A DNA stretch of 64,000 nt from Desulfurococcales archaeon (GCA_027022365.1 JALVYU010000026.1:352001-416000), one strand, 5' to 3'; numbered from the stretch's first letter, positions 1-64,000 are shown. Numbers and translations: made by a program. Notes: generated by a model not told the origin, from the letters alone.

Positions 1-1643
1 GTTTAACATTTGCCGGCGCCTACATATTGTATAATCAAGGTATAGTCGATTTCATCAGAATTAATACCCGCATACCTCGCGGAAAAATCATCCGTTCAAC
101 TCCCTCTACTACTTCAAAACAAGTAGTGATTGTCAATGATAGGGGAGAGGTTATAGGTATAGGAGAAAATACCGGCGAAGGAGTACAGGTAATTAAGATT
201 TTTAAGAGGAGGAAACACCCTGTGGAAACAAGCGGGAAACCAGCGAATCTCGATACTGTTATAAAACATAATGAATATGCTCTGCAGTACTATGAAGACA
301 GATCCGTCAAGCTACTTAGAAAACTGTATATGCTATATGGGGGCCCTGTAGTGGTTTCTTATTCGGGCGGAAAAGATAGCCTAATAGCGCTATATCTCAC
401 ATTAAAAGCCCTTGGCGACGCAGAACTACTATTTAATGATACAGGACTAGAACTTCCTGATACGATAAAGAATGTAGAATATGTCTCCCAAAAATACGGC
501 TTGAAGCTAACTGTAGCATCAGCTGGGAATATCTTCTGGAAAGCTGTAAAGGTATTTGGTCCTCCGGGCAAAGACTATCGCTGGTGCTGTAAGATAACCA
601 AGCTAGTTCCACTAGCAAGAACCGCTAGGAAGAAATGGCCCCGGAAAGCACTAAACATAGTAGGTCAGCGTGCATTCGAATCAATTGATCGTGCAAAAAG
701 TCCTATCATATGGAGAAACCGCTGGATACCGCATCTGATTAGTGCCACACCCATTCAGGAATGGAACCAGTTACTGGAGTGGTTATATATAAGGAAAAAC
801 AATCTTCCATACAATCCCCTATATGATAAGGGATTCGAGAGGCTGGGATGCTTCTTATGTCCATCAAGCACGTTAGCGGAGTTCAAAGAGGTAGAGAAAA
901 CCTATCCTGAACTATGGAATAAATGGATCGAAGAGCTGGAATATTGGAGAGAAAAACTACAACAACCAAAAGAATGGATAACTCTGGGGCTGTGGAGATG
1001 GTTATCACCAGCCGTCGCTAAGCAAAGACTTACCAAACATATACCCGGCTATGAAATAGATTGGAAAAAAGAATACGCTCTCAGATTAAAGTTCTCAGAA
1101 ATAGGGCTAGCCCCTTGTAGGGTAAATAAGAATGATATGGGGATCGAGATAGTCTTCGACAACAATATTCTACGGAAAAACATGGTTCAACAAATTATCT
1201 ATTCACTGAAGACAATTACGCCTAATGTGACAATGAAGAACAATGATGATCAACCGGTAATAAGTATCAATATGAATGATGTACATGCATTAATTTCGAA
1301 AAATACAATAGTTGTGAATAAAAAGCTTGAGAATAGTCTTGAAGAGTTAGCGGACATATTGAAGGCTATCTACAGGATATACGGGTGCACTAAATGTGGA
1401 AGCTGTATTCTATGGTGCCCTAGAAATAATATTATGCTTAGAAATCATGGAGCCATATTCGGTGATCAATGTGACAGGTGTAGAATCTGTATAGATGTTT
1501 GCCCTGTAGCGGAGGTACTCGTAGAAAGAGTTGTACTCCCATTAATAACAGGTGACCCGGCAATATGGAAGAGATCATCTAGAAGACACGGTGATGAATT
1601 AATAAAAGCCTTTAAGGAGTATGGCATAGTCGATGAAGTCTAG
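1..1643 (+). CDS. PAPS-reductase-family protein with C-terminal 4Fe-4S ferredoxin-like domain (5'-truncated by window edge)
   Basis: SYSGGKDS PP-loop, RWCC...K, RLGCFLCP, C-terminal CxxCxxCxxxCP motifs; frame is open from position 3. Confidence 0.85.
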   Translation, partial: LTFAGAYILYNQGIVDFIRINTRIPRGKIIRSTPSTTSKQVVIVNDRGEVIGIGENTGEGVQVIKIFKRRKHPVETSGKPANLDTVIKHNEYALQYYEDRSVKLLRKLYMLYGGPVVVSYSGGKDSLIALYLTLKALGDAELLFNDTGLELPDTIKNVEYVSQKYGLKLTVASAGNIFWKAVKVFGPPGKDYRWCCKITKLVPLARTARKKWPRKALNIVGQRAFESIDRAKSPIIWRNRWIPHLISATPIQEWNQLLEWLYIRKNNLPYNPLYDKGFERLGCFLCPSSTLAEFKEVEKTYPELWNKWIEELEYWREKLQQPKEWITLGLWRWLSPAVAKQRLTKHIPGYEIDWKKEYALRLKFSEIGLAPCRVNKNDMGIEIVFDNNILRKNMVQQIIYSLKTITPNVTMKNNDDQPVISINMNDVHALISKNTIVVNKKLENSLEELADILKAIYRIYGCTKCGSCILWCPRNNIMLRNHGAIFGDQCDRCRICIDVCPVAEVLVERVVLPLITGDPAIWKRSSRRHGDELIKAFKEYGIVDEV

Positions 1644-1664
1644 GCATATGCGACTATCCAAGCA

Positions 1665-4466
1665 TTATTTCTTTTCTAGAAACTTCTTGATCTTTAGATA
1701 ATTCTTCTCACTCTCGTATATCAATTTATATATTTCATCTTCACTTGACGCTCTCCTCAAGATCTTAATGGCCTCGGTGACACCCACACCCGGGGAAGCT
1801 AGTAGTATAAGAGCTATTCTTCCATAATATGTTAGGAGAAGAGCTCGTTTCTTTAGATCATCAATAATTTTTCTCTCATCCCGTCTGAGACGGCGCCCTT
1901 TCTTCCATTTCTCTAAGCTCCTTAGAGTTTTATCGTCCAAGATCTTTAGGGGAGCTAATGTTCTAAGACCGCATCGAGGGCAACTGAATGTTTCATTGTT
2001 GTTGACTAGGTCTTTAACTCTGCCGTCTATTGTGTACCCACAATTAATACATATCAGTTTTATTTTTCGCGAAAGAATCCTATCCTTATAGGCGTTATAA
2101 TCCACTATTCCAACGTTTTCGGCCAATATAGGAACATGTTTTACAACTTTCTTCAACACGCTATCATCAATTGACTGTCTAATTATCTTCGTGACACTTA
2201 TCTGTCCTTCTTCGATCTTTCTAGCGATAACTATTAATCCTCTAAGGTCGAAATCTTTAGTTAAAACCTCATTTAATGCTTCATCCCCAATTATAGTCTC
2301 TCCAAGCCTATCAAGCAAATTCCGCGTGATCTTGTCCGCTGCAGGATCGATTGCACCAAATCTTTGTCCTACCTGATAGATCCTCCAATAATAATAGGAT
2401 GTTTTTCTAACTATTGATCTTATGTCTTCAGAAACTAAATGATATAGACTGGCTATCAGCTCATATATTAGATCATAAACTCTAGTATCAAGAGGAATAT
2501 TACGCGATTGAAAAACGATATAGTATGGAGTTGAATAAGCGTTTATTTTGTATATCGGATAGCGAAGCTTTATATGAAATCTAAGTATTTCTTTAAGAAG
2601 ATTATTTATTCGTGTACCTCCTGTTAAATATACTACAATGAGGCCTTTACTCCGGATATACTCGACTATTACTCTCTTATCACTAAACATTTCATCAAGA
2701 TCACTAGTAAGTTCTTTCACAGCGTTTTGTACATGTTCAGGGTAACCACGAGTTTTACTAGTTGCGATCATCCTAATGATCGCACCAACGTATCTTGCCA
2801 CACCATACTCTACAGGAATATTTTCGCCTTCCCAATGAGGAATAATCGGTGGTGCTTCAGCGTCAAGTCTCTCTACATACAATTTATGCGAGTCCTTATC
2901 GTACTCCACAACTTTCCAGAGCTTTCCTCCGAGAACAATGGGATCGCCAGGGTTAATGTTTATTAGAACATATTCTTCATTCAAAACACCTACTTTATTA
3001 CCAGTTGAAACTTCTACTACAGGTATATCACGTGTTTCAGGAATCATACTTGTTTTGTATATGTATAGTCTGGTTTTTCTCGTGGGATATATACGTGAAT
3101 CACGTATGTATATAATCCTAGAATATTCCAAGTACTCAATTACCTTCTCGAACTCAGTATAATCTAGGCTGTTGAAAAGTGGATAACCAATTATTAGTTC
3201 ATATAATTCTGATAATCTGATACCATTAGACTTAATTAGTGATAGAACCGATATGACATAAGCTAGAATATCAAGAGGTTTGTAAGTAATATTTTCTCGC
3301 TCAAGAATGTTTTTCTCAGCTCTTTTAATAAGAGTATATGATTCAAGGATCTCTAATGGATTATCGAGCGGAATAATACATCCTTTGCCAACACCGTAGA
3401 GCTTATGCCCACTTCTACCAATCCTCTGTACAAGTCTAATTGTCTGTCTTGGTGACATATATTGTATGACATAGTTGACTAAACCTATATCGATCCCCAA
3501 TTCCATACTTGATGTTGCAACTAAAGCATCTAGATTTCCATAACGAAATTCATCTTCTATTTGGAGCCTGTGTTTCCGTGATAAACTGCCGTGGTGTACG
3601 CCGATCCTAATATCTAATCCAAGAATATTTGATATTTTGTCAAGTATATATGATAATTTTTCAGATAATGAACGGGTATTGACAAATATTAAGACGTGAC
3701 GATATTTCTTTATCAGTCCTAATATAATGGCTATTCTAGCTGATAATTGTTTATCATATGTAATTTTGCTTATTTTTTCACATAACTCATCACACTTTGG
3801 TACATACAAATCCATATCAAGTCGTCTTAACCTTTTTTCTCTTATAACCCATGTTTTTACCGGTATCATATTACCCTCGAGCAATTGTCGAGCATCGTTT
3901 TCTCTCACAAGTGTTGCCGTTAATCCTATTTTTATAATATCATTGCTTACTACTCCTAGTTTTTGAAGAAAGTAAATTAATGATAAAAGCAAAACTCCCC
4001 TTTTACTCTCCATTAGATCCCTTAATTCGTCAATAATTATGTAGCGCAGATTTCTCAAATGCTTTCTAAGAGTTTCATTTAGAACTATATATGTAAATGT
4101 CTCGGGTGTCGTAATAAGTACATGGGGTGGCGTTCTTGCTATCTTTTTTCTCATACTATATGGTGTATCCCCATGCCTAAGTTCAACATTTACACCGAAA
4201 CACTTACCCAGCCTCTTTAATCTTAAAGTAATATCTCTGTTAAGAGCTCGTAGTGGCGTGATGTATATGGCTGATATCGGATTCCTTTTACTAACCATGA
4301 TATCATAGAAGACAGGTATCATTGCCGCCTCGGTTTTTCCGGAACCTGTTGGGGCAACTATTATGGTTGAGATTTTATTGTTGTATATCGTGTTGAAAGC
4401 TTTTTTCTGTAAATACGTTAATTCATTGTATCCGATAGCTTCTAAACACTTGTTGATGTCTCGCAT
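1665..4466 (-). CDS. lhr: Lhr-family SF2 helicase
   Basis: APTGSGKT, ITPLRALNRD, TTPET, HHGSL, ATSSMELGIDIG, QRIGRSGH, IPHWEGE, C-terminal Cys4; probable start MRDINK at 4466 because the longer ORF overlaps the divergent gene. Confidence 0.9.
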   Translation of the reverse strand: MRDINKCLEAIGYNELTYLQKKAFNTIYNNKISTIIVAPTGSGKTEAAMIPVFYDIMVSKRNPISAIYITPLRALNRDITLRLKRLGKCFGVNVELRHGDTPYSMRKKIARTPPHVLITTPETFTYIVLNETLRKHLRNLRYIIIDELRDLMESKRGVLLLSLIYFLQKLGVVSNDIIKIGLTATLVRENDARQLLEGNMIPVKTWVIREKRLRRLDMDLYVPKCDELCEKISKITYDKQLSARIAIILGLIKKYRHVLIFVNTRSLSEKLSYILDKISNILGLDIRIGVHHGSLSRKHRLQIEDEFRYGNLDALVATSSMELGIDIGLVNYVIQYMSPRQTIRLVQRIGRSGHKLYGVGKGCIIPLDNPLEILESYTLIKRAEKNILERENITYKPLDILAYVISVLSLIKSNGIRLSELYELIIGYPLFNSLDYTEFEKVIEYLEYSRIIYIRDSRIYPTRKTRLYIYKTSMIPETRDIPVVEVSTGNKVGVLNEEYVLININPGDPIVLGGKLWKVVEYDKDSHKLYVERLDAEAPPIIPHWEGENIPVEYGVARYVGAIIRMIATSKTRGYPEHVQNAVKELTSDLDEMFSDKRVIVEYIRSKGLIVVYLTGGTRINNLLKEILRFHIKLRYPIYKINAYSTPYYIVFQSRNIPLDTRVYDLIYELIASLYHLVSEDIRSIVRKTSYYYWRIYQVGQRFGAIDPAADKITRNLLDRLGETIIGDEALNEVLTKDFDLRGLIVIARKIEEGQISVTKIIRQSIDDSVLKKVVKHVPILAENVGIVDYNAYKDRILSRKIKLICINCGYTIDGRVKDLVNNNETFSCPRCGLRTLAPLKILDDKTLRSLEKWKKGRRLRRDERKIIDDLKKRALLLTYYGRIALILLASPGVGVTEAIKILRRASSEDEIYKLIYESEKNYLKIKKFLEKK

Positions 4467-4547
4467 TTCGTTAGTTCCCATTTTCATCATCGATGATTTT
4501 ATCCCCTTATATATAGACTTTGGAAATATATTATTGGGGAATATCTT

Positions 4548-6323
4548 GTGACTAGCTACAAATACAAAGTACCCACAAAGATTATTTTGTTTATTTTGTC
4601 GAATATTTTGGCTATTCTGTTTTATTCTGAAGCAACTGTATACGTATATAATGTTAAGATTTCTCATATCGTTATTCTCGTAATAGCTATAATATTACAG
4701 CTTGTTATGCTTTATTTAAGTAGTAACTCATTTATGATTTCAATATTATATGTTGTTTTTTCATTATATATTGCTACACCATTATCAATTTATTTCATTA
4801 CCGGATTATTACTACCTTTGCTCATAGCACTGTTTCTAAACAAGGAATTATTTAGGAAGGATAGTCTACTTATCACTATATATAATTTATCTAGAAAAAC
4901 TTATTCTAAGAGGTCTATAAGTCTGATACTGCATTCATTGGCAAGATATTTTGCATGTCTAACCATTATGTTGACTGTTATGTACTTCTTCTTAGAATTA
5001 GTGGCAATACCTTCCACAATTCGTTCTATTTACATCGTATTCCTCCCAATTTCAATTGCAACAGGCTTTATACTAATAACTTTATGGGAGATCGAGCCTT
5101 TAATTGCAAGCATGATAGCTGCATTTTCGATATATTCCCTCGGAGTATTTCCTGGCGTGATCATTGGTTATAATGCTGCTTTTACAGAAAAGGAAAAGAT
5201 CGTGGAAGGCATATATTTTGGAGATGTAGTTGCAACACTGGAATACGGTTATCCATCAAAACAGTATTTTGATACTTTCCCCCACGACAGTAAAATGCGA
5301 AAAACATGGTATTGGAGAAAATCTAACGAGAGGCTAATTATAGATATTGCCAATCTTCCCAATCAGCACCTTGTAATAGTTGGCGCGTCTGGGATGGGAA
5401 AATCATTTCTAGCTAAGCATATTGTCAGACAAATGATCAAAAAGTATAATTATAAGGCTATTGTTGTCGACTTTCACAATGAATACAACGATCTAATTGA
5501 TCTTGAAGATATACTGTATATTGATGCTAAAAACGTTTCTATAAACCCGTTTACATTAACTCGACTAAGTCCACGGGAACAAGCGCACTATATTTCACAA
5601 TTGATTTCATCAATATTTAACCTCGGGAATATACAGCAAATAACATTGGAAAATATAATAATTAAGGCATATGAGCATAAAGGAATATATGAGGATAAAC
5701 CGGAGACCTGGCACAATAAACCGCCTACCTCTAGAGATATTATTAATACCGCACTCGCGTTATCAGACGAATTCGATACTAAACGAGTTCTACCATATCT
5801 TAAAACTTTGGACAGTATATTAACACAAACAACAGAGTTAAATATAGAAAAAATCGTCCAGCACTCAGCGATCATCAACTTATCGGAACTACCAAGCGAG
5901 TTTATGCGAATAATTTATGTTTATACATTATTACAAAATATTCTCGACTACCTCTACACTAAAAGAGTTAATAAAAGAATTGTTATAGTTATCGATGAAG
6001 CTCATAGGATATTTTCAAGAAAATTCGCCCGGACAATAATATCAAGATATCTAATGGAATCGAGAAAATATGGTATCTCAATCATTATAATTACACAACA
6101 ACCAACAGATCTAATCTCTCATATATTTCAAAACACTGTGGTAAAGGCTTCATTCCGTATAAACGAACCAAAAAACTTAGAATACATGGCTAAGATTATA
6201 TGTGAGGTCGAAGACCAAGCAAAAGTCAAGACAATAAAATACGCATTACGTAACGTCGATAAGGGGGAATATGTTATAAAAATAGAAACAATGAATAAGA
6301 TATACCTTGTTAGGATCAGATAA
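4548..6323 (+). CDS. Membrane-anchored HerA/VirB4/VirD4-like (DUF87) ATPase, CedB/CedD-like
   Basis: Several N-terminal hydrophobic helices; HLVIVGASGMGKS Walker A, VDFHNEY, VIDEAH Walker B, ESRKYG, ITQQP. Confidence 0.75.
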   Translation: MTSYKYKVPTKIILFILSNILAILFYSEATVYVYNVKISHIVILVIAIILQLVMLYLSSNSFMISILYVVFSLYIATPLSIYFITGLLLPLLIALFLNKELFRKDSLLITIYNLSRKTYSKRSISLILHSLARYFACLTIMLTVMYFFLELVAIPSTIRSIYIVFLPISIATGFILITLWEIEPLIASMIAAFSIYSLGVFPGVIIGYNAAFTEKEKIVEGIYFGDVVATLEYGYPSKQYFDTFPHDSKMRKTWYWRKSNERLIIDIANLPNQHLVIVGASGMGKSFLAKHIVRQMIKKYNYKAIVVDFHNEYNDLIDLEDILYIDAKNVSINPFTLTRLSPREQAHYISQLISSIFNLGNIQQITLENIIIKAYEHKGIYEDKPETWHNKPPTSRDIINTALALSDEFDTKRVLPYLKTLDSILTQTTELNIEKIVQHSAIINLSELPSEFMRIIYVYTLLQNILDYLYTKRVNKRIVIVIDEAHRIFSRKFARTIISRYLMESRKYGISIIIITQQPTDLISHIFQNTVVKASFRINEPKNLEYMAKIICEVEDQAKVKTIKYALRNVDKGEYVIKIETMNKIYLVRIR

Positions 6324-6409
6324 GAATCAAAGTTAACATTTTTAGTTATCTATCGAAATACTAAAGTAATACCACGAATTCGTCGAAAATATTATCAGGG
6401 TGATATCTT

Positions 6410-6667
6410 ATGCTCACTGAAGAATTTGATCAAGACATTACTACCGAGGAATTCTTCAGTATCGAGGCAAAATCGGTTCCAATAGCTTTGCTATCAGAAT
6501 TTATCAATAAAACAAGATTATGGATAACAGCTCTTTCCGGAAATATCTCAGAGAAAGAATTCCTTGAAATTTATCATAAGCTCGAGGAGAAGAGAAAGAA
6601 AATACGTGAACAACGCAAAGAGATTAAAAAGAGTAAGAAATCCAAATCAGTGAAATCAAAAAGCTAA
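6410..6667 (+). CDS. rpo13: RNA polymerase subunit Rpo13
   Basis: Acidic N-terminus, core KTRLWITALSGNISEKE resembling the Sulfolobus Rpo13 NTEIWDNLLNGKISVDE helix pair, Lys-rich tail; SD GGTGA. Confidence 0.65.
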   Translation: MLTEEFDQDITTEEFFSIEAKSVPIALLSEFINKTRLWITALSGNISEKEFLEIYHKLEEKRKKIREQRKEIKKSKKSKSVKSKS

Positions 6668-6685
6668 CATTACTATCATTATTTA

Positions 6686-7066
6686 TTAGAATATCTGCCT
6701 CTCTACTTCTATTTCACTGAACCCTATCTCCTCAAGGCATTTTTTCAATAAGTCAAGGTCGAATCTGCGATCAAATATTATTTCTGCATTCTTACCATTG
6801 TTTTTCTCAAGCTTAATTTTATGTACAACAACCCTACCAAGAATAGCATCACGGGAATCCTTAGGTATGAACAAGTATTCCTCGAACTTTTTCCTGGCCA
6901 TATTATAGAATTCATCGAAGTTAGCAATGATCCTCATGGCCTCAGATAGATCCCTTGTTTCTCCATGATGAGATAGTATACACTCCAGTAACTCCATAGT
7001 CTTCTTATCGGATAGTTTAACATGAGGACTTCGGGCTAGATCAATTATAATCTTTATTCGGCCCAC
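6686..7066 (-). CDS. hypothetical protein (126 aa)
   Basis: ORF with SD GGTGA, fills gap. Confidence 0.65.
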   Translation of the reverse strand: MGRIKIIIDLARSPHVKLSDKKTMELLECILSHHGETRDLSEAMRIIANFDEFYNMARKKFEEYLFIPKDSRDAILGRVVVHKIKLEKNNGKNAEIIFDRRFDLDLLKKCLEEIGFSEIEVERQIF

Positions 7067-7131
7067 GAGACTATCACCAAATATAATTACATACTCCTAC
7101 ACACATATATTTTAGAAGGAGGTGATGAGTA

Positions 7132-7890
7132 CTGTTCAGAGCTGTTTATCCAACAGCAAGTAAGTTCAAGTACATTGCTCAGACACTGGCAAAAATCACG
7201 GATGAGATCCCATTTTACGCTACCCCGGACTCGCTAGAAGCGAGAATACTTAGCCCGGATAAGACTACATTAGCTATACTCAAGATACCATCAATAGCGT
7301 TTGAAGAGTATGAGTGTGACGAAGAAAGATTTTTTGTAATCGGCGCTGATGAGTTCAATAAGATCATGCGTAGAGGAACAAGAAACGATGCCGCCGTCTT
7401 CGAGCTATTAGAGGATAAGAACATATTCAGGATAGTATTCCGAAACAAAAAGACCGGTGTTGAAAGAACATTCGAGATTGAAACCAAGCCTAGAGCACAA
7501 GAAAAAGTCCCTGAACCAGAGCTAGAGCTAGGAGTAACTCTTAGAATGCTAACCGATGATTACAAAAACATAATCAGGGACCTAAAGATCGTTGGGGAGG
7601 ATGCTACATTCACCTACAAAGACGGAAAACTATTGATACACTCCATGACGCAACAGAAAGAATATCGTGGAGAATTCGAACAAGACAATCCATTACTCTA
7701 TATATCAGCTACTGTTGATTCAGCCCGTGCAAAGTATAGTGTTGGTCTACTCGAATCTACACTAAAACCGACACAGGCATCAAAAACCGTAACAATATCA
7801 TTCGATACAGACAAGCCTATAAAGATTGTATTCGAGCTACCGGAAGGCGGAAGTATAGTTTATTGGATTGTCCCGAGAATAGAGGCCTAA
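7132..7890 (+). CDS. pcn: PCNA sliding-clamp subunit, apparent CTG start
   Basis: Frame extends upstream of the called ORF to (M)FRAVYPTASKFKYIAQTLAKITDE...LSPDKT; 252 aa; C-terminal KPIKIVF...YWIVPR; SD GGAGGTGA at 7118-7125. Confidence 0.9.
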   Translation: MFRAVYPTASKFKYIAQTLAKITDEIPFYATPDSLEARILSPDKTTLAILKIPSIAFEEYECDEERFFVIGADEFNKIMRRGTRNDAAVFELLEDKNIFRIVFRNKKTGVERTFEIETKPRAQEKVPEPELELGVTLRMLTDDYKNIIRDLKIVGEDATFTYKDGKLLIHSMTQQKEYRGEFEQDNPLLYISATVDSARAKYSVGLLESTLKPTQASKTVTISFDTDKPIKIVFELPEGGSIVYWIVPRIEA

Positions 7891-8127
7891 TCACCCTCTT
7901 TCAAGCTTGGATAACAAATCCATCAAGACCTTTTGCGCCTCGCTTCTTTTTATCTTCTTCGACTTACTGATCGATAAGTCGAACTTCCATACAGGATTAG
8001 GACAAATGTTTCTACGTGGGCACACAAAGCAGCAGTGAGGACACACCATTAGTTCCTCATCCATCGTACATGTTCTCGTTGGCCTATGGAGACCGCAGAT
8101 ACTGCATTGTTCCCAGTAAATAGTCAT
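7891..8127 (-). CDS. small Cys-rich (zinc-binding) hypothetical protein
   Basis: CSIC, CPHCCFVCPRRNICP. Confidence 0.7.
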   Translation of the reverse strand: MTIYWEQCSICGLHRPTRTCTMDEELMVCPHCCFVCPRRNICPNPVWKFDLSISKSKKIKRSEAQKVLMDLLSKLERG

Positions 8128-8172
8128 TTCGTAATCCCCGTGTAATTATAATATGTCGAACACTAATAATTA

Positions 8173-8266
8173 CCTAATGCCGTACCGATGAGGCACAGGA
8201 TCCGCGGCGGGGCACAACGTCCTAGCCGCCCCGCATGGGTAGACTGTGCTGAGGGATGCAGGCCCT
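8173..8266 (+). ncRNA. GC-rich K-turn hairpin RNA candidate (atypical C/D or H/ACA-like)
   Basis: GATGA-G-GCACAG...CTGTGC-TGA closes a K-turn-like stem around a GC-rich inner hairpin in an AT-rich intergenic gap. Confidence 0.5.
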
Positions 8267-8269
8267 TAT

Positions 8270-9043
8270 CTACACTACGCCTATGTTGTTCATGGTAAGT
8301 AATTGTTTAAACCTTAATGCATCATCATACATGTAGATATTATTGAACAACACATATACTTCATTTGTTTGGAAAGTTTTTATTTTCTCTAATAGTTTAT
8401 AGAGATCTTCATCCGTATACTTATATCGATAATTGGTTTCTCTAGATCCTATACCATGTAGCCTGATATAGACCATATCATCGTACCAAACCGGCTCACG
8501 CCTGAATATGTCAACTATATGGATTACCCCGTGTTTCACCAGGATCCTTCTTAATTCATCATCGTGTTTTGCCCATTCCCCACGGGGCTCCCAACCCAGC
8601 AACACCTGATCAGCTATGTTTTTTGCAGCATCGAAAAAGCGGTCCACTTGTATAAGCATTTCATGATTAAAGGGCATAGACGGAGGTGTTTGTAATACTA
8701 TTATTCTGGATTTGAGCACTTTCGCGATCTCAACACATTTTTCCAGCGCATCAAGATTCTCCTTTGTAGGTTTTAAGAAACCATACTTATCAATATCGCC
8801 GGGGGGTTTATGCTTCAGTTTCTTCCATGTAGGCGAGCGCTTAGGATGAGTTATCACCTGCCAGGCTTTCATTGTGAACTCGAAATCAGTAGGCGCTTCT
8901 TTTCTTATTTTCTCGGCCCAGACAATAGATGGTAGATTGTAGAATGTGTTTTGGAGCTCTACTAGCTTAAAGTCATTATAGTATTTCTTTCTAGCTTTGG
9001 GAAAACCACAACATCCAACTTTAACTATCAATTTGCTTTTCAA
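8270..9043 (-). CDS. DUF72 family protein
   Basis: VGCCGF, VELQNTFY, FTMKA, LQTPPS, WEPRG, YIRLHG, YVLFNN. Confidence 0.9.
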   Translation of the reverse strand: MKSKLIVKVGCCGFPKARKKYYNDFKLVELQNTFYNLPSIVWAEKIRKEAPTDFEFTMKAWQVITHPKRSPTWKKLKHKPPGDIDKYGFLKPTKENLDALEKCVEIAKVLKSRIIVLQTPPSMPFNHEMLIQVDRFFDAAKNIADQVLLGWEPRGEWAKHDDELRRILVKHGVIHIVDIFRREPVWYDDMVYIRLHGIGSRETNYRYKYTDEDLYKLLEKIKTFQTNEVYVLFNNIYMYDDALRFKQLLTMNNIGVV

Positions 9044-9049
9044 TACTTG

Positions 9050-9475
9050 TTACTCCCTCTTTAACTCGAGGGCTTTTACACTTTTGATAGGCTCCAACTT
9101 CATCAATATTCGCTCTATTTCCTCAGGAGTGCTTATCAATGCTTTTGATAAGTCCACAACCATATAGCATTCACCGATCTCACCGCGACGAATGACCAAG
9201 CATCTTGTAGCAATAATATCGATTCCATGGTCGGCGAGCTCCTTGGCAATTTCAGCTAAAACGCCGGGCCTGTCCTCGATCTCAATAGTCATCTCCACAA
9301 GCCTAGCCCGCTCTGGAACAGGAGATAACACTATTTCTTTCTTTTCTCGATCCGCTATAAGAAGAATATTCATGCCCTCATGAATATCTAGTGCTTCCCT
9401 AATAGTCAATGGAATTGTTATTCTACCTTTAGAATCAACCCTTACCAGTTCTTTTATCTTAACCAATCTCTCCAC
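9050..9475 (-). CDS. AbrB/MazE-type DNA-binding domain plus ACT domain regulator
   Basis: VDSKGRITIP...REALDI; DRPGVLAEIA ACT signature. Confidence 0.85.
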   Translation of the reverse strand: MERLVKIKELVRVDSKGRITIPLTIREALDIHEGMNILLIADREKKEIVLSPVPERARLVEMTIEIEDRPGVLAEIAKELADHGIDIIATRCLVIRRGEIGECYMVVDLSKALISTPEEIERILMKLEPIKSVKALELKRE

Positions 9476-9552
9476 CTCGACCAGTCACGTAGAATAATTA
9501 TTTTTGAGAATAATATTGATTATCCCACGAAAATCCCATCTACTTAGATACG

Positions 9553-10383
9553 CTATAATGGGTATTCTATGTATGACATAACCTGTATGTCAAAGCGTCT
9601 CAGAAGCCTGTTCTTCCAAGCATTACCAAGCGCTAACAGAACGACGATCTTGCTTATTTTTGCCCTAGAACGAATAACCATGTCAAGGACTGCGCTCAGA
9701 GTTTTACCAGTATATACTACATCAGCGAGTACTAGGACGTTATCTCTTCTACTTAGCAAGTCACGATCAATATATAATGACTCGGTTTCTCTCGGAGTAC
9801 GGACAACTATTGCGCTATAATATTGGAAGCCCGGATAAGGCCTCCGTTTAACTAATACTATTGGGCAATTCAGCTCTAACCCCAGCATTGTTGCCAGCGG
9901 TAACACAGAGAATGATGTCGCAACTATTTTATCGATCTTATTACCTGCAAGCTCTATCATTAAAAGTATTGTCAGTAGACGTATGATGTAGGGGTCTTTG
10001 AGCACTCTTGACAAATCTATAATACTGCTTTTTTCGCGCTCAACAAGTTCATGTAGTAATGAGTTTATATCGACCGAAAGTGATAGCGAAGCAAGTATTT
10101 TCAGTGCTTGTTCAAAACTTGGTATAATACTTCCTCTAACATATCTACATAGGACCGATTCAGGTATGCCTGTTAGTTCTGACAAAACCCTATATGAGAA
10201 GTTAGGCTTCAATAATCTCAGCATTTCATTAGCCATAAGCCTTGCCTTCACTCTATTGTACTTTGGCTTACTGTATATCATTGCTAGTTTTCTACTGATA
10301 GTCTCGATTTCATCCTCCGATGGTTTCCTAATAACTAATTTCTTCTTCAGCGTCATATAAAACCACCATTTCATTTTTGACAT
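9553..10383 (-). CDS. HTH plus phosphoribosyltransferase (PurR-like) regulator
   Basis: SYRVLSELTGIPESVLCRY HTH; degenerate PRPP loop VLADVVYTGKT; start may be 10356. Confidence 0.8.
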   Translation of the reverse strand: MSKMKWWFYMTLKKKLVIRKPSEDEIETISRKLAMIYSKPKYNRVKARLMANEMLRLLKPNFSYRVLSELTGIPESVLCRYVRGSIIPSFEQALKILASLSLSVDINSLLHELVEREKSSIIDLSRVLKDPYIIRLLTILLMIELAGNKIDKIVATSFSVLPLATMLGLELNCPIVLVKRRPYPGFQYYSAIVVRTPRETESLYIDRDLLSRRDNVLVLADVVYTGKTLSAVLDMVIRSRAKISKIVVLLALGNAWKNRLLRRFDIQVMSYIEYPL

Positions 10384-10449
10384 AAGCGTATCAACAATAT
10401 AGACTTTTAAACAGATATTATAAGATTACTCGTATATAAAATATAAACT

Positions 10450-10512
10450 GGGGGATGAGCACGGTCTTAAGTACCGACGTATATGGATGAGGAAAAACCC
10501 ACGCGGTGACCC
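10450..10512 (+). ncRNA. box C/D sRNA
   Basis: GGGATGA (C), CCGA (D'), ATGAGGA (C'), GTGA (D), short GGG/CCC terminal stem; guides resemble tRNA complements. Confidence 0.6.
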
Positions 10513-10938
10513 TTGTTGCGATCAATTGATACGATCATTGAAGTCCTTAGCTTGTCTGCTAATAAAATCAATGAAATCATCGAGAAAGCCGTTACAAAAT
10601 CTGAAGAGCTAGGTGAACCCTATACACTCATATGTAGAAAATGTAATAACAGAGAGTTCTGCCTGTTATTGAAAATAACTCCTGTACCCGAAGAGTATTT
10701 AATTGATGTATTGGGATGCATAGTATATTTATCGAGAAACGAGAAAATCACTTCTGATATTGAGATAATAATAAGATTCTCAAAAATAATTAGAACATAC
10801 AATGAAAGAATAGCATTTTATATCCCACCAGAATTATCTGGAAAAGCTGTAAAAATATTATGCAGAGATCATAGTCTCGATGAAAAGATAACTATCAAAG
10901 CTTTGCCGTACGAAGAAGGAATAATTTATGACGAGTGA
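10513..10938 (+). CDS. hypothetical protein (141 aa)
   Basis: ORF overlapping the start of xpb, operon-like. Confidence 0.6.
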   Translation: MLRSIDTIIEVLSLSANKINEIIEKAVTKSEELGEPYTLICRKCNNREFCLLLKITPVPEEYLIDVLGCIVYLSRNEKITSDIEIIIRFSKIIRTYNERIAFYIPPELSGKAVKILCRDHSLDEKITIKALPYEEGIIYDE

Positions 10939-12601
10939 TCGCGTCTTGCCCATAATGTTAAGGCCTAATAGATGGCTGGATGATCAGGAGTTCAGGGAGC
11001 TCACAAGAATCTCCGACTATATCGGATACGAGAAGCAATCTGGACCAGTATTTAGGCTGAATATTAGAAAAGCTCTTCTCAATGGTTATTCATTTAATGA
11101 TCTAGTCAATTTATTTGACGAAATCGGAATCAATATATCTCCAGAGGAACTTGACTCCATAAGAAAGGAGTACAGTAAATTTTCGATTTCCATAACATGG
11201 AATAGCCTTAGAGGAAAAATAGTGCTTGACATCCCCTGGGAAACATATCGTTTGATCAAAGATAGACTTAGAGATCTAAATCCACGCTTCAGAGCAAAAG
11301 ACAAAACCTCCATTAAATACGAGATCTTGCCCTGGAGACTAAATGAATTAATTATATTGGCCGGAGCATATTCGATACCCCTAAACGATCGTTCCGGGAT
11401 ATTGAAACCCAAAAAATTACCACAAACAATCAATCTTAAAGATGTTGAATTACGCCCATACCAGTCGGAGGCTCTCAATAAATGGATAGAAAACAAACGC
11501 CAAGGAATAATAGTCCTGCCTACAGGATCCGGGAAAACTCTCATAGGCATTGCAGCAATAGCCAAGTCGCAGAGAAGAACGCTCATAATAACTTATACAA
11601 AGGAACAAATGTTTCAATGGAAGGAACAAATATTCAAATATACTGATGCAAAGCCCGGACTAGTAGGCCTTTATTACTCCGAGGAGAAAAGAATATCACC
11701 TATAACAATAACGACTTATCAGAGCGGCTATCGCAATATCAACATTTTGTCTCCTTATTTTGACCTCCTAATAATCGATGAAGTACATCATCTTCCCGCT
11801 GAGAAGTTCAAATATATAGCAATACACTCTCTAGCCCCGTACAGGATGGGGTTATCAGCCACAGCTATTAGGGAGGACGGCAAACACGAGGAATTATTCC
11901 CACTACTCGGCGGTATAATCTATCACAGATCAGCAGCAGAACTAGCCTCTCAAGGATATCTAGCACGATATAAGATAGTGACCATAAAGGTTAAGCTATC
12001 CCCAAAAGAAAAGAAAGAATACAATGCATATCGTGAAACCTATCGTAGGTTCGCAAAGGGTAGAAAATTCCAAGAAGTATTAAACCTAGCGTTGAAAGGT
12101 GTTCCAGACGCCAGAAAAGCGTTGTCATTTCACAAGAAAATGCATGATATAATAGCATTTTCACATTCGAAGCTAAAGAAAGTAGTTGAAATAGTTGATA
12201 GGGAAATAAAGAAGAAGAACAAGATCATCATCTTTACACAATATGTCAAACAAGCTGAAGAACTAGGGAAAATGCTGGAAAAATACGGAGCACTAGTATT
12301 GACAGGAGAAACACCTACTGATAAAAGAAAGAAAATACTCGAATACTTTCGCAGTTCTCCAAGTGGAATACTAATAGTGACGACTGTAGGAGACGAAGGA
12401 CTCGATATACCGGACGCCAATATTGGTATTATTGTATCAGGTACAGGATCAAAGAGGCAATTTATACAGAGACTAGGGAGAATACTAAGGCCGGGGAAGA
12501 ACAAAGAGGCTATTCTATATGAGATTATAGTTTCGGGTACCCATGAGGAATACCAGGCTAAAAGGCGCAAGAAAACAGTGCTTGATGACTTCGATTTATG
12601 A
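10928..12601 (+). CDS. xpb: XPB/Rad25-family DNA repair helicase
   Basis: LRPYQ, LPTGSGKT, DEVHH, GLSATA.RED, EGLDIP, QRLGRILR. Confidence 0.9.
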   Translation: MTSDRVLPIMLRPNRWLDDQEFRELTRISDYIGYEKQSGPVFRLNIRKALLNGYSFNDLVNLFDEIGINISPEELDSIRKEYSKFSISITWNSLRGKIVLDIPWETYRLIKDRLRDLNPRFRAKDKTSIKYEILPWRLNELIILAGAYSIPLNDRSGILKPKKLPQTINLKDVELRPYQSEALNKWIENKRQGIIVLPTGSGKTLIGIAAIAKSQRRTLIITYTKEQMFQWKEQIFKYTDAKPGLVGLYYSEEKRISPITITTYQSGYRNINILSPYFDLLIIDEVHHLPAEKFKYIAIHSLAPYRMGLSATAIREDGKHEELFPLLGGIIYHRSAAELASQGYLARYKIVTIKVKLSPKEKKEYNAYRETYRRFAKGRKFQEVLNLALKGVPDARKALSFHKKMHDIIAFSHSKLKKVVEIVDREIKKKNKIIIFTQYVKQAEELGKMLEKYGALVLTGETPTDKRKKILEYFRSSPSGILIVTTVGDEGLDIPDANIGIIVSGTGSKRQFIQRLGRILRPGKNKEAILYEIIVSGTHEEYQAKRRKKTVLDDFDL

Positions 12602-13330
12602 TTTCCGGTGAACTAATTGAAGCACGGTAAGCAGTACTATAACTAACAGCTCAGCTAAATAATTCTCATGAACATATACATCAACAATAGTAACATCATC
12701 TCTTCTAACAATCACCGCAGGTAAAGATTCCTTACCGCTAACATAGACTGCTACGGGAATTATTTCACCATAGTCTTTCATAGCCTCAGTAATAGCTACC
12801 ACATATTTCTCATCTAGGAAGCCTATTCGCGTCATAAATCCGGATGCGTTTAACTTTTCTAAGCCCGTTATCACGAGAAGTTCGTGATCGCTTTGCCTCA
12901 TATTTATCCTATAAAACACTATTTTAATCTTGTTAAATGTCTTGCAAGCTTGGATTTCGGTATCTACTCTTCTATACACATTTTCAAATAGCATGATCAG
13001 CTTAGATAACTCGTCCACACGTATAAATCCGACTTCTCCCCACGTATCTCTAAGTATGTTAAAACAATAACCAATATTATCACATATTTGTTGTAACCCG
13101 TGGTTCTCTATAATTTCAGGCGTTTCACGCAGGATTATCGCAAGAGGAGGAACTATCATCCATATAGGAGTAGTTGTACCAAGTCTATGTGCAACAACAT
13201 ATGTTGGTTCAAGCATTACGCCGAGCTCTTCTACAATGGTCTCCCCCAGAACATCTGTTACCGATTTATAGAATTCCAAAGCGTTATTAAACGTGGGAAA
13301 TATCAGTGTTGATCCCGCCGGTATTCGCAT
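12596..13330 (-). CDS. hypothetical protein (244 aa)
   Basis: long ORF filling the gap; no recognised motif. Confidence 0.65.
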   Translation of the reverse strand: MRIPAGSTLIFPTFNNALEFYKSVTDVLGETIVEELGVMLEPTYVVAHRLGTTTPIWMIVPPLAIILRETPEIIENHGLQQICDNIGYCFNILRDTWGEVGFIRVDELSKLIMLFENVYRRVDTEIQACKTFNKIKIVFYRINMRQSDHELLVITGLEKLNASGFMTRIGFLDEKYVVAITEAMKDYGEIIPVAVYVSGKESLPAVIVRRDDVTIVDVYVHENYLAELLVIVLLTVLQLVHRKS

Positions 13331-13402
13331 AAGACTATCCCAGTATTCAGAGCAATTTTATAATACATTTTAATCGTTATCTGTGTTAAGGGTGCTGCTA
13401 GT

Positions 13403-13738
13403 ATGAGTGAAGAAGAACACGAGAAGACCAAAGTGATAAAAATATTTGAAGGCCAAGCAAAGATCGGAGAGATTATACAGGGACTACAAAACATTATGTT
13501 GCGGCCTGAAGATCTATCAAGCCCCGTTTCGTTCCAGATGGCTATATCACGAATAATGGATGCCCTCATGAAAAGCGTTGAGGAAGGACCCAAAAAGAGA
13601 TATGTAGCTGAAATAAGATTCACTGATAGTCTTGGAAATCCTGTTGTAATAGCTGTTGACCTAGGCGAGACTTTACCACCATTTTCAAAACGCGAGATTA
13701 AAGCTCGCATCTTGATAGAGTTGTTTGAACAGGATTAA
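13403..13738 (+). CDS. hypothetical protein (111 aa)
   Basis: ATG with SD GGGTG, typical composition. Confidence 0.75.
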   Translation: MSEEEHEKTKVIKIFEGQAKIGEIIQGLQNIMLRPEDLSSPVSFQMAISRIMDALMKSVEEGPKKRYVAEIRFTDSLGNPVVIAVDLGETLPPFSKREIKARILIELFEQD

Positions 13739-13762
13739 CACTTTCAGTATTCAAATAGCTAT

Positions 13763-13820
13763 ATATGATGAACATTGTAAGGGCTGACATTAAGGATGAG
13801 GAGTAACCAGGCTACTGATA
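13763..13820 (+). ncRNA. box C/D sRNA
   Basis: ATGATGA-12nt-CTGA-ATGAGGA-12nt-CTGA; D guide GTAACCAGGCTA is complementary to the tRNA D-loop-type sequence UAGCCUGGUUA. Confidence 0.8.
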
Positions 13821-14101
13821 AGATTAGTAGACTACTGAAGAAACGTGAGTTGCTGGCGTTTTACATTCTATGTAAGGATGGTGAAAGAGAATACAACATC
13901 GGTGAAGCGTTAGACATTATCATGAACGAACTTATTCTTTCTAGAAAAGTGGCTTGGAACGTGCTGAGGAGACTTATAAGGCTAGGGCTTTTAAGAAGAA
14001 TAAGCAATGCTTATGTGAAATGTATAGGTTTTGAAAGCTATTTTGATGCTTTACTGCGTAGTTATAGGGAAGGACGTGTTCGCCGGATAGGAGCTGTGTA
14101 G
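13796..14101 (+). CDS. winged-helix-like hypothetical protein
   Basis: SRKVAWNVLRRLIRLGLL wHTH pattern; start overlaps the sRNA so it is uncertain. Confidence 0.6.
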   Translation: MRSNQATDKISRLLKKRELLAFYILCKDGEREYNIGEALDIIMNELILSRKVAWNVLRRLIRLGLLRRISNAYVKCIGFESYFDALLRSYREGRVRRIGAV

Positions 14102-14152
14102 CGAAAGCGCTAGAAAAACACTATTGTTTTATTTTTTGTTATCTTGACCTCG

Positions 14153-14449
14153 TTACTCTTTTACCTTAAGCTTTATCTCGATGGTGCTTACTCTGGTCTC
14201 GCGGCCGCTGGGGTTGGTCACTGTCTGGCTGCCGATCTTTATCTCTTCGATGTCTACCTTACCGGGTAGGAACCTGTTCCTAACGATCTCTACGGTGTCG
14301 ACAGCCTTGCTGATCGCTCTTCCTCTAGCCTTAACGACTATCTCTTTTACGCCCTGGTGTATTAGGGTTAGGACTGCGATTACGTAGTTCATTACGGGCT
14401 TCTTACCAACTAGTACGGTGTTGCTTGCATGAGGTGTTGCCTCTGCCAT
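14153..14449 (-). CDS. albA: chromatin protein Alba
   Basis: [28 protein letters not shown]. Confidence 0.97.
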
Positions 14450-14603
14450 GATGCCCACCTATTGACAACGCTTGTTTTAGTCTAGACCCTATGAATCCTA
14501 GGGTTTCTATATAAACTTTACTCCTATACTTAGGAATAACATATGAGTGTTATTGTCCCCCTTCCTTTTAATCCAAAGCACTATAACGATATCGTTTCTA
14601 GGG

Positions 14604-17600
14604 ATGATTATGCAGAGAAAAACAATTTTAGATCCTATTTACTCCCATGCATGCCCATCTTGTGGAGGAGATGCAGAGGCTAGTTCACTAGAGAAAGTAG
14701 GGATTTGTACAAGGTGTTTCGCCGGAAGTAATAAATACACGCTTTCGGCTCTTTCATCACATCATGATCTCTTAGAAGAGATAGAGTATTTTGCTAAGTT
14801 TTTCCAAGAGGTCAATAATGGTTTTAAACCATGGGGCGCCCAGCGAGCATGGGCTAAAAGATTACTCAACAAGGAGAATACAGTAATAATAGCCCCTACT
14901 GGCATGGGTAAGACAACTTTACTTATAACATACGCTTTATACGCTAGTAAGGAGTACAAGCATAAGATCCTATATCTTGCACCGACAAAAGCATTGGCGA
15001 AACAAATATACGAAAAACTGGCAAATAGCGGAATTAATAGCATTAAGATCATATTCTATGATTCATCATTATCTAAAAAGAAAAGAGAAAAAATCCTTGA
15101 AGCTGTGAAAAACGGGCAGTACGATATACTTGTTGTAACTAATCATTTCTTATCAAGATACGACGATCTTGTTCGGGAAAGCAATCCCGACATAATTATG
15201 ATCGACGATGTTGACTCGCTAATGCGTAGTGCAAAAAGCATAGTAAAACTACTCCATCTACTGGGTTATGATGATGAAATTATCGAACTAATTAAGAAAA
15301 AACATGCTATATTCTGGAGACTTGTTGTACTAAGATCTTTGAACAAAGAAGAAGAATCTAAGGAACTAATAAAGAAGCTCTTAGAGATCGAGATAAGGAT
15401 AGATGATAAGTTATCAAAAGTTAAGAGAAAACAAGTTATTATATCATCAGCAACCGGTAGAATGCGTGGCGGCTATGCCTCGATACTTAGAGATCTTTTA
15501 CGTACCGATATTTCAGGCGTAACAATATACGGTAGAAATGTAACCGATTCTTATTATCTCTTCAAAGACGAGAAAGAGTTAAACAATGCCCTTATCAGTG
15601 TAATCAAAAAATTAGGCCGCGGATGCCTAATTCTAATAAGCCCAAGGCATCCGTTTAAAGAAGTTTTCAAAAATGTTGCCGAACACTTAAAGAAGGAGGG
15701 CCTTGGTCTAAAGATAGCCGAAGCGACACCATATAACATTAAAAAGTTCATTGAAGGCAAGATCGACATCATAATAGGGAGCTCTAGCTACTACGGTATG
15801 AGTGTCAGAGGTATAGACGCGCCTGAACACATTAGATACATCATATTTCTAGGAACACCCGCATTTACAATAGATCTCGAGGGATTTCTTGCAAATATAA
15901 CATTACTCTCCAGAGCGGCGCTGCTGTTGTCTGAAGAAAAAGGTGATGGGTCCTATAGAACTATAAGTGCAAACCTAAGAAATACTATGTTTAAGCTTAG
16001 TCTAGGTGAAAGAAGATTATTATCATATTTGATGAAAGGCAAAATCACAGTTGAAGATATTAGTAATGAAAAACTAGTCAAGCTATACAGCGAGATTAAT
16101 TCCTACTACAAACAGATTATAAGCGATCTAAAAGAATTGCTTAAAAATAAAAGAGTATTGAACATGGGGTCAATAACTCTCTTTTACGACAAGAAAACAG
16201 GAACATATAAAGCAATTATTCCTGATGTTATGACCTATATTCAGGCAAGTGGAAGAACAAGCAGACTATTAAGGGGAAAAATGACTCATGGGCTCTCAAT
16301 AATATTTGAAAACATAACGTTTTCTAACGTAATAAAATCGCTGGAGAAAAGACTCAATGCATATAATGAGGAATTAGTCTTTAAGGAACTTGATCAAGTT
16401 GATCTGGATCTTGAGATAAAAGAAATAATCAATAGTAGGACTCAAAAGAAAGAAGTCAATATGCTTAGTTATAAGAATATATTACTTATAGTAGAGTCGC
16501 CGACGAAAGCAAGAACTATTGCGAGGTTCTTCGGTAAACCAACTAGAAGAAAAATAGGCAGTGTTAGTGTATTTGAGATACCATTCATATCAGATAATAC
16601 TGTCATACATATGAACGTAATAGCAACGCGTGGCCATATATATGATCTAACAACAGAACCAATAGGTGCATACGGGATAATTTTCAATAATAATAAGATA
16701 ATGCCCAAATACGAAACAATAAAACGCTGTAGGATTTGCGGCCATCAATTCACATACGGGGATAAATGCCCGAGATGCGGTAGCTCAGCTTTTTATGATT
16801 CAATCGAAATAGTCAGTGTTTTGAGAAAGCTATCATCAGAAGCGGACGAAATATACATAGCCACAGACCCTGACATAGAGGGAGAAAAAATTGCTTATGA
16901 CGTGTATTTAACTGTTAGACCCTTTGTAAGTGAGGAAAACATATGGAGAATAGAGCTCCATGAAATAACGTTATCGGAGCTAAAGAAAGCATTCGGTAAA
17001 AAGAGGAGAATTAATAAAAAGCTCGTGGAGGCCGAGATATATAGGCGCATACTTGATAGACTCATAGGCTTTAGCTTGAGCCAGAAGCTATGGATTAAGT
17101 ACGGCAAGAATTGGTTGGGAGCTGGAAGAGTTCAAACACCTGTTCTAGGATGGGTTATTGAACAGTACAATAAATGGAAGCTGAACAAATGTAAGCTGAT
17201 CATACTTGAACTACCCAACGGTCTTAAAGTAAGGTTTCATCTTGGGAAAGATGATTATAGGAGAATAGTAGATAGGATTAAGAAGGAAGGCGTTGAGCTC
17301 AGACTCTTAGAAATTAATGAAAAAACGTTCAATCCACAACCACCGTACACTACCGACATGCTTTTAGAGGATGCGTCTAGATTAGGGATACCATCGAGAC
17401 TCGCTATGAAGATTGCACAAGAATTGTTCGAATCGGGCTTGATAACCTATCATAGAACCGATTACACATATGTATCCTCGACAGGAATATCAATAGCTAG
17501 GCAATATATTAAAAAACACGGATTTGAAGGTTTATTCAGGCCTAGCCACTGGGGCGATAAAGGAGCGCATGAGGCAATACGGCCGACTCATCCTCTCGAT

Positions 17601-18269
17601 GTCGACGAGCTCATAAAAGCTATTTCGGAGGGATTAATTAATCCGTCAATACCCCTAACTGGTCTACACTACAAGCTCTATGGTATGATCTTCAACAGAT
17701 TCATTGCTAGTCAGATGAAACCCTACAAGGCAAAAGTAGCCAAGATCTCAGTATATGTAGCGGATCTAGAATTGGCCGAACTAGAAGTGATCCTAGAAAT
17801 AGTGGATCATGGATTCGACGTTATCAGAAAAACCACGACGTATCCATCGATACAAGACATAGTAGGCAAGAAGCTTATGCCCGTAAGTATAAAAGTTGTG
17901 GACTCGTCTCTAGAGAAGCTTCATAGCGAGGGCTCGATCATCAAGCTGATGAAGTCAAAGGGGCTTGGAAGACCTAGTACTTATGCGTCAATAATCTCAA
18001 GCATAGTCAGACATGGATACGTAATTAGGTCGAAGAGGAGGGGGTATCTTATACCGACGAAAACAGGTATAGAAGTATACGATTACCTCACCAAGAACTA
18101 TGCAGAACTAGTTTCGGAATCAACTACTAAGAAGATGGAGGAAACAATCGATATGATAGCTTCAGGTAAGGCGAGTGTGGAAACAGCTATATTACTAGTG
18201 CTAGACAAGATAACATCATATAAGCTACCAATAACTGTTAGTTCACAACCCAGTAGCGTAGAAGTATAA
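14604..18269 (+). CDS. rgy: reverse gyrase
   Basis: N-terminal CPSCGG zinc finger, APTGMGKT, DDVD, QASGRTSR, Toprim VESPTKA, ATDPDIEGE, catalytic ITYHRTD, GRPSTY; start approximate. Confidence 0.96.
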   Translation: MIMQRKTILDPIYSHACPSCGGDAEASSLEKVGICTRCFAGSNKYTLSALSSHHDLLEEIEYFAKFFQEVNNGFKPWGAQRAWAKRLLNKENTVIIAPTGMGKTTLLITYALYASKEYKHKILYLAPTKALAKQIYEKLANSGINSIKIIFYDSSLSKKKREKILEAVKNGQYDILVVTNHFLSRYDDLVRESNPDIIMIDDVDSLMRSAKSIVKLLHLLGYDDEIIELIKKKHAIFWRLVVLRSLNKEEESKELIKKLLEIEIRIDDKLSKVKRKQVIISSATGRMRGGYASILRDLLRTDISGVTIYGRNVTDSYYLFKDEKELNNALISVIKKLGRGCLILISPRHPFKEVFKNVAEHLKKEGLGLKIAEATPYNIKKFIEGKIDIIIGSSSYYGMSVRGIDAPEHIRYIIFLGTPAFTIDLEGFLANITLLSRAALLLSEEKGDGSYRTISANLRNTMFKLSLGERRLLSYLMKGKITVEDISNEKLVKLYSEINSYYKQIISDLKELLKNKRVLNMGSITLFYDKKTGTYKAIIPDVMTYIQASGRTSRLLRGKMTHGLSIIFENITFSNVIKSLEKRLNAYNEELVFKELDQVDLDLEIKEIINSRTQKKEVNMLSYKNILLIVESPTKARTIARFFGKPTRRKIGSVSVFEIPFISDNTVIHMNVIATRGHIYDLTTEPIGAYGIIFNNNKIMPKYETIKRCRICGHQFTYGDKCPRCGSSAFYDSIEIVSVLRKLSSEADEIYIATDPDIEGEKIAYDVYLTVRPFVSEENIWRIELHEITLSELKKAFGKKRRINKKLVEAEIYRRILDRLIGFSLSQKLWIKYGKNWLGAGRVQTPVLGWVIEQYNKWKLNKCKLIILELPNGLKVRFHLGKDDYRRIVDRIKKEGVELRLLEINEKTFNPQPPYTTDMLLEDASRLGIPSRLAMKIAQELFESGLITYHRTDYTYVSSTGISIARQYIKKHGFEGLFRPSHWGDKGAHEAIRPTHPLDVDELIKAISEGLINPSIPLTGLHYKLYGMIFNRFIASQMKPYKAKVAKISVYVADLELAELEVILEIVDHGFDVIRKTTTYPSIQDIVGKKLMPVSIKVVDSSLEKLHSEGSIIKLMKSKGLGRPSTYASIISSIVRHGYVIRSKRRGYLIPTKTGIEVYDYLTKNYAELVSESTTKKMEETIDMIASGKASVETAILLVLDKITSYKLPITVSSQPSSVEV

Positions 18270-18290
18270 CGTTGAGAACTAAGGTATACC

Positions 18291-18596
18291 CTAGTATTTT
18301 CTTCGGACTCTAATGGCTATATACGATCTTCTTCTGCCTCTAAATCTCTCACTACCTATTTCAACGTTTACTAGCTCGATACTATCACCGAGCTTATCTT
18401 TGAGTATTCTGTAAACATCCACAGCTTTGCTAATGAAGTCCCCCCTACCCTTGATTATTATCTCGTCTATACCTTCATTGAAGCTGACAATAGCGTCGAA
18501 AATATAGTCATCAATGTGTTTTTTACCTATATCAATTATCTTTGTCTGAGGCGATAACACTTCGTTGCACCACCACATATTCTTCGTACACGCCAC
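18291..18596 (-). CDS. Alba paralog (Alba2)
   Basis: IGKKHIDDY, KGRGDFISKAVD, EIGSE...SYIAI. Confidence 0.88.
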   Translation of the reverse strand: MACTKNMWWCNEVLSPQTKIIDIGKKHIDDYIFDAIVSFNEGIDEIIIKGRGDFISKAVDVYRILKDKLGDSIELVNVEIGSERFRGRRRSYIAIRVRRKY

Positions 18597-18653
18597 TATC
18601 CTAATCGAAAATACATGAAAGGGATTATTTAAGGTCTACTATAACACTGAGAG

Positions 18654-18716
18654 AATCAGCCGGGATTCGCTATTATTTCATCCCGTTAAGGTCTTTGGAT
18701 AGGGCGTTCATCATCC
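18654..18716 (-). ncRNA. box C/D sRNA
   Basis: ATGATGA ACGCCCTATCCA AAGA ... ATGAAAT AATAGCGAATCCCGG CTGA; first guide complementary to the tRNA-Arg at 61036-61046. Confidence 0.65.
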
Positions 18717-19352
18717 TATACTCATGTATTTTCCAAATGCTTTAATTAAACGTCCGGATATATCCGCTAGATAAGATGCTATAACTGGTGCATCACCACA
18801 TGTTACATACAAGGAGCGGGGGATTAGCAATAGGTCTAGCTTATCTATATTATTTCCGTAATCTGGTATAATCCGGATAACGGATCTTTTTCTCTTATTA
18901 TTGTATAGGCACACAACTAGATCGTTATCCAGCCGCGAAGCCGAGAGAATATTGTTTCCGCTGCGAATTTTCCGTTGAAGCGCTATGGATTCACACACAT
19001 TATGTTTAACCCTCATATATACTTCAGCACATATTGTTTCAAGCCTATTGGATAGTTCAATCAGGATGCTTTTAGTCACGGAAACAAGATGCTCCAGACC
19101 CCTCAATAAAACACATTTACTTGCCCTCAATATGTATGGCTCAATAATATCTGTTCTAAACCCCTGCTTTTCTAATAAATACCTAACATAGGATATTGAA
19201 TATTGTCTTTTGACCTCGATCCTAATACTAAAGCATAACTGGGCGCCCGACCTCTCTATCGCTACCTGCGGCTCAGACGGGGATAACTTCTTCATTTTAT
19301 CAGACCTCGTATCCTCTTCATCGCCTTGTTCTGTATGAAATAAAATATACAT
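18711..19352 (-). CDS. hypothetical protein (start uncertain, N-terminus overlaps an sRNA)
   Basis: 213-aa ORF, no motif. Confidence 0.5.
   Translation of the reverse strand: MYILFHTEQGDEEDTRSDKMKKLSPSEPQVAIERSGAQLCFSIRIEVKRQYSISYVRYLLEKQGFRTDIIEPYILRASKCVLLRGLEHLVSVTKSILIELSNRLETICAEVYMRVKHNVCESIALQRKIRSGNNILSASRLDNDLVVCLYNNKRKRSVIRIIPDYGNNIDKLDLLLIPRSLYVTCGDAPVIASYLADISGRLIKAFGKYMSIG
19270..19325 (-). ncRNA. box C/D sRNA
   Basis: GGCG ATGAAGA GGATACGAGGT CTGA TAAA ATGAAGA AGTTATCCCCGT CTGA GCC; D guide complementary to conserved 23S GGGGAUAAC. Confidence 0.85.
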
Positions 19353-19360
19353 GGAAAAAT

Positions 19361-19418
19361 ATCAGTAACACGGACCTTCTTCATCTAACTAGTATCCGGC
19401 AGTGGCTTATCATCATCC
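19361..19418 (-). ncRNA. box C/D sRNA
   Basis: ATGATGA...ATGAAGA AGGTCCGTGTTA CTGA; D guide complementary to the LSU-type sequence AACACGGACC. Confidence 0.75.
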
Positions 19419-19535
19419 AATACAAGCTGATAATTATAGAGCTACTTTATTCTATCGTTCGGCAAGCATTGATATTTATAAGCAGGATACAATTATTGGA
19501 TAACGTAGCCGAAAATACAAGACACGTGATCAGCT

Positions 19536-20267
19536 ATGATGTCGCAACCATCCCAAAAAACCAGTTTATTGATAGGTCAGATCAGCATACTTATAATCTC
19601 ACTGGTTACTGCCTTCATGCCTCAGTATTCGATGTACATTTTCCTAGGTTATTTCATTATAATAATGATAGTAATGTTTAGAAGCTCGAGAAAAATGAGC
19701 AAAATACCTCCAAAAAACGAGCTTGGCGCACCTCTTTTTAAAGAGAATGGCGCTATCAAGATCGCTATGAATGACGAGCTATTAACACAGGAGCTCAAGA
19801 AACAAGCAATGGGGTCTATGAGTTTATTAATGCTTACATTTATGGTATTCATACTGTTTCCGCTCTATAGGCAATACGCGTTTATACCGATACACGACGC
19901 TTTATCTTCGGCTATCGGAAACACTATTGTTGTAAACTTTCTTGATTACTATATAATGTACCAGGTTATATTCGGTATTCTAACATTATCGCGGTTTTTA
20001 ATGCAGAATAAACTGGGGCAGATGAACTTAATGATTCCACAGAAATTCCATTTATACCGTATCGGAATCGTTGCCAATGACAGAATGTTCATACCGCTAA
20101 CAAGCGATTTATGCTTCATCTTTGATCGTAAGAGACACTTCGTAGAGCTTCACAGCATTAAAAACAAGGGCTTTAGAATAAGACTTTACACAGACGCTAT
20201 TAGCGAGTTAGTAGAAAAACTGAAAAGCCTAAAGGTGTCCCAATGTGTCGAGGAAGCAAAGATATAA
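19536..20267 (+). CDS. DUF2208-like membrane protein
   Basis: Four hydrophobic segments plus soluble C-terminus typical of this crenarchaeal family. Confidence 0.65.
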   Translation: MMSQPSQKTSLLIGQISILIISLVTAFMPQYSMYIFLGYFIIIMIVMFRSSRKMSKIPPKNELGAPLFKENGAIKIAMNDELLTQELKKQAMGSMSLLMLTFMVFILFPLYRQYAFIPIHDALSSAIGNTIVVNFLDYYIMYQVIFGILTLSRFLMQNKLGQMNLMIPQKFHLYRIGIVANDRMFIPLTSDLCFIFDRKRHFVELHSIKNKGFRIRLYTDAISELVEKLKSLKVSQCVEEAKI

Positions 20268-20490
20268 ATGTATAATGTGTGGCCGAATATTCCCCGAGGG
20301 CCAAGGCATAGTAATTACATATGGAAAAACAATACTGTCGTTCCATAGCAATAGATGCGCCTCGAAATTCTTTAGACTGCTCCTGGAACGTGTACCTCCA
20401 GAAGAACTTGAAAAATACATTAAGAGGCTTATCGAGGAACAAGAAGATAGGCTTAGATCGCTTGAGGAGATTAAAAAGAAGAAAATATAA
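20245..20490 (+). CDS. TRASH/L24e-like zinc-binding protein
   Basis: CIMCGRIFPEGQGI...FHSNRCASKF. Confidence 0.7.
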   Translation: MSRKQRYKCIMCGRIFPEGQGIVITYGKTILSFHSNRCASKFFRLLLERVPPEELEKYIKRLIEEQEDRLRSLEEIKKKKI

Positions 20491-20556
20491 TAGGTCTGCT
20501 CGCGGTAATGTCATCATCCCTTACGGTCCATGGGGGGCAAGTGTCTTCATCCCTAG
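20491..20556 (-). ncRNA. box C/D sRNA (double 16S guide)
   Basis: ATGAAGA CACTTGCCCCCC ... ATGATGA CATTACCGCGAG CAGA; guides complementary to 16S GGGGGGCAAGU and CGCGGUAAU. Confidence 0.8.
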
Positions 20557-20583
20557 GGCCAAGATTATTTGGCTAAAGCATTA

Positions 20584-20820
20584 TCAACTATTGTTTTGAT
20601 TCCCCTTTGAAAATCTTCTCCTTATTTCATCCACCACTTCTCTACTTAGACCAATTTTTCTCGCCATTTCTAAAGCCTTTTCAAGAGCTTCATCATCACT
20701 GATCGCATTGACATTGAATAATATATTTGTCTCCTTCAAACGAACTCTATACCTAGGCTGCCCCAGGAAAACATATCTTTCCAGTATTTCTAGATCCTTC
20801 TTGTCAATCAAACCTGACAC
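20584..20820 (-). CDS. hypothetical protein (78 aa)
   Basis: ORF co-oriented with the HIT gene. Confidence 0.65.
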   Translation of the reverse strand: MSGLIDKKDLEILERYVFLGQPRYRVRLKETNILFNVNAISDDEALEKALEMARKIGLSREVVDEIRRRFSKGNQNNS

Positions 20821-20843
20821 CCCAAAATCTTAATCGATAAAAT

Positions 20844-20900
20844 CTTCGGTTAAACCCTGCCCTCATCATCAAACATCAGTGATCGAGGGCTTCCACATCT
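20844..20900 (-). ncRNA. box C/D sRNA (double 16S guide) overlapping HIT 3' end
   Basis: ATGTGGA AGCCCTCGATCA CTGA TGTTTG ATGATGA GGGCAGGGTTTAA CCGA. Confidence 0.8.
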
Positions 20901-21401
20901 GTTTTCAATATCTTTCCACTTAGATTTTAATATGTGATATCCCTCGTTTAGGGCCATAGGTAGAGTTTTTGTAGAACCTATAATAGCGATGAAATTAGCG
21001 TCGCCAACCCATCTGGGTACTACATGGAAGTGAATATGCCCTGGAACACCAGCACCAGCTGCTCTTCCTATATTGACTCCTATATTGAACCCATCAGGGT
21101 TAAATGCCTTCTTAAGAACTTCGACAGAGCGTCTAATGAGCGTACACATTTCAAGATATTCTTCCTCTGTTAGATCAGATAGTTCTCCGACATGCCTATA
21201 TGGTACTATGAGTAGGTGCCCCGTATTATATGGGTAAGCATTCATAACAACATATGATTTCCTCCCCCGATATATGATCAATGACTGGTCATCACTGTAT
21301 TTAGGTAGTTCGCAGAAGACGCATTTCTTCTCGGAATCTATTTTTCGTATGTACTCGTATCTCCAGGGGTTCCAAAGTAGTTTAAACAATTTATCACCCA
21401 T
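20850..21401 (-). CDS. HIT-family nucleotide hydrolase
   Basis: LWNPWR, CVFC, NAYPYNTGH, HIHFHVVPRW. Confidence 0.93.
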   Translation of the reverse strand: MGDKLFKLLWNPWRYEYIRKIDSEKKCVFCELPKYSDDQSLIIYRGRKSYVVMNAYPYNTGHLLIVPYRHVGELSDLTEEEYLEMCTLIRRSVEVLKKAFNPDGFNIGVNIGRAAGAGVPGHIHFHVVPRWVGDANFIAIIGSTKTLPMALNEGYHILKSKWKDIENRCGSPRSLMFDDEGRV

Positions 21402-21619
21402 TACTCACTTAATTATGCTCTCGATATTGCTTTCCTTTTATTGAGAAATATACGCCAGCTACTTATAGAAGTTATGGAAATATATAACATAATTCATACC
21501 TATTTACGGATACAACGTTTTTATACATGGCGAACTTAGTAAACTACTTACTTATAGAAGTGAAAACAAGGGTGAAAACATTTGTGGAAGAGTCACGAAA
21601 CATGTAAATTATGTAAACA

Positions 21620-23341
21620 ATGACTAATCGAGGTACACTAATTATGGCCGAAACTACTGATCTTCTGAAAGAATCATTTAATATCATGAAGATACTGTCA
21701 ATTGATTCCTTGCTTTCTGTAGTAATATTTCTCTTTGCATCTATCCTGACATATGTTAATGCAAATTTAATGAAATCATTTATCGACTCGTTAATTGGCC
21801 CAAGTAATTTTAACGCGGTTCTTTATAAAGGATTTGGATTATTAGCAGTTGTCTTGATAAGTTATGTTTTAAGTTTTATAGGCGAATACATATTAAGACG
21901 GATTGGTGTCAAAGCTTTTATGGTGTTTTCAAATAAAATGCTAAGCACACTATATAGTGCTAAATACATTCATCTAAAAAGCGGGGATATTTTGACGAGA
22001 TTTATATCAGATCTTTATGAACTTTCAAGCAATCTTGCCGGTGTTATTCCTGCATTACTTATTCAATTATCAAGACTGGGAGTTATGATATATACGTTAT
22101 ATGTTCTCTCTCCAAGGCTTCTCTTATTAGCGATAGGTCTTACTTTTCCAAGCTATATAATCTATAAGATTTCCGTGAAAAGAATAGTTAGGTATTCGAG
22201 CCTAGAGAGATCATATTTATCGAAACTTGTTAATACGTTGAAGAATGTTATTGATAATCTTTTGTTCATTAAGAGATTCAATATTTATGAGTACTTTAGA
22301 GAGAAATTTTCACGCTCATTAAGCGAATGGTCTAGATATCTTATGAGATACATGCTATATACAATCTTCTTTAATAAGTCCTATTTTTACCTAAATTCGA
22401 TCATTAGAATAATTGTCTTAATAATTGGCGGATGGTTAGTATTGAATGGGTACTTCACAGTCGGCACACTTATCGCCTTTACATCAGTACTACCCGAGTT
22501 CTACGAGCCAATCATAAATCTAGCAAATATGCTTACCGGTTTATCTGGTTTGATACCGTATTTGGACAGGTATTATGAGATACTTAACCTGGACAAGGAA
22601 GACCTGTATAAGGGGATCAAACTACAGAAAGTGAATAGAATAGAATTTTCCAGTGTTAGCCTTAGTATTGGGGATAAGAAAATACTCGATAACATATCAT
22701 TTGTTCTGAGTAAGAGAGAATGGATAGGTATAGTCGGTCCAATAGGTTCGGGAAAAACAAGCTTAGCATTAACACTAATAAGATTATATGAGCCGACTAG
22801 TGGAGTCGTCAGAATAAATGGTTTAGATTATAAAGAGTATTCATTGTTCTCCCTTAGAGAAAAAATATTATATATTTCCTCAAAAGAGCCCATCATACAT
22901 GGCTCCCTGAGGGAGAATATATCGTTAGACAAAGAATATGGTAGCGATAAATTAAGGCGCATAATCAATATTGTTGGAATAGATTTTGCGGATCTAGAAG
23001 ACATAATAGATCCAGAAAAATTATCTGAAGGACAAAAACAGAAAATAGCACTAGCCAGAGCATTAATTCGTGATCCCGACGTACTAATACTAGATGAAGC
23101 TACAAATAGCCTCGATCCACAGAATGAATCCCTTATTTTACAGAATATTAGGAAATACCTAGAAGACTCAATAATTATAATTATCTCTCATAGGTTCTCG
23201 TCTCTAAAGAATGTGGATACAATATACGTGCTCCATAACGGGAGATTTATTGCTCGTGGAAAACACGAAGAATTACTGAAAAAATGTCAGCTCTACTCAG
23301 AGCTAATGAAAGAGTATTCGATGTTCCATGTAATGAGTTAA
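21620..23341 (+). CDS. ABC exporter, fused permease plus ATPase (MdlB/peptide-exporter type)
   Basis: About six TM helices; GPIGSGKT, LSEGQKQ, LILDEATNSLD, ISHR. Confidence 0.9.
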   Translation: MTNRGTLIMAETTDLLKESFNIMKILSIDSLLSVVIFLFASILTYVNANLMKSFIDSLIGPSNFNAVLYKGFGLLAVVLISYVLSFIGEYILRRIGVKAFMVFSNKMLSTLYSAKYIHLKSGDILTRFISDLYELSSNLAGVIPALLIQLSRLGVMIYTLYVLSPRLLLLAIGLTFPSYIIYKISVKRIVRYSSLERSYLSKLVNTLKNVIDNLLFIKRFNIYEYFREKFSRSLSEWSRYLMRYMLYTIFFNKSYFYLNSIIRIIVLIIGGWLVLNGYFTVGTLIAFTSVLPEFYEPIINLANMLTGLSGLIPYLDRYYEILNLDKEDLYKGIKLQKVNRIEFSSVSLSIGDKKILDNISFVLSKREWIGIVGPIGSGKTSLALTLIRLYEPTSGVVRINGLDYKEYSLFSLREKILYISSKEPIIHGSLRENISLDKEYGSDKLRRIINIVGIDFADLEDIIDPEKLSEGQKQKIALARALIRDPDVLILDEATNSLDPQNESLILQNIRKYLEDSIIIIISHRFSSLKNVDTIYVLHNGRFIARGKHEELLKKCQLYSELMKEYSMFHVMS

Positions 23342-23631
23342 ATCATAAACATGATTGAGTAGTAAAGAATCAATCCTTTAAAATCTATCTTGGGCGACAA
23401 AATTAAAAAGAACATACTGCGTTCCTCAAAAATATCTGTTATAAGATGTGCTTGGCGTCCTCCATGCATGTAATGAAATATGCTTAGGTAAAGCGTTGAA
23501 ACTATTAATGATTGATATTATGTATGATGTAAAAGATATTAATGAGAGTCTATCTGCTTTATCATCCTGGACTTTAGTCTCAAAAAAACGTAGCTTAGTT
23601 AATGGTGTCACATTTATGTGGGTGAATCCGG

Positions 23632-24432
23632 ATGTTTAATGAATACTTGGTTATGGCTAAGATATTTACCGCCTTATTGTTTCTGATCTGGTTCGGTATA
23701 CTCGATTATAGAACTAGAGATATACCCGACAAGTATATCTGGGTATGGGGCGGCATAAGCATATTTTTCTTTGTAGCGTCCATGATCTTATATAGGAATA
23801 TCCTTAGTTGGTTTATCATCTATACATTGTTATCTTTAATGATAGGGCCGGGGTTATTCGGTCTTCTTTCATATTTTGAGCTTATGGGCTGGGCCGATTT
23901 CTTCGCTGTACTTTGGATTACGCTAATGTTTCCCGTACCAGACATATATTTAGTAAATCTCGTGAATGTGCCATCGTTTTTCCGTTTCCCCCCGATAATA
24001 CCTATTATATTATATTCAAGCCTATCAATCGCATTGATCGCGCTAATTAGGGGATTATACTCGCTTGTAAGATATAGGAAAATGGTACCTCCAAACGCAT
24101 CGTTCCGGGATAAGGTAGCTCTACTCTTTACTGGGAGAGTTGTATCAGTGAAAAAATATCTTGAAATGAAGCACTATTACCCATTAACTATACCCAGGGT
24201 TGAGGATGGAAAAATAGTCTTCAGTATTCGGCGGAGCTTCGATATTTATGAAGAGTACGAGGATTATCAAAGAGAGCTGAAGGAACTCCTAGACAACGGC
24301 CTAATCAAACCTGAGGATAAGATATGGGTTACATATGGTATTCCATTTATCATACCGCTACTACTAGGCTTTGTAATTACAATACTAGTTGGCGACACCC
24401 CGCTTCTTTACTTATTAATGATTATTCGATGA
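23632..24432 (+). CDS. A24 prepilin/prearchaellin peptidase (PibD/FlaK-like)
   Basis: LDYRTRDIPD first Asp, MGWAD GxGD-like second Asp, C-terminal WVTYGIPFI. Confidence 0.85.
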   Translation: MFNEYLVMAKIFTALLFLIWFGILDYRTRDIPDKYIWVWGGISIFFFVASMILYRNILSWFIIYTLLSLMIGPGLFGLLSYFELMGWADFFAVLWITLMFPVPDIYLVNLVNVPSFFRFPPIIPIILYSSLSIALIALIRGLYSLVRYRKMVPPNASFRDKVALLFTGRVVSVKKYLEMKHYYPLTIPRVEDGKIVFSIRRSFDIYEEYEDYQRELKELLDNGLIKPEDKIWVTYGIPFIIPLLLGFVITILVGDTPLLYLLMIIR

Positions 24433-24481
24433 TTACTAAAACATTATAGTATTGAGTTAGAGCTAATCAACGATATTGTCT

Positions 24482-25435
24482 TTACTCTTCGGGATCACGT
24501 ATTCCTTCATCAACAATAACAAACACTGCTTCGCCCTCAGGCAAATGCGGAGCATCAACTATTTTGGCAATTCTTCTATTACCCTTAGCCTTCCTTAGCT
24601 GTACTCTTACACCAGGCGTGTGTGCTAGGACGTGGCCTCCTACAGCTTGTGTTGGATCACCATAGAATACATCGGGCCTAGCCATGACCTGATTCGTAAC
24701 TACCACTGCAATATTATATGCTTCCGCCAGTCTTACCAATTGGTGCAGGTGCTTGTTGAGCTTCTGCTGCCTGACTGCAAGGTTCTCTCTGCCTGGATAC
24801 TCGGCTCTGAAGTGGCTTGTCACGGAATCAATTATAACCAGCTTTACATTTTCTTTAGGCACTAGAGTGAATAGCTCGTCAACTATCGCCATCTGGTGAT
24901 CACTATTATATGCTCTCTGATATAGTATGTTCTCCATTACCTCATCCGGATCTAGACCTAGACCCCTAGCCATCGCCTCAATACGCTCCCAACGGAATGT
25001 ACCTTCCGTGTCAATGTATACTGCTTTACCCTTGAGACCGCCACGCTCTGGTGGAAGCTGTACGTTTACACTAAGCTGATGACATATTTGTGTCTTACCT
25101 GTCCCGTATTCTCCAAAGAATTCTGTGATCGTTTTAGTCTCAATACCTCCGCCTAGTAGATCGTCTAAGTTCTTGCTTCCCGTGGTTATCTTCCGGACGC
25201 TCAGCCTTTCCATTTTTACTTCCTTGGCTGTCTTAAACCTAATGCCCAAGGCTTTTCTGGCAGCAGCAATTATTTTCTCGGCTGTTGTTACAGGTATTCC
25301 TGCTCTAGCACTAATCTCTTCGGCTCGCGACACTGCTATAGCCCATAGAGTGACGTATCCTGCTTCTTCAAGTTTCTTAGCTATTGTTGCGCCTACTCCA
25401 GGCAGGTCTTTTATCGTCTTAATCTGTTCACTCAT
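24482..25435 (-). CDS. radA: recombinase RadA
   Basis: [28 protein letters not shown], HhH N-terminus; no intein. Confidence 0.98.
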
Positions 25436-25597
25436 CTTAACACCAACCCAATACTAACATTTTTAAAAAGACCTTTATAAGTCATCATAATACTTTCGCC
25501 CTACTATTTACGACACAACGCTAATAAAATCATTCACCTAAATAGACAATACAATAAAATATCTGTCTATACCCCTATCAAAACCAGGTGTAAAATA

Positions 25598-26032
25598 TTG
25601 ATAACTGTTTCCGTTCAACTAACAAGCATTAATGCTGAACGCCTAGCCGAGGCACTACCACAAAAAATACAATTTAACATCAACCTAGCCCTACCCTCAA
25701 ACCCTCCATATCATCAAGACTCAAAGTTCATCATACCATTCACGTTCACACTCTCATCAATGCCTCCAGTAGTACAGATCATTCTCAAAGGAAACGCTAT
25801 CGTCATCAGTGATAATAAGGAAGAACTAGAAAACCTTGAAAAAGATCTTAAAAAGAAGAATGTTCCACCAATGATAGTTCAGGCCGTATTCACTGCAATG
25901 ATAACGGAATCCATAATTATTAGCCGCTCGCTAGGAACACCTCCACCTATCCCGGGATTACCTCCCATTCCCGGACAACAAGGCAGAGATAGTAAGAAAA
26001 GTCAAGATTTTAGCCCAGGAACCGTGATATAA
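25598..26032 (+). CDS. conserved hypothetical protein (possible SecB-like beta fold)
   Basis: SD GGTG; alternating beta-strand pattern, helix, Pro-rich tail. Confidence 0.7.
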   Translation: MITVSVQLTSINAERLAEALPQKIQFNINLALPSNPPYHQDSKFIIPFTFTLSSMPPVVQIILKGNAIVISDNKEELENLEKDLKKKNVPPMIVQAVFTAMITESIIISRSLGTPPPIPGLPPIPGQQGRDSKKSQDFSPGTVI

Positions 26033-26061
26033 TAAGCCCACGTGTATGGGGGTAGAAAGCA

Positions 26062-27906
26062 TTGAAGCTACTGCTAATACACGCCAAAAAATTCAGCTAT
26101 AGTGTCACGGAAAAAGCCATCAATAACCCCGAGGAGCTTGATGAAAAGAACAGGGCTAGAGATCTCGAGAACACGTTGGTCGTGTTCACTTCGGTCGAGA
26201 AAGACGATGACGAGAATGTGGTTAGTAGAGCCGCTGAGGAAATCATTGAGATCGCCAAGAAGATAAAACCATCTTCAATAGTCATATACCCGTATGCTCA
26301 TCTCTCAGCAGAACTAGCCGATCCATTAACAGCGCAGAAAATACTAGCACAACTATATGAGAAGTTATCGGAGAAGGCAGAAATACAAGTATATAAGGCG
26401 CCATTCGGATGGTATAAAGCCTTCACAATAGAATGTTATGGCCACCCATTAAGCGAGCTCTCTAAAACAATAAAGAAGACCAAGGGCGGCGAAATAGTAC
26501 GTAGAGAGATCAAAAAGGAATTCTATATTGTTGCTCCAGACGGAGAAGTATTTAAACCTGAAGAATTCGATTACTCGGAATACCCCGACCTAAAGATACT
26601 GGTCGATAAGGAAGTATTCGGAAAAGTGCTCGAGGGCGGCGAGAACATAGTCAATAAGTACTGTAGGAAGTTCGGATTCGAGTGGGAGCCCATGAGTGAC
26701 CATGGCCATATGCGATACGGCCCCCACGCGACAACTATTATGGAGGCACTATTCCAGTATTCCTGGCAAGTCGCTAGGAGCCTCGGAATACCGGTGTTTA
26801 AAGTCATAGGTACAAACATATTCGATCTCTCCGAGAAACCCGTCCTAGAACACGCGCTATTATTCGGTGATAGACTATACGAGCTCGAAGTAGAGGGCAA
26901 AAAATATGTTATGAGATATGCTGCGTGCCACCAGCAATTCGCGATGCTGAGAGACTGGATCATAAGCTATAAGAATCTGCCATTCGGAATGTTCGAGGTC
27001 GCGGACAGTTACAGATTAGAACAAAGAGGAGAATTAAACCTATGCTTTAGGCTAAGAAAATTCTATATGCCAGACCTACATATTCTCACTAGAGATCTAG
27101 AACAGGCAATAGAGGCCTCAAAAACTGTTCAGAAAAAAATTCTTGAAGAAGTATCTAAAGTAGGGCGCAGATACGTTGCACTATATAATGTAACACGTGA
27201 TTTCTTCGAGAAATACAGGGAGGTACTAGTAGACTTCATAAAGAGAGACAACTACCCAGCACTCGTCGCAGTCATACCTTCTGGAATATACTATTGGGTC
27301 CTAAACGTGGAGTACCACATTATAGATAATCTGAAAAGACCTAGAGAAATAGCGACCTTCCAGATAGATATTGGTAACGGGAAGAGATTCAACATAACAT
27401 ACACTGATGAAAACGGTGAAAAGAAATACCCAGTCATAATACATACCGCGATCCTTGGGGGAATAGAGAGATACATATATATGGTATTGGATACCGCGGC
27501 CCAGATACAACTCAACGGAAAAACACCATACATTCCCACATGGCTATCACCGATCCAAGTTAGGATAATACCGATCAAGAAAGAATACCTTGACTATGCG
27601 AAATCTATAGCTGAAAAACTACTCGCTAAAGGAATACGTGTCGACATAGACGACAGAGAGGAGAGCCTAGGCAAAAGAATACGTGATGCCGGAAGGGAAT
27701 GGATACCATATATCGTTGTCATCGGTGAGAGAGAAATAAAGAGCAATACTATCAACGTGAGGTTTAGAAAGACAAATGACCAGAAAATAATGAGCGTCGA
27801 TGAACTCGTAAAAACGATTGATAAGGAGATAAAAGATTATCCAAGAATACCGCAAACATTACCGGTAATGATCAGCCAAAGACCCATTCCTAGCTATCAA
27901 GCTTAA
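26062..27906 (+). CDS. thrS: threonine--tRNA ligase with archaeal editing domain
   Basis: MKLLLIHA, YPYAHLS, APFGWYK, RYAACHQ, FYMPDLH, anticodon-binding domain. Confidence 0.96.
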   Translation: MKLLLIHAKKFSYSVTEKAINNPEELDEKNRARDLENTLVVFTSVEKDDDENVVSRAAEEIIEIAKKIKPSSIVIYPYAHLSAELADPLTAQKILAQLYEKLSEKAEIQVYKAPFGWYKAFTIECYGHPLSELSKTIKKTKGGEIVRREIKKEFYIVAPDGEVFKPEEFDYSEYPDLKILVDKEVFGKVLEGGENIVNKYCRKFGFEWEPMSDHGHMRYGPHATTIMEALFQYSWQVARSLGIPVFKVIGTNIFDLSEKPVLEHALLFGDRLYELEVEGKKYVMRYAACHQQFAMLRDWIISYKNLPFGMFEVADSYRLEQRGELNLCFRLRKFYMPDLHILTRDLEQAIEASKTVQKKILEEVSKVGRRYVALYNVTRDFFEKYREVLVDFIKRDNYPALVAVIPSGIYYWVLNVEYHIIDNLKRPREIATFQIDIGNGKRFNITYTDENGEKKYPVIIHTAILGGIERYIYMVLDTAAQIQLNGKTPYIPTWLSPIQVRIIPIKKEYLDYAKSIAEKLLAKGIRVDIDDREESLGKRIRDAGREWIPYIVVIGEREIKSNTINVRFRKTNDQKIMSVDELVKTIDKEIKDYPRIPQTLPVMISQRPIPSYQA

Positions 27907-27960
27907 TTTTCTCTGAACAATATTTTTCAGCCCCACTATCCGCGAACGGTGTAACGTCTT

Positions 27961-28572
27961 ATGGTGGAGAAGAAATTCCTCGGACGACACATTATGATCA
28001 AGGGCGAGTATATCGATGATCTCCTATCCGGCAGGAAAAAAGCAACCATCCGAAAAGGTATCGTTATTCCTAAATACAAAGAAATGATCGTACATGGTGG
28101 AGGAAGGCCTGTAGCAAAGATAAGAATTAACAAAGTATATTACAAAAAGCTCAAAGAACTCAATGACAACGATGCCGTAAAAGATGGGTTCAATAACAAG
28201 GCTGAGCTTATAAAAGCTCTAGAAACAGTATACCCGGGAATTAAACCCGATGACTGGGTAACAATAATAGAGTTTGACGTCATACAACGACTAGACAACA
28301 TAAAGTCCGAAGAACCCTATATGGGACTCACCCCGGGGGATCTAGCTAGAATAGCCCTACGATACCTGCAGGACGAACTCACGGAAAAAGATAGGGAAAT
28401 ACTGCTAGATCTAACGAGGACAAACAGTATAAGAGCCGCAGCCTTGAGACTATTCAATTCACTAGAAAAAAGGTATATCGTAAGAAAAACGTTAAAGAAG
28501 GTATTACGAAAACTTCTAGAAAGAGGTATAATCAAAAACACAGAAAAGAAAAGCAATAGGCGAACAATATGA
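27961..28572 (+). CDS. ASCH-domain protein with C-terminal HTH-like region
   Basis: LSGRKKATIR, DAVKDGF. Confidence 0.85.
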   Translation: MVEKKFLGRHIMIKGEYIDDLLSGRKKATIRKGIVIPKYKEMIVHGGGRPVAKIRINKVYYKKLKELNDNDAVKDGFNNKAELIKALETVYPGIKPDDWVTIIEFDVIQRLDNIKSEEPYMGLTPGDLARIALRYLQDELTEKDREILLDLTRTNSIRAAALRLFNSLEKRYIVRKTLKKVLRKLLERGIIKNTEKKSNRRTI

Positions 28573-28721
28573 CCTACTGGATACTAAAATGCCGCTCATG
28601 CGGAAAGGAATGGAAGCTCAACGTCAGCTACCCGCTCAAAAAGGAATTCACAAAGCTTTATCACTATTGTCCATTCTGTAAAAAGAACACATTCCACGAT
28701 ATAATAGAGTACGTAGAGTAG
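28569..28721 (+). CDS. small zinc-ribbon protein (50 aa), not in the ORF track
   Basis: ATGA overlap with upstream stop; MTYWILKCRSCGKEW...YCPFCKKNTFHDIIEYVE. Confidence 0.75.
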   Translation: MTYWILKCRSCGKEWKLNVSYPLKKEFTKLYHYCPFCKKNTFHDIIEYVE

Positions 28722-28732
28722 GAAGAACCTCG

Positions 28733-28792
28733 AAATGATGAATCCACGGGAATGACCCAAGCAGGGGATGAGAACACCTGTCTCAGCTGATC
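28733..28792 (+). ncRNA. box C/D sRNA
   Basis: ATGATGA ATCCACGGGA ATGA, CCC...GGG hairpin, GATGA GAACACCTGTCTCAG CTGA. Confidence 0.7.
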
Positions 28793-29091
28793 TTAAATAA
28801 TTATTTCAATCAATAAATAGAGGAATTAATACCGTAGATACGAGTAATATAGTATAGTGGTATAAATGCCCAAAGTAGGTATTTGGTCAAAATCACTAGT
28901 AAAAAGTACAAACAATAAATAGTAGAGAAATAAAGATCTTGAGAGTGTTAAATAATAATATTACGGTTCTAATTGTGCAAATCTAACTGATTTCCTTACG
29001 GAAATACTTTGGTCTTTTGGGATAGACAGATATTTTTGTGCAGTAGAACAATATAGTTATGACAATATAATCCGACGAACGGTGATCTAGT

Positions 29092-30378
29092 TTGAATACT
29101 TTGCAGATACCGCGGAGAGCATTGTTTTTTCTAGTTTTATCATTTATCTTACTATTTATGATCTCGGCGATGAGGATTACTGCGGGAATGTTACTTGATA
29201 GCCCTTTATTAAATATTGAGGGGTTTCACGCACTTATAGATACTGTGATCTCGTTCTTTATTGTTTTCACAATATTTATTGTAAGGTCATCCATTTCTCA
29301 GAGGTTTCCCTACGGACTATATAAGCTAGAAGACCTAGTAGCCATCCTATTGAGTATGATCATCTTATTTACGCTTTTCACAAGCATTGATGAAATATTT
29401 TATAAGCCATCAACACCTAATCTCACTGTACTTCTAGTCCAAGCATCAACAATACCTTTACTAGTTTTGTCTGTCTTATCCAAATACAAATCTGCCTATA
29501 TCCTGCACTCTCCATCCCTGAAGGCAGATGCCGCACACATGTTCGTTGATGTAATTGAAACATCCTCCGTTACATTTGGGCTACTGTTGTTCATGATCAC
29601 GCGTTACGGGTTCATCTACACATTATCATTAATTATTGCTCTTATAGGTCTATTACTGGCCGCATACGAGGCAGCGCATGACTCTATCCTAGCAATCCTA
29701 GATCTGCCGAAAGATAAGAAGTTTTTAGAAGAATTAAAAAATTATATACGAGAACTGATCAGGGGTAAAGCAGAGCTGATTGATCTGAAGGCAAGATGGG
29801 CAGGTCCTATTGTTTTTGTCGAGATGCTCCTACGTTCACACCCCCTAAATACGCTTGAATCCATTGGGCGTTTGACTAGATGTATAGAAGAAAATATTCG
29901 TAAGAGATTTGAGGATGTAAAATACATTATTGTAACAGTCAAGCCAACTATTAGGAGTCGTCTAAAAGTTGCGGTACCAGTAGAAGATGCAGGCCCAAAC
30001 CCATCGTTATCTGACCATTTTGGCAAGGCACACTATTTCCTCATAGTTGAAGTAAATAATGAGCAGATAATCAGCAAACAAATTATTAGCAAGAACACAA
30101 TACTCGGCCACCCACCAGGGAAAGCAACTAAAGTTAATGTTCCACAGAGTCTCTTGAGAGGAGCCGAAATCGCCGAGAATCTTCATAATATGGGTGTAAC
30201 CGATGTAATTGTGAAGAATATTGGTGAAATAGCATATTCCCTCTTATTGCGCCATAAGATAGTTGTTTGGAAAGGTCGTGACGGTAATGCCATAGATAAT
30301 ATAAAGTATCTTATTAGAGGCTATCTAGAAGTCCTAGATCAACCAACACATGAGGCTAGCTGGAAGAAGAACTTATAA
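29092..30378 (+). CDS. cation diffusion facilitator fused to NifB/NifX-like domain
   Basis: FHALID, FPYGLYKLE, LKADAAH; C-terminal SDHFGKAHYF, IGEIAY. Confidence 0.88.
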   Translation: MNTLQIPRRALFFLVLSFILLFMISAMRITAGMLLDSPLLNIEGFHALIDTVISFFIVFTIFIVRSSISQRFPYGLYKLEDLVAILLSMIILFTLFTSIDEIFYKPSTPNLTVLLVQASTIPLLVLSVLSKYKSAYILHSPSLKADAAHMFVDVIETSSVTFGLLLFMITRYGFIYTLSLIIALIGLLLAAYEAAHDSILAILDLPKDKKFLEELKNYIRELIRGKAELIDLKARWAGPIVFVEMLLRSHPLNTLESIGRLTRCIEENIRKRFEDVKYIIVTVKPTIRSRLKVAVPVEDAGPNPSLSDHFGKAHYFLIVEVNNEQIISKQIISKNTILGHPPGKATKVNVPQSLLRGAEIAENLHNMGVTDVIVKNIGEIAYSLLLRHKIVVWKGRDGNAIDNIKYLIRGYLEVLDQPTHEASWKKNL

Positions 30379-30379
30379 T

Positions 30380-31684
30380 TTAATCAATCCAGTCGCCCGT
30401 CTCGATCTTTGTTGGTATATATGTGTCAGCTAGGAATTTTAGTCCCTTACTAGCCATGGCTTCAATCTCCAGCTTGGCCAGTTTTGAGAAGAATATACTG
30501 ATTTCTTTGATCCACTCGGGCGTTCTAAACCATGGATAGCCTGATACTCCGAGTTTCTTCTGACGGATATACTTCTTGATCTCTGGATTGCTTATGAGTT
30601 TATCTGCTACATCGTAGCCTACCAACTCAACTGCTCTCTCAACGTCTTTTTTCTTGGCCTTGATGATATAGTTTCTTCTTTCCTTTTCTGAGAGATACGC
30701 TTTCTTCCTAGGCTTTGATATAGCATCCTTGATTTCTTTTCCAAAAATCGATGTAAGTTTGTTTATGTTCTTGGCGGCTTCTTCTTCGCCGAAGATATCA
30801 GTCATTGATACACCTATAAATTTCGCATCGGGAGTAGCTAGTCTCTCGCTCTCATATGATAATGTTATCGAGCCTATTTTGAACACACTATATATATACC
30901 ATCCATAAGGATCCGCGTCTGTAAGTATGTATATTGGTAGTTTCAATTCCTCGCTTAGCCTTCTAACAAATCTACGTGTTGCTCTGTCAGGCTGACCAGC
31001 ACTCGTTATAAGTATCGCCTTATACTTTTTCCAAAAACCATATCTGTGCAACTGTTGGAATACGGCATCCTTCTCGACGACGAGAACAAATTCGGCGTCA
31101 ATATCCTTGAATTCTATTAGGTCCGGTGTAGGCTCTATAGCATAGGCGCCATGCCCCATCTTGCTTAGATCAATAACATCATCGCCGCTCTTAATGATTA
31201 AATTACCTACAACCTTTCCTTTTTCCTTGCTCAAGATCAGCATCTCCTCTCTTAGTACGCCAAGAAATACCTCGATATCCCTTATCACAGCATCTGATTC
31301 TCTCTGTTCATCCCAAGTGTTCTCATGATGCATTTTACCCGATATGTCGCGATAGCTTATCGTGTGTTTTCCTCTGTAATAGAGATCACGTATGGTCGGG
31401 TATTCGTCGTTAACAAGAGCCTCATAAATTATTGACGCCATTAACAGTGTCTGCATGAATTTCCTTGCTTCATTGACGTCGAGGAGACTACGTCTTTTCA
31501 TCTCTGGGCCTAGAAGGAGAAGCTTCTTCTTCATATCATATATTGTGTTACTTAGAACCCTCTTAGGCATTATCAATACAGGTTTTTTACCCTCAAGTAT
31601 TCTTTTAGCTATTGATGCAAACTTTTTCCTTAATATCTCAAGGCTCCTCTGTCTCGCGTACTTGTCAACCGATGATATTGCCAT
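30380..31684 (-). CDS. top6A: DNA topoisomerase VI subunit A
   Basis: TIRDLYY, VEKDAVF, GQPDRATR, TDADPYG. Confidence 0.96.
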   Translation of the reverse strand: MAISSVDKYARQRSLEILRKKFASIAKRILEGKKPVLIMPKRVLSNTIYDMKKKLLLLGPEMKRRSLLDVNEARKFMQTLLMASIIYEALVNDEYPTIRDLYYRGKHTISYRDISGKMHHENTWDEQRESDAVIRDIEVFLGVLREEMLILSKEKGKVVGNLIIKSGDDVIDLSKMGHGAYAIEPTPDLIEFKDIDAEFVLVVEKDAVFQQLHRYGFWKKYKAILITSAGQPDRATRRFVRRLSEELKLPIYILTDADPYGWYIYSVFKIGSITLSYESERLATPDAKFIGVSMTDIFGEEEAAKNINKLTSIFGKEIKDAISKPRKKAYLSEKERRNYIIKAKKKDVERAVELVGYDVADKLISNPEIKKYIRQKKLGVSGYPWFRTPEWIKEISIFFSKLAKLEIEAMASKGLKFLADTYIPTKIETGDWID

Positions 31685-31697
31685 CTCAGCTCACCCG

Positions 31698-33302
31698 TTA
31701 TACACCTATTTCAACACTCCTAACAACCTTGTACACTTCATCTTTAGGAAGACCTGTTCGAAGTGATACTATTTCAACTAATTTTTCTTCAAGAAGCTTT
31801 GCTTTCCCACCCTGTCCGTCACCAAGGATTATGGTGAGAGCCCTCACTATTTCTGGAACATATTTTGCTAGGCTTACAACTCTCTTTTTCTTCTCCTCCT
31901 CCTTAATCTTCTTGGACAAGTATACCCTTAGTCTTCGTGCAACTTCTTGTATTGCAAGCTTTATCTCGTTCCTGATCTCCTTGACATCCGCAATACTTTC
32001 TTTGCCGACACCCTTGAATGGGACTTTTGTGCTGCATATATGAACCAGAACGATTATGGGGGCAGGTAATTTAACGAGGTATTGATCCCATGATATGTCT
32101 TCCTTAACGACCGCTGTGCTTACATCACTTCCCTCATCGTAGAGCAACGGTATTTTGTTAGCGTATCTAAGGAGAGTTGGATACTTATCATTACTCAGAG
32201 GGACCTTGCCGCCAAAAGCTATTCCTACCTCAACTATGAATGGGTGGCCCTGGTAAGCAGACGGCTTCCTCGTAACCGCTTCGACAAATTCAGGTTCATA
32301 GATTCTCTTGAGCCCCGCTTTTATGACTTCTTCGCCTAGCGGGGACAATGCCTCTGATGTAGGAGCTCTAAATCTCTTATAGTTTTTCATAGCATTTACT
32401 AGTTCAAGTAGTTGTCTGTCATTGAGGGATTTAGGGCTTAGATCAGGGCTTATACCAGCTATTTCGAGAAGTGATAATGCTGTGACACTGCCTATTCCTT
32501 GAAAGCTCTTCATGAGCATTTCCTTGACTGTGGAGAACGAACCACTATCCCTTATTCTCTTCATGAGCTCGAGATCAACGCCATATGGATGGGGTTTAAC
32601 CTCTTTCGGCGGTCGAGGAAGCTTATCAATTACGCGCTCATAATAGTATATCTCACCATCAGGGGTCATGAAAACAATATTTGCATAGGGCGTTACAACG
32701 GCTGTTCGCAGTATGTAGTCTTTTATTCTCTGTTTGGCTCTGCTCCAATCACCTTCAAGCGTCATCGAAACTATTGTGCCGTGCCAATCCCTGTTTTTAC
32801 GCCAACTACCGCGCTCAATGATTATAGGCTCGTTCTTATTGATATCTATCCTTAGCTTGAAGTAATAGATTCTCCTAAGATTAGGCTGACTAGTTATTAC
32901 CTCGACAGGCCTACCCGTCGTCATCTGCCCATAAAGAATGGCTACCTTCGCACCTAAACCAAACATCCCACGTGTTTGTCTCAGAATGTATTTTGAGCTG
33001 AAAAGTACTCTACCAAATGCCTCGGGTACTACGTGTGGGGGAAGCCCTATACCGTTATCCTCAACCGTTACTCTATAGAATTCCCTATTCTCATCAGCTT
33101 TTTCGATAATGATCTTAATATTAGGTAGTATTCCATGGGAATCCGTTGCATCAAGAGCATTTTCCACAAACTCCCTTACAGCCTGATATAGTGCCCTAGC
33201 AGGATTAGAGAAGCCTGCTATCTCTCTATACTTGTAGAAGAACTCTGCAGGGCTGATAGCCCTGTAGCGTTCTGCCGGCGCGACAGCACTCATTACCCCC
33301 AA
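31698..33302 (-). CDS. top6B: DNA topoisomerase VI subunit B
   Basis: EFVENALDA, EDNGIG, RGMFGLG GHKL motifs, RYANKIPLL. Confidence 0.97.
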   Translation of the reverse strand: MGVMSAVAPAERYRAISPAEFFYKYREIAGFSNPARALYQAVREFVENALDATDSHGILPNIKIIIEKADENREFYRVTVEDNGIGLPPHVVPEAFGRVLFSSKYILRQTRGMFGLGAKVAILYGQMTTGRPVEVITSQPNLRRIYYFKLRIDINKNEPIIIERGSWRKNRDWHGTIVSMTLEGDWSRAKQRIKDYILRTAVVTPYANIVFMTPDGEIYYYERVIDKLPRPPKEVKPHPYGVDLELMKRIRDSGSFSTVKEMLMKSFQGIGSVTALSLLEIAGISPDLSPKSLNDRQLLELVNAMKNYKRFRAPTSEALSPLGEEVIKAGLKRIYEPEFVEAVTRKPSAYQGHPFIVEVGIAFGGKVPLSNDKYPTLLRYANKIPLLYDEGSDVSTAVVKEDISWDQYLVKLPAPIIVLVHICSTKVPFKGVGKESIADVKEIRNEIKLAIQEVARRLRVYLSKKIKEEEKKKRVVSLAKYVPEIVRALTIILGDGQGGKAKLLEEKLVEIVSLRTGLPKDEVYKVVRSVEIGV

Positions 33303-33359
33303 CCCCTTTTACCCTAAAAAATATCCCCTTATAATTACTTTTAAGATACTGGTTCTATC

Positions 33360-33373
33360 AACAAATAGTTTCG
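33360..33373 (+). promoter_or_regulatory. putative DNA-damage-responsive element AACAAATAGTTTCG
   Basis: Identical 14-mer upstream of the TFB3-like gene; contains ANTTTC; TATA-like TATTTAA about 23 nt downstream. Confidence 0.6.
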
Positions 33374-33456
33374 ATTGCCCCAGGCTCTTCCATCAGTATT
33401 TAACCATATAGCCCATTTTCTTACCATAAACACTTCTCTTCTATAACGGTGGGAAC

Positions 33457-33879
33457 ATGAAGGCTATATCCCCGCTCGTCGCAACAGCCATACTTCTCAT
33501 AATAACGATAGCCGGCGGGGTACTCCTATACAACTACATGATGAACACCCTATCAGCACCCCAAGAGTACGCCAATATCGCTGTAACCTCGGCCAAGATA
33601 TACCAAGTCAACACCACGACCGCGGTGCTAAACATACAAGTAGTCAACATGGGGACACGCACGGCAACAATAAATAGTATAACAATAATCCCGGGGAACT
33701 ACACATTCAGCCTCAGCAATACATTAGTAAAACCCGGTACATCGAAGAACATAAACATAGTCATCGATAACGCAACGGTTGTATCATCGCTTCTTACAGG
33801 CAACCACCTCGTCATAGTGAATTATAATAATGGAGTACAGACTAAGCCGGTCCAGATCGAAGAGGCGAGTACAACTTAA
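33457..33879 (+). CDS. archaeal type IV pilin (class III signal peptide)
   Basis: MKA|ISPLVATAILLIITIAGG, then Asn/Thr-rich beta domain with NxT/S sequons. Confidence 0.9.
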   Translation: MKAISPLVATAILLIITIAGGVLLYNYMMNTLSAPQEYANIAVTSAKIYQVNTTTAVLNIQVVNMGTRTATINSITIIPGNYTFSLSNTLVKPGTSKNINIVIDNATVVSSLLTGNHLVIVNYNNGVQTKPVQIEEASTT

Positions 33880-33911
33880 TAAGCAAGATTAATACGGGGT
33901 GTCTTAATCCA

Positions 33912-35447
33912 GTGAGATTTTTTAAATCAATAAACTCAATAAGACTCAATAGGATCTTTAAATCCTCGTTCTCCTCATTCGACATAGACAACGCTGTAGA
34001 GCTTATCAAACTAGTAGTGGAAGACACTAGACTAGCAGAAAAACACAGCCTTAACACAATAGAAGAATACACAATTGACGATATAATTACAGTTCGCATA
34101 ATAAAGAATAGGAACAAACTGGAATACGTGATAACCGAGCCCGCCCTAGAAGAAGATGTTATAGAAGCTATAGCTAGACTCTACTTAGAAAACCCACGTT
34201 GTAAAGATATAGCTTGTATTGAAGACACTATAAGAAGTCTTTCGGATCAATACATCGAGCGGATCTATACGGAAAAACCCCTCGAAGTTATCTATAATTA
34301 TTTCAAACTATCAAGCGGTTATGGCCCGCTATACCCGCTAACCCGTGACCCCCACATAGAGGAGATAGCGGCGAGTAGCGAAGACAGATACGTAAGCATA
34401 ATTCATAGGAAGTACAGCTGGTACGGCTGGATGTCCACAAACATAACAATAACGCAAAAACTCATGGATAGACTCGTTCTAAGCCTAGCAAGGATCATCG
34501 GACGTCACCTAAGCATAGCACAACCAATAGCCGAGGGATTAACGCCCGAAGGCCTTAGACTAGCACTCACATTTGGCCACGAAGTCTCACGTAAAGGCAG
34601 TAGCTTCGTCATTAGGAAAAAACCATCACAACCAATAACTATAACCAAGCTAATCGATCAAGAAGTCATATTAGCTGAGCTAGCAGCATATGCTTGGCTT
34701 GTACTGGAGCTCAAGGGTTCAATACTAATAGTAGGCGGTATGAGCACTGGTAAAACCACGTTACTCCAAGCATTACTAACACTCATTCCACCAACAAGGA
34801 GAGTTGTGACAATAGAGGATACTCCAGAAATAACCGGGACAACGGGTCTATGGGATCCACTCGTTGAAAGAGTAAGCACCATCGGAGACAAACTCAGTAT
34901 CAACATGTATGATCTACTAAAATTCAGCCTTAGACGGAGGGCAGACTACATAGTTGTAGGAGAAGTACGAGGGAGAGAGGCAAGACTCTTAGTGCAGGCA
35001 TCACGTTTAGGGCACGGCGTTCTCGCGACAATGCACGCAGACACGGCACAGTCAGTTATAGAAAGACTGACCGCACCACCCATATCTATACCAAAGAATC
35101 TACTGAGAAGTATTTGGTCCATATTCGTTATGGATGCAACCAACGGCCGTAGACATGTTAGAGAGATCTTTGAAATAGATCATAGGACCAGAGCACATAG
35201 AATCGCGGGGTTAAATGAAGATATCGAGCCATGTGTGAAGACAATAGCGGAAAACACTATACGGTTAAAAGAAATTCTGGATGAAGATACTATAATATCA
35301 GAGCTCGCGTCGAGGACAGCTTTCCTACAAATGCTTGTTAACAAAGGGGTTTTCGACATCTATTCCTTAGGCGAAAAACTCATTGAATACTATAGCTTGG
35401 AGGAGGAAGAATATGAAGGCCCGGGCATTTTTGAGGAAAATAATTAA
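33912..35447 (+). CDS. type IV pilus assembly ATPase (VirB11/TadA family)
   Basis: DPHIEEI, GGMSTGKT, TIEDTPE, LRRRADYIVVGEVRG, GHGVLATMHA. Confidence 0.92.
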   Translation: MRFFKSINSIRLNRIFKSSFSSFDIDNAVELIKLVVEDTRLAEKHSLNTIEEYTIDDIITVRIIKNRNKLEYVITEPALEEDVIEAIARLYLENPRCKDIACIEDTIRSLSDQYIERIYTEKPLEVIYNYFKLSSGYGPLYPLTRDPHIEEIAASSEDRYVSIIHRKYSWYGWMSTNITITQKLMDRLVLSLARIIGRHLSIAQPIAEGLTPEGLRLALTFGHEVSRKGSSFVIRKKPSQPITITKLIDQEVILAELAAYAWLVLELKGSILIVGGMSTGKTTLLQALLTLIPPTRRVVTIEDTPEITGTTGLWDPLVERVSTIGDKLSINMYDLLKFSLRRRADYIVVGEVRGREARLLVQASRLGHGVLATMHADTAQSVIERLTAPPISIPKNLLRSIWSIFVMDATNGRRHVREIFEIDHRTRAHRIAGLNEDIEPCVKTIAENTIRLKEILDEDTIISELASRTAFLQMLVNKGVFDIYSLGEKLIEYYSLEEEEYEGPGIFEENN

Positions 35448-36927
35448 TCCAAAAGTACTCGTATCGATTATCATATTTTCACTTTTATTAGATATCCTAG
35501 CACTTACAACCCACTGCTACTACTTATTGCTCAGCGTATCAATACCTATAACTCCGCCTCTCATTATTATAGCCAAAAGACTATCATTCAAGAAAAAGCT
35601 TGAAGAAGAATTCCCCGATTTCCTTGCCCTAAACCTTACGATGGAAGCAAACGGGTTAAGACTAGATAATGTATTCGATGAAGCTCTGAAGCATAAATTG
35701 AAATTACCACCCGCTTACGAGATCATAGCAAGAATATACAGTCTTATCAAGACGTTAAATCCAGACCCATATACAGGGCTTAGATATCTAGCCAAACTAG
35801 TGCCTAGTGAGAGAATATCTAGGTTCTTCAGAGGCTACACAGAGATACTCGTGACTACGAATGATACTCTAACATATGTTGAATCGAAACTTGATGAAGA
35901 ACTGGCTAGTCTGGAGCAACGAATAAGCCATAGTCTATCAGGCCTCGACACGCTCTATGAGGGATTATTAATTATCTTAATGTCGATAATAACGTTCATG
36001 CTTATACCCGTAGCTTATGTCCCAAAAGAACTTATAGCATTCATTGTTTCAATTACAGGTATCTCGGCATATATGCTCTCTTCTTCACTTACATCTCGGA
36101 CTTACAGATACGAGACTCAAGTGTCCCAATTAATCTCACTAATACTATTAACAATAACACCATTCATAATGCTCAATATAGGGCTTAGGGGGATGATCAT
36201 ATATACGTTCCTTATAATTTTCTTAACACTTATATTCAGGAAGATCGAAAAATCATCGGAAGATATAGAGAACAATGTTATTAGTCTCCTTGACGACCTT
36301 TACAGCGAGGCTAAACAAGGCATACCCATTGACCACGCCTTAATGAAGAAAGAGAACCTGATACATCCACTCAAGAAAATTCGGGATCTCCTAAGACTGG
36401 GCATCCCTATACCATCTATACTTGAGAAGCTAAGAATGCCGCCTTTCTCAAAGAAATTATTGGGTCTAGCTTTTTCCCCTCTAGAGTATAGTAGGTATCA
36501 TGAAAAACATTTAGGATATACTTTAAAGATCATGGATTATATTGTGAGGCTCCGACGCATACTTTCTGAAAGGGGAAAGATGTATTTCTTCTATGCATTA
36601 ACGCTACCCATCATAACTATTGTGATGATCAAAGGTATGACCACTATACAATCTAGTCTAAACAGTATGTTTGATCCCGAGCTAGCAGTGGGGCTTACAT
36701 ACTCGATATCATTAATAGCAGGGATAATCGCTTCAAAAATATCTAGTGGTAAGAGCCTGTATAGCGTTCTAACCCCTTTATTATTAGTAGTAACACTAGC
36801 CTCATTTTATCTAGCAAACATGATCATCCCTAACAACAGCGCTATAACGCCACATCCTTTACATCAGCCTTTGACAACACCTATAGGCCTCATCTTCACT
36901 ACCAGCCTAGCAATACCAACACGATGA
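35413..36927 (+). CDS. TadC/FlaJ-like pilus membrane platform protein
   Basis: Two cytoplasmic repeats separated by TM clusters, directly after the ATPase; SD AGGAGG before 35413. Confidence 0.75.
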   Translation: MKARAFLRKIINPKVLVSIIIFSLLLDILALTTHCYYLLLSVSIPITPPLIIIAKRLSFKKKLEEEFPDFLALNLTMEANGLRLDNVFDEALKHKLKLPPAYEIIARIYSLIKTLNPDPYTGLRYLAKLVPSERISRFFRGYTEILVTTNDTLTYVESKLDEELASLEQRISHSLSGLDTLYEGLLIILMSIITFMLIPVAYVPKELIAFIVSITGISAYMLSSSLTSRTYRYETQVSQLISLILLTITPFIMLNIGLRGMIIYTFLIIFLTLIFRKIEKSSEDIENNVISLLDDLYSEAKQGIPIDHALMKKENLIHPLKKIRDLLRLGIPIPSILEKLRMPPFSKKLLGLAFSPLEYSRYHEKHLGYTLKIMDYIVRLRRILSERGKMYFFYALTLPIITIVMIKGMTTIQSSLNSMFDPELAVGLTYSISLIAGIIASKISSGKSLYSVLTPLLLVVTLASFYLANMIIPNNSAITPHPLHQPLTTPIGLIFTTSLAIPTR

Positions 36928-38315
36928 GCAACCATGGCTACCCGGTCAACATCCTTATAGGCCCCAGGAGCTTCCTCGCTTATAACTCTCCTAGTAGCAG
37001 CTCTCAGTATTACACCCTTCCTAGCGAGCTCATCCACTACTCTTTCCGGCCTGTATGTTCTTATGGCTGCACCTCTGCTCATCCACCTGCCAGCACCATG
37101 TGGCGCGCTATGCCATGTCCTGGCACCCTTTGCTGTGCCGACGAGAATATAGCTAGCGGTACCCATTGAACCAGGTATTAGAACTGGTTGTCCAATACTC
37201 CTATATTTATCAGGTATTTCTGGGTGTCCCGGCGGGAATGCTCTTGTAGCGCCCTTCCTATGGACTACGACGTGGTATTCTTTACCTTCCACAACGTGTT
37301 TCTCGATCTTAGCGATGTTGTGAGCTACATCATAAATTAGCTTTAGACCAAGATCCTCGGGATCCTTATGGAATACTGCCTTGAAGCTCTCGCGAACCCA
37401 GTGCATGATCAGCTGCCGGTTGGTCCAAGCAAAGTTCGCTGCCGCTGCCATGGCTTTGAAGTAGTCCTGCGCCTCTGGGGACTTGAACGGTAGACTTGCA
37501 AGCTCCCTATCGGGGGGCCTGATACCGTATTTCCGCATAGCACGCTCCATTATGAGTAGATAATCGCTCGCAACCTGATGGCCTAGGCCACGGCTACCAG
37601 TATGTATCATTACTGTTACTTGTCCTTCATGCGTGATCCCCATGACCTTCGCCGTCTCCGGATCATATATTTTGTCTACAACCTGTACCTCGAGGAAATG
37701 ATTACCTGCACCAAGCGTTCCGAGCTGGTTGTGCCCCCTCTGTTTAGCCCTACGGCTAACCTTTGATGCATCCGCAGCTCTCCATGAACCGTGTTCCTCT
37801 ATGAATTCCATGTCTTCCTCCCATCCAAAGCCGTGCTCCACAGCCCATTCGACACCCCGGTTAAGCACTTCATCCAGCTCGGAGAAGCTCAGCCTTATCT
37901 TACCAGTGCTACCGACACCGCTTGGCACGTTTCGGAACAGTGTGTCAACCAGCTCCTTCAATCTCGGCCTTACATCTTTTTCATCAAGATCTGTCTTGAG
38001 AACCCTTACGCCACAGTTTATGTCGTAACCTACACCTCCAGGGCTGATAACACCCGTGTCTACGTCGAAGCCTGCAACCCCACCTATCGGGAACCCATAG
38101 CCCTGGTGGCCGTCCGGCATTACGTACATGGATATTTGTATCCCTGGCAGACACGCCACGTTCGCAGCCTGTACAAGCGTTAGATCACTACGCATTTTCT
38201 CAAGGAGATACTCATCCGCAAATATGATGGCTGGAACCCTCATACAGTGCTTAGTACCCTTCGGTATCATGTACTCATATTCGCCAATCTTTTCTAACCT
38301 CATATGATGACTCAT
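36864..38315 (-). CDS. rtcB: tRNA-splicing ligase RtcB
   Basis: MPDGHQGYGFPIG, GYDINCG, GNHFLE, HTGSRG, HRKGAT, HGAGR; no intein. Confidence 0.97.
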   Translation of the reverse strand: MSHHMRLEKIGEYEYMIPKGTKHCMRVPAIIFADEYLLEKMRSDLTLVQAANVACLPGIQISMYVMPDGHQGYGFPIGGVAGFDVDTGVISPGGVGYDINCGVRVLKTDLDEKDVRPRLKELVDTLFRNVPSGVGSTGKIRLSFSELDEVLNRGVEWAVEHGFGWEEDMEFIEEHGSWRAADASKVSRRAKQRGHNQLGTLGAGNHFLEVQVVDKIYDPETAKVMGITHEGQVTVMIHTGSRGLGHQVASDYLLIMERAMRKYGIRPPDRELASLPFKSPEAQDYFKAMAAAANFAWTNRQLIMHWVRESFKAVFHKDPEDLGLKLIYDVAHNIAKIEKHVVEGKEYHVVVHRKGATRAFPPGHPEIPDKYRSIGQPVLIPGSMGTASYILVGTAKGARTWHSAPHGAGRWMSRGAAIRTYRPERVVDELARKGVILRAATRRVISEEAPGAYKDVDRVAMVAHRVGIARLVVKMRPIGVVKG

Positions 38316-38432
38316 CAGATCTCACCCGACCATTTATTAATTATCTATTGATCCAAAACAGCCAATAATTGTCCTAGAATATCTATTAGTGGACAGGCTA
38401 ATATAGGTATAAAGTACTCTGTTAATATTTGA

Positions 38433-39749
38433 TTATATCCTTGCTAGTTTCTCCACGATCTCCCTGACTACTTCATCACTAGCTACACGTGTCTGATGCC
38501 CGGTTCTAAGATCCTTTACTGTTACTACTTTTTCCTCAAACTCTTTCTTACCGATGATCAATGCTAGATCATAGCCGGCTTTAGACGCTGTGCTCAATGC
38601 TTTCTTGATCTTGCTATGATGGTATAATGTTGATTCAGCCCCTATGTCTTCAACGATCCTCTTAATCTTGAACGCATAGCCTACTAGATTGTGATCCAAG
38701 ACTATTATCAACACTCTAGGACGATATGGTGGTTTAACTCCTTTAATCGACAATGCTATCCTGTCAAGACCCAGTGCCAGGCCCGTAGAATATTCAAATG
38801 GCCCGCCGTACACAGTTGTTAATCCATCATATCTTCCACCGCCGCCTATACTGAGCTCTAAACCTCCTATAGCCTTGTACTCGAATATGAGGCCAGAATA
38901 ATATGCGAGGCCCCTGACGAGGTTGGGATTATATACTGCCTTGTATCCCATATCGCCGAGTATTTCGATGAACCTGGTTGTTCTATCCAGTTCTTCTTCT
39001 AGTTTTTCAAGATAATTACTCAGTACATCATTGTACTCATCAATATACTGCCTTACATCATCGAGGCTAAGCTCTATCAGTTTCTTCATGGCATCCGCTG
39101 CGTCGCTATTAACGTTTCTTAGCTCCTCTATGGCCTTGTCATTCATTCTTTTATCGATTAGATGGAGCACGTGGTCCTGTGTCTCCACAGGGATCCCGAA
39201 TCCTGACATGATGGATCTGTGTAACGATACGTTGCTTACCTCGTAGAAGTGCTCGAGCCCAATCTTGTCTAGAAACGATGAAGCCGTTAGCGCTGCCTCT
39301 AGATCACCCTCAACACCCCTAACACCTATAACTTCGAGGCCTGCCTGCCAGAACTCCCTGTATCGGCCATGCTGTGGTTCCTCATACCTGAAGCACTGGG
39401 CGACATAGTATAGCTTTACGGGTTTGGGAAGGCCTCTAAGGAGGCGAAGATATATCCGTACAATACTTGCTGTTATCTCCGGCCTCAGTGATAATAACCT
39501 GCCGGCCTTGTCTTCGAAGACGTACATAGAACGCTTTATTTCTTCACCGCTCTTCTTTTCAAACAATTTGAAATACTCGAGCGTAGGCGGTATAACTGGT
39601 TTGAACCCGTTTATCCTAGCATAGTTTTTGAACTCGTTGAAAAGATATTCTAGGATCTCGGCGTCCTCGCCAACTAGGTCCCGCATGCCACGAGGCGGTA
39701 GGAGAGAGAAATCCCCCACCATAATAGTCACCATTCCCGCCGGTCTCAA
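38433..39749 (-). CDS. hisS: histidine--tRNA ligase
   Basis: PRGMRD, LRPEIT, FRYEEPQ.GRYREFWQ, RGLAYY, GGGRYD. Confidence 0.96.
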   Translation of the reverse strand: MRPAGMVTIMVGDFSLLPPRGMRDLVGEDAEILEYLFNEFKNYARINGFKPVIPPTLEYFKLFEKKSGEEIKRSMYVFEDKAGRLLSLRPEITASIVRIYLRLLRGLPKPVKLYYVAQCFRYEEPQHGRYREFWQAGLEVIGVRGVEGDLEAALTASSFLDKIGLEHFYEVSNVSLHRSIMSGFGIPVETQDHVLHLIDKRMNDKAIEELRNVNSDAADAMKKLIELSLDDVRQYIDEYNDVLSNYLEKLEEELDRTTRFIEILGDMGYKAVYNPNLVRGLAYYSGLIFEYKAIGGLELSIGGGGRYDGLTTVYGGPFEYSTGLALGLDRIALSIKGVKPPYRPRVLIIVLDHNLVGYAFKIKRIVEDIGAESTLYHHSKIKKALSTASKAGYDLALIIGKKEFEEKVVTVKDLRTGHQTRVASDEVVREIVEKLARI

Positions 39750-39811
39750 CGCTATAGGGTATGTATTTAGACAATGTCTTATCAGCCAGCCATATAACTG
39801 TTATCTTAACA

Positions 39812-40321
39812 TTATTTCTTGGGATCCATGCGTCCGACCTCATAGTATGTTATATCGCCCTGTAGGCTAACTACCGCTATGACGAGAGACAACGCGTTAT
39901 CCACCGCCTTCTCGATACTGGAAACTATTCCGTCAAGCGTGATCCTATGTCCTTCCTCAAGCACCTTGATCATCCTGAGCGCACCATGCTTATCCTTGAT
40001 CACAAACTCACCATCCTGTATGACCCTTATTCTCCGCCCCCGATCCCTTAGATCCTTGTAGACAAGGAGGCTTGGCCAAAAGAATTCTCGCAGACAATTA
40101 TAGGCTTTCTCCATGAATTCCTCGAGACCCGATATCTCTTCATCACATATGACTATTTTTGCGCGCTCACTGATCAGTAGGTATGCCGTCTCGATTATAC
40201 TCAGCTCTAAACCCTCCTTGGTTTCCCTGCCGAACCACTTATTGGATAGATCATAGTAGTTGTCCTTGATAAGCCCCTTGCAGGTATCTGTATCAAAGAT
40301 TATCCTATGTATTTTCGGCAT
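39812..40321 (-). CDS. tRNA-splicing endonuclease, structural (beta) subunit
   Basis: LELSIIETAYL, VYKDLRDRG, GDITYY; lacks the catalytic GxDFxxY..H segment. Confidence 0.78.
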   Translation of the reverse strand: MPKIHRIIFDTDTCKGLIKDNYYDLSNKWFGRETKEGLELSIIETAYLLISERAKIVICDEEISGLEEFMEKAYNCLREFFWPSLLVYKDLRDRGRRIRVIQDGEFVIKDKHGALRMIKVLEEGHRITLDGIVSSIEKAVDNALSLVIAVVSLQGDITYYEVGRMDPKK

Positions 40322-40415
40322 ATACTGCACCACGCAAGCACTGATCAACGTTACATCTTTTTCCCTAGAGTACCAGATATTACAACAATAATATATTATT
40401 GCAGGTGTACCGTCT

Positions 40416-41489
40416 ATGGATTACCCATATCCAATCAAGATCAGGGCCGTATGGTGGGAGGACAACCAGGTCTGCTGGATAGACACATCTAAACTACCAT
40501 TCGAGGAGAAAACCTACTGTACAGATGAGCCTAAGAGACTGGCCAGAGCCATTATCGCCATGGAGATAAGGGGTGCGCCAGCCATAGGTGTTGCTGCCGC
40601 TCTCGGCATAGCCGCCTACGCCATAAAAATAGCGTCTAGCAGTAGAGAGGAGTTCATCGATAGGATAGAGGATGCTATTAAAACACTGTGGAATACCAGG
40701 CCTACAGCTCATAATCTGTTCTGGGCGCTAACACGTATGCGCAACACACTGAGATCAGCAGCGGAGGAGGGACTGAACACCGGCGAGATAGCCGATAGGC
40801 TCCGCGAGGAAGCAATAAGAATAATGGACGAAGACATACGCGCCAATATACGTATGGGTGAATACGGGGCCGAGCTGGTCCCTGACAATGCAACAATCCT
40901 AACACACTGTAATGCTGGTGCATTAGCAACAGCTGCCTTCGGCACTGCCGAAGGAATAATGCGTGTCGCCTGGTACAAGGGCAAGAAGATTAAGGTAATA
41001 GCAACCGAGACCAGGCCCGTTCTCCAGGGCGCGAGGCTGACTGTATGGGAATTGATGAGGGAAGGAATACCCGTGACTCTCATAACCGATAACATGGCCG
41101 GGTACGTTATACGTAAGGGGCTCGTCGATCTAGTGATCGTTGGAGCGGATCGTATAACGAGGGAAGGCTATGTCATAAACAAGATAGGTACATACATGAT
41201 AGCGCTCGCCGCCAAGAGGAATAATGTGCCTTTCTACGTCGCGGCTCCAACGAGCACGATAGACTTGAACTCTTCAATCGACGATGTCGTAATAGAGGAA
41301 CGCGACCCTAATGAAGTCAAGAAGGTCCTAGGAAAGCCAATTACGTTAGAGGAGGCAAAAGCACTGAACTACGCCTTCGACATAACAGATCCTGATCTAG
41401 TAACAGCTATAATAACTGAGAGAGGAATAGTAAAACCGCCCTTCCCCGAGAACCTTAAACACGTTGTTGAGAGAAGGTTAAATATATAA
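40416..41489 (+). CDS. mtnA: methylthioribose-1-phosphate isomerase (eIF2B-like family)
   Basis: RGAPAIG, RPTA.NL, LTHCNAGALAT, ETRP.LQGARL, GADRI, NKIGTY. Confidence 0.9.
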   Translation: MDYPYPIKIRAVWWEDNQVCWIDTSKLPFEEKTYCTDEPKRLARAIIAMEIRGAPAIGVAAALGIAAYAIKIASSSREEFIDRIEDAIKTLWNTRPTAHNLFWALTRMRNTLRSAAEEGLNTGEIADRLREEAIRIMDEDIRANIRMGEYGAELVPDNATILTHCNAGALATAAFGTAEGIMRVAWYKGKKIKVIATETRPVLQGARLTVWELMREGIPVTLITDNMAGYVIRKGLVDLVIVGADRITREGYVINKIGTYMIALAAKRNNVPFYVAAPTSTIDLNSSIDDVVIEERDPNEVKKVLGKPITLEEAKALNYAFDITDPDLVTAIITERGIVKPPFPENLKHVVERRLNI

Positions 41490-41519
41490 TTTCTCTACCT
41501 CAACAATCTGAAATATGGT

Positions 41520-41629
41520 GGGCCCGTCGTCTAGCTTGGACTAGGATGCGGGGTTCGGGACCCGAGAGATCCCGCCGCTGGGACGGGCGAAACTCCCCGT
41601 GACCCGGGGTTCAAATCCCCGCGGGCCCA
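41520..41629 (+). tRNA. tRNA-Pro(CGG) with 34-nt intron at 37/38 (41560-41593)
   Basis: Cloverleaf; strict BHB with TTCG/CGAA central helix and GG|A, AC|T bulges. Confidence 0.93.
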
Positions 41630-41647
41630 CCTCTTATTCCTTTCTAG

Positions 41648-42136
41648 GTGCTGGAAATGGATATTAGGACGACCGTGAAGTATATTGCTGGCCTGAGCGC
41701 CGAGGAACTATCCAGTACTCCTGAGGTATCCTCGATCTCGGCGCTAAAAAGAATAGTCAAACCAGTACTGGCCGGATTCGGGGAAGGGCCTGCATGGTTC
41801 TATGTGTCTCCTAGAAGAGACCATGTAGTCGTCCCTCATTATTTCTGCACTTGCAAAGACTACACCATAAGGGTTATGACAAGAAGACATAGCCTCTCCT
41901 GCAAGCATGTCTTAGCACAACGATTATCGGAGATCACCGGGGTCTACAGGATAGTTGTATTAGATATTAACGAATACATTAGGATACTCACTGAGATACT
42001 CAGAATGGGTATAAGCCCTACGTTGAGAAGATTATTATATAAACAAAAAACTAGACATAAGGGATCAGGTAGGATAGGAGGGAAGAAGAATGGGTCGACG
42101 CAGGAAAAAATACAAGAAAGTGGTAAAGAAGATTAG
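41648..42136 (+). CDS. SWIM zinc-finger protein
   Basis: CTCKDY...CKH. Confidence 0.8.
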   Translation: MLEMDIRTTVKYIAGLSAEELSSTPEVSSISALKRIVKPVLAGFGEGPAWFYVSPRRDHVVVPHYFCTCKDYTIRVMTRRHSLSCKHVLAQRLSEITGVYRIVVLDINEYIRILTEILRMGISPTLRRLLYKQKTRHKGSGRIGGKKNGSTQEKIQESGKED

Positions 42137-42395
42137 AAGGATACCAAAGATCTTCCAGTGCCCCAACTGTGGCTCTAGGACGCTCACGATAAGGTTCAGG
42201 AAATCCGAAGTAGAAGGGATGAAAAAAGCAGTGATCACTTGCGGGACCTGCGGCCTGTACTACGAGATGGATGTACCGGAGATACTTGAGCCCGTCGACG
42301 TGTATGGAAAGTTCATTGACCTCTTCGAAGAGGGAAGCATCGAACCCGAGTTCAGAAAGCCGGAGGAAGAGGAGATCAGCTCTGAAGGTACATAA
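42090..42395 (+). CDS. transcription elongation factor Elf1-like
   Basis: MGRRRKK, FQCPNC, CGTC, EPVDVY. Confidence 0.9.
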   Translation: MGRRRKKYKKVVKKIRRIPKIFQCPNCGSRTLTIRFRKSEVEGMKKAVITCGTCGLYYEMDVPEILEPVDVYGKFIDLFEEGSIEPEFRKPEEEEISSEGT

Positions 42396-43116
42396 GTACA
42401 TCATGGACAAGCTTTCTTCAGGAGAGAAACTACATTTTACGCTCATAGACCCGGACAAGCCCGGCGATCTAAGGAGAATCGCAGAGAAAATGATAGAAGC
42501 AGGGACAGACGCGTTCCTTATAGGTGGGAGCCTGGCTGTAACACCCGAGGAGGCTGGTAAGGTAGCTAAGACCCTACGTGGGATGGGTAAGCCCGTAATA
42601 GTATTTCCCGGCAATCTCAACTGCTTAACACCTGAGGCTGACGCGGTCCTCTACATGATGCTCATGAACAGCCTCGATCCCTACTACCTCGTGGAGGCAC
42701 AAGTATCAGCCGCACCAATAATTAAGAAGTACGGGCTAGAGGTCCTCCCTACAGCCTATATCGTTGTGTATGGGGATACGGCTGTAGCTCATGTTGGGAG
42801 AATACACCCTATACCTGCGGGGAAGCCGGAGATCATAGGCGCGTATGCTCTTGCGGCCGAGTTCATGGGTATGAAGTACGTCTATCTAGAAGCTGGGAGT
42901 GGGTCGGGCAGACCAGTACCGCCCAGCTTCCCCCGCACAGTAAAGAAATACACTAGTCTCATTGTGATCGTAGGTGGCGGTATCAAATCACCTCTTATAG
43001 CCCACGAAATTGTCAGGGCTGGCGCAGACATTATTGTGACAGGCACTATTGTCGAAGAAAATCCGGAGGCCGCGGCAGGCATCGTAGAGGCCGTTAAAAC
43101 CGCTATTCATCGCTAG
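42382..43116 (+). CDS. geranylgeranylglyceryl phosphate synthase
   Basis: LIDPDK, GGS, FPG, YLEAGSG, VGGGI, VTGT; start uncertain (CTG 42382 or ATG 42403). Confidence 0.92.
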   Translation: MKVHKYIMDKLSSGEKLHFTLIDPDKPGDLRRIAEKMIEAGTDAFLIGGSLAVTPEEAGKVAKTLRGMGKPVIVFPGNLNCLTPEADAVLYMMLMNSLDPYYLVEAQVSAAPIIKKYGLEVLPTAYIVVYGDTAVAHVGRIHPIPAGKPEIIGAYALAAEFMGMKYVYLEAGSGSGRPVPPSFPRTVKKYTSLIVIVGGGIKSPLIAHEIVRAGADIIVTGTIVEENPEAAAGIVEAVKTAIHR

Positions 43117-43363
43117 TCTTTCCACAATATTTCTTCTTGAAGGCTTCCTCGACGTCTATGTCCACGAGGTTGGCGACGCTTAGGAGCCAGGCAAATAGAT
43201 CTGCCAGTTCTTCCTCTAGGCTGCGTCGATCCATTTTTAGGAGAGCATCTGCTACTTCTCCAACTTCTTCAACGAGCCAAGTAAATGTTGCAAAAACCCC
43301 CCTGCTATTGTCTCGCTCATAATATCTCCTCCGTATAAGGTCTTGCGCTTCCCTGATCTCCAT
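43103..43363 (-). CDS. MazG-like nucleotide pyrophosphohydrolase
   Basis: EEVGEVA, EEELAD. Confidence 0.9.
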   Translation of the reverse strand: MEIREAQDLIRRRYYERDNSRGVFATFTWLVEEVGEVADALLKMDRRSLEEELADLFAWLLSVANLVDIDVEEAFKKKYCGKTSDE

Positions 43364-43459
43364 TCGTAGGCACCCCGCTAAAAAGTATCAATGGTGCCCG
43401 AATGAAATATATTGTGGGTTAGAATATATTGGTAGCAGGCAAGAAGCATCCCTATACAG

Positions 43460-43660
43460 GTGCCAGCCATGCCTAAAAGTAAAGCTAAGAGGAAGAGCAG
43501 GGGTAAGAGAGAAGCGCCAGGACCTTTCACAGCAGCAGGTCTCATTAGATTCTATGAGGAGGCCGATATAGGGATTAAGATGAAGCCACAGGTACTAATA
43601 ATAATGGCTATTGCTTTCACTGTTGCGGTCATAGTATTACAGAAGCTCGTAGGATTCTAA
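43460..43660 (+). CDS. preprotein translocase subunit Sec61beta
   Basis: AAGLIRFYEE...KMKP plus one TM helix. Confidence 0.92.
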   Translation: MPAMPKSKAKRKSRGKREAPGPFTAAGLIRFYEEADIGIKMKPQVLIIMAIAFTVAVIVLQKLVGF

Positions 43661-43718
43661 AGCAATATACTGCACACTGGACTAGATGGGAAAAATATAG
43701 TGTAATTATGGATACGAT

Positions 43719-44624
43719 CTACATATGTCTCTTGATCCAGTCCCAGTACATTTCAGCGTACTTCTTTATCTCCTCGATCTTCTCAGGCGTCATCTTCTTG
43801 AATCTTCCCTGAAGCTTCAGATATTCTTCTACCGGCTTCCTCTTTGCCGGGTCCATGTAGGGCCTGCTCGGCCCCGATAAGTGAATCTTGCCATCATAGT
43901 ACTCGTAGAGTATCCATAATCCTGTCTCGACAGCCAGCTTCGCGATCTCTACTGTGTACTTCGGGTCGAACCTCCAGCCCGTAGGGCACGGCGCGTGCAG
44001 GTGTATGAACTTAAAGCCCCTGATCCTTCTAGCCTTCTGTAGTTTCGCGTAGAAGTCATGCGGGTATGCTATGCTTGCCGTCGCGACATATGGTACTCCA
44101 TGGGCTATCATTATCCTGGCCACATCTTTCTTGTGCTCAGTCTTACCTATGATAGGCGTAGTCGTCGTCCATGCGCCGAAAGGTGTTGAGCTGCTACGCT
44201 GTATACCGGTGTTCATGTATGCCTCGTTATCGTACATTATGTATATCATGTCGTGGTTTCTCTCGGCCGCTCCGGAGAGGCTCGCCATGCCTATGTCTGC
44301 CGTTCCACCGTCGCCCGCCCAAGCTATCACCTGTACATCGTTTACTCCACGCTTCTTGAGCGCCTCCGCTATGCCTGAAGCCACGGCAGCCGCTGAGGCG
44401 AAAGCCACGTGTACAACACTGGCTTTTATCGAGTTGCCCGGATAAGCTCCTACCACGACCGAGGAGCAGCATGCCGGTATTACCAGGATCATTTTATCCC
44501 TGAATACTGCCGCTAGTACTTTCCAGGCCATCGGTATCGGGCATCCTGGGCAGGCCGCGTCTCCTGGGAGCACTATGTCTCTCATACGATAGGGTAGTGG
44601 GGGTTTTGGACGGGTCTGGGCCAT
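43719..44624 (-). CDS. porB: pyruvate/2-oxoacid:ferredoxin oxidoreductase beta subunit
   Basis: ACPGC, GDGG...DNEAYMNTG TPP motif, PCPTGW. Confidence 0.92.
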   Translation of the reverse strand: MAQTRPKPPLPYRMRDIVLPGDAACPGCPIPMAWKVLAAVFRDKMILVIPACCSSVVVGAYPGNSIKASVVHVAFASAAAVASGIAEALKKRGVNDVQVIAWAGDGGTADIGMASLSGAAERNHDMIYIMYDNEAYMNTGIQRSSSTPFGAWTTTTPIIGKTEHKKDVARIMIAHGVPYVATASIAYPHDFYAKLQKARRIRGFKFIHLHAPCPTGWRFDPKYTVEIAKLAVETGLWILYEYYDGKIHLSGPSRPYMDPAKRKPVEEYLKLQGRFKKMTPEKIEEIKKYAEMYWDWIKRHM

Positions 44625-44630
44625 AGGGGA

Positions 44631-45809
44631 TCACCTCTTGTGGTACCATGTGAAAACAGGTGGTTGCTCGCCCTTCTCGACTATATCTACGAAGTTCTTG
44701 ACGAGCTTGTAGAAGTCTGTATGTGTCACGTTGACTCCTCCTATCCCCGCAACTATATTGGATATTACTGGTAGGTTCCTCGTGTACTGCGCCAGACCCG
44801 CTACTAAGTCGGTGTATATTTGTCCCCATGCACCAAAGCTTATTGCGCGGTCGAGCACTATTACTCCTTTGACGCCATTTATTATCTTCCAGAGATCCTC
44901 TATTGGGAACGGCCTCACAAACCTTATCCTGGCGACGCCTACAGGGTATCCCTCCTCGCGTAGTTTCTGGACCGCTTCTATCAGGTCTCCCGCCCACGCG
45001 CCCATCGCTATGGCTATATATTTAGCGTTGCTGCACCCAACACACTGTATTAGGCCCCCATACTTCCTGCCGGTGAGCTTGCCGTAGCTCTCATCAACTT
45101 CTTTTATAACCTGTTTCGCCTCCTCCATTGCTTTCTGTATATCCATGAACATCTCCTCCGTGTCCTCGGGCCAAGCGAGGTTCCCGATCGCTAGGGGCTC
45201 ACGACCGTCTATAACGTATCCCTGTCTTCTCGGGCCAAGCCAGTCGTCCAGCTCCTTCTGGTCGGGTAGCTCAACGGGCATTGTTGTGTGGCCTAGGATG
45301 AAGCCCTCAAGCCCGATCATTACCGGCAGATATACTCTCGGATCCTCGCTTATCTTGAACGCCTGCACTGTCAGGTCGAATACCTCCTGGTTGTCCATGC
45401 CGAAGCCCAGTATCCAGCCCGTATCTCTCTGGTCCATGAAGTCGCTGTGGTCCGGCCATATGTTCCAAGGAGTACCGATTGTCCTCGTAACTATTGCCAT
45501 GACAACTGGTACCCGGGCCCTGCTCGTCCAGTGCACCCATTCATGCATATATAGTAGTCCATGGCTACTCGTCGCCGTGAAGGCCCTAGCACCCGCCAGG
45601 GCTGCGCCGAAAGTGGCTGCAAGGGCTGAGTGCTCGCTCTCAACACGTATCATGACCGCGTCGAGCTCGCCTGACTCTATGAACTCTGCCAGTTTCTCAA
45701 CAATGCTTGTCTGGGGCGTTATCGGGTATGCCGCCACCACTTGTACACGTGCCATTTTAGCCGCGTATGCGACCGCGTAGTTACCCGTTATGGGTACAAC
45801 CTTGCCCAT
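44631..45809 (-). CDS. porA: pyruvate/2-oxoacid:ferredoxin oxidoreductase alpha subunit
   Basis: YPITPQ, ESEHSA, TATSSHG. Confidence 0.92.
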   Translation of the reverse strand: MGKVVPITGNYAVAYAAKMARVQVVAAYPITPQTSIVEKLAEFIESGELDAVMIRVESEHSALAATFGAALAGARAFTATSSHGLLYMHEWVHWTSRARVPVVMAIVTRTIGTPWNIWPDHSDFMDQRDTGWILGFGMDNQEVFDLTVQAFKISEDPRVYLPVMIGLEGFILGHTTMPVELPDQKELDDWLGPRRQGYVIDGREPLAIGNLAWPEDTEEMFMDIQKAMEEAKQVIKEVDESYGKLTGRKYGGLIQCVGCSNAKYIAIAMGAWAGDLIEAVQKLREEGYPVGVARIRFVRPFPIEDLWKIINGVKGVIVLDRAISFGAWGQIYTDLVAGLAQYTRNLPVISNIVAGIGGVNVTHTDFYKLVKNFVDIVEKGEQPPVFTWYHKR

Positions 45810-45825
45810 CCAGATCTCACCCCCT

Positions 45826-46110
45826 CTACTCCTCGGGAACCATTGTTATCGCGCCTGACGGACAAACGTTTGAACATACACCACATCCCTTACAGTAGTC
45901 GTAGTCTATGGTTGGCCCCGTCTCTGGCTCTACTCTTATCACGTCGACGGGGCAGTAGATCTCGCATAGCCAGCACTTGACGCACTTCTCCTTATCCACC
46001 ACCGGTTTCTCTGTTCTCCAGAAACCCGTCTTGCCGGCCACTCCCTTCTCGGGCCTTGAGAGAGGTACGCGGTACTTTATAGGCTCTATGATCAGGTCCT
46101 GCCCGGCCAT
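45826..46110 (-). CDS. porD: oxidoreductase delta subunit (2x4Fe-4S)
   Basis: TGFWR, CVKCWLCEIYCP, CKGCGVCSNVCP. Confidence 0.92.
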   Translation of the reverse strand: MAGQDLIIEPIKYRVPLSRPEKGVAGKTGFWRTEKPVVDKEKCVKCWLCEIYCPVDVIRVEPETGPTIDYDYCKGCGVCSNVCPSGAITMVPEE

Positions 46111-46111
46111 T

Positions 46112-46723
46112 CTAGCACACCTCCGCCTCACGTGTTTGCTTATATGCCTCTACGGCTGCCTCCGCGTTGGTTTCTCCTATTGGACCGTGGAAGTACTCCT
46201 TGATCGCCTCGGCGACGCTGTTTATGGAGACCAGGCCCGTGGCCCGTGCGAACGCGCCGAGCATCGATGTGTTCACCACGGGCCACCCCGCTATGACGAG
46301 CTTCTTCTCGAGCGCTATCCTGGTCGCATTGACTCTATAGAACTTCGCGGAGCCCTTCAGCGTGAAGGCTTTCTTCTCCAACACCATGTTGTCCGGCGCA
46401 TTAACAACCACTACCCCACGATCCCTTACCTCTATCCTCTTGGTCAACCCGAGCGAGACGAGCTTGGGATCCAGGACTACTAGTACGTCACAATCATAGA
46501 ACATGCCGTGCCTCAGTATGGGCTTATCGCTTATCCTGCTGAAAGCCATGACGGGGGCCCCTCTACGCTCAGCGCCGAAGAACGGGAATCCCTGGCCATA
46601 TAGGCCTTCCCTGAGCACGGCACTGACCAGTATATTGGCGGCAGTAACTCCTCCCTGACCACCCCTACCATAGAATATAATCTCCTTAAGCAAGGCTCTC
46701 AACCACCAGAAACAAGGGGACAT
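46112..46723 (-). CDS. porG: oxidoreductase gamma subunit
   Basis: GRGGQG, FGAERRGAP, NTSMLGA; true start probably about 10 codons downstream. Confidence 0.92.
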   Translation of the reverse strand: MSPCFWWLRALLKEIIFYGRGGQGGVTAANILVSAVLREGLYGQGFPFFGAERRGAPVMAFSRISDKPILRHGMFYDCDVLVVLDPKLVSLGLTKRIEVRDRGVVVVNAPDNMVLEKKAFTLKGSAKFYRVNATRIALEKKLVIAGWPVVNTSMLGAFARATGLVSINSVAEAIKEYFHGPIGETNAEAAVEAYKQTREAEVC

Positions 46724-46794
46724 ATCACGTGTCGTTTTCCTTGCTCAAGACAATATATCTGGGAAAAAGAATAAAAAGAATTGCATAACCCGGG

Positions 46795-47141
46795 GGCGCC
46801 GGGGAAGAGCTCGTAACCCGCATTCTGTTAACGGCTACATTCGACTAAGCGGCCCCCACAGGGGATCGCGTGGGCCTCATCCCCCCGGAGCCGCCGGGGG
46901 CCTTGCTCCCCACGGGACGGCCGTTTCAACGCAACCACCGCCGTACTCGACGGGTTGCCGCCGCCCCGTCGCCGGGACGGCCACGCCGCCTCATCGCCAT
47001 CCAAGCGGTGGACGTGCCGTTTCTGTGCCGTTGCCACGGGTCCTACCCGTGCCCCGTTTCGGGGCCGTGGCCCCACGGGGAGTGCGGAGTTTCCTCACCC
47101 CCTACGCGGGGGCGTGGGTAGCCCGGCCCTTCCCCGGCGCC
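46795..47141 (-). ncRNA. rnpB: RNase P RNA
   Basis: P1 GGCGCCGGGGAAG/CTTCCCCGGCGCC; GAGGAAACTCC and AACAGAATGCGGGTTA P4 motifs. Confidence 0.95.
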
Positions 47142-47199
47142 ATCGAATACTACTTATAGCAGACCCCCTTTAATTTCGTATAGACCCGTGTATTACTCT

Positions 47200-47690
47200 G
47201 TTGGAGCGGAAACAATAGAGTTGAACTCCCCAGTTAGCAAATCATACAACATATAAACATTACCCAGAACACCCAGACCCCACTCTTTCCAGTGGACAAG
47301 CAAATAGAACAGCGAGTTATAGAATAGAGATTAACATTATGCCTATAAATTATTATTTATTTAATATCCAAGATAATCACAGTATCATTATACAAACTAA
47401 ATATTAATTAGTTATATGTGATAAGAGTTCATAAATAAAATAACAAAATCAATTATAATTATGCCGATTAATCCTACTCTTTCCAGTCCTAGCTGATGCT
47501 TTCTCCAAAAGAAATATAGGGGTGACTGACGTTAGTATGTTTAGTTCGGTTCTTCCAGCCGAAACCATAGGGTATAACCGGGGAGTTACCAAGCCACACT
47601 TAACCCCGGTCAAATACTTATTAAGATGTCTGATGTAGTGTCGGGGCCTCATGGAGTGGAAACCATAGGGTATAACCGGGGGGTTACACA
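47200..47690. other. putative chromosomal replication origin (oriC)
   Basis: ORB-like TCCA-N3-GAAA-N4-GGGGT at 47277-47296 (-) and 47504-47523 (+) flank an AT-rich tract ~47320-47470; variants at 47202, 47471 (-), 47554, 47652. Confidence 0.8.
47554..47689 (+). repeat. direct repeat GAAACCATAGGGTATAACCGGGGRGTTAC x2
   Basis: Copies within 47554-47589 and 47652-47687. Confidence 0.9.
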
Positions 47691-47698
47691 TGCACAGA

Positions 47699-48217
47699 TC
47701 AACAGAGCACACGATCACCCCAGAAATCACGTATGATGCGCCGGAGCGCCTCGGGGTTCTCCGCCCTGCTATATTCCCTTAATAGTTCCTCGTTAAGAGT
47801 ATGGAACGTGTTCATCCACTTGTAGAGGCCGAGGAGCTTCCCGTAGAGATCATGGTAGCCCGTAATGTATAGTGCTGCGGCGACGGCCTCGATCGACGAT
47901 AACATGCAGGGCCTTGCATAGTTGATGGGGTTTCCGGGTAGGAGGGGCGGCAGTTTCCTGTGGAGCCCCTTGACATGTACTGTTCTGTGTCTTGCTAGTT
48001 TTTTCCAGCTGCAGTCGTATACTAGTAATCCGTGCTTCTCGATAACCCCCCGGTTCCACGGGCCAAGGTACTCGCCGCTGTAAGGGTCGAGGACCAGGGG
48101 CCATCCCTTGACCCTTCTCGGGTGGACACGGAATGCTAGGCCGTGTCTGACCATTTTCAAACTCGTGTTCTTCCTCGGATCATCCTCGGCCATGTAGACT
48201 ACCATTATTCTCGGCAA
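47699..48217 (-). CDS. tsr3: Tsr3 16S rRNA aminocarboxypropyltransferase (DUF367)
   Basis: DDPRKNTS, DCSW, RKLPPLLPGNPINY, LSSIEA. Confidence 0.88.
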   Translation of the reverse strand: MPRIMVVYMAEDDPRKNTSLKMVRHGLAFRVHPRRVKGWPLVLDPYSGEYLGPWNRGVIEKHGLLVYDCSWKKLARHRTVHVKGLHRKLPPLLPGNPINYARPCMLSSIEAVAAALYITGYHDLYGKLLGLYKWMNTFHTLNEELLREYSRAENPEALRRIIRDFWGDRVLC

Positions 48218-48260
48218 GCCGCGTCGCCAAACTATATATTCCGCAGAACCCAGTATATTC

Positions 48261-48530
48261 TTGGGGATAATAATGGCTAAGGCCGCAGCAATAGTCCTGA
48301 TCCAGACCGAGATCGGGGCCGAATCAAGGGTTATGGAGAAGCTCTACGAGATACCCGAGGTAACCGAGGTATACATCGTCTATGGAATATACGATGTAGT
48401 AGCCAAGGTAGAGGCCGAGAGCCTAGAGAGAATAAGAGAGGTTATAACGAGCAAGATAAGGAAGTTCCCAGAGATAAGGACGACCAGCACAATGGTCGTC
48501 GTTGAGGGTAAGCTCAAGAAGCAGGAGTAA
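48261..48530 (+). CDS. stand-alone Lrp/AsnC ligand-binding domain protein
   Basis: EVYIVYGIYDVVAKV, TTSTMVV. Confidence 0.88.
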   Translation: MGIIMAKAAAIVLIQTEIGAESRVMEKLYEIPEVTEVYIVYGIYDVVAKVEAESLERIREVITSKIRKFPEIRTTSTMVVVEGKLKKQE

Positions 48531-48652
48531 GACTAACCTCCTAGGCTTTACTAAACCGTTTTTCTCCCCCAGCAAATGAATTCCTGCACAGTCAATCCTA
48601 TCCAGAAAAAGAATAGACCATGCATGTCTCGGGAGGACCAGGTAGGATGAGG

Positions 48653-48764
<112 letters not shown>

Positions 48765-48821
48765 ATCTCCATGTTCTTTAATAGAGTCCCTCAGCAGCCT
48801 TATATCCTTTATCTCGTCGTT

Positions 48822-50030
48822 TCACCTGGTTATCTGGTATTTCCTGACCTCCTCGTACAGCTTCTTCCCCGGCCCCTCCTCGAAATACTGTCTTATCGGC
48901 GCTATCAGCTGGTCTAGGGCATCTGCTAGTGCGTTCTTGAGGTCTAGTGGATGTATTTTACCTGTATCATAGTCTTTGACTAGGTCGTCGTAGCTGGTAT
49001 AGGTCTCCTCGCCCTCCCTTGTCTTGACCGTGAACGAGTCCCGTGTCCTGAACACTATCTCCTTAACATATACTAGGACGGGGTTCTCAATGGTTAGACT
49101 GTATTCCTCCGTCCTACCATTAACTGTCCTGATAACCCTATGCTCTACGATGCTTTTCGGCGGGCAATACGCCTTCCTGATCTTTCTAAATATCTTCTTA
49201 CGGCTATCATGGATGAGAATCGTTGTCTCGGGCTTAGACTTGCTCATCTTACTCGCTATGATGAAGTCCTTCCACGGATCATCGTCAAACCCGGGCAGAG
49301 TCGTTGGCGGAGGCGTCAGGGATGGGAGGAGCCTATGGTGGACGGCGACGGGCTTTCCGTTTACCCCGTAGTCCTCGTAGCCGAGGAGCTTATACATCTT
49401 GTATCTCCGGCCGGCGAGCTCTATAGATTTACCCGCCACGTCCCTGGCCAACATGTTCACTTTCCGCTGATCAATCCCGAGCTGGGGAACATCCACTGGT
49501 AGGTGGAAGATGTCGGCTGCCTGCATTGAGGGATAGAAGAAAATAGCTGTCTCCTTCTCCTCCGCCGCTATCCTTCCAGCTATGGTTAATGCACGCTTGG
49601 TTCTACGGAGGCTGTGGGCCTTAGCTATCAGTATTACTTTCCTCCAGTACTCGGGGTCCGAGAAGAAGTCCATATGCCATACAATCTCTATCTTGTCGAA
49701 AGGTACTCCGAGGACCTCGCACGACCTCCTCCAGACCTCGCGGAAATACTCCCCAGCCCTCCTGATCCTCTCTAGGTCGCCTCCCAGCTTATTGTTTATC
49801 CATGCATAATCGTCGGCCAGCAGGTACTTCATCCTAAAGCCTGCTTTGAGAAGATAGCCAGTAAGTATTGTGCGGTAGATGGCGATAGGGATGTGTGCCA
49901 GGCCGGATGGCTCGAAGCCGTCGTAGGCCCATGGATGCTCCTTTGTCTCAAGAAGAATCCTCAAGTCCTTCTCGGTCACGATCTCTCTGGCGAACTCCTT
50001 GATATAGGATAGCCGTGTCTCAACATCCAA
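48822..50030 (-). CDS. tyrS: tyrosine--tRNA ligase
   Basis: AYDGFEPSG, YPSMQAADI, GIDQRK, KMSKS. Confidence 0.93.
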   Translation of the reverse strand: MDVETRLSYIKEFAREIVTEKDLRILLETKEHPWAYDGFEPSGLAHIPIAIYRTILTGYLLKAGFRMKYLLADDYAWINNKLGGDLERIRRAGEYFREVWRRSCEVLGVPFDKIEIVWHMDFFSDPEYWRKVILIAKAHSLRRTKRALTIAGRIAAEEKETAIFFYPSMQAADIFHLPVDVPQLGIDQRKVNMLARDVAGKSIELAGRRYKMYKLLGYEDYGVNGKPVAVHHRLLPSLTPPPTTLPGFDDDPWKDFIIASKMSKSKPETTILIHDSRKKIFRKIRKAYCPPKSIVEHRVIRTVNGRTEEYSLTIENPVLVYVKEIVFRTRDSFTVKTREGEETYTSYDDLVKDYDTGKIHPLDLKNALADALDQLIAPIRQYFEEGPGKKLYEEVRKYQITR

Positions 50031-50139
50031 TACGTATACACCCCGTAGACTATAGTATGGAGATTGTCTTGAACCAAAGATATCGTTATCGCCCTAAGGA
50101 TGGATTGTCGGAGAGGATTATCTTGGAGCCTGATAGAGG

Positions 50140-50328
50140 CTAGACGATCCTTACACGGTTGACCTTCTTGTTCTGCCAACTATACCTCCTGATCCTCTTG
50201 CTTCTCCCAAAACCACATGCAGCACAGTAGCCCTTAGCGACGTTGAACGCGTGTCTACCGCACCGCCTACATCTTATGTGTGTCTTGCTCCTCCCGTGCT
50301 TACCCATTGAAGGCGTTCCTTTACCCAT
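50140..50328 (-). CDS. rpl37e: 50S ribosomal protein L37e
   Basis: [19 protein letters not shown]. Confidence 0.97.
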
Positions 50329-50362
50329 ACATGATCACCCCGGCTGGGCTTCTCGGCCATGA

Positions 50363-50596
<234 letters not shown>

Positions 50597-50743
50597 TCAT
50601 CTCCGTCTAGTGCTTGTTCCCTCCATTCAATCATAACGTCTATGCCTAGGAGTATTGGGTAATGTATCCAAGTATATAAGTACTATGGATCACATGTGTA
50701 TGTGACAAGTAATAAGTCTCCCTCCACAATATTATCTCGAAGG

Positions 50744-50798
50744 ATATGTGGAGGGGATCCCTGGCTGATCTTATGATGAGCTTTCGGTCGCCCCGAAG
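50744..50798 (+). ncRNA. box C/D sRNA
   Basis: ATGTGGA GGGGATCCCTGG CTGA TCTT ATGATGA GCTTTCGGTCGCC CCGA. Confidence 0.75.
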
Positions 50799-50808
50799 GT
50801 GATCCGTA

Positions 50809-51288
50809 TTGCCTAGGCGGTGGGTGTTATCCAAGAAGGAGAGGAAACAGCTCGTCAAGGAATTGTCCAGTCTTTATCCGGGCCTGGAGCTCGACCCGTC
50901 CTCGAAGATCGAGTACTACCAGTCCAGAGAACTACCCCTAATCATAATAGTTGATGATGTCCCAGCATTCTTCAAGTACGAGGATAAATGGGTACCACAT
51001 CTGAAATACCTGCTCAGTAAAGGATACGAGTGGATCCCACGGATCGTTGTGGATATGGGGGCCGTCAAGCCCCTGGGCCGAGGAGCAGACGTTATGGCCC
51101 CAGGCATAAGGAGAGTTGTCGGGGAGTTCCGGGCAGGCGATCCCGTAGCGGTCGTGGATGAAAAGTATGGAAAACCATTCGTTGTAGGAATAGCTCTTGT
51201 AGACTCAGTCAGAATCCCCGGTATGAAGAGGGGGAGGGTTGTTAGGAATATCCATCGTGTCGGTGATAGGATTTGGCGTTTACTCTAG
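50809..51288 (+). CDS. PUA-domain RNA-binding protein (DUF1947/MCTS1-like)
   Basis: LSKKE, VDMGAV...GADVMAPGI, HRVGD. Confidence 0.9.
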   Translation: MPRRWVLSKKERKQLVKELSSLYPGLELDPSSKIEYYQSRELPLIIIVDDVPAFFKYEDKWVPHLKYLLSKGYEWIPRIVVDMGAVKPLGRGADVMAPGIRRVVGEFRAGDPVAVVDEKYGKPFVVGIALVDSVRIPGMKRGRVVRNIHRVGDRIWRLL

Positions 51289-51417
51289 CTCTGTGTTAAC
51301 CGGGGGGTTACACGGGATCGCATCCTCTGGAACAGACATGATATTTTTATAAAGACTACAACACCGTAGATATGCCTAGCATAGACAAAACAAGATAAGC
51401 AGAGGTGAACGCCTAGA

Positions 51418-52212
51418 ATGCCTTTCAATGAGGGCGACTTCATAGTACTCGAGTACACGATCAGGGTAAAGGAGACGGGCAACATAGTTGATACAACGAA
51501 TGAGGAGCTCGCTAAGAAAGAAGGTGTTTACGAGTCGGGCAGGCTGTACGGGCCGACCCTAATAGTTCTCGGTAAGGGCTGGCTCAACAAGTATGTTGAG
51601 GAGAAGATCAAGGAGCTCGACGTGGGTGGAGAGGCCGAGATAGAGGTTCCACCCGAAAAAGCGTTTGGTGAAAGGGATCCCGGCAAAGTAAGGGTGTTTA
51701 GTATAAGAGAGTTTAGGAAGCGGGGATACAGGGTCCGGGTTGGAGACGTTGTAGAGGTTGGCGGCGAGAAAGGCATTGTAAAAAGCATAACTGGCGGCAG
51801 AGTGATCATTGACTTCAACCACCCACTAGCGGGTAAGACCCTCATCTACAAGGTCAAGATAGTTAGGAAGCTTGAGGGAACAGAGGAGAAGATCAAGGGC
51901 CTTGCGAGGAGGTATCTGCAGATACCGGAGGAAGAGCTCAAGATAGAGTATGATCCTGAGGAGAAGAAGGTCGTCATAGAGATCCCGACGAAATACATGG
52001 CTAGAAGAGATATACAGTACGCCAAGATACTCCTGGTCACAGACATTTACGATATGCTGAAAGACGAGGTAGATAAGGTAGTGTTCCAGGAAGTATTCAC
52101 GAGGCGGAAGGAAGAGAAGGTGGGGAAACAAGAAGAAGCCGAGAAGAGGGAAGCCGAGGAGAAGACGGGAGAAGCACCTAAGGAAGAAGAAGCTGCAGAG
52201 GAGAAGGCTTAG
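51418..52212 (+). CDS. long-type FKBP peptidyl-prolyl isomerase (SlyD-like)
   Basis: DTT, PEKAFGERD, DFNHPLAGK, acidic tail. Confidence 0.92.
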   Translation: MPFNEGDFIVLEYTIRVKETGNIVDTTNEELAKKEGVYESGRLYGPTLIVLGKGWLNKYVEEKIKELDVGGEAEIEVPPEKAFGERDPGKVRVFSIREFRKRGYRVRVGDVVEVGGEKGIVKSITGGRVIIDFNHPLAGKTLIYKVKIVRKLEGTEEKIKGLARRYLQIPEEELKIEYDPEEKKVVIEIPTKYMARRDIQYAKILLVTDIYDMLKDEVDKVVFQEVFTRRKEEKVGKQEEAEKREAEEKTGEAPKEEEAAEEKA

Positions 52213-52238
52213 CCCGAGCTGTAACAGCTCAACTTATG

Positions 52239-53333
52239 TTACTCTATAACACCTGTTTCTTTAGCAAGTCTCCAGGCCGCTTCCGGGGTAAGGCCGTTCT
52301 CGCCCAGTATCGTGTATCTCTCCGGCCTAATACGGTGCGCTATGGTTAGAGCCTTAACAATGATCTCAGCCGGTATACCCAGTTCTCTCGCAGTTACGGG
52401 TAATCCGATCCTTTTCATTACGGATCTGACCTTCTTCCACCGCTTATCGCCGTAGAGGTATAGCATCATAATCGTCCCAACTCCTACCTGTTCTCCATGT
52501 AGTGCCTTCCCTGGAGCAAGTATGTCCAGGGCGTGGCTAAACAAGTGCTCAGAACCGCTTGCAGGCCTGCTTGAACCAGCTATGCACATCGCTACACCAC
52601 TGCTTATCAGTGCCTCGACAAGGATTCTGATACCGTCCGGGTTACCGCTCCCGATGAGCTCGTGGTATCTCAGCACATGTTTCGCCGATAGGAGTGCTAG
52701 CTGCGCGGCGTACTCGCCATAGTATTCTCCTTTAAGCCTATGCGCTAACTGCCAGTCCTTAACAGCTGTGAGTTTCCCTATGAGGTCTCCTACACCGCTG
52801 AGATTTAGTCTTCTAGGAGCTCTTGATATGATCGATATGTCGGCGAGGATCAGTGTGGGTGTGACGGCCGGCATACTGGTCGGCTTATCCCTGCCCTTAA
52901 GACTTGCGAAAGGAGATGTTATCCCGTCGTGGCTGGCGGCCGTTGGAACACTTACCAGTAACCCGTTATTCCTGGATGCAGAATACTTGGCTATATCTAT
53001 GGATTTGCCTCCGCCGATACCTAGGTATATGGTTATACCTTGCTCCCTCGTCTCGGCAGCTACTTTCTCAGCGACGGATATATGGGGGGATTCAACAATC
53101 CATGTGCCCACCTTTAAGCCGGAAGCCTTAAGACGCTCCTCTATTTTACGGGATATTTTTTCATATACGTGGGGCCCTGTTATCAGGGCGATGCGGTCAT
53201 CTGTTGAAACATTTATTTCCTCGAGATAACGCGTTATGTTCGATGCAATATTGTTTCCCACAACAACGAGTTTCGGTAAGATGATCTTATGTTGTTTGGC
53301 GCTGTTCACTTCTAATACACCATTTACATACAA
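52239..53333 (-). CDS. egsA: sn-glycerol-1-phosphate dehydrogenase
   Basis: GGGKSID, PTAASHDG, SGSEHLFSH, HGEQVG. Confidence 0.95.
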   Translation of the reverse strand: MYVNGVLEVNSAKQHKIILPKLVVVGNNIASNITRYLEEINVSTDDRIALITGPHVYEKISRKIEERLKASGLKVGTWIVESPHISVAEKVAAETREQGITIYLGIGGGKSIDIAKYSASRNNGLLVSVPTAASHDGITSPFASLKGRDKPTSMPAVTPTLILADISIISRAPRRLNLSGVGDLIGKLTAVKDWQLAHRLKGEYYGEYAAQLALLSAKHVLRYHELIGSGNPDGIRILVEALISSGVAMCIAGSSRPASGSEHLFSHALDILAPGKALHGEQVGVGTIMMLYLYGDKRWKKVRSVMKRIGLPVTARELGIPAEIIVKALTIAHRIRPERYTILGENGLTPEAAWRLAKETGVIE

Positions 53334-53412
53334 TTTATCGGTGGCTACAAGTGTATTTATAAATAAGCATAATTAGATAGTTTGTGCATGGCATTATCTC
53401 TGGTAGCGGTGG

Positions 53413-54042
53413 GTGTTAATGACTAGTAAGACCGCGTCTAAGACGACGACCGTTGGGCTCGTGGTAAGAGATTATGTTGTCCTAGCAGCTGATAAGCGTG
53501 CCACAGCGGGCACTATGGTCGCACATAATAGGGTTATGAAGATACAAAAGATAGATGATCATGCAGCGATGACTATCTCAGGCCTAGTCGCTGATGCTCA
53601 GTACATTGTTGAGCAGGCCAGATATATATCGCGCAAATACAGCCTCGACATGGGGAAACCCATAAGTATTAGAGGGCTTGCCTCGCAGATCTCCATTATA
53701 TTACAGGCGTACCTTAGGATGAATCCGTTCATAGTCCAGCTTATCATAGGCGGATATGATGTGGCGCCTCACATATATTATGTAGACTTATTCGGTAGCC
53801 TTAGTGAAGAAAAATATATAGCTACGGGCTCGGGTTCGCCGGTTGCATATGGCGTTCTAGAGTCGGGCTATCGAGAAGATCTAAGTCTCGAGGAAGCGAA
53901 AGATCTGGCGTACAGAGCTGTCAGGGCTGCTACTGAGAGGGATAGCTATAGTGGTGAAGGCGTGGACATAGTTGTGATCGGTAAGGACTTGTATGAGGAG
54001 GAAACAAGGCTTTTCCGGAAAAAGGTAGTGAGTCTCTTATAG
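53413..54042 (+). CDS. psmB: proteasome beta subunit (catalytic type)
   Basis: K-TTTVGL, ADKR, GLVADAQ, TGSGS. Confidence 0.93.
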   Translation: MLMTSKTASKTTTVGLVVRDYVVLAADKRATAGTMVAHNRVMKIQKIDDHAAMTISGLVADAQYIVEQARYISRKYSLDMGKPISIRGLASQISIILQAYLRMNPFIVQLIIGGYDVAPHIYYVDLFGSLSEEKYIATGSGSPVAYGVLESGYREDLSLEEAKDLAYRAVRAATERDSYSGEGVDIVVIGKDLYEEETRLFRKKVVSLL

Positions 54043-54209
54043 GCTAATACGTTCTCCGAGGCCTAGAATATAATAAGGTATATTAAGTAAACAATCATAA
54101 CTCACATATTGATAATAATCGGGCACACTATGTGCTCGTGTTTCTAGTTAGTTAAACATACTGATGTTCTAGCTAATCAACTCGATCAACGATATAATGG
54201 TGTTGGAGT

Positions 54210-56165
54210 GTGAAAAGACTGATAATAGATCGAGGGAGAACAACACTACTCCGCCAGATCCTCGCGGAATTACCGCCCGATATAGGGCTGACAAACATCG
54301 AGTTCGAGGGACCGGAGATAGTCCTTTATGTTAAGAATAGGAAGGCTATTGCCAACAAACTAGATCTGGTCAAGAACATCGCTAAGAAGGTCAGGAAGAG
54401 GGTAGTGATACGAGTACACCCAGACGCCAGGCTTCCACCGCAAGAGGCTAAGGAGAAAATACTAGAGCTTGTTCCTAAGGATGCCGGAATCGATCCTAAC
54501 AGTATAGTGTTTGATAAAACCCTGGGGGAGGTATGGATCAAGGCCGAGAAGCCCGGAATGGTTATAGGTAAGGGGGCGGTGCTCCATCATCTAATTCTAG
54601 CGGAGACGGGTTGGCGCCCCGAAGTATTCAGAGCGTCACCGCTGGAGTCGAAAACACTTAACGTCATCATGACGAACCTGTTAAAGCAGAGTGATTATAG
54701 GCTGAGGTTCCTCAGGTACATAGGCGAGAGAATACATCGAGACGTGATCTTTAAGAACAATTATGTCAGGATAACAGCGCTAGGAGGGTTCATGGAGGTC
54801 GGGAGATCAGCCATCCTCGTCGAGACTAGGGAGAGCAGAGTCCTCCTAGATCTTGGCGTAAATGTCGGCGCAGGATCAGATCCTAACAGGGCTTATCCAT
54901 ACATAGACATAAGCCAGATAAGAATATCGGAGCTCGACGCCGTAGTAGTTACTCATGCTCATCTAGACCACTGCGGCTTGGCACCGCTCCTATTCAAATA
55001 CGGCTATCGAGGCCCCGTATATGTTACTAAGCCCACGAGAGAGCTCATGGCAATCATGATCAAGGATTATATAGAGGTAACGCAGCGCGAGGGAAAATAC
55101 CTGCCCTACGGCGAGAAAGAGCTCATGACGATGATACTTCACACGATACCGCTGGGATATAATGAAGTGACTGATGTAGCTCCCGATATAAAGGTTACAA
55201 TGTATAATGCCGGCCATATCCTCGGATCAGCCATTGTCCACCTACACATAGGGAGCGGGCTCCACAACATAGTCTACACAGGCGACTTCAAGTACGCTAA
55301 CACCAGGCTCCTCGAGAGAGCCAACGACAAGTTCCCCCGTGTGGAGACCCTAATAATGGAGTCAACATACGGTGCTACAAGGCAACAGAATAGGCGTGAG
55401 GCGGAACAAGAACTAATCAGTATTATCAAGAGAACTATCGAGAGGCAGGGCATAGTCCTTATACCTGTTTTCGCCGTTGGTAGGGGCCAGGAGATAATGC
55501 TTGTATTAAGCGACGCCATACAGCGCGGGCTACTGCCCAGAGTTGACGTGTTTATCGAGGGCCTAGTAAACGAGGTTACAGCGATACATACACAGTACCC
55601 CGAATACCTGAACCGCAATCTGAAAGACATGATATACCGTGGCGAGAACCCCTTTGTGGCTGATTACTTCCACATCATAGAGGGGCATAAGGCTAGGCCT
55701 GATATCGTGGAGACAAGGCCATCCATAATAATTGCTACCAGTGGTATGCTGACCGGCGGGCCAGCAGTGGAGTACCTAAGACTAATAGCAAGCGATCCAA
55801 GGAACTCCCTCGTCTTCGTTGGCTACCAGGCGGAGGGAACATTGGGGAGGAGGATCAAGGATGGTCTCCGGGAGCTCCAAATGGTGATTGATAACAAGGT
55901 AGAGATCGTTAGGATAAACCTCGAAGTATACAGTGTCGAGGGCTTCTCAGGGCATAGCGACCAGAGCGAACTACTGAGGTATGTCCGCAACATCGCGCCG
56001 AGACCCCGCAACATCGTGCTAAATCACGGCGAGCCCACAGCCATTATGACGCTTGCAAGGCTTGTGTCACGCCTCGTATCTAATCCTAGAAGTGGCTATG
56101 TTGGTTCGACACAAGTGTTCACACCGAATATTCTCGACTCTATACACTTGACTGCGCGGAGGTGA
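54210..56165 (+). CDS. beta-CASP ribonuclease aCPSF1/FttA
   Basis: KH domains, HAHLDH, GHILGS, GFSGHSD. Confidence 0.95.
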   Translation: MKRLIIDRGRTTLLRQILAELPPDIGLTNIEFEGPEIVLYVKNRKAIANKLDLVKNIAKKVRKRVVIRVHPDARLPPQEAKEKILELVPKDAGIDPNSIVFDKTLGEVWIKAEKPGMVIGKGAVLHHLILAETGWRPEVFRASPLESKTLNVIMTNLLKQSDYRLRFLRYIGERIHRDVIFKNNYVRITALGGFMEVGRSAILVETRESRVLLDLGVNVGAGSDPNRAYPYIDISQIRISELDAVVVTHAHLDHCGLAPLLFKYGYRGPVYVTKPTRELMAIMIKDYIEVTQREGKYLPYGEKELMTMILHTIPLGYNEVTDVAPDIKVTMYNAGHILGSAIVHLHIGSGLHNIVYTGDFKYANTRLLERANDKFPRVETLIMESTYGATRQQNRREAEQELISIIKRTIERQGIVLIPVFAVGRGQEIMLVLSDAIQRGLLPRVDVFIEGLVNEVTAIHTQYPEYLNRNLKDMIYRGENPFVADYFHIIEGHKARPDIVETRPSIIIATSGMLTGGPAVEYLRLIASDPRNSLVFVGYQAEGTLGRRIKDGLRELQMVIDNKVEIVRINLEVYSVEGFSGHSDQSELLRYVRNIAPRPRNIVLNHGEPTAIMTLARLVSRLVSNPRSGYVGSTQVFTPNILDSIHLTARR

Positions 56166-56174
56166 AGATACACG

Positions 56175-56696
56175 ATGGTAAGAAGAGTGTTATTTCCCGG
56201 GAGATTCCAGCCGTTCCATAACGGGCATTTAAAGATCGTTAAATATCTCGCCGATAAATTTGATGAAGTCGTCATAGCTATCGGGAGCGCGCAGGAGGGA
56301 TTTACTTGTAGGAATCCGTTTACGGCTAGTGAGAGAATAGAGATGATCGATGAAACGTTAAGGGCCTCCGGTATGTCTAGAGACGAGTATCTCTTGATCC
56401 CGGTACCTGATATACATAAACCCATGGCATGGACTACATATGTACTAGGTATGATTCCGAGAGTAGAAGCTGTAGCAACTGGGAACCCTCATGTAGAGTT
56501 TCTTTATAGATGGCTCGGCATCGATGTCGTAAAGATCGAGCTATACAATCCACATCTCTACAGCGGCACTGTTATACGTAGGCTCATGATGGTTAGTGAT
56601 ACGTGGCGTGAAAGAGTACCCAAACCTGTTGCGAGATATATTGATAACATAGATGGCGTAGAGCGTGTTAAGAGGGTGTGCAGAAATACTTGTTGA
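56175..56696 (+). CDS. nadM: nicotinamide-nucleotide adenylyltransferase
   Basis: GRFQPFHNGH, GSAQ, NPFT, SGTVIR. Confidence 0.92.
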   Translation: MVRRVLFPGRFQPFHNGHLKIVKYLADKFDEVVIAIGSAQEGFTCRNPFTASERIEMIDETLRASGMSRDEYLLIPVPDIHKPMAWTTYVLGMIPRVEAVATGNPHVEFLYRWLGIDVVKIELYNPHLYSGTVIRRLMMVSDTWRERVPKPVARYIDNIDGVERVKRVCRNTC

Positions 56697-57756
56697 GATC
56701 GATGGGAGTATAGGCGAGGGCGGGGGGCAGATACTGAGGTACAGCATAGCTCTCTCAGCCGTTCTCCAGATCCCGGTGAGGATATACAATATAAGGGCCA
56801 AGAGGAGAAACCCTGGTTTAAGGCCCCAGCACTTAACAGCCGTTAGGGCTCTTGCAAAAATAACTGATGCTGTTGTACGTGGGGATAGAGTTGGTAGTAT
56901 GGAAATAGTCTTTGAGCCTAGGACGAGAAAATCAGGTATTTTCGAGTTTAATATAGGGACTGCTGGTAGCGTAACGCTGGTCCTTCAAGCACTTCTGCCA
57001 GTTCTTCTCTTCGTCGATCATACTTCGAGAGTAACTATAATTGGTGGCACAGATGTTCCTTGGAGCCCCCCGATAGACTATATGATCTTTGTCTTCAAGC
57101 ATAATCTGCAGTTATTTGGCGCAAAAATTGAGGTGAAGCTACTAAGGCGGGGCCATTACCCGAGGGGCGGTGGCAGAGTAGTTGTTGAAGTAGAGCCTGT
57201 GAAGGATTACTTGAAGCCGATCAATATTGTGAAGCATAACGGCATAGTAGCGATACGTGGCAGAAGCCACGCCGTGAGACTGCCTAAACATGTGGCTGAG
57301 AGGCAGGCACGTGCAGCCTCTGCTATTATAGCTGAAAAGCTCGGCCTAGAGCCGCTTATCGATATAGAGTACTATGAGAAGGGAAGGGATCCTCATCTAG
57401 GTCCTGGCAGTGGGATAGTGGTTTACGCCGAGACAAGAACGGGTACTAGGCTCGGAGCTGATAGTCTTGGAGAGAAAGGCAAGCCTGCCGAGAAGGTGGG
57501 CCGTGAGGCCGCGTTGAAGCTTGTAGAAGACATAGGTACAGGTATGGGTTTTGACAGGCATATGGCGGACATGCTCATTCCCTACATGTTTCTCGCAAGG
57601 GGATCCAGTGTTGCAGGTGTTGCTAGGCTCACTAGTCACGCACTGACAGCGATCAGGATCACGAAGATGTTTCTAAGGGATGCGGCTGTAGAGGTGGATG
57701 GCGAAGAGGGTGAGCCAGGCATTATCAGGATAGATGGGATCGGATTTTCTCGATAA
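56665..57756 (+). CDS. rtcA: RNA 3'-terminal phosphate cyclase
   Basis: GEGGGQILR, GLRPQH, YPRGGG, DRHMAD. Confidence 0.94.
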   Translation: MLRGCAEILVEIDGSIGEGGGQILRYSIALSAVLQIPVRIYNIRAKRRNPGLRPQHLTAVRALAKITDAVVRGDRVGSMEIVFEPRTRKSGIFEFNIGTAGSVTLVLQALLPVLLFVDHTSRVTIIGGTDVPWSPPIDYMIFVFKHNLQLFGAKIEVKLLRRGHYPRGGGRVVVEVEPVKDYLKPINIVKHNGIVAIRGRSHAVRLPKHVAERQARAASAIIAEKLGLEPLIDIEYYEKGRDPHLGPGSGIVVYAETRTGTRLGADSLGEKGKPAEKVGREAALKLVEDIGTGMGFDRHMADMLIPYMFLARGSSVAGVARLTSHALTAIRITKMFLRDAAVEVDGEEGEPGIIRIDGIGFSR

Positions 57757-58786
57757 GTTTATTCTCGAGTATCTCAAGCAGTTTGCCGAGACCATACCCC
57801 TTGTCAGCCGAGATAAGCAGTGGTTCACGCCCTGTTGTATCCGCTATTTTCTTCCTTGATTCCTCCAGGATATCCTCTGGCGTTATATCGATCTTGTTTA
57901 TTGCTACTATGATGTCGTCCGAACCGATAATGTTTATGACATCCCTGTACACGGCTAGTTGTTCATCGAGACTATAGTAGGTATTAGGATTCGTGTCGAA
58001 CAAGTAGAGTAGGATATCTGACAGGTGTTTGAGCGCTAGAACCGCTTTCATTTCTATCTCGTTTCTTTTGTCGAGGGGTCTATCGAGTAGGCCGGGCGTA
58101 TCTATGAGTGTTATTTTACCGTAAGGCTTCACCTCTATATGTCCTGCGATTATTGTCTTCGTCGTAAAGGGATAGGGGCTTATCTCGGGCTCAGCCCTCG
58201 TGAGCTTCTTGAGCAGTGTTGATTTTCCTACTTGGGGCATTCCAACAATTATAACTACTAGATCGCCCGTGACATCTGGCATCCCCGAGATCTCTTTTAT
58301 GGCTTCTTTGACGGCCTCTAGTAGTGCTCGGTCTCTCTTGAGCAGCGATAGCATTCTCCCTAATCCTCCTCTAAAGGCTCTCTTCGCCTCGCCTCCTGTT
58401 AGGCTGGATTTTATCCCTGTCCTTGTATCACGGTATATTCTGTTGAGGATCCTCCTCTTAGCCCTGTATCTGCCCAGCAGATCTGCTGGGCTTCTACCCG
58501 TTTTTATTATGAATAACTCTTTGTAGAAATCATGCATCTTATCTACGGCTTCGAGGGCCTTCACGATTTTCTCCATGTTTGAGTCTAGGACAGTATATGC
58601 TGTCCCTAGTTTTGCGAGTAGTGTGTTCTTGAATTGGAGCAACGTGTTCTTACCAGTACTTCGTGGGGGTGGCGGGATAGGCGTTGACCGCATACGGTTG
58701 TCTACGCGTCTGTATATGTCCTCATATAATGGTATCCAGTATTTCTTGAGCTTGTCGGGGGTTATTGTTTGTTCATTGTTTTTCAT
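57725..58786 (-). CDS. NOG1-family GTPase
   Basis: GMPQVGKS, YPFTT, DTPGLLDR, NKID. Confidence 0.9.
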   Translation of the reverse strand: MKNNEQTITPDKLKKYWIPLYEDIYRRVDNRMRSTPIPPPPRSTGKNTLLQFKNTLLAKLGTAYTVLDSNMEKIVKALEAVDKMHDFYKELFIIKTGRSPADLLGRYRAKRRILNRIYRDTRTGIKSSLTGGEAKRAFRGGLGRMLSLLKRDRALLEAVKEAIKEISGMPDVTGDLVVIIVGMPQVGKSTLLKKLTRAEPEISPYPFTTKTIIAGHIEVKPYGKITLIDTPGLLDRPLDKRNEIEMKAVLALKHLSDILLYLFDTNPNTYYSLDEQLAVYRDVINIIGSDDIIVAINKIDITPEDILEESRKKIADTTGREPLLISADKGYGLGKLLEILENKLIEKIRSHLS

Positions 58787-58825
58787 GGTTCATCTCTGTT
58801 TATGTTGTTTTCTCTAAACATGATG

Positions 58826-59434
58826 TTATGGCGGGTTAATATTTGCTGGTTTTATCCTCTCATGTATTTTCTTGGCGAGTCTTAGGAGGCGCTTATAGCT
58901 TGTGGGGCTTATATTGAATATCTCGGTAACTCTGTGCTCGAGGGGAGGTCTTCTCTTCTTATCTAGGAATGAGAGTATATATGCTAGTGCATACTTGCTT
59001 CTCTCGGTTCTAGCGAGGGCTGCAGGGTAGACTCTCTCTATTAGCTCTATATAGTGTTGTAGCTCACGGCGAATTCCTAGCTCCTCGATGTTTTTCTCGG
59101 CATTGATAGTAGCGTCCGACTTTATTGTTTTCACGAGCTTCCCGCTGTGGAGATATTTATCGTAGTCTATATGTAGCCATGGTCTGCCTGTGACGTATTT
59201 TTGCGCTGTATTATACCTCCTTATATGTATATAGTATTGCCTGTGTTGTCTCCTGTGTTTGGGATTTTCGAGCTTCTTTGCCTGGCATTGATATATGGTG
59301 TCCTCCCTCCTGTACGGCGGGCTATAATCATATATTGTATCAATAACTGTTCCGCAGGAACTACAGGTTATTTCTCCCTTCTCGTAGTCCCAGATCAGAA
59401 TGCCTCCGCATATGGGGCACGTGTTTTCTCTCAT
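58826..59434 (-). CDS. truncated TFIIB zinc-ribbon protein, TFB3-like
   Basis: CPICGG.LIWDYEKGEITCSSCGTVID.IYDY; only 202 aa, lacks two full cyclin repeats. Confidence 0.75.
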   Translation of the reverse strand: MRENTCPICGGILIWDYEKGEITCSSCGTVIDTIYDYSPPYRREDTIYQCQAKKLENPKHRRQHRQYYIHIRRYNTAQKYVTGRPWLHIDYDKYLHSGKLVKTIKSDATINAEKNIEELGIRRELQHYIELIERVYPAALARTERSKYALAYILSFLDKKRRPPLEHRVTEIFNISPTSYKRLLRLAKKIHERIKPANINPP

Positions 59435-59513
59435 CTACTGACACCGTTACATTGGTAGGGCTTCTCTGTTATTTCTCGAGAACAGTGTATGGTAGCGCGC
59501 TCTGAGGGTGTAA

Positions 59514-59527
59514 CGAAACTATTTGTT
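59514..59527 (-). promoter_or_regulatory. putative DNA-damage-responsive element AACAAATAGTTTCG
   Basis: Identical to 33360-33373, same orientation and similar distance to the downstream start. Confidence 0.6.
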
Positions 59528-59701
59528 TATCTTTGCGCGAAGAATAATTAGGCCGTTCTAGAATACCTGAGTATGACGCCCCCCTGACACCCCTTCATCG
59601 AGGGCTAAGGGGATGAGGGCGGGGCCTCTGTTCCCCGGGCCAACCTATTTAAGCCAATAACTTCTTACTAGTTTCACGGATAATTCAATGGGGAAAGAAC
59701 A

Positions 59702-60292
59702 ATGAATGGTGTAGGAACCGTTCTCGGTATCAGAGCCAGGGATGGTATCGTATTAGCTGGTGAAAAGAGATTAACCTATGACGGCTTTGTGCTCAGTAAG
59801 AACGTGAGAAAAGTGCATCCAATAACGGATCATATAGGTATAGGAGTCGTAGGGCTTATGGGTGATGCGCAGGTATTATTAAAGATGCTGCGGTTCGAGG
59901 CTAAGAGTTATGAGCTTCAGCACAATAGGAAGATACGTGTTAGATCGATGGCGAAAGTGGCATCTATAATACTTTACTCATACAAGCTAATGCCCATGAT
60001 GACTGAAACAATAATTGCAGGAGTTGATGATAAAGGCCCGCAGCTTTTCGTCCTAGATCCTGTGGGTAGCTATATAGAAGACAAGTACGCGGCGCTCGGC
60101 TCGGGCGGGCCCTTAGCACTAGGTATTCTGGAGAAAGAATATAAGGATGAAATCAGCGTTGATGATGCATCTCATCTAGCAGTAAGTGCTATTGAGGCCG
60201 CGTTGAAAAGAGACGCTGTCTCGGGCGATGGTATAGACCTATTGATCATAACGAGGGACGGCTATGAGCTGAAAGAATACTTGTTCAAATAA
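59702..60292 (+). CDS. psmB: proteasome beta subunit (probably non-catalytic paralog)
   Basis: AGEKR, GLMGDAQ, GSGG, RDAVSG; VGT instead of GTT at the N-terminus. Confidence 0.9.
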   Translation: MNGVGTVLGIRARDGIVLAGEKRLTYDGFVLSKNVRKVHPITDHIGIGVVGLMGDAQVLLKMLRFEAKSYELQHNRKIRVRSMAKVASIILYSYKLMPMMTETIIAGVDDKGPQLFVLDPVGSYIEDKYAALGSGGPLALGILEKEYKDEISVDDASHLAVSAIEAALKRDAVSGDGIDLLIITRDGYELKEYLFK

Positions 60293-60314
60293 CCCGGGAG
60301 TTAGGGCTTGTGGT

Positions 60315-60977
60315 TTGCCCAAATACTTTGACTATAAGAGGGCCGTAAAGATACAGAGGATCCTTGCCGAGAAAGTCTTTAAAAGCCTGGAGAACCCCTC
60401 CTTATTGGATCCTGATAATGTCAGGTATGTTGTAGGTGTTGATGCTGCTTATTCTAAAGGGTTAATGTACGGCGTCGCAGTTCTTATAGACTATTGTTCT
60501 GGGGAGCTAATACGATATAGTGTTGTTAAGAAGAAACCACCTATTCCATATGTTCCGGGCCTACTAGCTTTCAGAGAAGCACCAGCATACATATCCGCTG
60601 TAAGGAAACTAGGTATTCTACCAGATATTATTGTTGTGGATGGTCACGGCGTCTCTCATCCTAGGGGGCTCGGTATAGCCAGTCATATCGGATTGGTACT
60701 AGACGTACCCAGTATAGGTGTTGCTAAGAAGAAGCTATACGGCGAAGTAAGGGAGGAAAACGGCGAGGTATTCCTCTATGCGCATGGACTGAGGGCTGCC
60801 AAGATCGTTAGTCATCGTGGGCAAACACTGTACATAAGCATGGGGTACAAGATAAGCCTAGATGATGCATGGCGGATCATACAAAGAATGCTTACACCTA
60901 GATACAAGCTACCCATACCAACAGCGCTGGCCGACAGAATATCTAAGGAAATCGCACACCGCCGTAGGGGGCACTGA
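60315..60977 (+). CDS. nfi: endonuclease V
   Basis: GVDAAY, PYVPGLLAFRE, DGHGVSHPR, GVAK. Confidence 0.94.
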   Translation: MPKYFDYKRAVKIQRILAEKVFKSLENPSLLDPDNVRYVVGVDAAYSKGLMYGVAVLIDYCSGELIRYSVVKKKPPIPYVPGLLAFREAPAYISAVRKLGILPDIIVVDGHGVSHPRGLGIASHIGLVLDVPSIGVAKKKLYGEVREENGEVFLYAHGLRAAKIVSHRGQTLYISMGYKISLDDAWRIIQRMLTPRYKLPIPTALADRISKEIAHRRRGH

Positions 60978-61018
60978 TAACCATTATATAGGCGTGTAAA
61001 AATCCACAAAAACTAGGT

Positions 61019-61113
61019 GGGCCCGTAGCCTAGCCTGGATAGGGCGCTGGCCTGCGGCCTAGGAGTAAGGGGTGGATAGCCAGAGGTCCCGGGTTCAAAT
61101 CCCGGCGGGCCCG
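61019..61113 (+). tRNA. tRNA-Arg(GCG) with 20-nt intron at 37/38 (61058-61077)
   Basis: Cloverleaf; BHB-like CTGC/GTGG helix with two G-U pairs. Confidence 0.9.
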
Positions 61114-61117
61114 CTAC

Positions 61118-61170
61118 ACTCAGTGCTCCGCCATTCTCATCATCTTCAGCCCCAAAGATCCTCATCACAG
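61118..61170 (-). ncRNA. box C/D sRNA
   Basis: GTGATGA GGATCTTTGGGG CTGA AG ATGATGA GAATGGCGGAGCA CTGA, all four boxes canonical. Confidence 0.88.
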
Positions 61171-61217
61171 CCGCGCAACAATATTATCCTGCCTAGCCAG
61201 ATATTATCGATGTACCG

Positions 61218-61276
61218 CGGGGATGATGACAACCTCCGACACTGAAAACGTGTTGAGGCCCTGCGATACTGACTCG
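61218..61276 (+). ncRNA. box C/D sRNA
   Basis: ATGATGA CAACCTCCGACA CTGA AAAC GTGTTGA GGCCCTGCGATA CTGA. Confidence 0.88.
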
Positions 61277-61291
61277 TAGTGGGAACCCAGG

Positions 61292-61804
61292 CTAAGTCGA
61301 AGTACATTCTCTTAGTAACTTGTATGTTTTAACCACTCGGCTCGCCAGCTTATATGGTATACTGAGAGTATCAACTAGATCCTTAGGCGTGAATTCTGCT
61401 CCTCCAGCATTAGTAGTCAGCTCGTCTAGTTTCTTGATCAGTTTTTCTGGCACAGTATAGGATGTTATCTTTGTTCTCCTCACGGCTATAACGAAATACG
61501 TGGCGCCAAGCTTCAGCACATATACTCGTCCCTGTTTACATAGCAGGAGCTTCAGCTCGTCCACGACAGGCCTGTATTCCTGGCTTATGACATATTTCTC
61601 GCCTGATTTCTCGAGCACGCCGTATTTTTGGAGCCACCATAATGCCCTCTTTATAATCGGTGTTCTGACGCCGAGTAGTTCTCTTAGTTCGCCGATACTT
61701 GTTCCTCCCAGACTATGTATCTCAGCTATAAATGGAGTTAGCCACGGCCTCCTAGTTATTAGAACCAGTATTGTTTCCCGCTTAGTGGGTTCTCTTTTAA
61801 GCAT
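61292..61804 (-). CDS. winged-helix-like hypothetical protein
   Basis: SIGELRELLG...IKRALWWLQKYGVL; second HTH-like segment at the C-terminus. Confidence 0.7.
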   Translation of the reverse strand: MLKREPTKRETILVLITRRPWLTPFIAEIHSLGGTSIGELRELLGVRTPIIKRALWWLQKYGVLEKSGEKYVISQEYRPVVDELKLLLCKQGRVYVLKLGATYFVIAVRRTKITSYTVPEKLIKKLDELTTNAGGAEFTPKDLVDTLSIPYKLASRVVKTYKLLRECTST

Positions 61805-61869
61805 TATTATCTACCCGGTATACCTTAATATTTAAGGCATAATAACTATGCTTTTAAACAAAGAGTAGC

Positions 61870-63153
61870 TTGGGTGCTAGAACAATGAGCACGGGTGATT
61901 ATAAGGTTAAGGATATGGGGCTGGCGGAAGCCGGTAAACTGAAAATTTACTGGGCAGAGAAACATATGCCTGTCCTAATGCTTCTCAGGAAGAAGTATAT
62001 GGACGAGAAACCATTCAAAGGATTAAGAATATCTGCCGTCCTACACGTAACTAAAGAAACCGCCGTCCTAATGAAAGCGATCAAGGATGCTGGAGCAGAG
62101 GACGTCGTGCTAGCAGCGAGCAACCCGTTATCCACACAGGACGACGTGGCAGCGGCACTAGTAGAGTACGGCATAAGAGTATATGCGTGGAGAGGACAGT
62201 CAAGCGAGGAGTATTACTGGTGTATTAGGAAAGCAGCTGAGAACGAGCCCGATATAATATTGGATGATGGCGGAGATTTTCATGCACTTATACATAAGGA
62301 GTATCCCAAACTAGCATCAAAAATGATCGGCGGTACCGAGGAGACTACAACGGGTGTGATAAGGCTAAGAGCCCTTGAGCGCGATGGACTGCTCAAGTAC
62401 CCGGTCATAGCTGTAAACAATGCTTATACAAAACACTTGTTCGACAACAGGTACGGTACCGGGCAGAGCACATTCGACGGTATACTTAGGGCTACTAACA
62501 TACTGGTCGCTGGTAAAGTAGTTGTGGTAGCTGGTTATGGATGGGTAGGCAGAGGAATAGCCATGAGGGCACGTGGACTAGGAGCTAGAAGGGTTATAGT
62601 TACAGAGGTGGATCCTATTAGGGCTCTTGAAGCAGTCTTCGATGGATTCGAGGTAATGCCTATGATCGAGGCTGCCAGGGTTGGAGACATATTTATCACA
62701 GCAACGGGAGACAAAGCCGTGATCAGGCGGGAACACCTCGAGGTTATGAAGGACGGTGCAATACTCGCTAATGCTGGGCACTTCAACGTAGAGATATGGA
62801 TACCTGATCTCGAAGCCCTGGCCGTATCCAAGAGGGTTATCCGCCCCAACGTTACGGAGTACATACTACGTGATGGTAGATCGTTATACCTATTGGCTGA
62901 AGGAAGACTCGTAAATCTCGTTGCCGCTGAGGGTCATCCAAGCGAGGTCATGGATATGAGTTTCGCGAACCAGTTCCTAGCAGTCAAATATCTGAACGAT
63001 AATAGGGGCAGGCTGCCGCCAAGAGTCCTGAATCCGCCGAGAGAGCTCGACGAGAGGATAGCGAGGCTCAAGCTCGAATCAATGGGTATAGAGATCGATA
63101 GATTGACAGCGGAGCAAGAACGGTACCTAAAGTCTTGGCAGCTCGGAACATAA
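61870..63153 (+). CDS. ahcY: adenosylhomocysteinase
   Basis: [34 protein letters not shown]. Confidence 0.97.
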
Positions 63154-63222
63154 TTGTTTTTATCATGTTTATCGTTAAAGCTATATATCCCCCTAGCTAG
63201 AATCAAGATAAAATGGGCCTGG

Positions 63223-63296
63223 GGGCCCGTAGCTCAGCCAGGTAGAGCGCCGGGCTCATAACCCGGTGGTCGGGGGTTCGAATCCCCCCGGGCCCA
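63223..63296 (+). tRNA. tRNA with CAT anticodon, most likely tRNA-Ile2 (agmatidine type)
   Basis: GGGCCC acceptor stem, CTCATAA loop; G1-C72 excludes initiator Met, body resembles archaeal Ile2. Confidence 0.85.
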
Positions 63297-63371
63297 CCTT
63301 TTAATTCCATAATAAATTAATAGAATTTAGGTTTCTCTGGATATGAATAGATCGGAGCAGTAGGATAGAGG

Positions 63372-64000
63372 TTATGTATTGTTTCTTTGTGAAAACTTGT
63401 ACATGATATATTTAAATGCTGCATCAGCTGCTTTAGCTCCTTCTGCTGCAGCTATTATTATTTGTTCGAATCTATACTTGCAGGGACCCCCAGCGGCATC
63501 GCCAGCGACGTATATTCCCGGTAGATTGGTGCTTTGATCAGGGTTTACCTTGGCGTATCCGTTCTCGTCGGTTTCTATGCCAACTGATCTGAAGAATTCC
63601 GTCGGGGGAACTAATCCTATCTCTATGAATACTCCATCTACTTTGAGTATCTTCTCGTTTCCGGTCTTCTTGTTCTTAATCCTTATGCCTTCGACTCTTT
63701 CTTTTCCTAGTATTTCGGTTACAACATAGTTCTTGAGAATAGTGATTTTTGGATTATTTTCTGCTTTGCTTACATATACTTTGAACGCCCTGAACTCGTC
63801 TCTCCTGTGTATAAGGTATACTTTACTAGCGATCTCGGCAAGGTATAATGCTCCTGTTACTGCTGAGTTACCTCCTCCTATTACAGCGACGACTTTATCC
63901 TTAAATAATGGGCCGTCACACGTGGTACAATATGAAACTCCTCTCCCTACTAGTTTATCTTCTCCTGGAACACCGAGTTTCCGCTTCTTACTCCCTATAG
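63372..64000 (-). CDS. trxB: thioredoxin reductase (3' part; 5' end beyond window)
   Basis: Manual translation: GRGVSYCTTCDGP, GGGNSA, HRRDEFRA, YVAGD. Confidence 0.92.
   Translation of the reverse strand, partial: IGSKKRKLGVPGEDKLVGRGVSYCTTCDGPLFKDKVVAVIGGGNSAVTGALYLAEIASKVYLIHRRDEFRAFKVYVSKAENNPKITILKNYVVTEILGKERVEGIRIKNKKTGNEKILKVDGVFIEIGLVPPTEFFRSVGIETDENGYAKVNPDQSTNLPGIYVAGDAAGGPCKYRFEQIIIAAAEGAKAADAAFKYIMYKFSQRNNT

Follow-up and report, generated by a model that had tools for sequence, protein, structure and literature searches.

The window analysed here, a 64,000-nt stretch of a Desulfurococcales MAG of 1.74 Mb, carries a type IV pilus (T4P) operon and, on the opposite strand, a gene for a truncated TFB of the TFB3 type (Table 1). 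Both are preceded by the same 14-mer, AACAAATAGTTTCG, which is intergenic and in sense orientation at each site, as the initial annotation had described, and an exact search of the 1,742,253-base genome found no further copy. The first copy is separated by 83 nt from the pilin ATG (33457) and the second by 79 nt from the ATG (59434) of the 202-aa zinc-ribbon protein.

Table 1. Features of the window, positions counted from its first base.
Feature	Position	Strand	Remarks
DDRE-like site CATAATACTTTCGCCCTACTATTTAC	25486..25511	+	core 25489-25498, 16.6 bits
Shared 14-mer, pilin side	33360..33373	+	core AATAGTTTCG = 33364-33373, then C/T-rich half to ~33392
Probable TATA box TATTTAA, pilin operon	33397..33403	+	23 nt after core, read by eye
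Pilin, 140 aa	33457..33879	+	class III signal-peptide-like N-terminus MKAISPLVATAILL...
Type IV pilus assembly ATPase, 511 aa	33912..35447	+	Pfam T2SSE (PF00437) 96.8 bits
Polytopic membrane protein, 514 aa as called	35383..36927	+	likelier start ATG 35413
TFB3-type truncated TFB, 202 aa	58826..59434	-	Zn ribbon and short conserved C-terminal domain
Shared 14-mer, TFB3-like side	59514..59527	-	core AATAGTTTCG = 59523-59514

The pilin gene has a Shine-Dalgarno motif GGTG (33448-33451), and its product, with the N-terminus MKA/ISPLVATAILL and a single N-terminal hydrophobic segment, scored 16.5 bits with the arch_flag_Nterm model (TIGR02537), below the cut-off of 20. The ATPase likewise stayed below the cut-offs of the FlaI-type and BasE-type models. 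The third protein of the operon contains eight hydrophobic segments and two soluble stretches; it matched no Pfam or NCBIfam model, even at E = 5, nor did tblastn match it to the Sulfolobaceae loci, and its orthologs come after the ATPase in the loci of three relatives. Presumably it is a TadC/FlaJ-type platform, the role being assigned from position and topology. An RtcB gene lies downstream of the operon in convergent orientation. The search for a prepilin peptidase gave, for the protein encoded at 23632-24432, only a FlaK match of 19.9 bits.

The 202-aa protein matched Pfam Zn_Ribbon_TF (PF08271) with 38 bits (cut-off 29), the NCBIfam TFIIB model covered its residues 3-46 only, and no Pfam match to the cyclin/TFIIB core or another TFIIB domain was obtained. 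In five of five Sulfolobaceae genomes the profile of its family scored 49-66 bits with open frames of 168-212 aa and at most 39 bits with the TFBs of about 300 aa, and the C-terminal blocks K.ALA.Y and ISxxxx[KR][KR]hL align between the family and Sulfolobaceae TFB3. As judged by profile score and aligned blocks, the protein resembles Sulfolobaceae TFB3 more than it does TFB1/2.

The identity over 14 bases alone is not beyond chance, and a repeated 14-mer is unremarkable here: 86 distinct 14-mers occur at least twice in the window, against 25.1 ± 5.5 expected from 20 first-order Markov resamples. With up to two mismatches the 14-mer has 3 matches versus 0.59 expected, a number reached in 2 of 100 shuffles. 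The similarity between the flanks of the two copies stops at the 14 bases, and the leading AACA is lost even in same-genus relatives, whose tfb3 upstream region reads ACGAATAGTTTCG. Thus, the shared 14-bp element proposed earlier had to be narrowed: the proposal holds for a 10-bp core but fails for the AACA start, and the meaningful part, as seen from the comparison with relatives, is the 3' ten bases, AATAGTTTCG (hereafter, with its variants, the box). This core occurs eight times in the genome (about five by a rough composition estimate). Read by eye, the contexts place five of the eight copies close to promoters and in sense; a crude gene caller, by which the non-coding share of the genome is about 11%, left four of the eight outside genes and assigned the cedA1 copy to an ORF called too long.

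The DNA-damage-responsive element (DDRE) of S. islandicus has the consensus AATAGTTTCRGWDTACTCWS, is footprinted by Orc1-2 and is needed for NQO induction of upsA, upsE, tfb3 and cedA1, according to the available part of the source (PMC6061795). Both window sites reproduce the first 10 bases of this consensus, the A(N)TTTC hexanucleotide included, and match it at 16/20 and 17/20 positions overall by hand count; a third site of the genome, on contig C3, matches at 19/20. The element takes here the form AATA[G/C]TTTC[G/A] with a C/T-rich half behind it, and, as in the Sulfolobales Orc1-2/TFB3 regulon, its core AATAGTTTCR is in sense and precedes TATA. The TATA-like sequence of the tfb3-like gene, ATACAC, is weak and stands 23 nt after the core (59490-59485, minus strand, read by eye). 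Box-to-TATA spacings at five promoters of this genome, with the TATAs read by eye, are 8, 14, 16, 23 and 23 nt, so that at four of the five (14-23 nt; the fifth 8 nt) the box is farther from TATA than in Sulfolobales. In S. acidocaldarius the box lies at -44 to -39 relative to the TSS (PMC5817253). As far as these readings go, the position of the box relative to TATA varies among promoters here and differs from that in S. acidocaldarius.

Related loci were searched with an 11-row family alignment, and promoters were compared using a PWM of the 10-nt core, built from tfb3 sites only, at a threshold of 11 bits. The core was used for these cross-promoter tests because the second half of the pilin site is promoter-specific, fitting the DDRE consensus poorly, and scores low on the full PWM: on the 26-nt full-length tfb3-site matrix the pilin site of the window ranks low, with 7.5. 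The pilin-side core scored 17.4 bits, the maximum of the tfb3-promoter PWM, and as a positive control the same matrix recovered, in Sulfolobaceae loci, AATACTTTCG/A at a distance of about 75 nt upstream of upsA. Several members of the family under study have been cultured.

Among the family loci, which are kin within one GTDB family and whose counts are not independent events, the box was found before the TFB3-like gene in 23 of 23, at -74 to -135 and at protein identities down to 34%; in other families it preceded this gene at 2/7 loci. For the pilin promoters, 13 of the 17 distinct family loci scored at least 11 bits and 15 at least 8 bits, with the best match at -90 to -104 in 16; in the four weaker ones the box is degenerate (TTAC, TATC, ATTATTTTC or an offset copy), and none of three loci of other families scored. 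A MAFFT alignment of 16 orthologous pilin upstream regions (16 of the 17 loci, G024 being left out) revealed the box and, at the same offset, a TATA-like block, both conserved. At the same threshold of 11 bits or more, the background was 1.2% of 1730 upstream windows of this genome, and 32 of 129 ORFs in 51 family loci had a match, namely 18 tfb3-like genes, 13 pilins and 1 other gene. The expectations of the initial annotation, that the motif would recur before orthologous TFB3-like genes and pilin operons and would be rare at random positions, were borne out across the family by these counts.

The same box extends to the Ced genes, which lie just 5' of the window (C26:348048-351683). CedA1 scored 120 bits, over the cut-off of 100, and the CedA N-domain (128 bits), CedB (98 bits) and CedD (292 bits) were best matches, each below its equivalog cut-off; on these matches, the genome has the Ced DNA-import system (CedA1, CedA, CedB, CedD). 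The cedA1 promoters of 13/17 family loci scored at least 11 bits, with the best match at -45 to -60 in 17/17, and the box occupies the same place in f12 and f13 (Sulfolobaceae) and occurs as a variant in f2. An apparent DDRE with TATA before the gene upstream of cedB was dropped, as it lies inside a 461-aa CedA-like ORF. The strongest DDRE-like site in the genome precedes a gene for a RecA-fold-like protein, and a box stands before an aCcr1-family cell-cycle regulator at 10/14 family loci. A further candidate site at 25486-25511 lies between radA and a divergent gene for a 144-aa protein (25598-26032), in sense orientation for the latter. The 220 nt preceding orc1-1, orc1-2, XPB and Lhr, radA on the radA strand, and the VirB4/HerA-like, PibD-like and CedD-like genes contained no box.

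Of the Orc1/Cdc6 paralogs of Sulfolobaceae, the one distinct from both Cdc6-1 and Cdc6-3 has its ortholog on contig C7, and this protein retains PRRHTQ and RGRTT. The Arg pairs and Thr of Orc1-2 are reported as DNA-binding and regulatory in the accessible sections of PMC12490963, and, by sequence, the published DNA-contact residues (RR.T, R.R) are present in the C7 ortholog. Likeness to the Sulfolobales regulon comprises an Orc1-2 ortholog whose wH residues are the same, a box before orthologous tfb3 and cedA1 genes, and a pilus operon among the targets; the differences, besides spacing, are another T4P system as the pilus target, no box seen before orc1-2, and a host that is a neutrophile-type vent hyperthermophile without UV, in which the regulon is predicted from sequence. 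In Sulfolobales orc1-2 is itself strongly induced, and the boxless orc1-2 ortholog (220 nt) counts against a damage regulon here. The deviating and variable spacing to TATA, the weak ATACAC of the tfb3-like gene, the four degenerate pilin boxes and the poor fit of the second half of the pilin site speak against it as well.

The identification of the pilus as Ups was rejected. The UpsA score of the pilin was 37.1 bits against a cut-off of 130, another pilin of the same genome scored higher (50 bits), and UpsA exceeded the cut-off only in family f13, in 13 of 151 genomes. In a quick IQ-TREE phylogeny of 38 ATPases, the ATPase of the window fell outside the UpsE clade: it grouped with 15 family, 2 f2 and 1 f8 rows (SH-aLRT 99) and no Sulfolobaceae, and five UpsE rows with one paralog formed a separate 100% clade. 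The gene order differs as well, Ups (upsX-upsE-upsF-upsA-upsB) belonging to T4P subsystem 4I, whereas the operon described here reads pilin-ATPase-platform, with one pilin and no upsX among the three genes as read. What the two systems share is a T4P operon with a DDRE promoter, the only such among the T4P loci of the genome. This genome has three T4P ATPase loci, of which only the present operon carries the box, no site of at least 11 bits being found before the other two, and in Saccharolobus Ups is likewise the sole T4P locus with the box (PMC11868833). The low UpsA score and the ATPase clade without Sulfolobaceae thus uphold the earlier view that the pilus is the lineage's own. That the circuit lies outside Sulfolobales is correct by the NCBI record titles, which give Desulfurococcales, but not by GTDB, where this family and the UpsA-bearing family stand in one order.

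The element and its fixed position are established here, as are its conservation upstream of three orthologous units, its scarcity elsewhere and the occurrence of all trans-acting and effector genes in the genome. We consider it probable that they represent a conserved Orc1-2/TFB3-type regulon which recruited a different type IV pilus, with the 14-mer holding a Sulfolobales-type DDRE as a functional upstream activating element; the conservation of the box before the tfb3-like gene and the pilin operon lends support to the initial suggestion that this lineage may wire its own pilus locus into such a circuit. Upon DNA damage, the Orc1-2 ortholog would bind the element and act jointly with the induced TFB3-type factor to recruit the basal machinery to weak promoters, the predicted targets being the TFB3-type factor itself, the cedA1-cedA-cedB operon and the three-gene operon (pilin, ATPase, platform) non-orthologous to Ups. 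The pili would bring cells together, and the Ced apparatus would import DNA for RadA-dependent repair. The box, conserved across this family of deep-sea thermophiles, thus suggests that its members, too, may clump and exchange DNA once their genomes are damaged. The binding factor, damage as the trigger and pilus-mediated aggregation are proposed by homology with Saccharolobus/Sulfolobus.

A conserved cis-site may also serve another programme, such as cell-cycle-, growth-phase- or contact-dependent DNA exchange, with Orc1-2 or another factor co-regulating the pilus and Ced in the absence of a damage trigger. Conservation proves function and not the signal, a cell-cycle regulator of the aCcr1 family is among the genes with the box, and the part of PMC9905601 at hand mentions no UV step for the cultures that yielded the Ced pili of Aeropyrum pernix. 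Furthermore, the source organism inhabits a hydrothermal vent, where there is no UV, and therefore UV cannot be the natural trigger. We nevertheless regard this explanation as rather unlikely, considering that tfb3 and cedA1 of Saccharolobus, with the same box, are damage-responsive in an Orc1-2-dependent manner (PMC6061795, available part), that the top site of the genome precedes a RecA-fold-like protein, and that the DNA-contact residues of Orc1-2 are kept.

It is improbable, in our opinion, that the operon encodes an ordinary adhesion or surface pilus whose expression the box modulates and whose link to Ced-mediated exchange is coincidental: the box marks one of three T4P ATPase loci, as it marks only Ups in Saccharolobus, and the 99%-complete genome G017 gave no TFB3-like ortholog, orthologous ATPase or CedA1 with these queries. 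Such a pilus would agree with the catalogued minimal three-gene T4P type, described as common in Sulfolobales and Desulfurococcales and of function not known (PMC4858521, as far as the consulted part goes), with the synteny of the operon with topoisomerase VI, which reaches families without the box (L053-L055), and with genomes G006 and G021, which hold only part of the set. Pure coincidence, i.e., a random 14-mer repeat resembling the DDRE as any A/T-rich short motif might, has in its favour the abundance of repeated 14-mers in the window, the 3484 occurrences of A.TTTC in the genome and the closeness of the core count to its estimate. This explanation is already contradicted by the retention of the box position in orthologous promoters, even where protein identity is as low as 34-40%, and by the background counts, with a single match among non-target ORFs, and is hardly credible.

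Co-evolution of TFB3 with Ced and a DNA-damage-response circuit beyond Sulfolobales were proposed by Feng et al. in 2018 from gene co-occurrence in 13 genera (PMC6101594, part consulted). Their prediction of TFB3 and Ced outside Sulfolobales agrees with the presence of both in this genome; supplements aside, the consulted text differs from the present work in containing neither cis-element analysis nor a pilus partner outside Sulfolobales. No cis-element analysis of Desulfurococcales was found in the literature on the box or regulon outside Sulfolobales, the supplementary promoter tables of PMC6061795, PMC6101594 and PMC5817253 aside; the cis-element evidence and the link to the pilus appear to be new. 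Ups pili are stated to be exclusive to Sulfolobales in the sections seen of PMC13705601, PMC11823120 and PMC6101594; Ced DNA import is known outside this order, and Aeropyrum is described, in the texts as far as available, as lacking Ups. This restriction of Ups raises the question of how Ced-bearing relatives make cell contact and whether their system responds to DNA damage at all.

The conserved box defines a candidate Desulfurococcaceae regulon of tfb3, cedA1AB, one pilus operon, the RecA-like protein and the aCcr-family regulator, and would exemplify regulatory rewiring, in which paralogous pilus machines come under one and the same cis-element and set of factors. Tentatively, and with somewhat more doubt than confidence, we propose that an Orc1-2/TFB3 damage regulon comprising Ced, a pilus for aggregation and a cell-cycle branch was present before Sulfolobaceae and Desulfurococcaceae diverged, and that the two lineages connected different paralogous T4P machines to it. 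The Desulfurococcaceae regulon would also contain a RecA-like protein lacking the P-loop and a repressor of the aCcr1 family, as a checkpoint-like link between damage and division. If this is true, the missing Ups of Ced-bearing non-Sulfolobales would be identified, and community DNA repair by pilus-mediated aggregation would operate in hyperthermophiles of deep-sea vents, which are never exposed to UV.

The 14-mer AACAAATAGTTTCG, reported in the initial annotation as a shared element, is present in identical form at 33360-33373 (+) and 59514-59527 (-) of the window, both copies being intergenic and in sense orientation, and these are its only two copies in the whole 1.74-Mb, 44-contig genome, of which the window covers positions 352001-416000 of contig C26. 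The first copy stops 83 nt short of the ATG of a pilin-like gene (140 aa), and the second 79 nt short of the ATG of a minus-strand gene (58826-59434) for a Zn-ribbon protein of 202 aa. The recurrence of a 14-mer alone is not remarkable, since 86 distinct 14-mers are repeated in the window (25 ± 5.5 in Markov resamples). The likeness between the two sites is limited to these 14 bases, the flanks being different, and the first four bases are already changed in relatives of the same genus. The last ten bases, AATAGTTTCG, coincide with bases 1-10 of the 20-bp consensus AATAGTTTCRGWDTACTCWS of the DNA-damage-responsive element (DDRE) of Saccharolobus islandicus, which was drawn from 21 NQO-induced promoters (PMC6061795) and whose A(N)TTTC core was reported to be footprinted by Orc1-2 and required for the induction of upsA, upsE, tfb3 and cedA1 (PMC6061795; PMC5817253). 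Eight copies of AATAGTTTCG were found in the genome; five of them, as judged by reading their contexts by eye, are promoter-proximal and in sense orientation, with TATA-like boxes 8-23 nt downstream, and the other three lie within genes. The third copy in the window (32766-32775, -) is located on the coding strand of the topoisomerase VI B gene and recurs at the matching place in loci L036 and L037 of two relatives, probably reflecting coding constraint.

The 202-aa protein, whose sole domain match is a TFIIB Zn ribbon, has TFB3-like orthologs in 22 of 24 other genomes of the family; none was found in G017 (99% complete) and G013 (70% complete). Conservation of the element upstream of these orthologs was borne out: a box of the AATA[G/C]TTTC[G/A] type is present in 23/23 family loci at -74 to -135, even where protein identity falls to 34%. 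After the box come a C/T-rich half (e.g., GCCCTACTCCC) and, ~23 nt further on, a conserved CATACA block, which we read as a weak TATA element. Outside the family, the box precedes a tfb3-like gene in only 2/7 loci. The family TFB3 profile retrieved, in all five Sulfolobaceae genomes searched, proteins whose open frames span 168-212 aa (49-66 bits), the ~300-aa TFBs scoring below them; the C-terminal blocks of the two groups align, and A.TTTC is located ~75 nt upstream in 4/5 of these matches. In several family orthologs (loci L013, L014, L018, L021 and L022), the set of four Zn-ribbon cysteines, reported to be essential in S. islandicus (PMC6101594), is partly or completely lost, yet a DDRE-type box is still present upstream. 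A second, distant TFB3-like match on the contig of the window (C26:93606-94172, -; 32% identity, E 6e-18), whose 271-aa open frame contains a single in-frame TAG, is possibly a paralog or a pseudogene.

The pilin gene opens an operon placed between the genes of topoisomerase VI B and RtcB. Orthologs of its ATPase (E < 1e-110) were detected in 21/24 family genomes, always with a pilin gene directly ahead. When pilin promoters were scored with a 10-nt core matrix (PWM) built from the tfb3 sites only, the box proved to be kept here as well, with at least 11 bits in 13 of the 17 distinct family upstream regions and at least 8 bits in 15; the best matches fell at -90 to -104 in 16/17. Weaker boxes are the one-base variants AATAGTTAC and AATAGTATC, or else ATTATTTTC or the offset TTTAGTTTCG, and the same core matrix gave no score at three pilin loci of other families. 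In the MAFFT alignment of 16 of the 17 regions, the conserved columns are those of the box and of a TATA block with the consensus TATATAA.

The motif is rare at random upstream positions, 11 bits being reached in 1.2% of 1730 upstream windows of the genome. Among the 129 ORFs of 51 family loci, 32 reached this value: 18 are tfb3-like genes, 13 are pilins and one is another gene. This sole non-target match (locus L010 of genome G020, 2144-3170, +) is due to a second perfect AATAGTTTCG within the tfb3 3' end, 90 nt ahead of the next gene downstream. The related loci span Desulfurococcales and Desulfurococcaceae MAGs, Staphylothermus, Thermosphaera and Thermogladius. As a positive control, the matrix recovered AATACTTTCG/A ~75 nt before upsA in Sulfolobaceae. 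Family f13 is taken to be Sulfolobaceae because it is the sole family with UpsA over the cut-off (13/151 genomes); it shares one order with the family studied in the GTDB grouping.

The proposal that the pilus is the lineage's own and not Ups agrees with the pilin score, the ATPase tree and the gene order, all of which differ. With 37 bits against the UpsA model, whose cut-off is 130, the window pilin was ruled out as UpsA; a further pilin encoded in this genome does better (50 bits). In the ATPase tree (38 rows from a quick search, midpoint root only), the window protein belongs to a clade (SH-aLRT 99) that is made up of 15 family, two f2 and one f8 rows and lacks Sulfolobaceae, and five UpsE rows, identified by adjacency to UpsA, form with one paralog a separate 100% clade. 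Recent surveys describe Ups as exclusive to Sulfolobales (PMC13705601, PMC11823120, PMC6101594, PMC9905601). Two further pilin-like genes, C26:317464-317817 (-; N-terminus MKGLSQ...) and C26:105995-106519 (-; N-terminus MKAISPVIAAVVL...), have the DDRE-like cores AATATTTTCG and AATAGTTACG upstream, respectively, and may encode accessory pilins of this response.

Features of the window and of the rest of the genome (C26, contig of the window; C3, another contig)
Feature	Position	Strand	Remark
Lhr-type helicase	window 1665-4667	-	
VirB4/HerA/CedD-like ATPase	window 4548-6323		
XPB	window 10928-12601		
Reverse gyrase	window 14547-18269		
FlaK/PibD-like peptidase	window 23632-24432		weak match
DDRE-like site, core AATACTTTCG	window 25486-25511	sense for 144-aa gene	divergent region of radA (24482-25435, -) and 144-aa gene (25598-26032, +)
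Topoisomerase VI A/B	window 30380-33302		
Pilin	window 33457-33879	+	140 aa, first gene of operon
T2SSE-family ATPase	window 33912-35447	+	pilin operon
Polytopic membrane protein	window 35383-36927	+	514 aa, pilin operon
Ced-like cluster, complete	C26:348048-351683 (L118 3048-6683)	-	immediately 5' of window
DDRE-like site	C26:77430-77455	+	19.3 bits on full PWM
aCcr1-family RHH regulator	C26:584389-584571 (L064 1389-1571)	+	61 bits, cut-off 60; DDRE-type box ~64 nt upstream
216-aa protein	C3:24876-25526 (L061 1876-2526)	-	DDRE site C3:25564-25589

The Ced-like cluster encodes CedA1, which passes its NCBIfam cut-off with 120 bits, and a CedA-like protein of 461 aa, in which the CedA N-domain is joined to a long C-terminal extension; it also contains an ORF of 52 aa and the gene of a CedB-like ATPase. 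A CedD-like ATPase is encoded 12 kb 3' of the window. The cedA1 box, TAATAGTTTCGG, is situated 16 nt before TATATTC, just upstream of a probable GTG start. It reaches at least 11 bits in 13/17 family loci, every best match being at -45 to -60, and occupies the same position in f12 (11.9 bits) and f13 (AATAGTTTTG, 11.2 bits), with a variant in f2.

The 216-aa protein, which has no Pfam or NCBIfam match and, judging by eye from its sequence, looks like a RecA/KaiC-like fold without a P-loop, is preceded by the best DDRE of the genome, a site that agrees with the S. islandicus consensus at 19/20 positions; its box is found in 10/10 family and 2/2 f7 loci. The aCcr1-family gene has the box in 10/14 family loci, and in two more as the TTTAGTTTCG variant; in one Sulfolobaceae genome, a box also stands before a second gene copy of the aCcr family. 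This hints at a link of damage to cell-division control. The site at C26:77430-77455 is followed after 19 nt by the gene (C26:77475-78623) of a XerA-like tyrosine recombinase with a C-terminal Zn ribbon, a locus that may be part of an integrated element, and a wHTH gene has a DDRE-like site upstream as well. The window itself contains a dense run of DNA-transaction genes (1665-31684), and its G+C, ~0.34-0.42 over the first 30 kb, climbs to 0.48-0.54 past the 40-kb mark.

The genome has two Orc1/Cdc6 genes, an Orc1-1-like one, which scores 430 bits to Sso Cdc6-1, and a second on contig C7. The C7 protein has P. aerophilum Cdc6 and A. pernix ORC2 as its closest PDB entries and matches one paralog in the five Sulfolobaceae genomes at 340-378 bits, the others giving 133-161 and 54-64 bits. 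Because its top match is neither Cdc6-1 (the second match) nor Cdc6-3, the C7 protein is, by elimination, the Orc1-2 ortholog. It keeps PRRHTQ and RGRTTLIS, at which Orc1-1 proteins differ and which correspond to the helix Arg pair with Thr and the wing Arg pair reported for DNA binding by Orc1-2 (PMC12490963).

Several facts count against reading these sites as a damage regulon: the box-to-TATA spacing differs from that of the known system and varies, the boxes in some pilin promoters are degenerate, the habitat is UV-free, and no box was seen before the orc1-2 ortholog in this genome. Co-evolution of TFB3 and Ced in 13 crenarchaeal genera was proposed from gene presence (Feng et al., 2018, PMC6101594); in the main texts of the literature, neither a promoter-element analysis nor a damage-linked pilus was found outside Sulfolobales. 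Element, target genes and trans-factors are, taken together, those of the Sulfolobales damage regulon, except that the pilus is a different one; by analogy with that system, the box would be bound by the Orc1-2 ortholog, DNA damage would be the trigger, and the pilus would serve aggregation.
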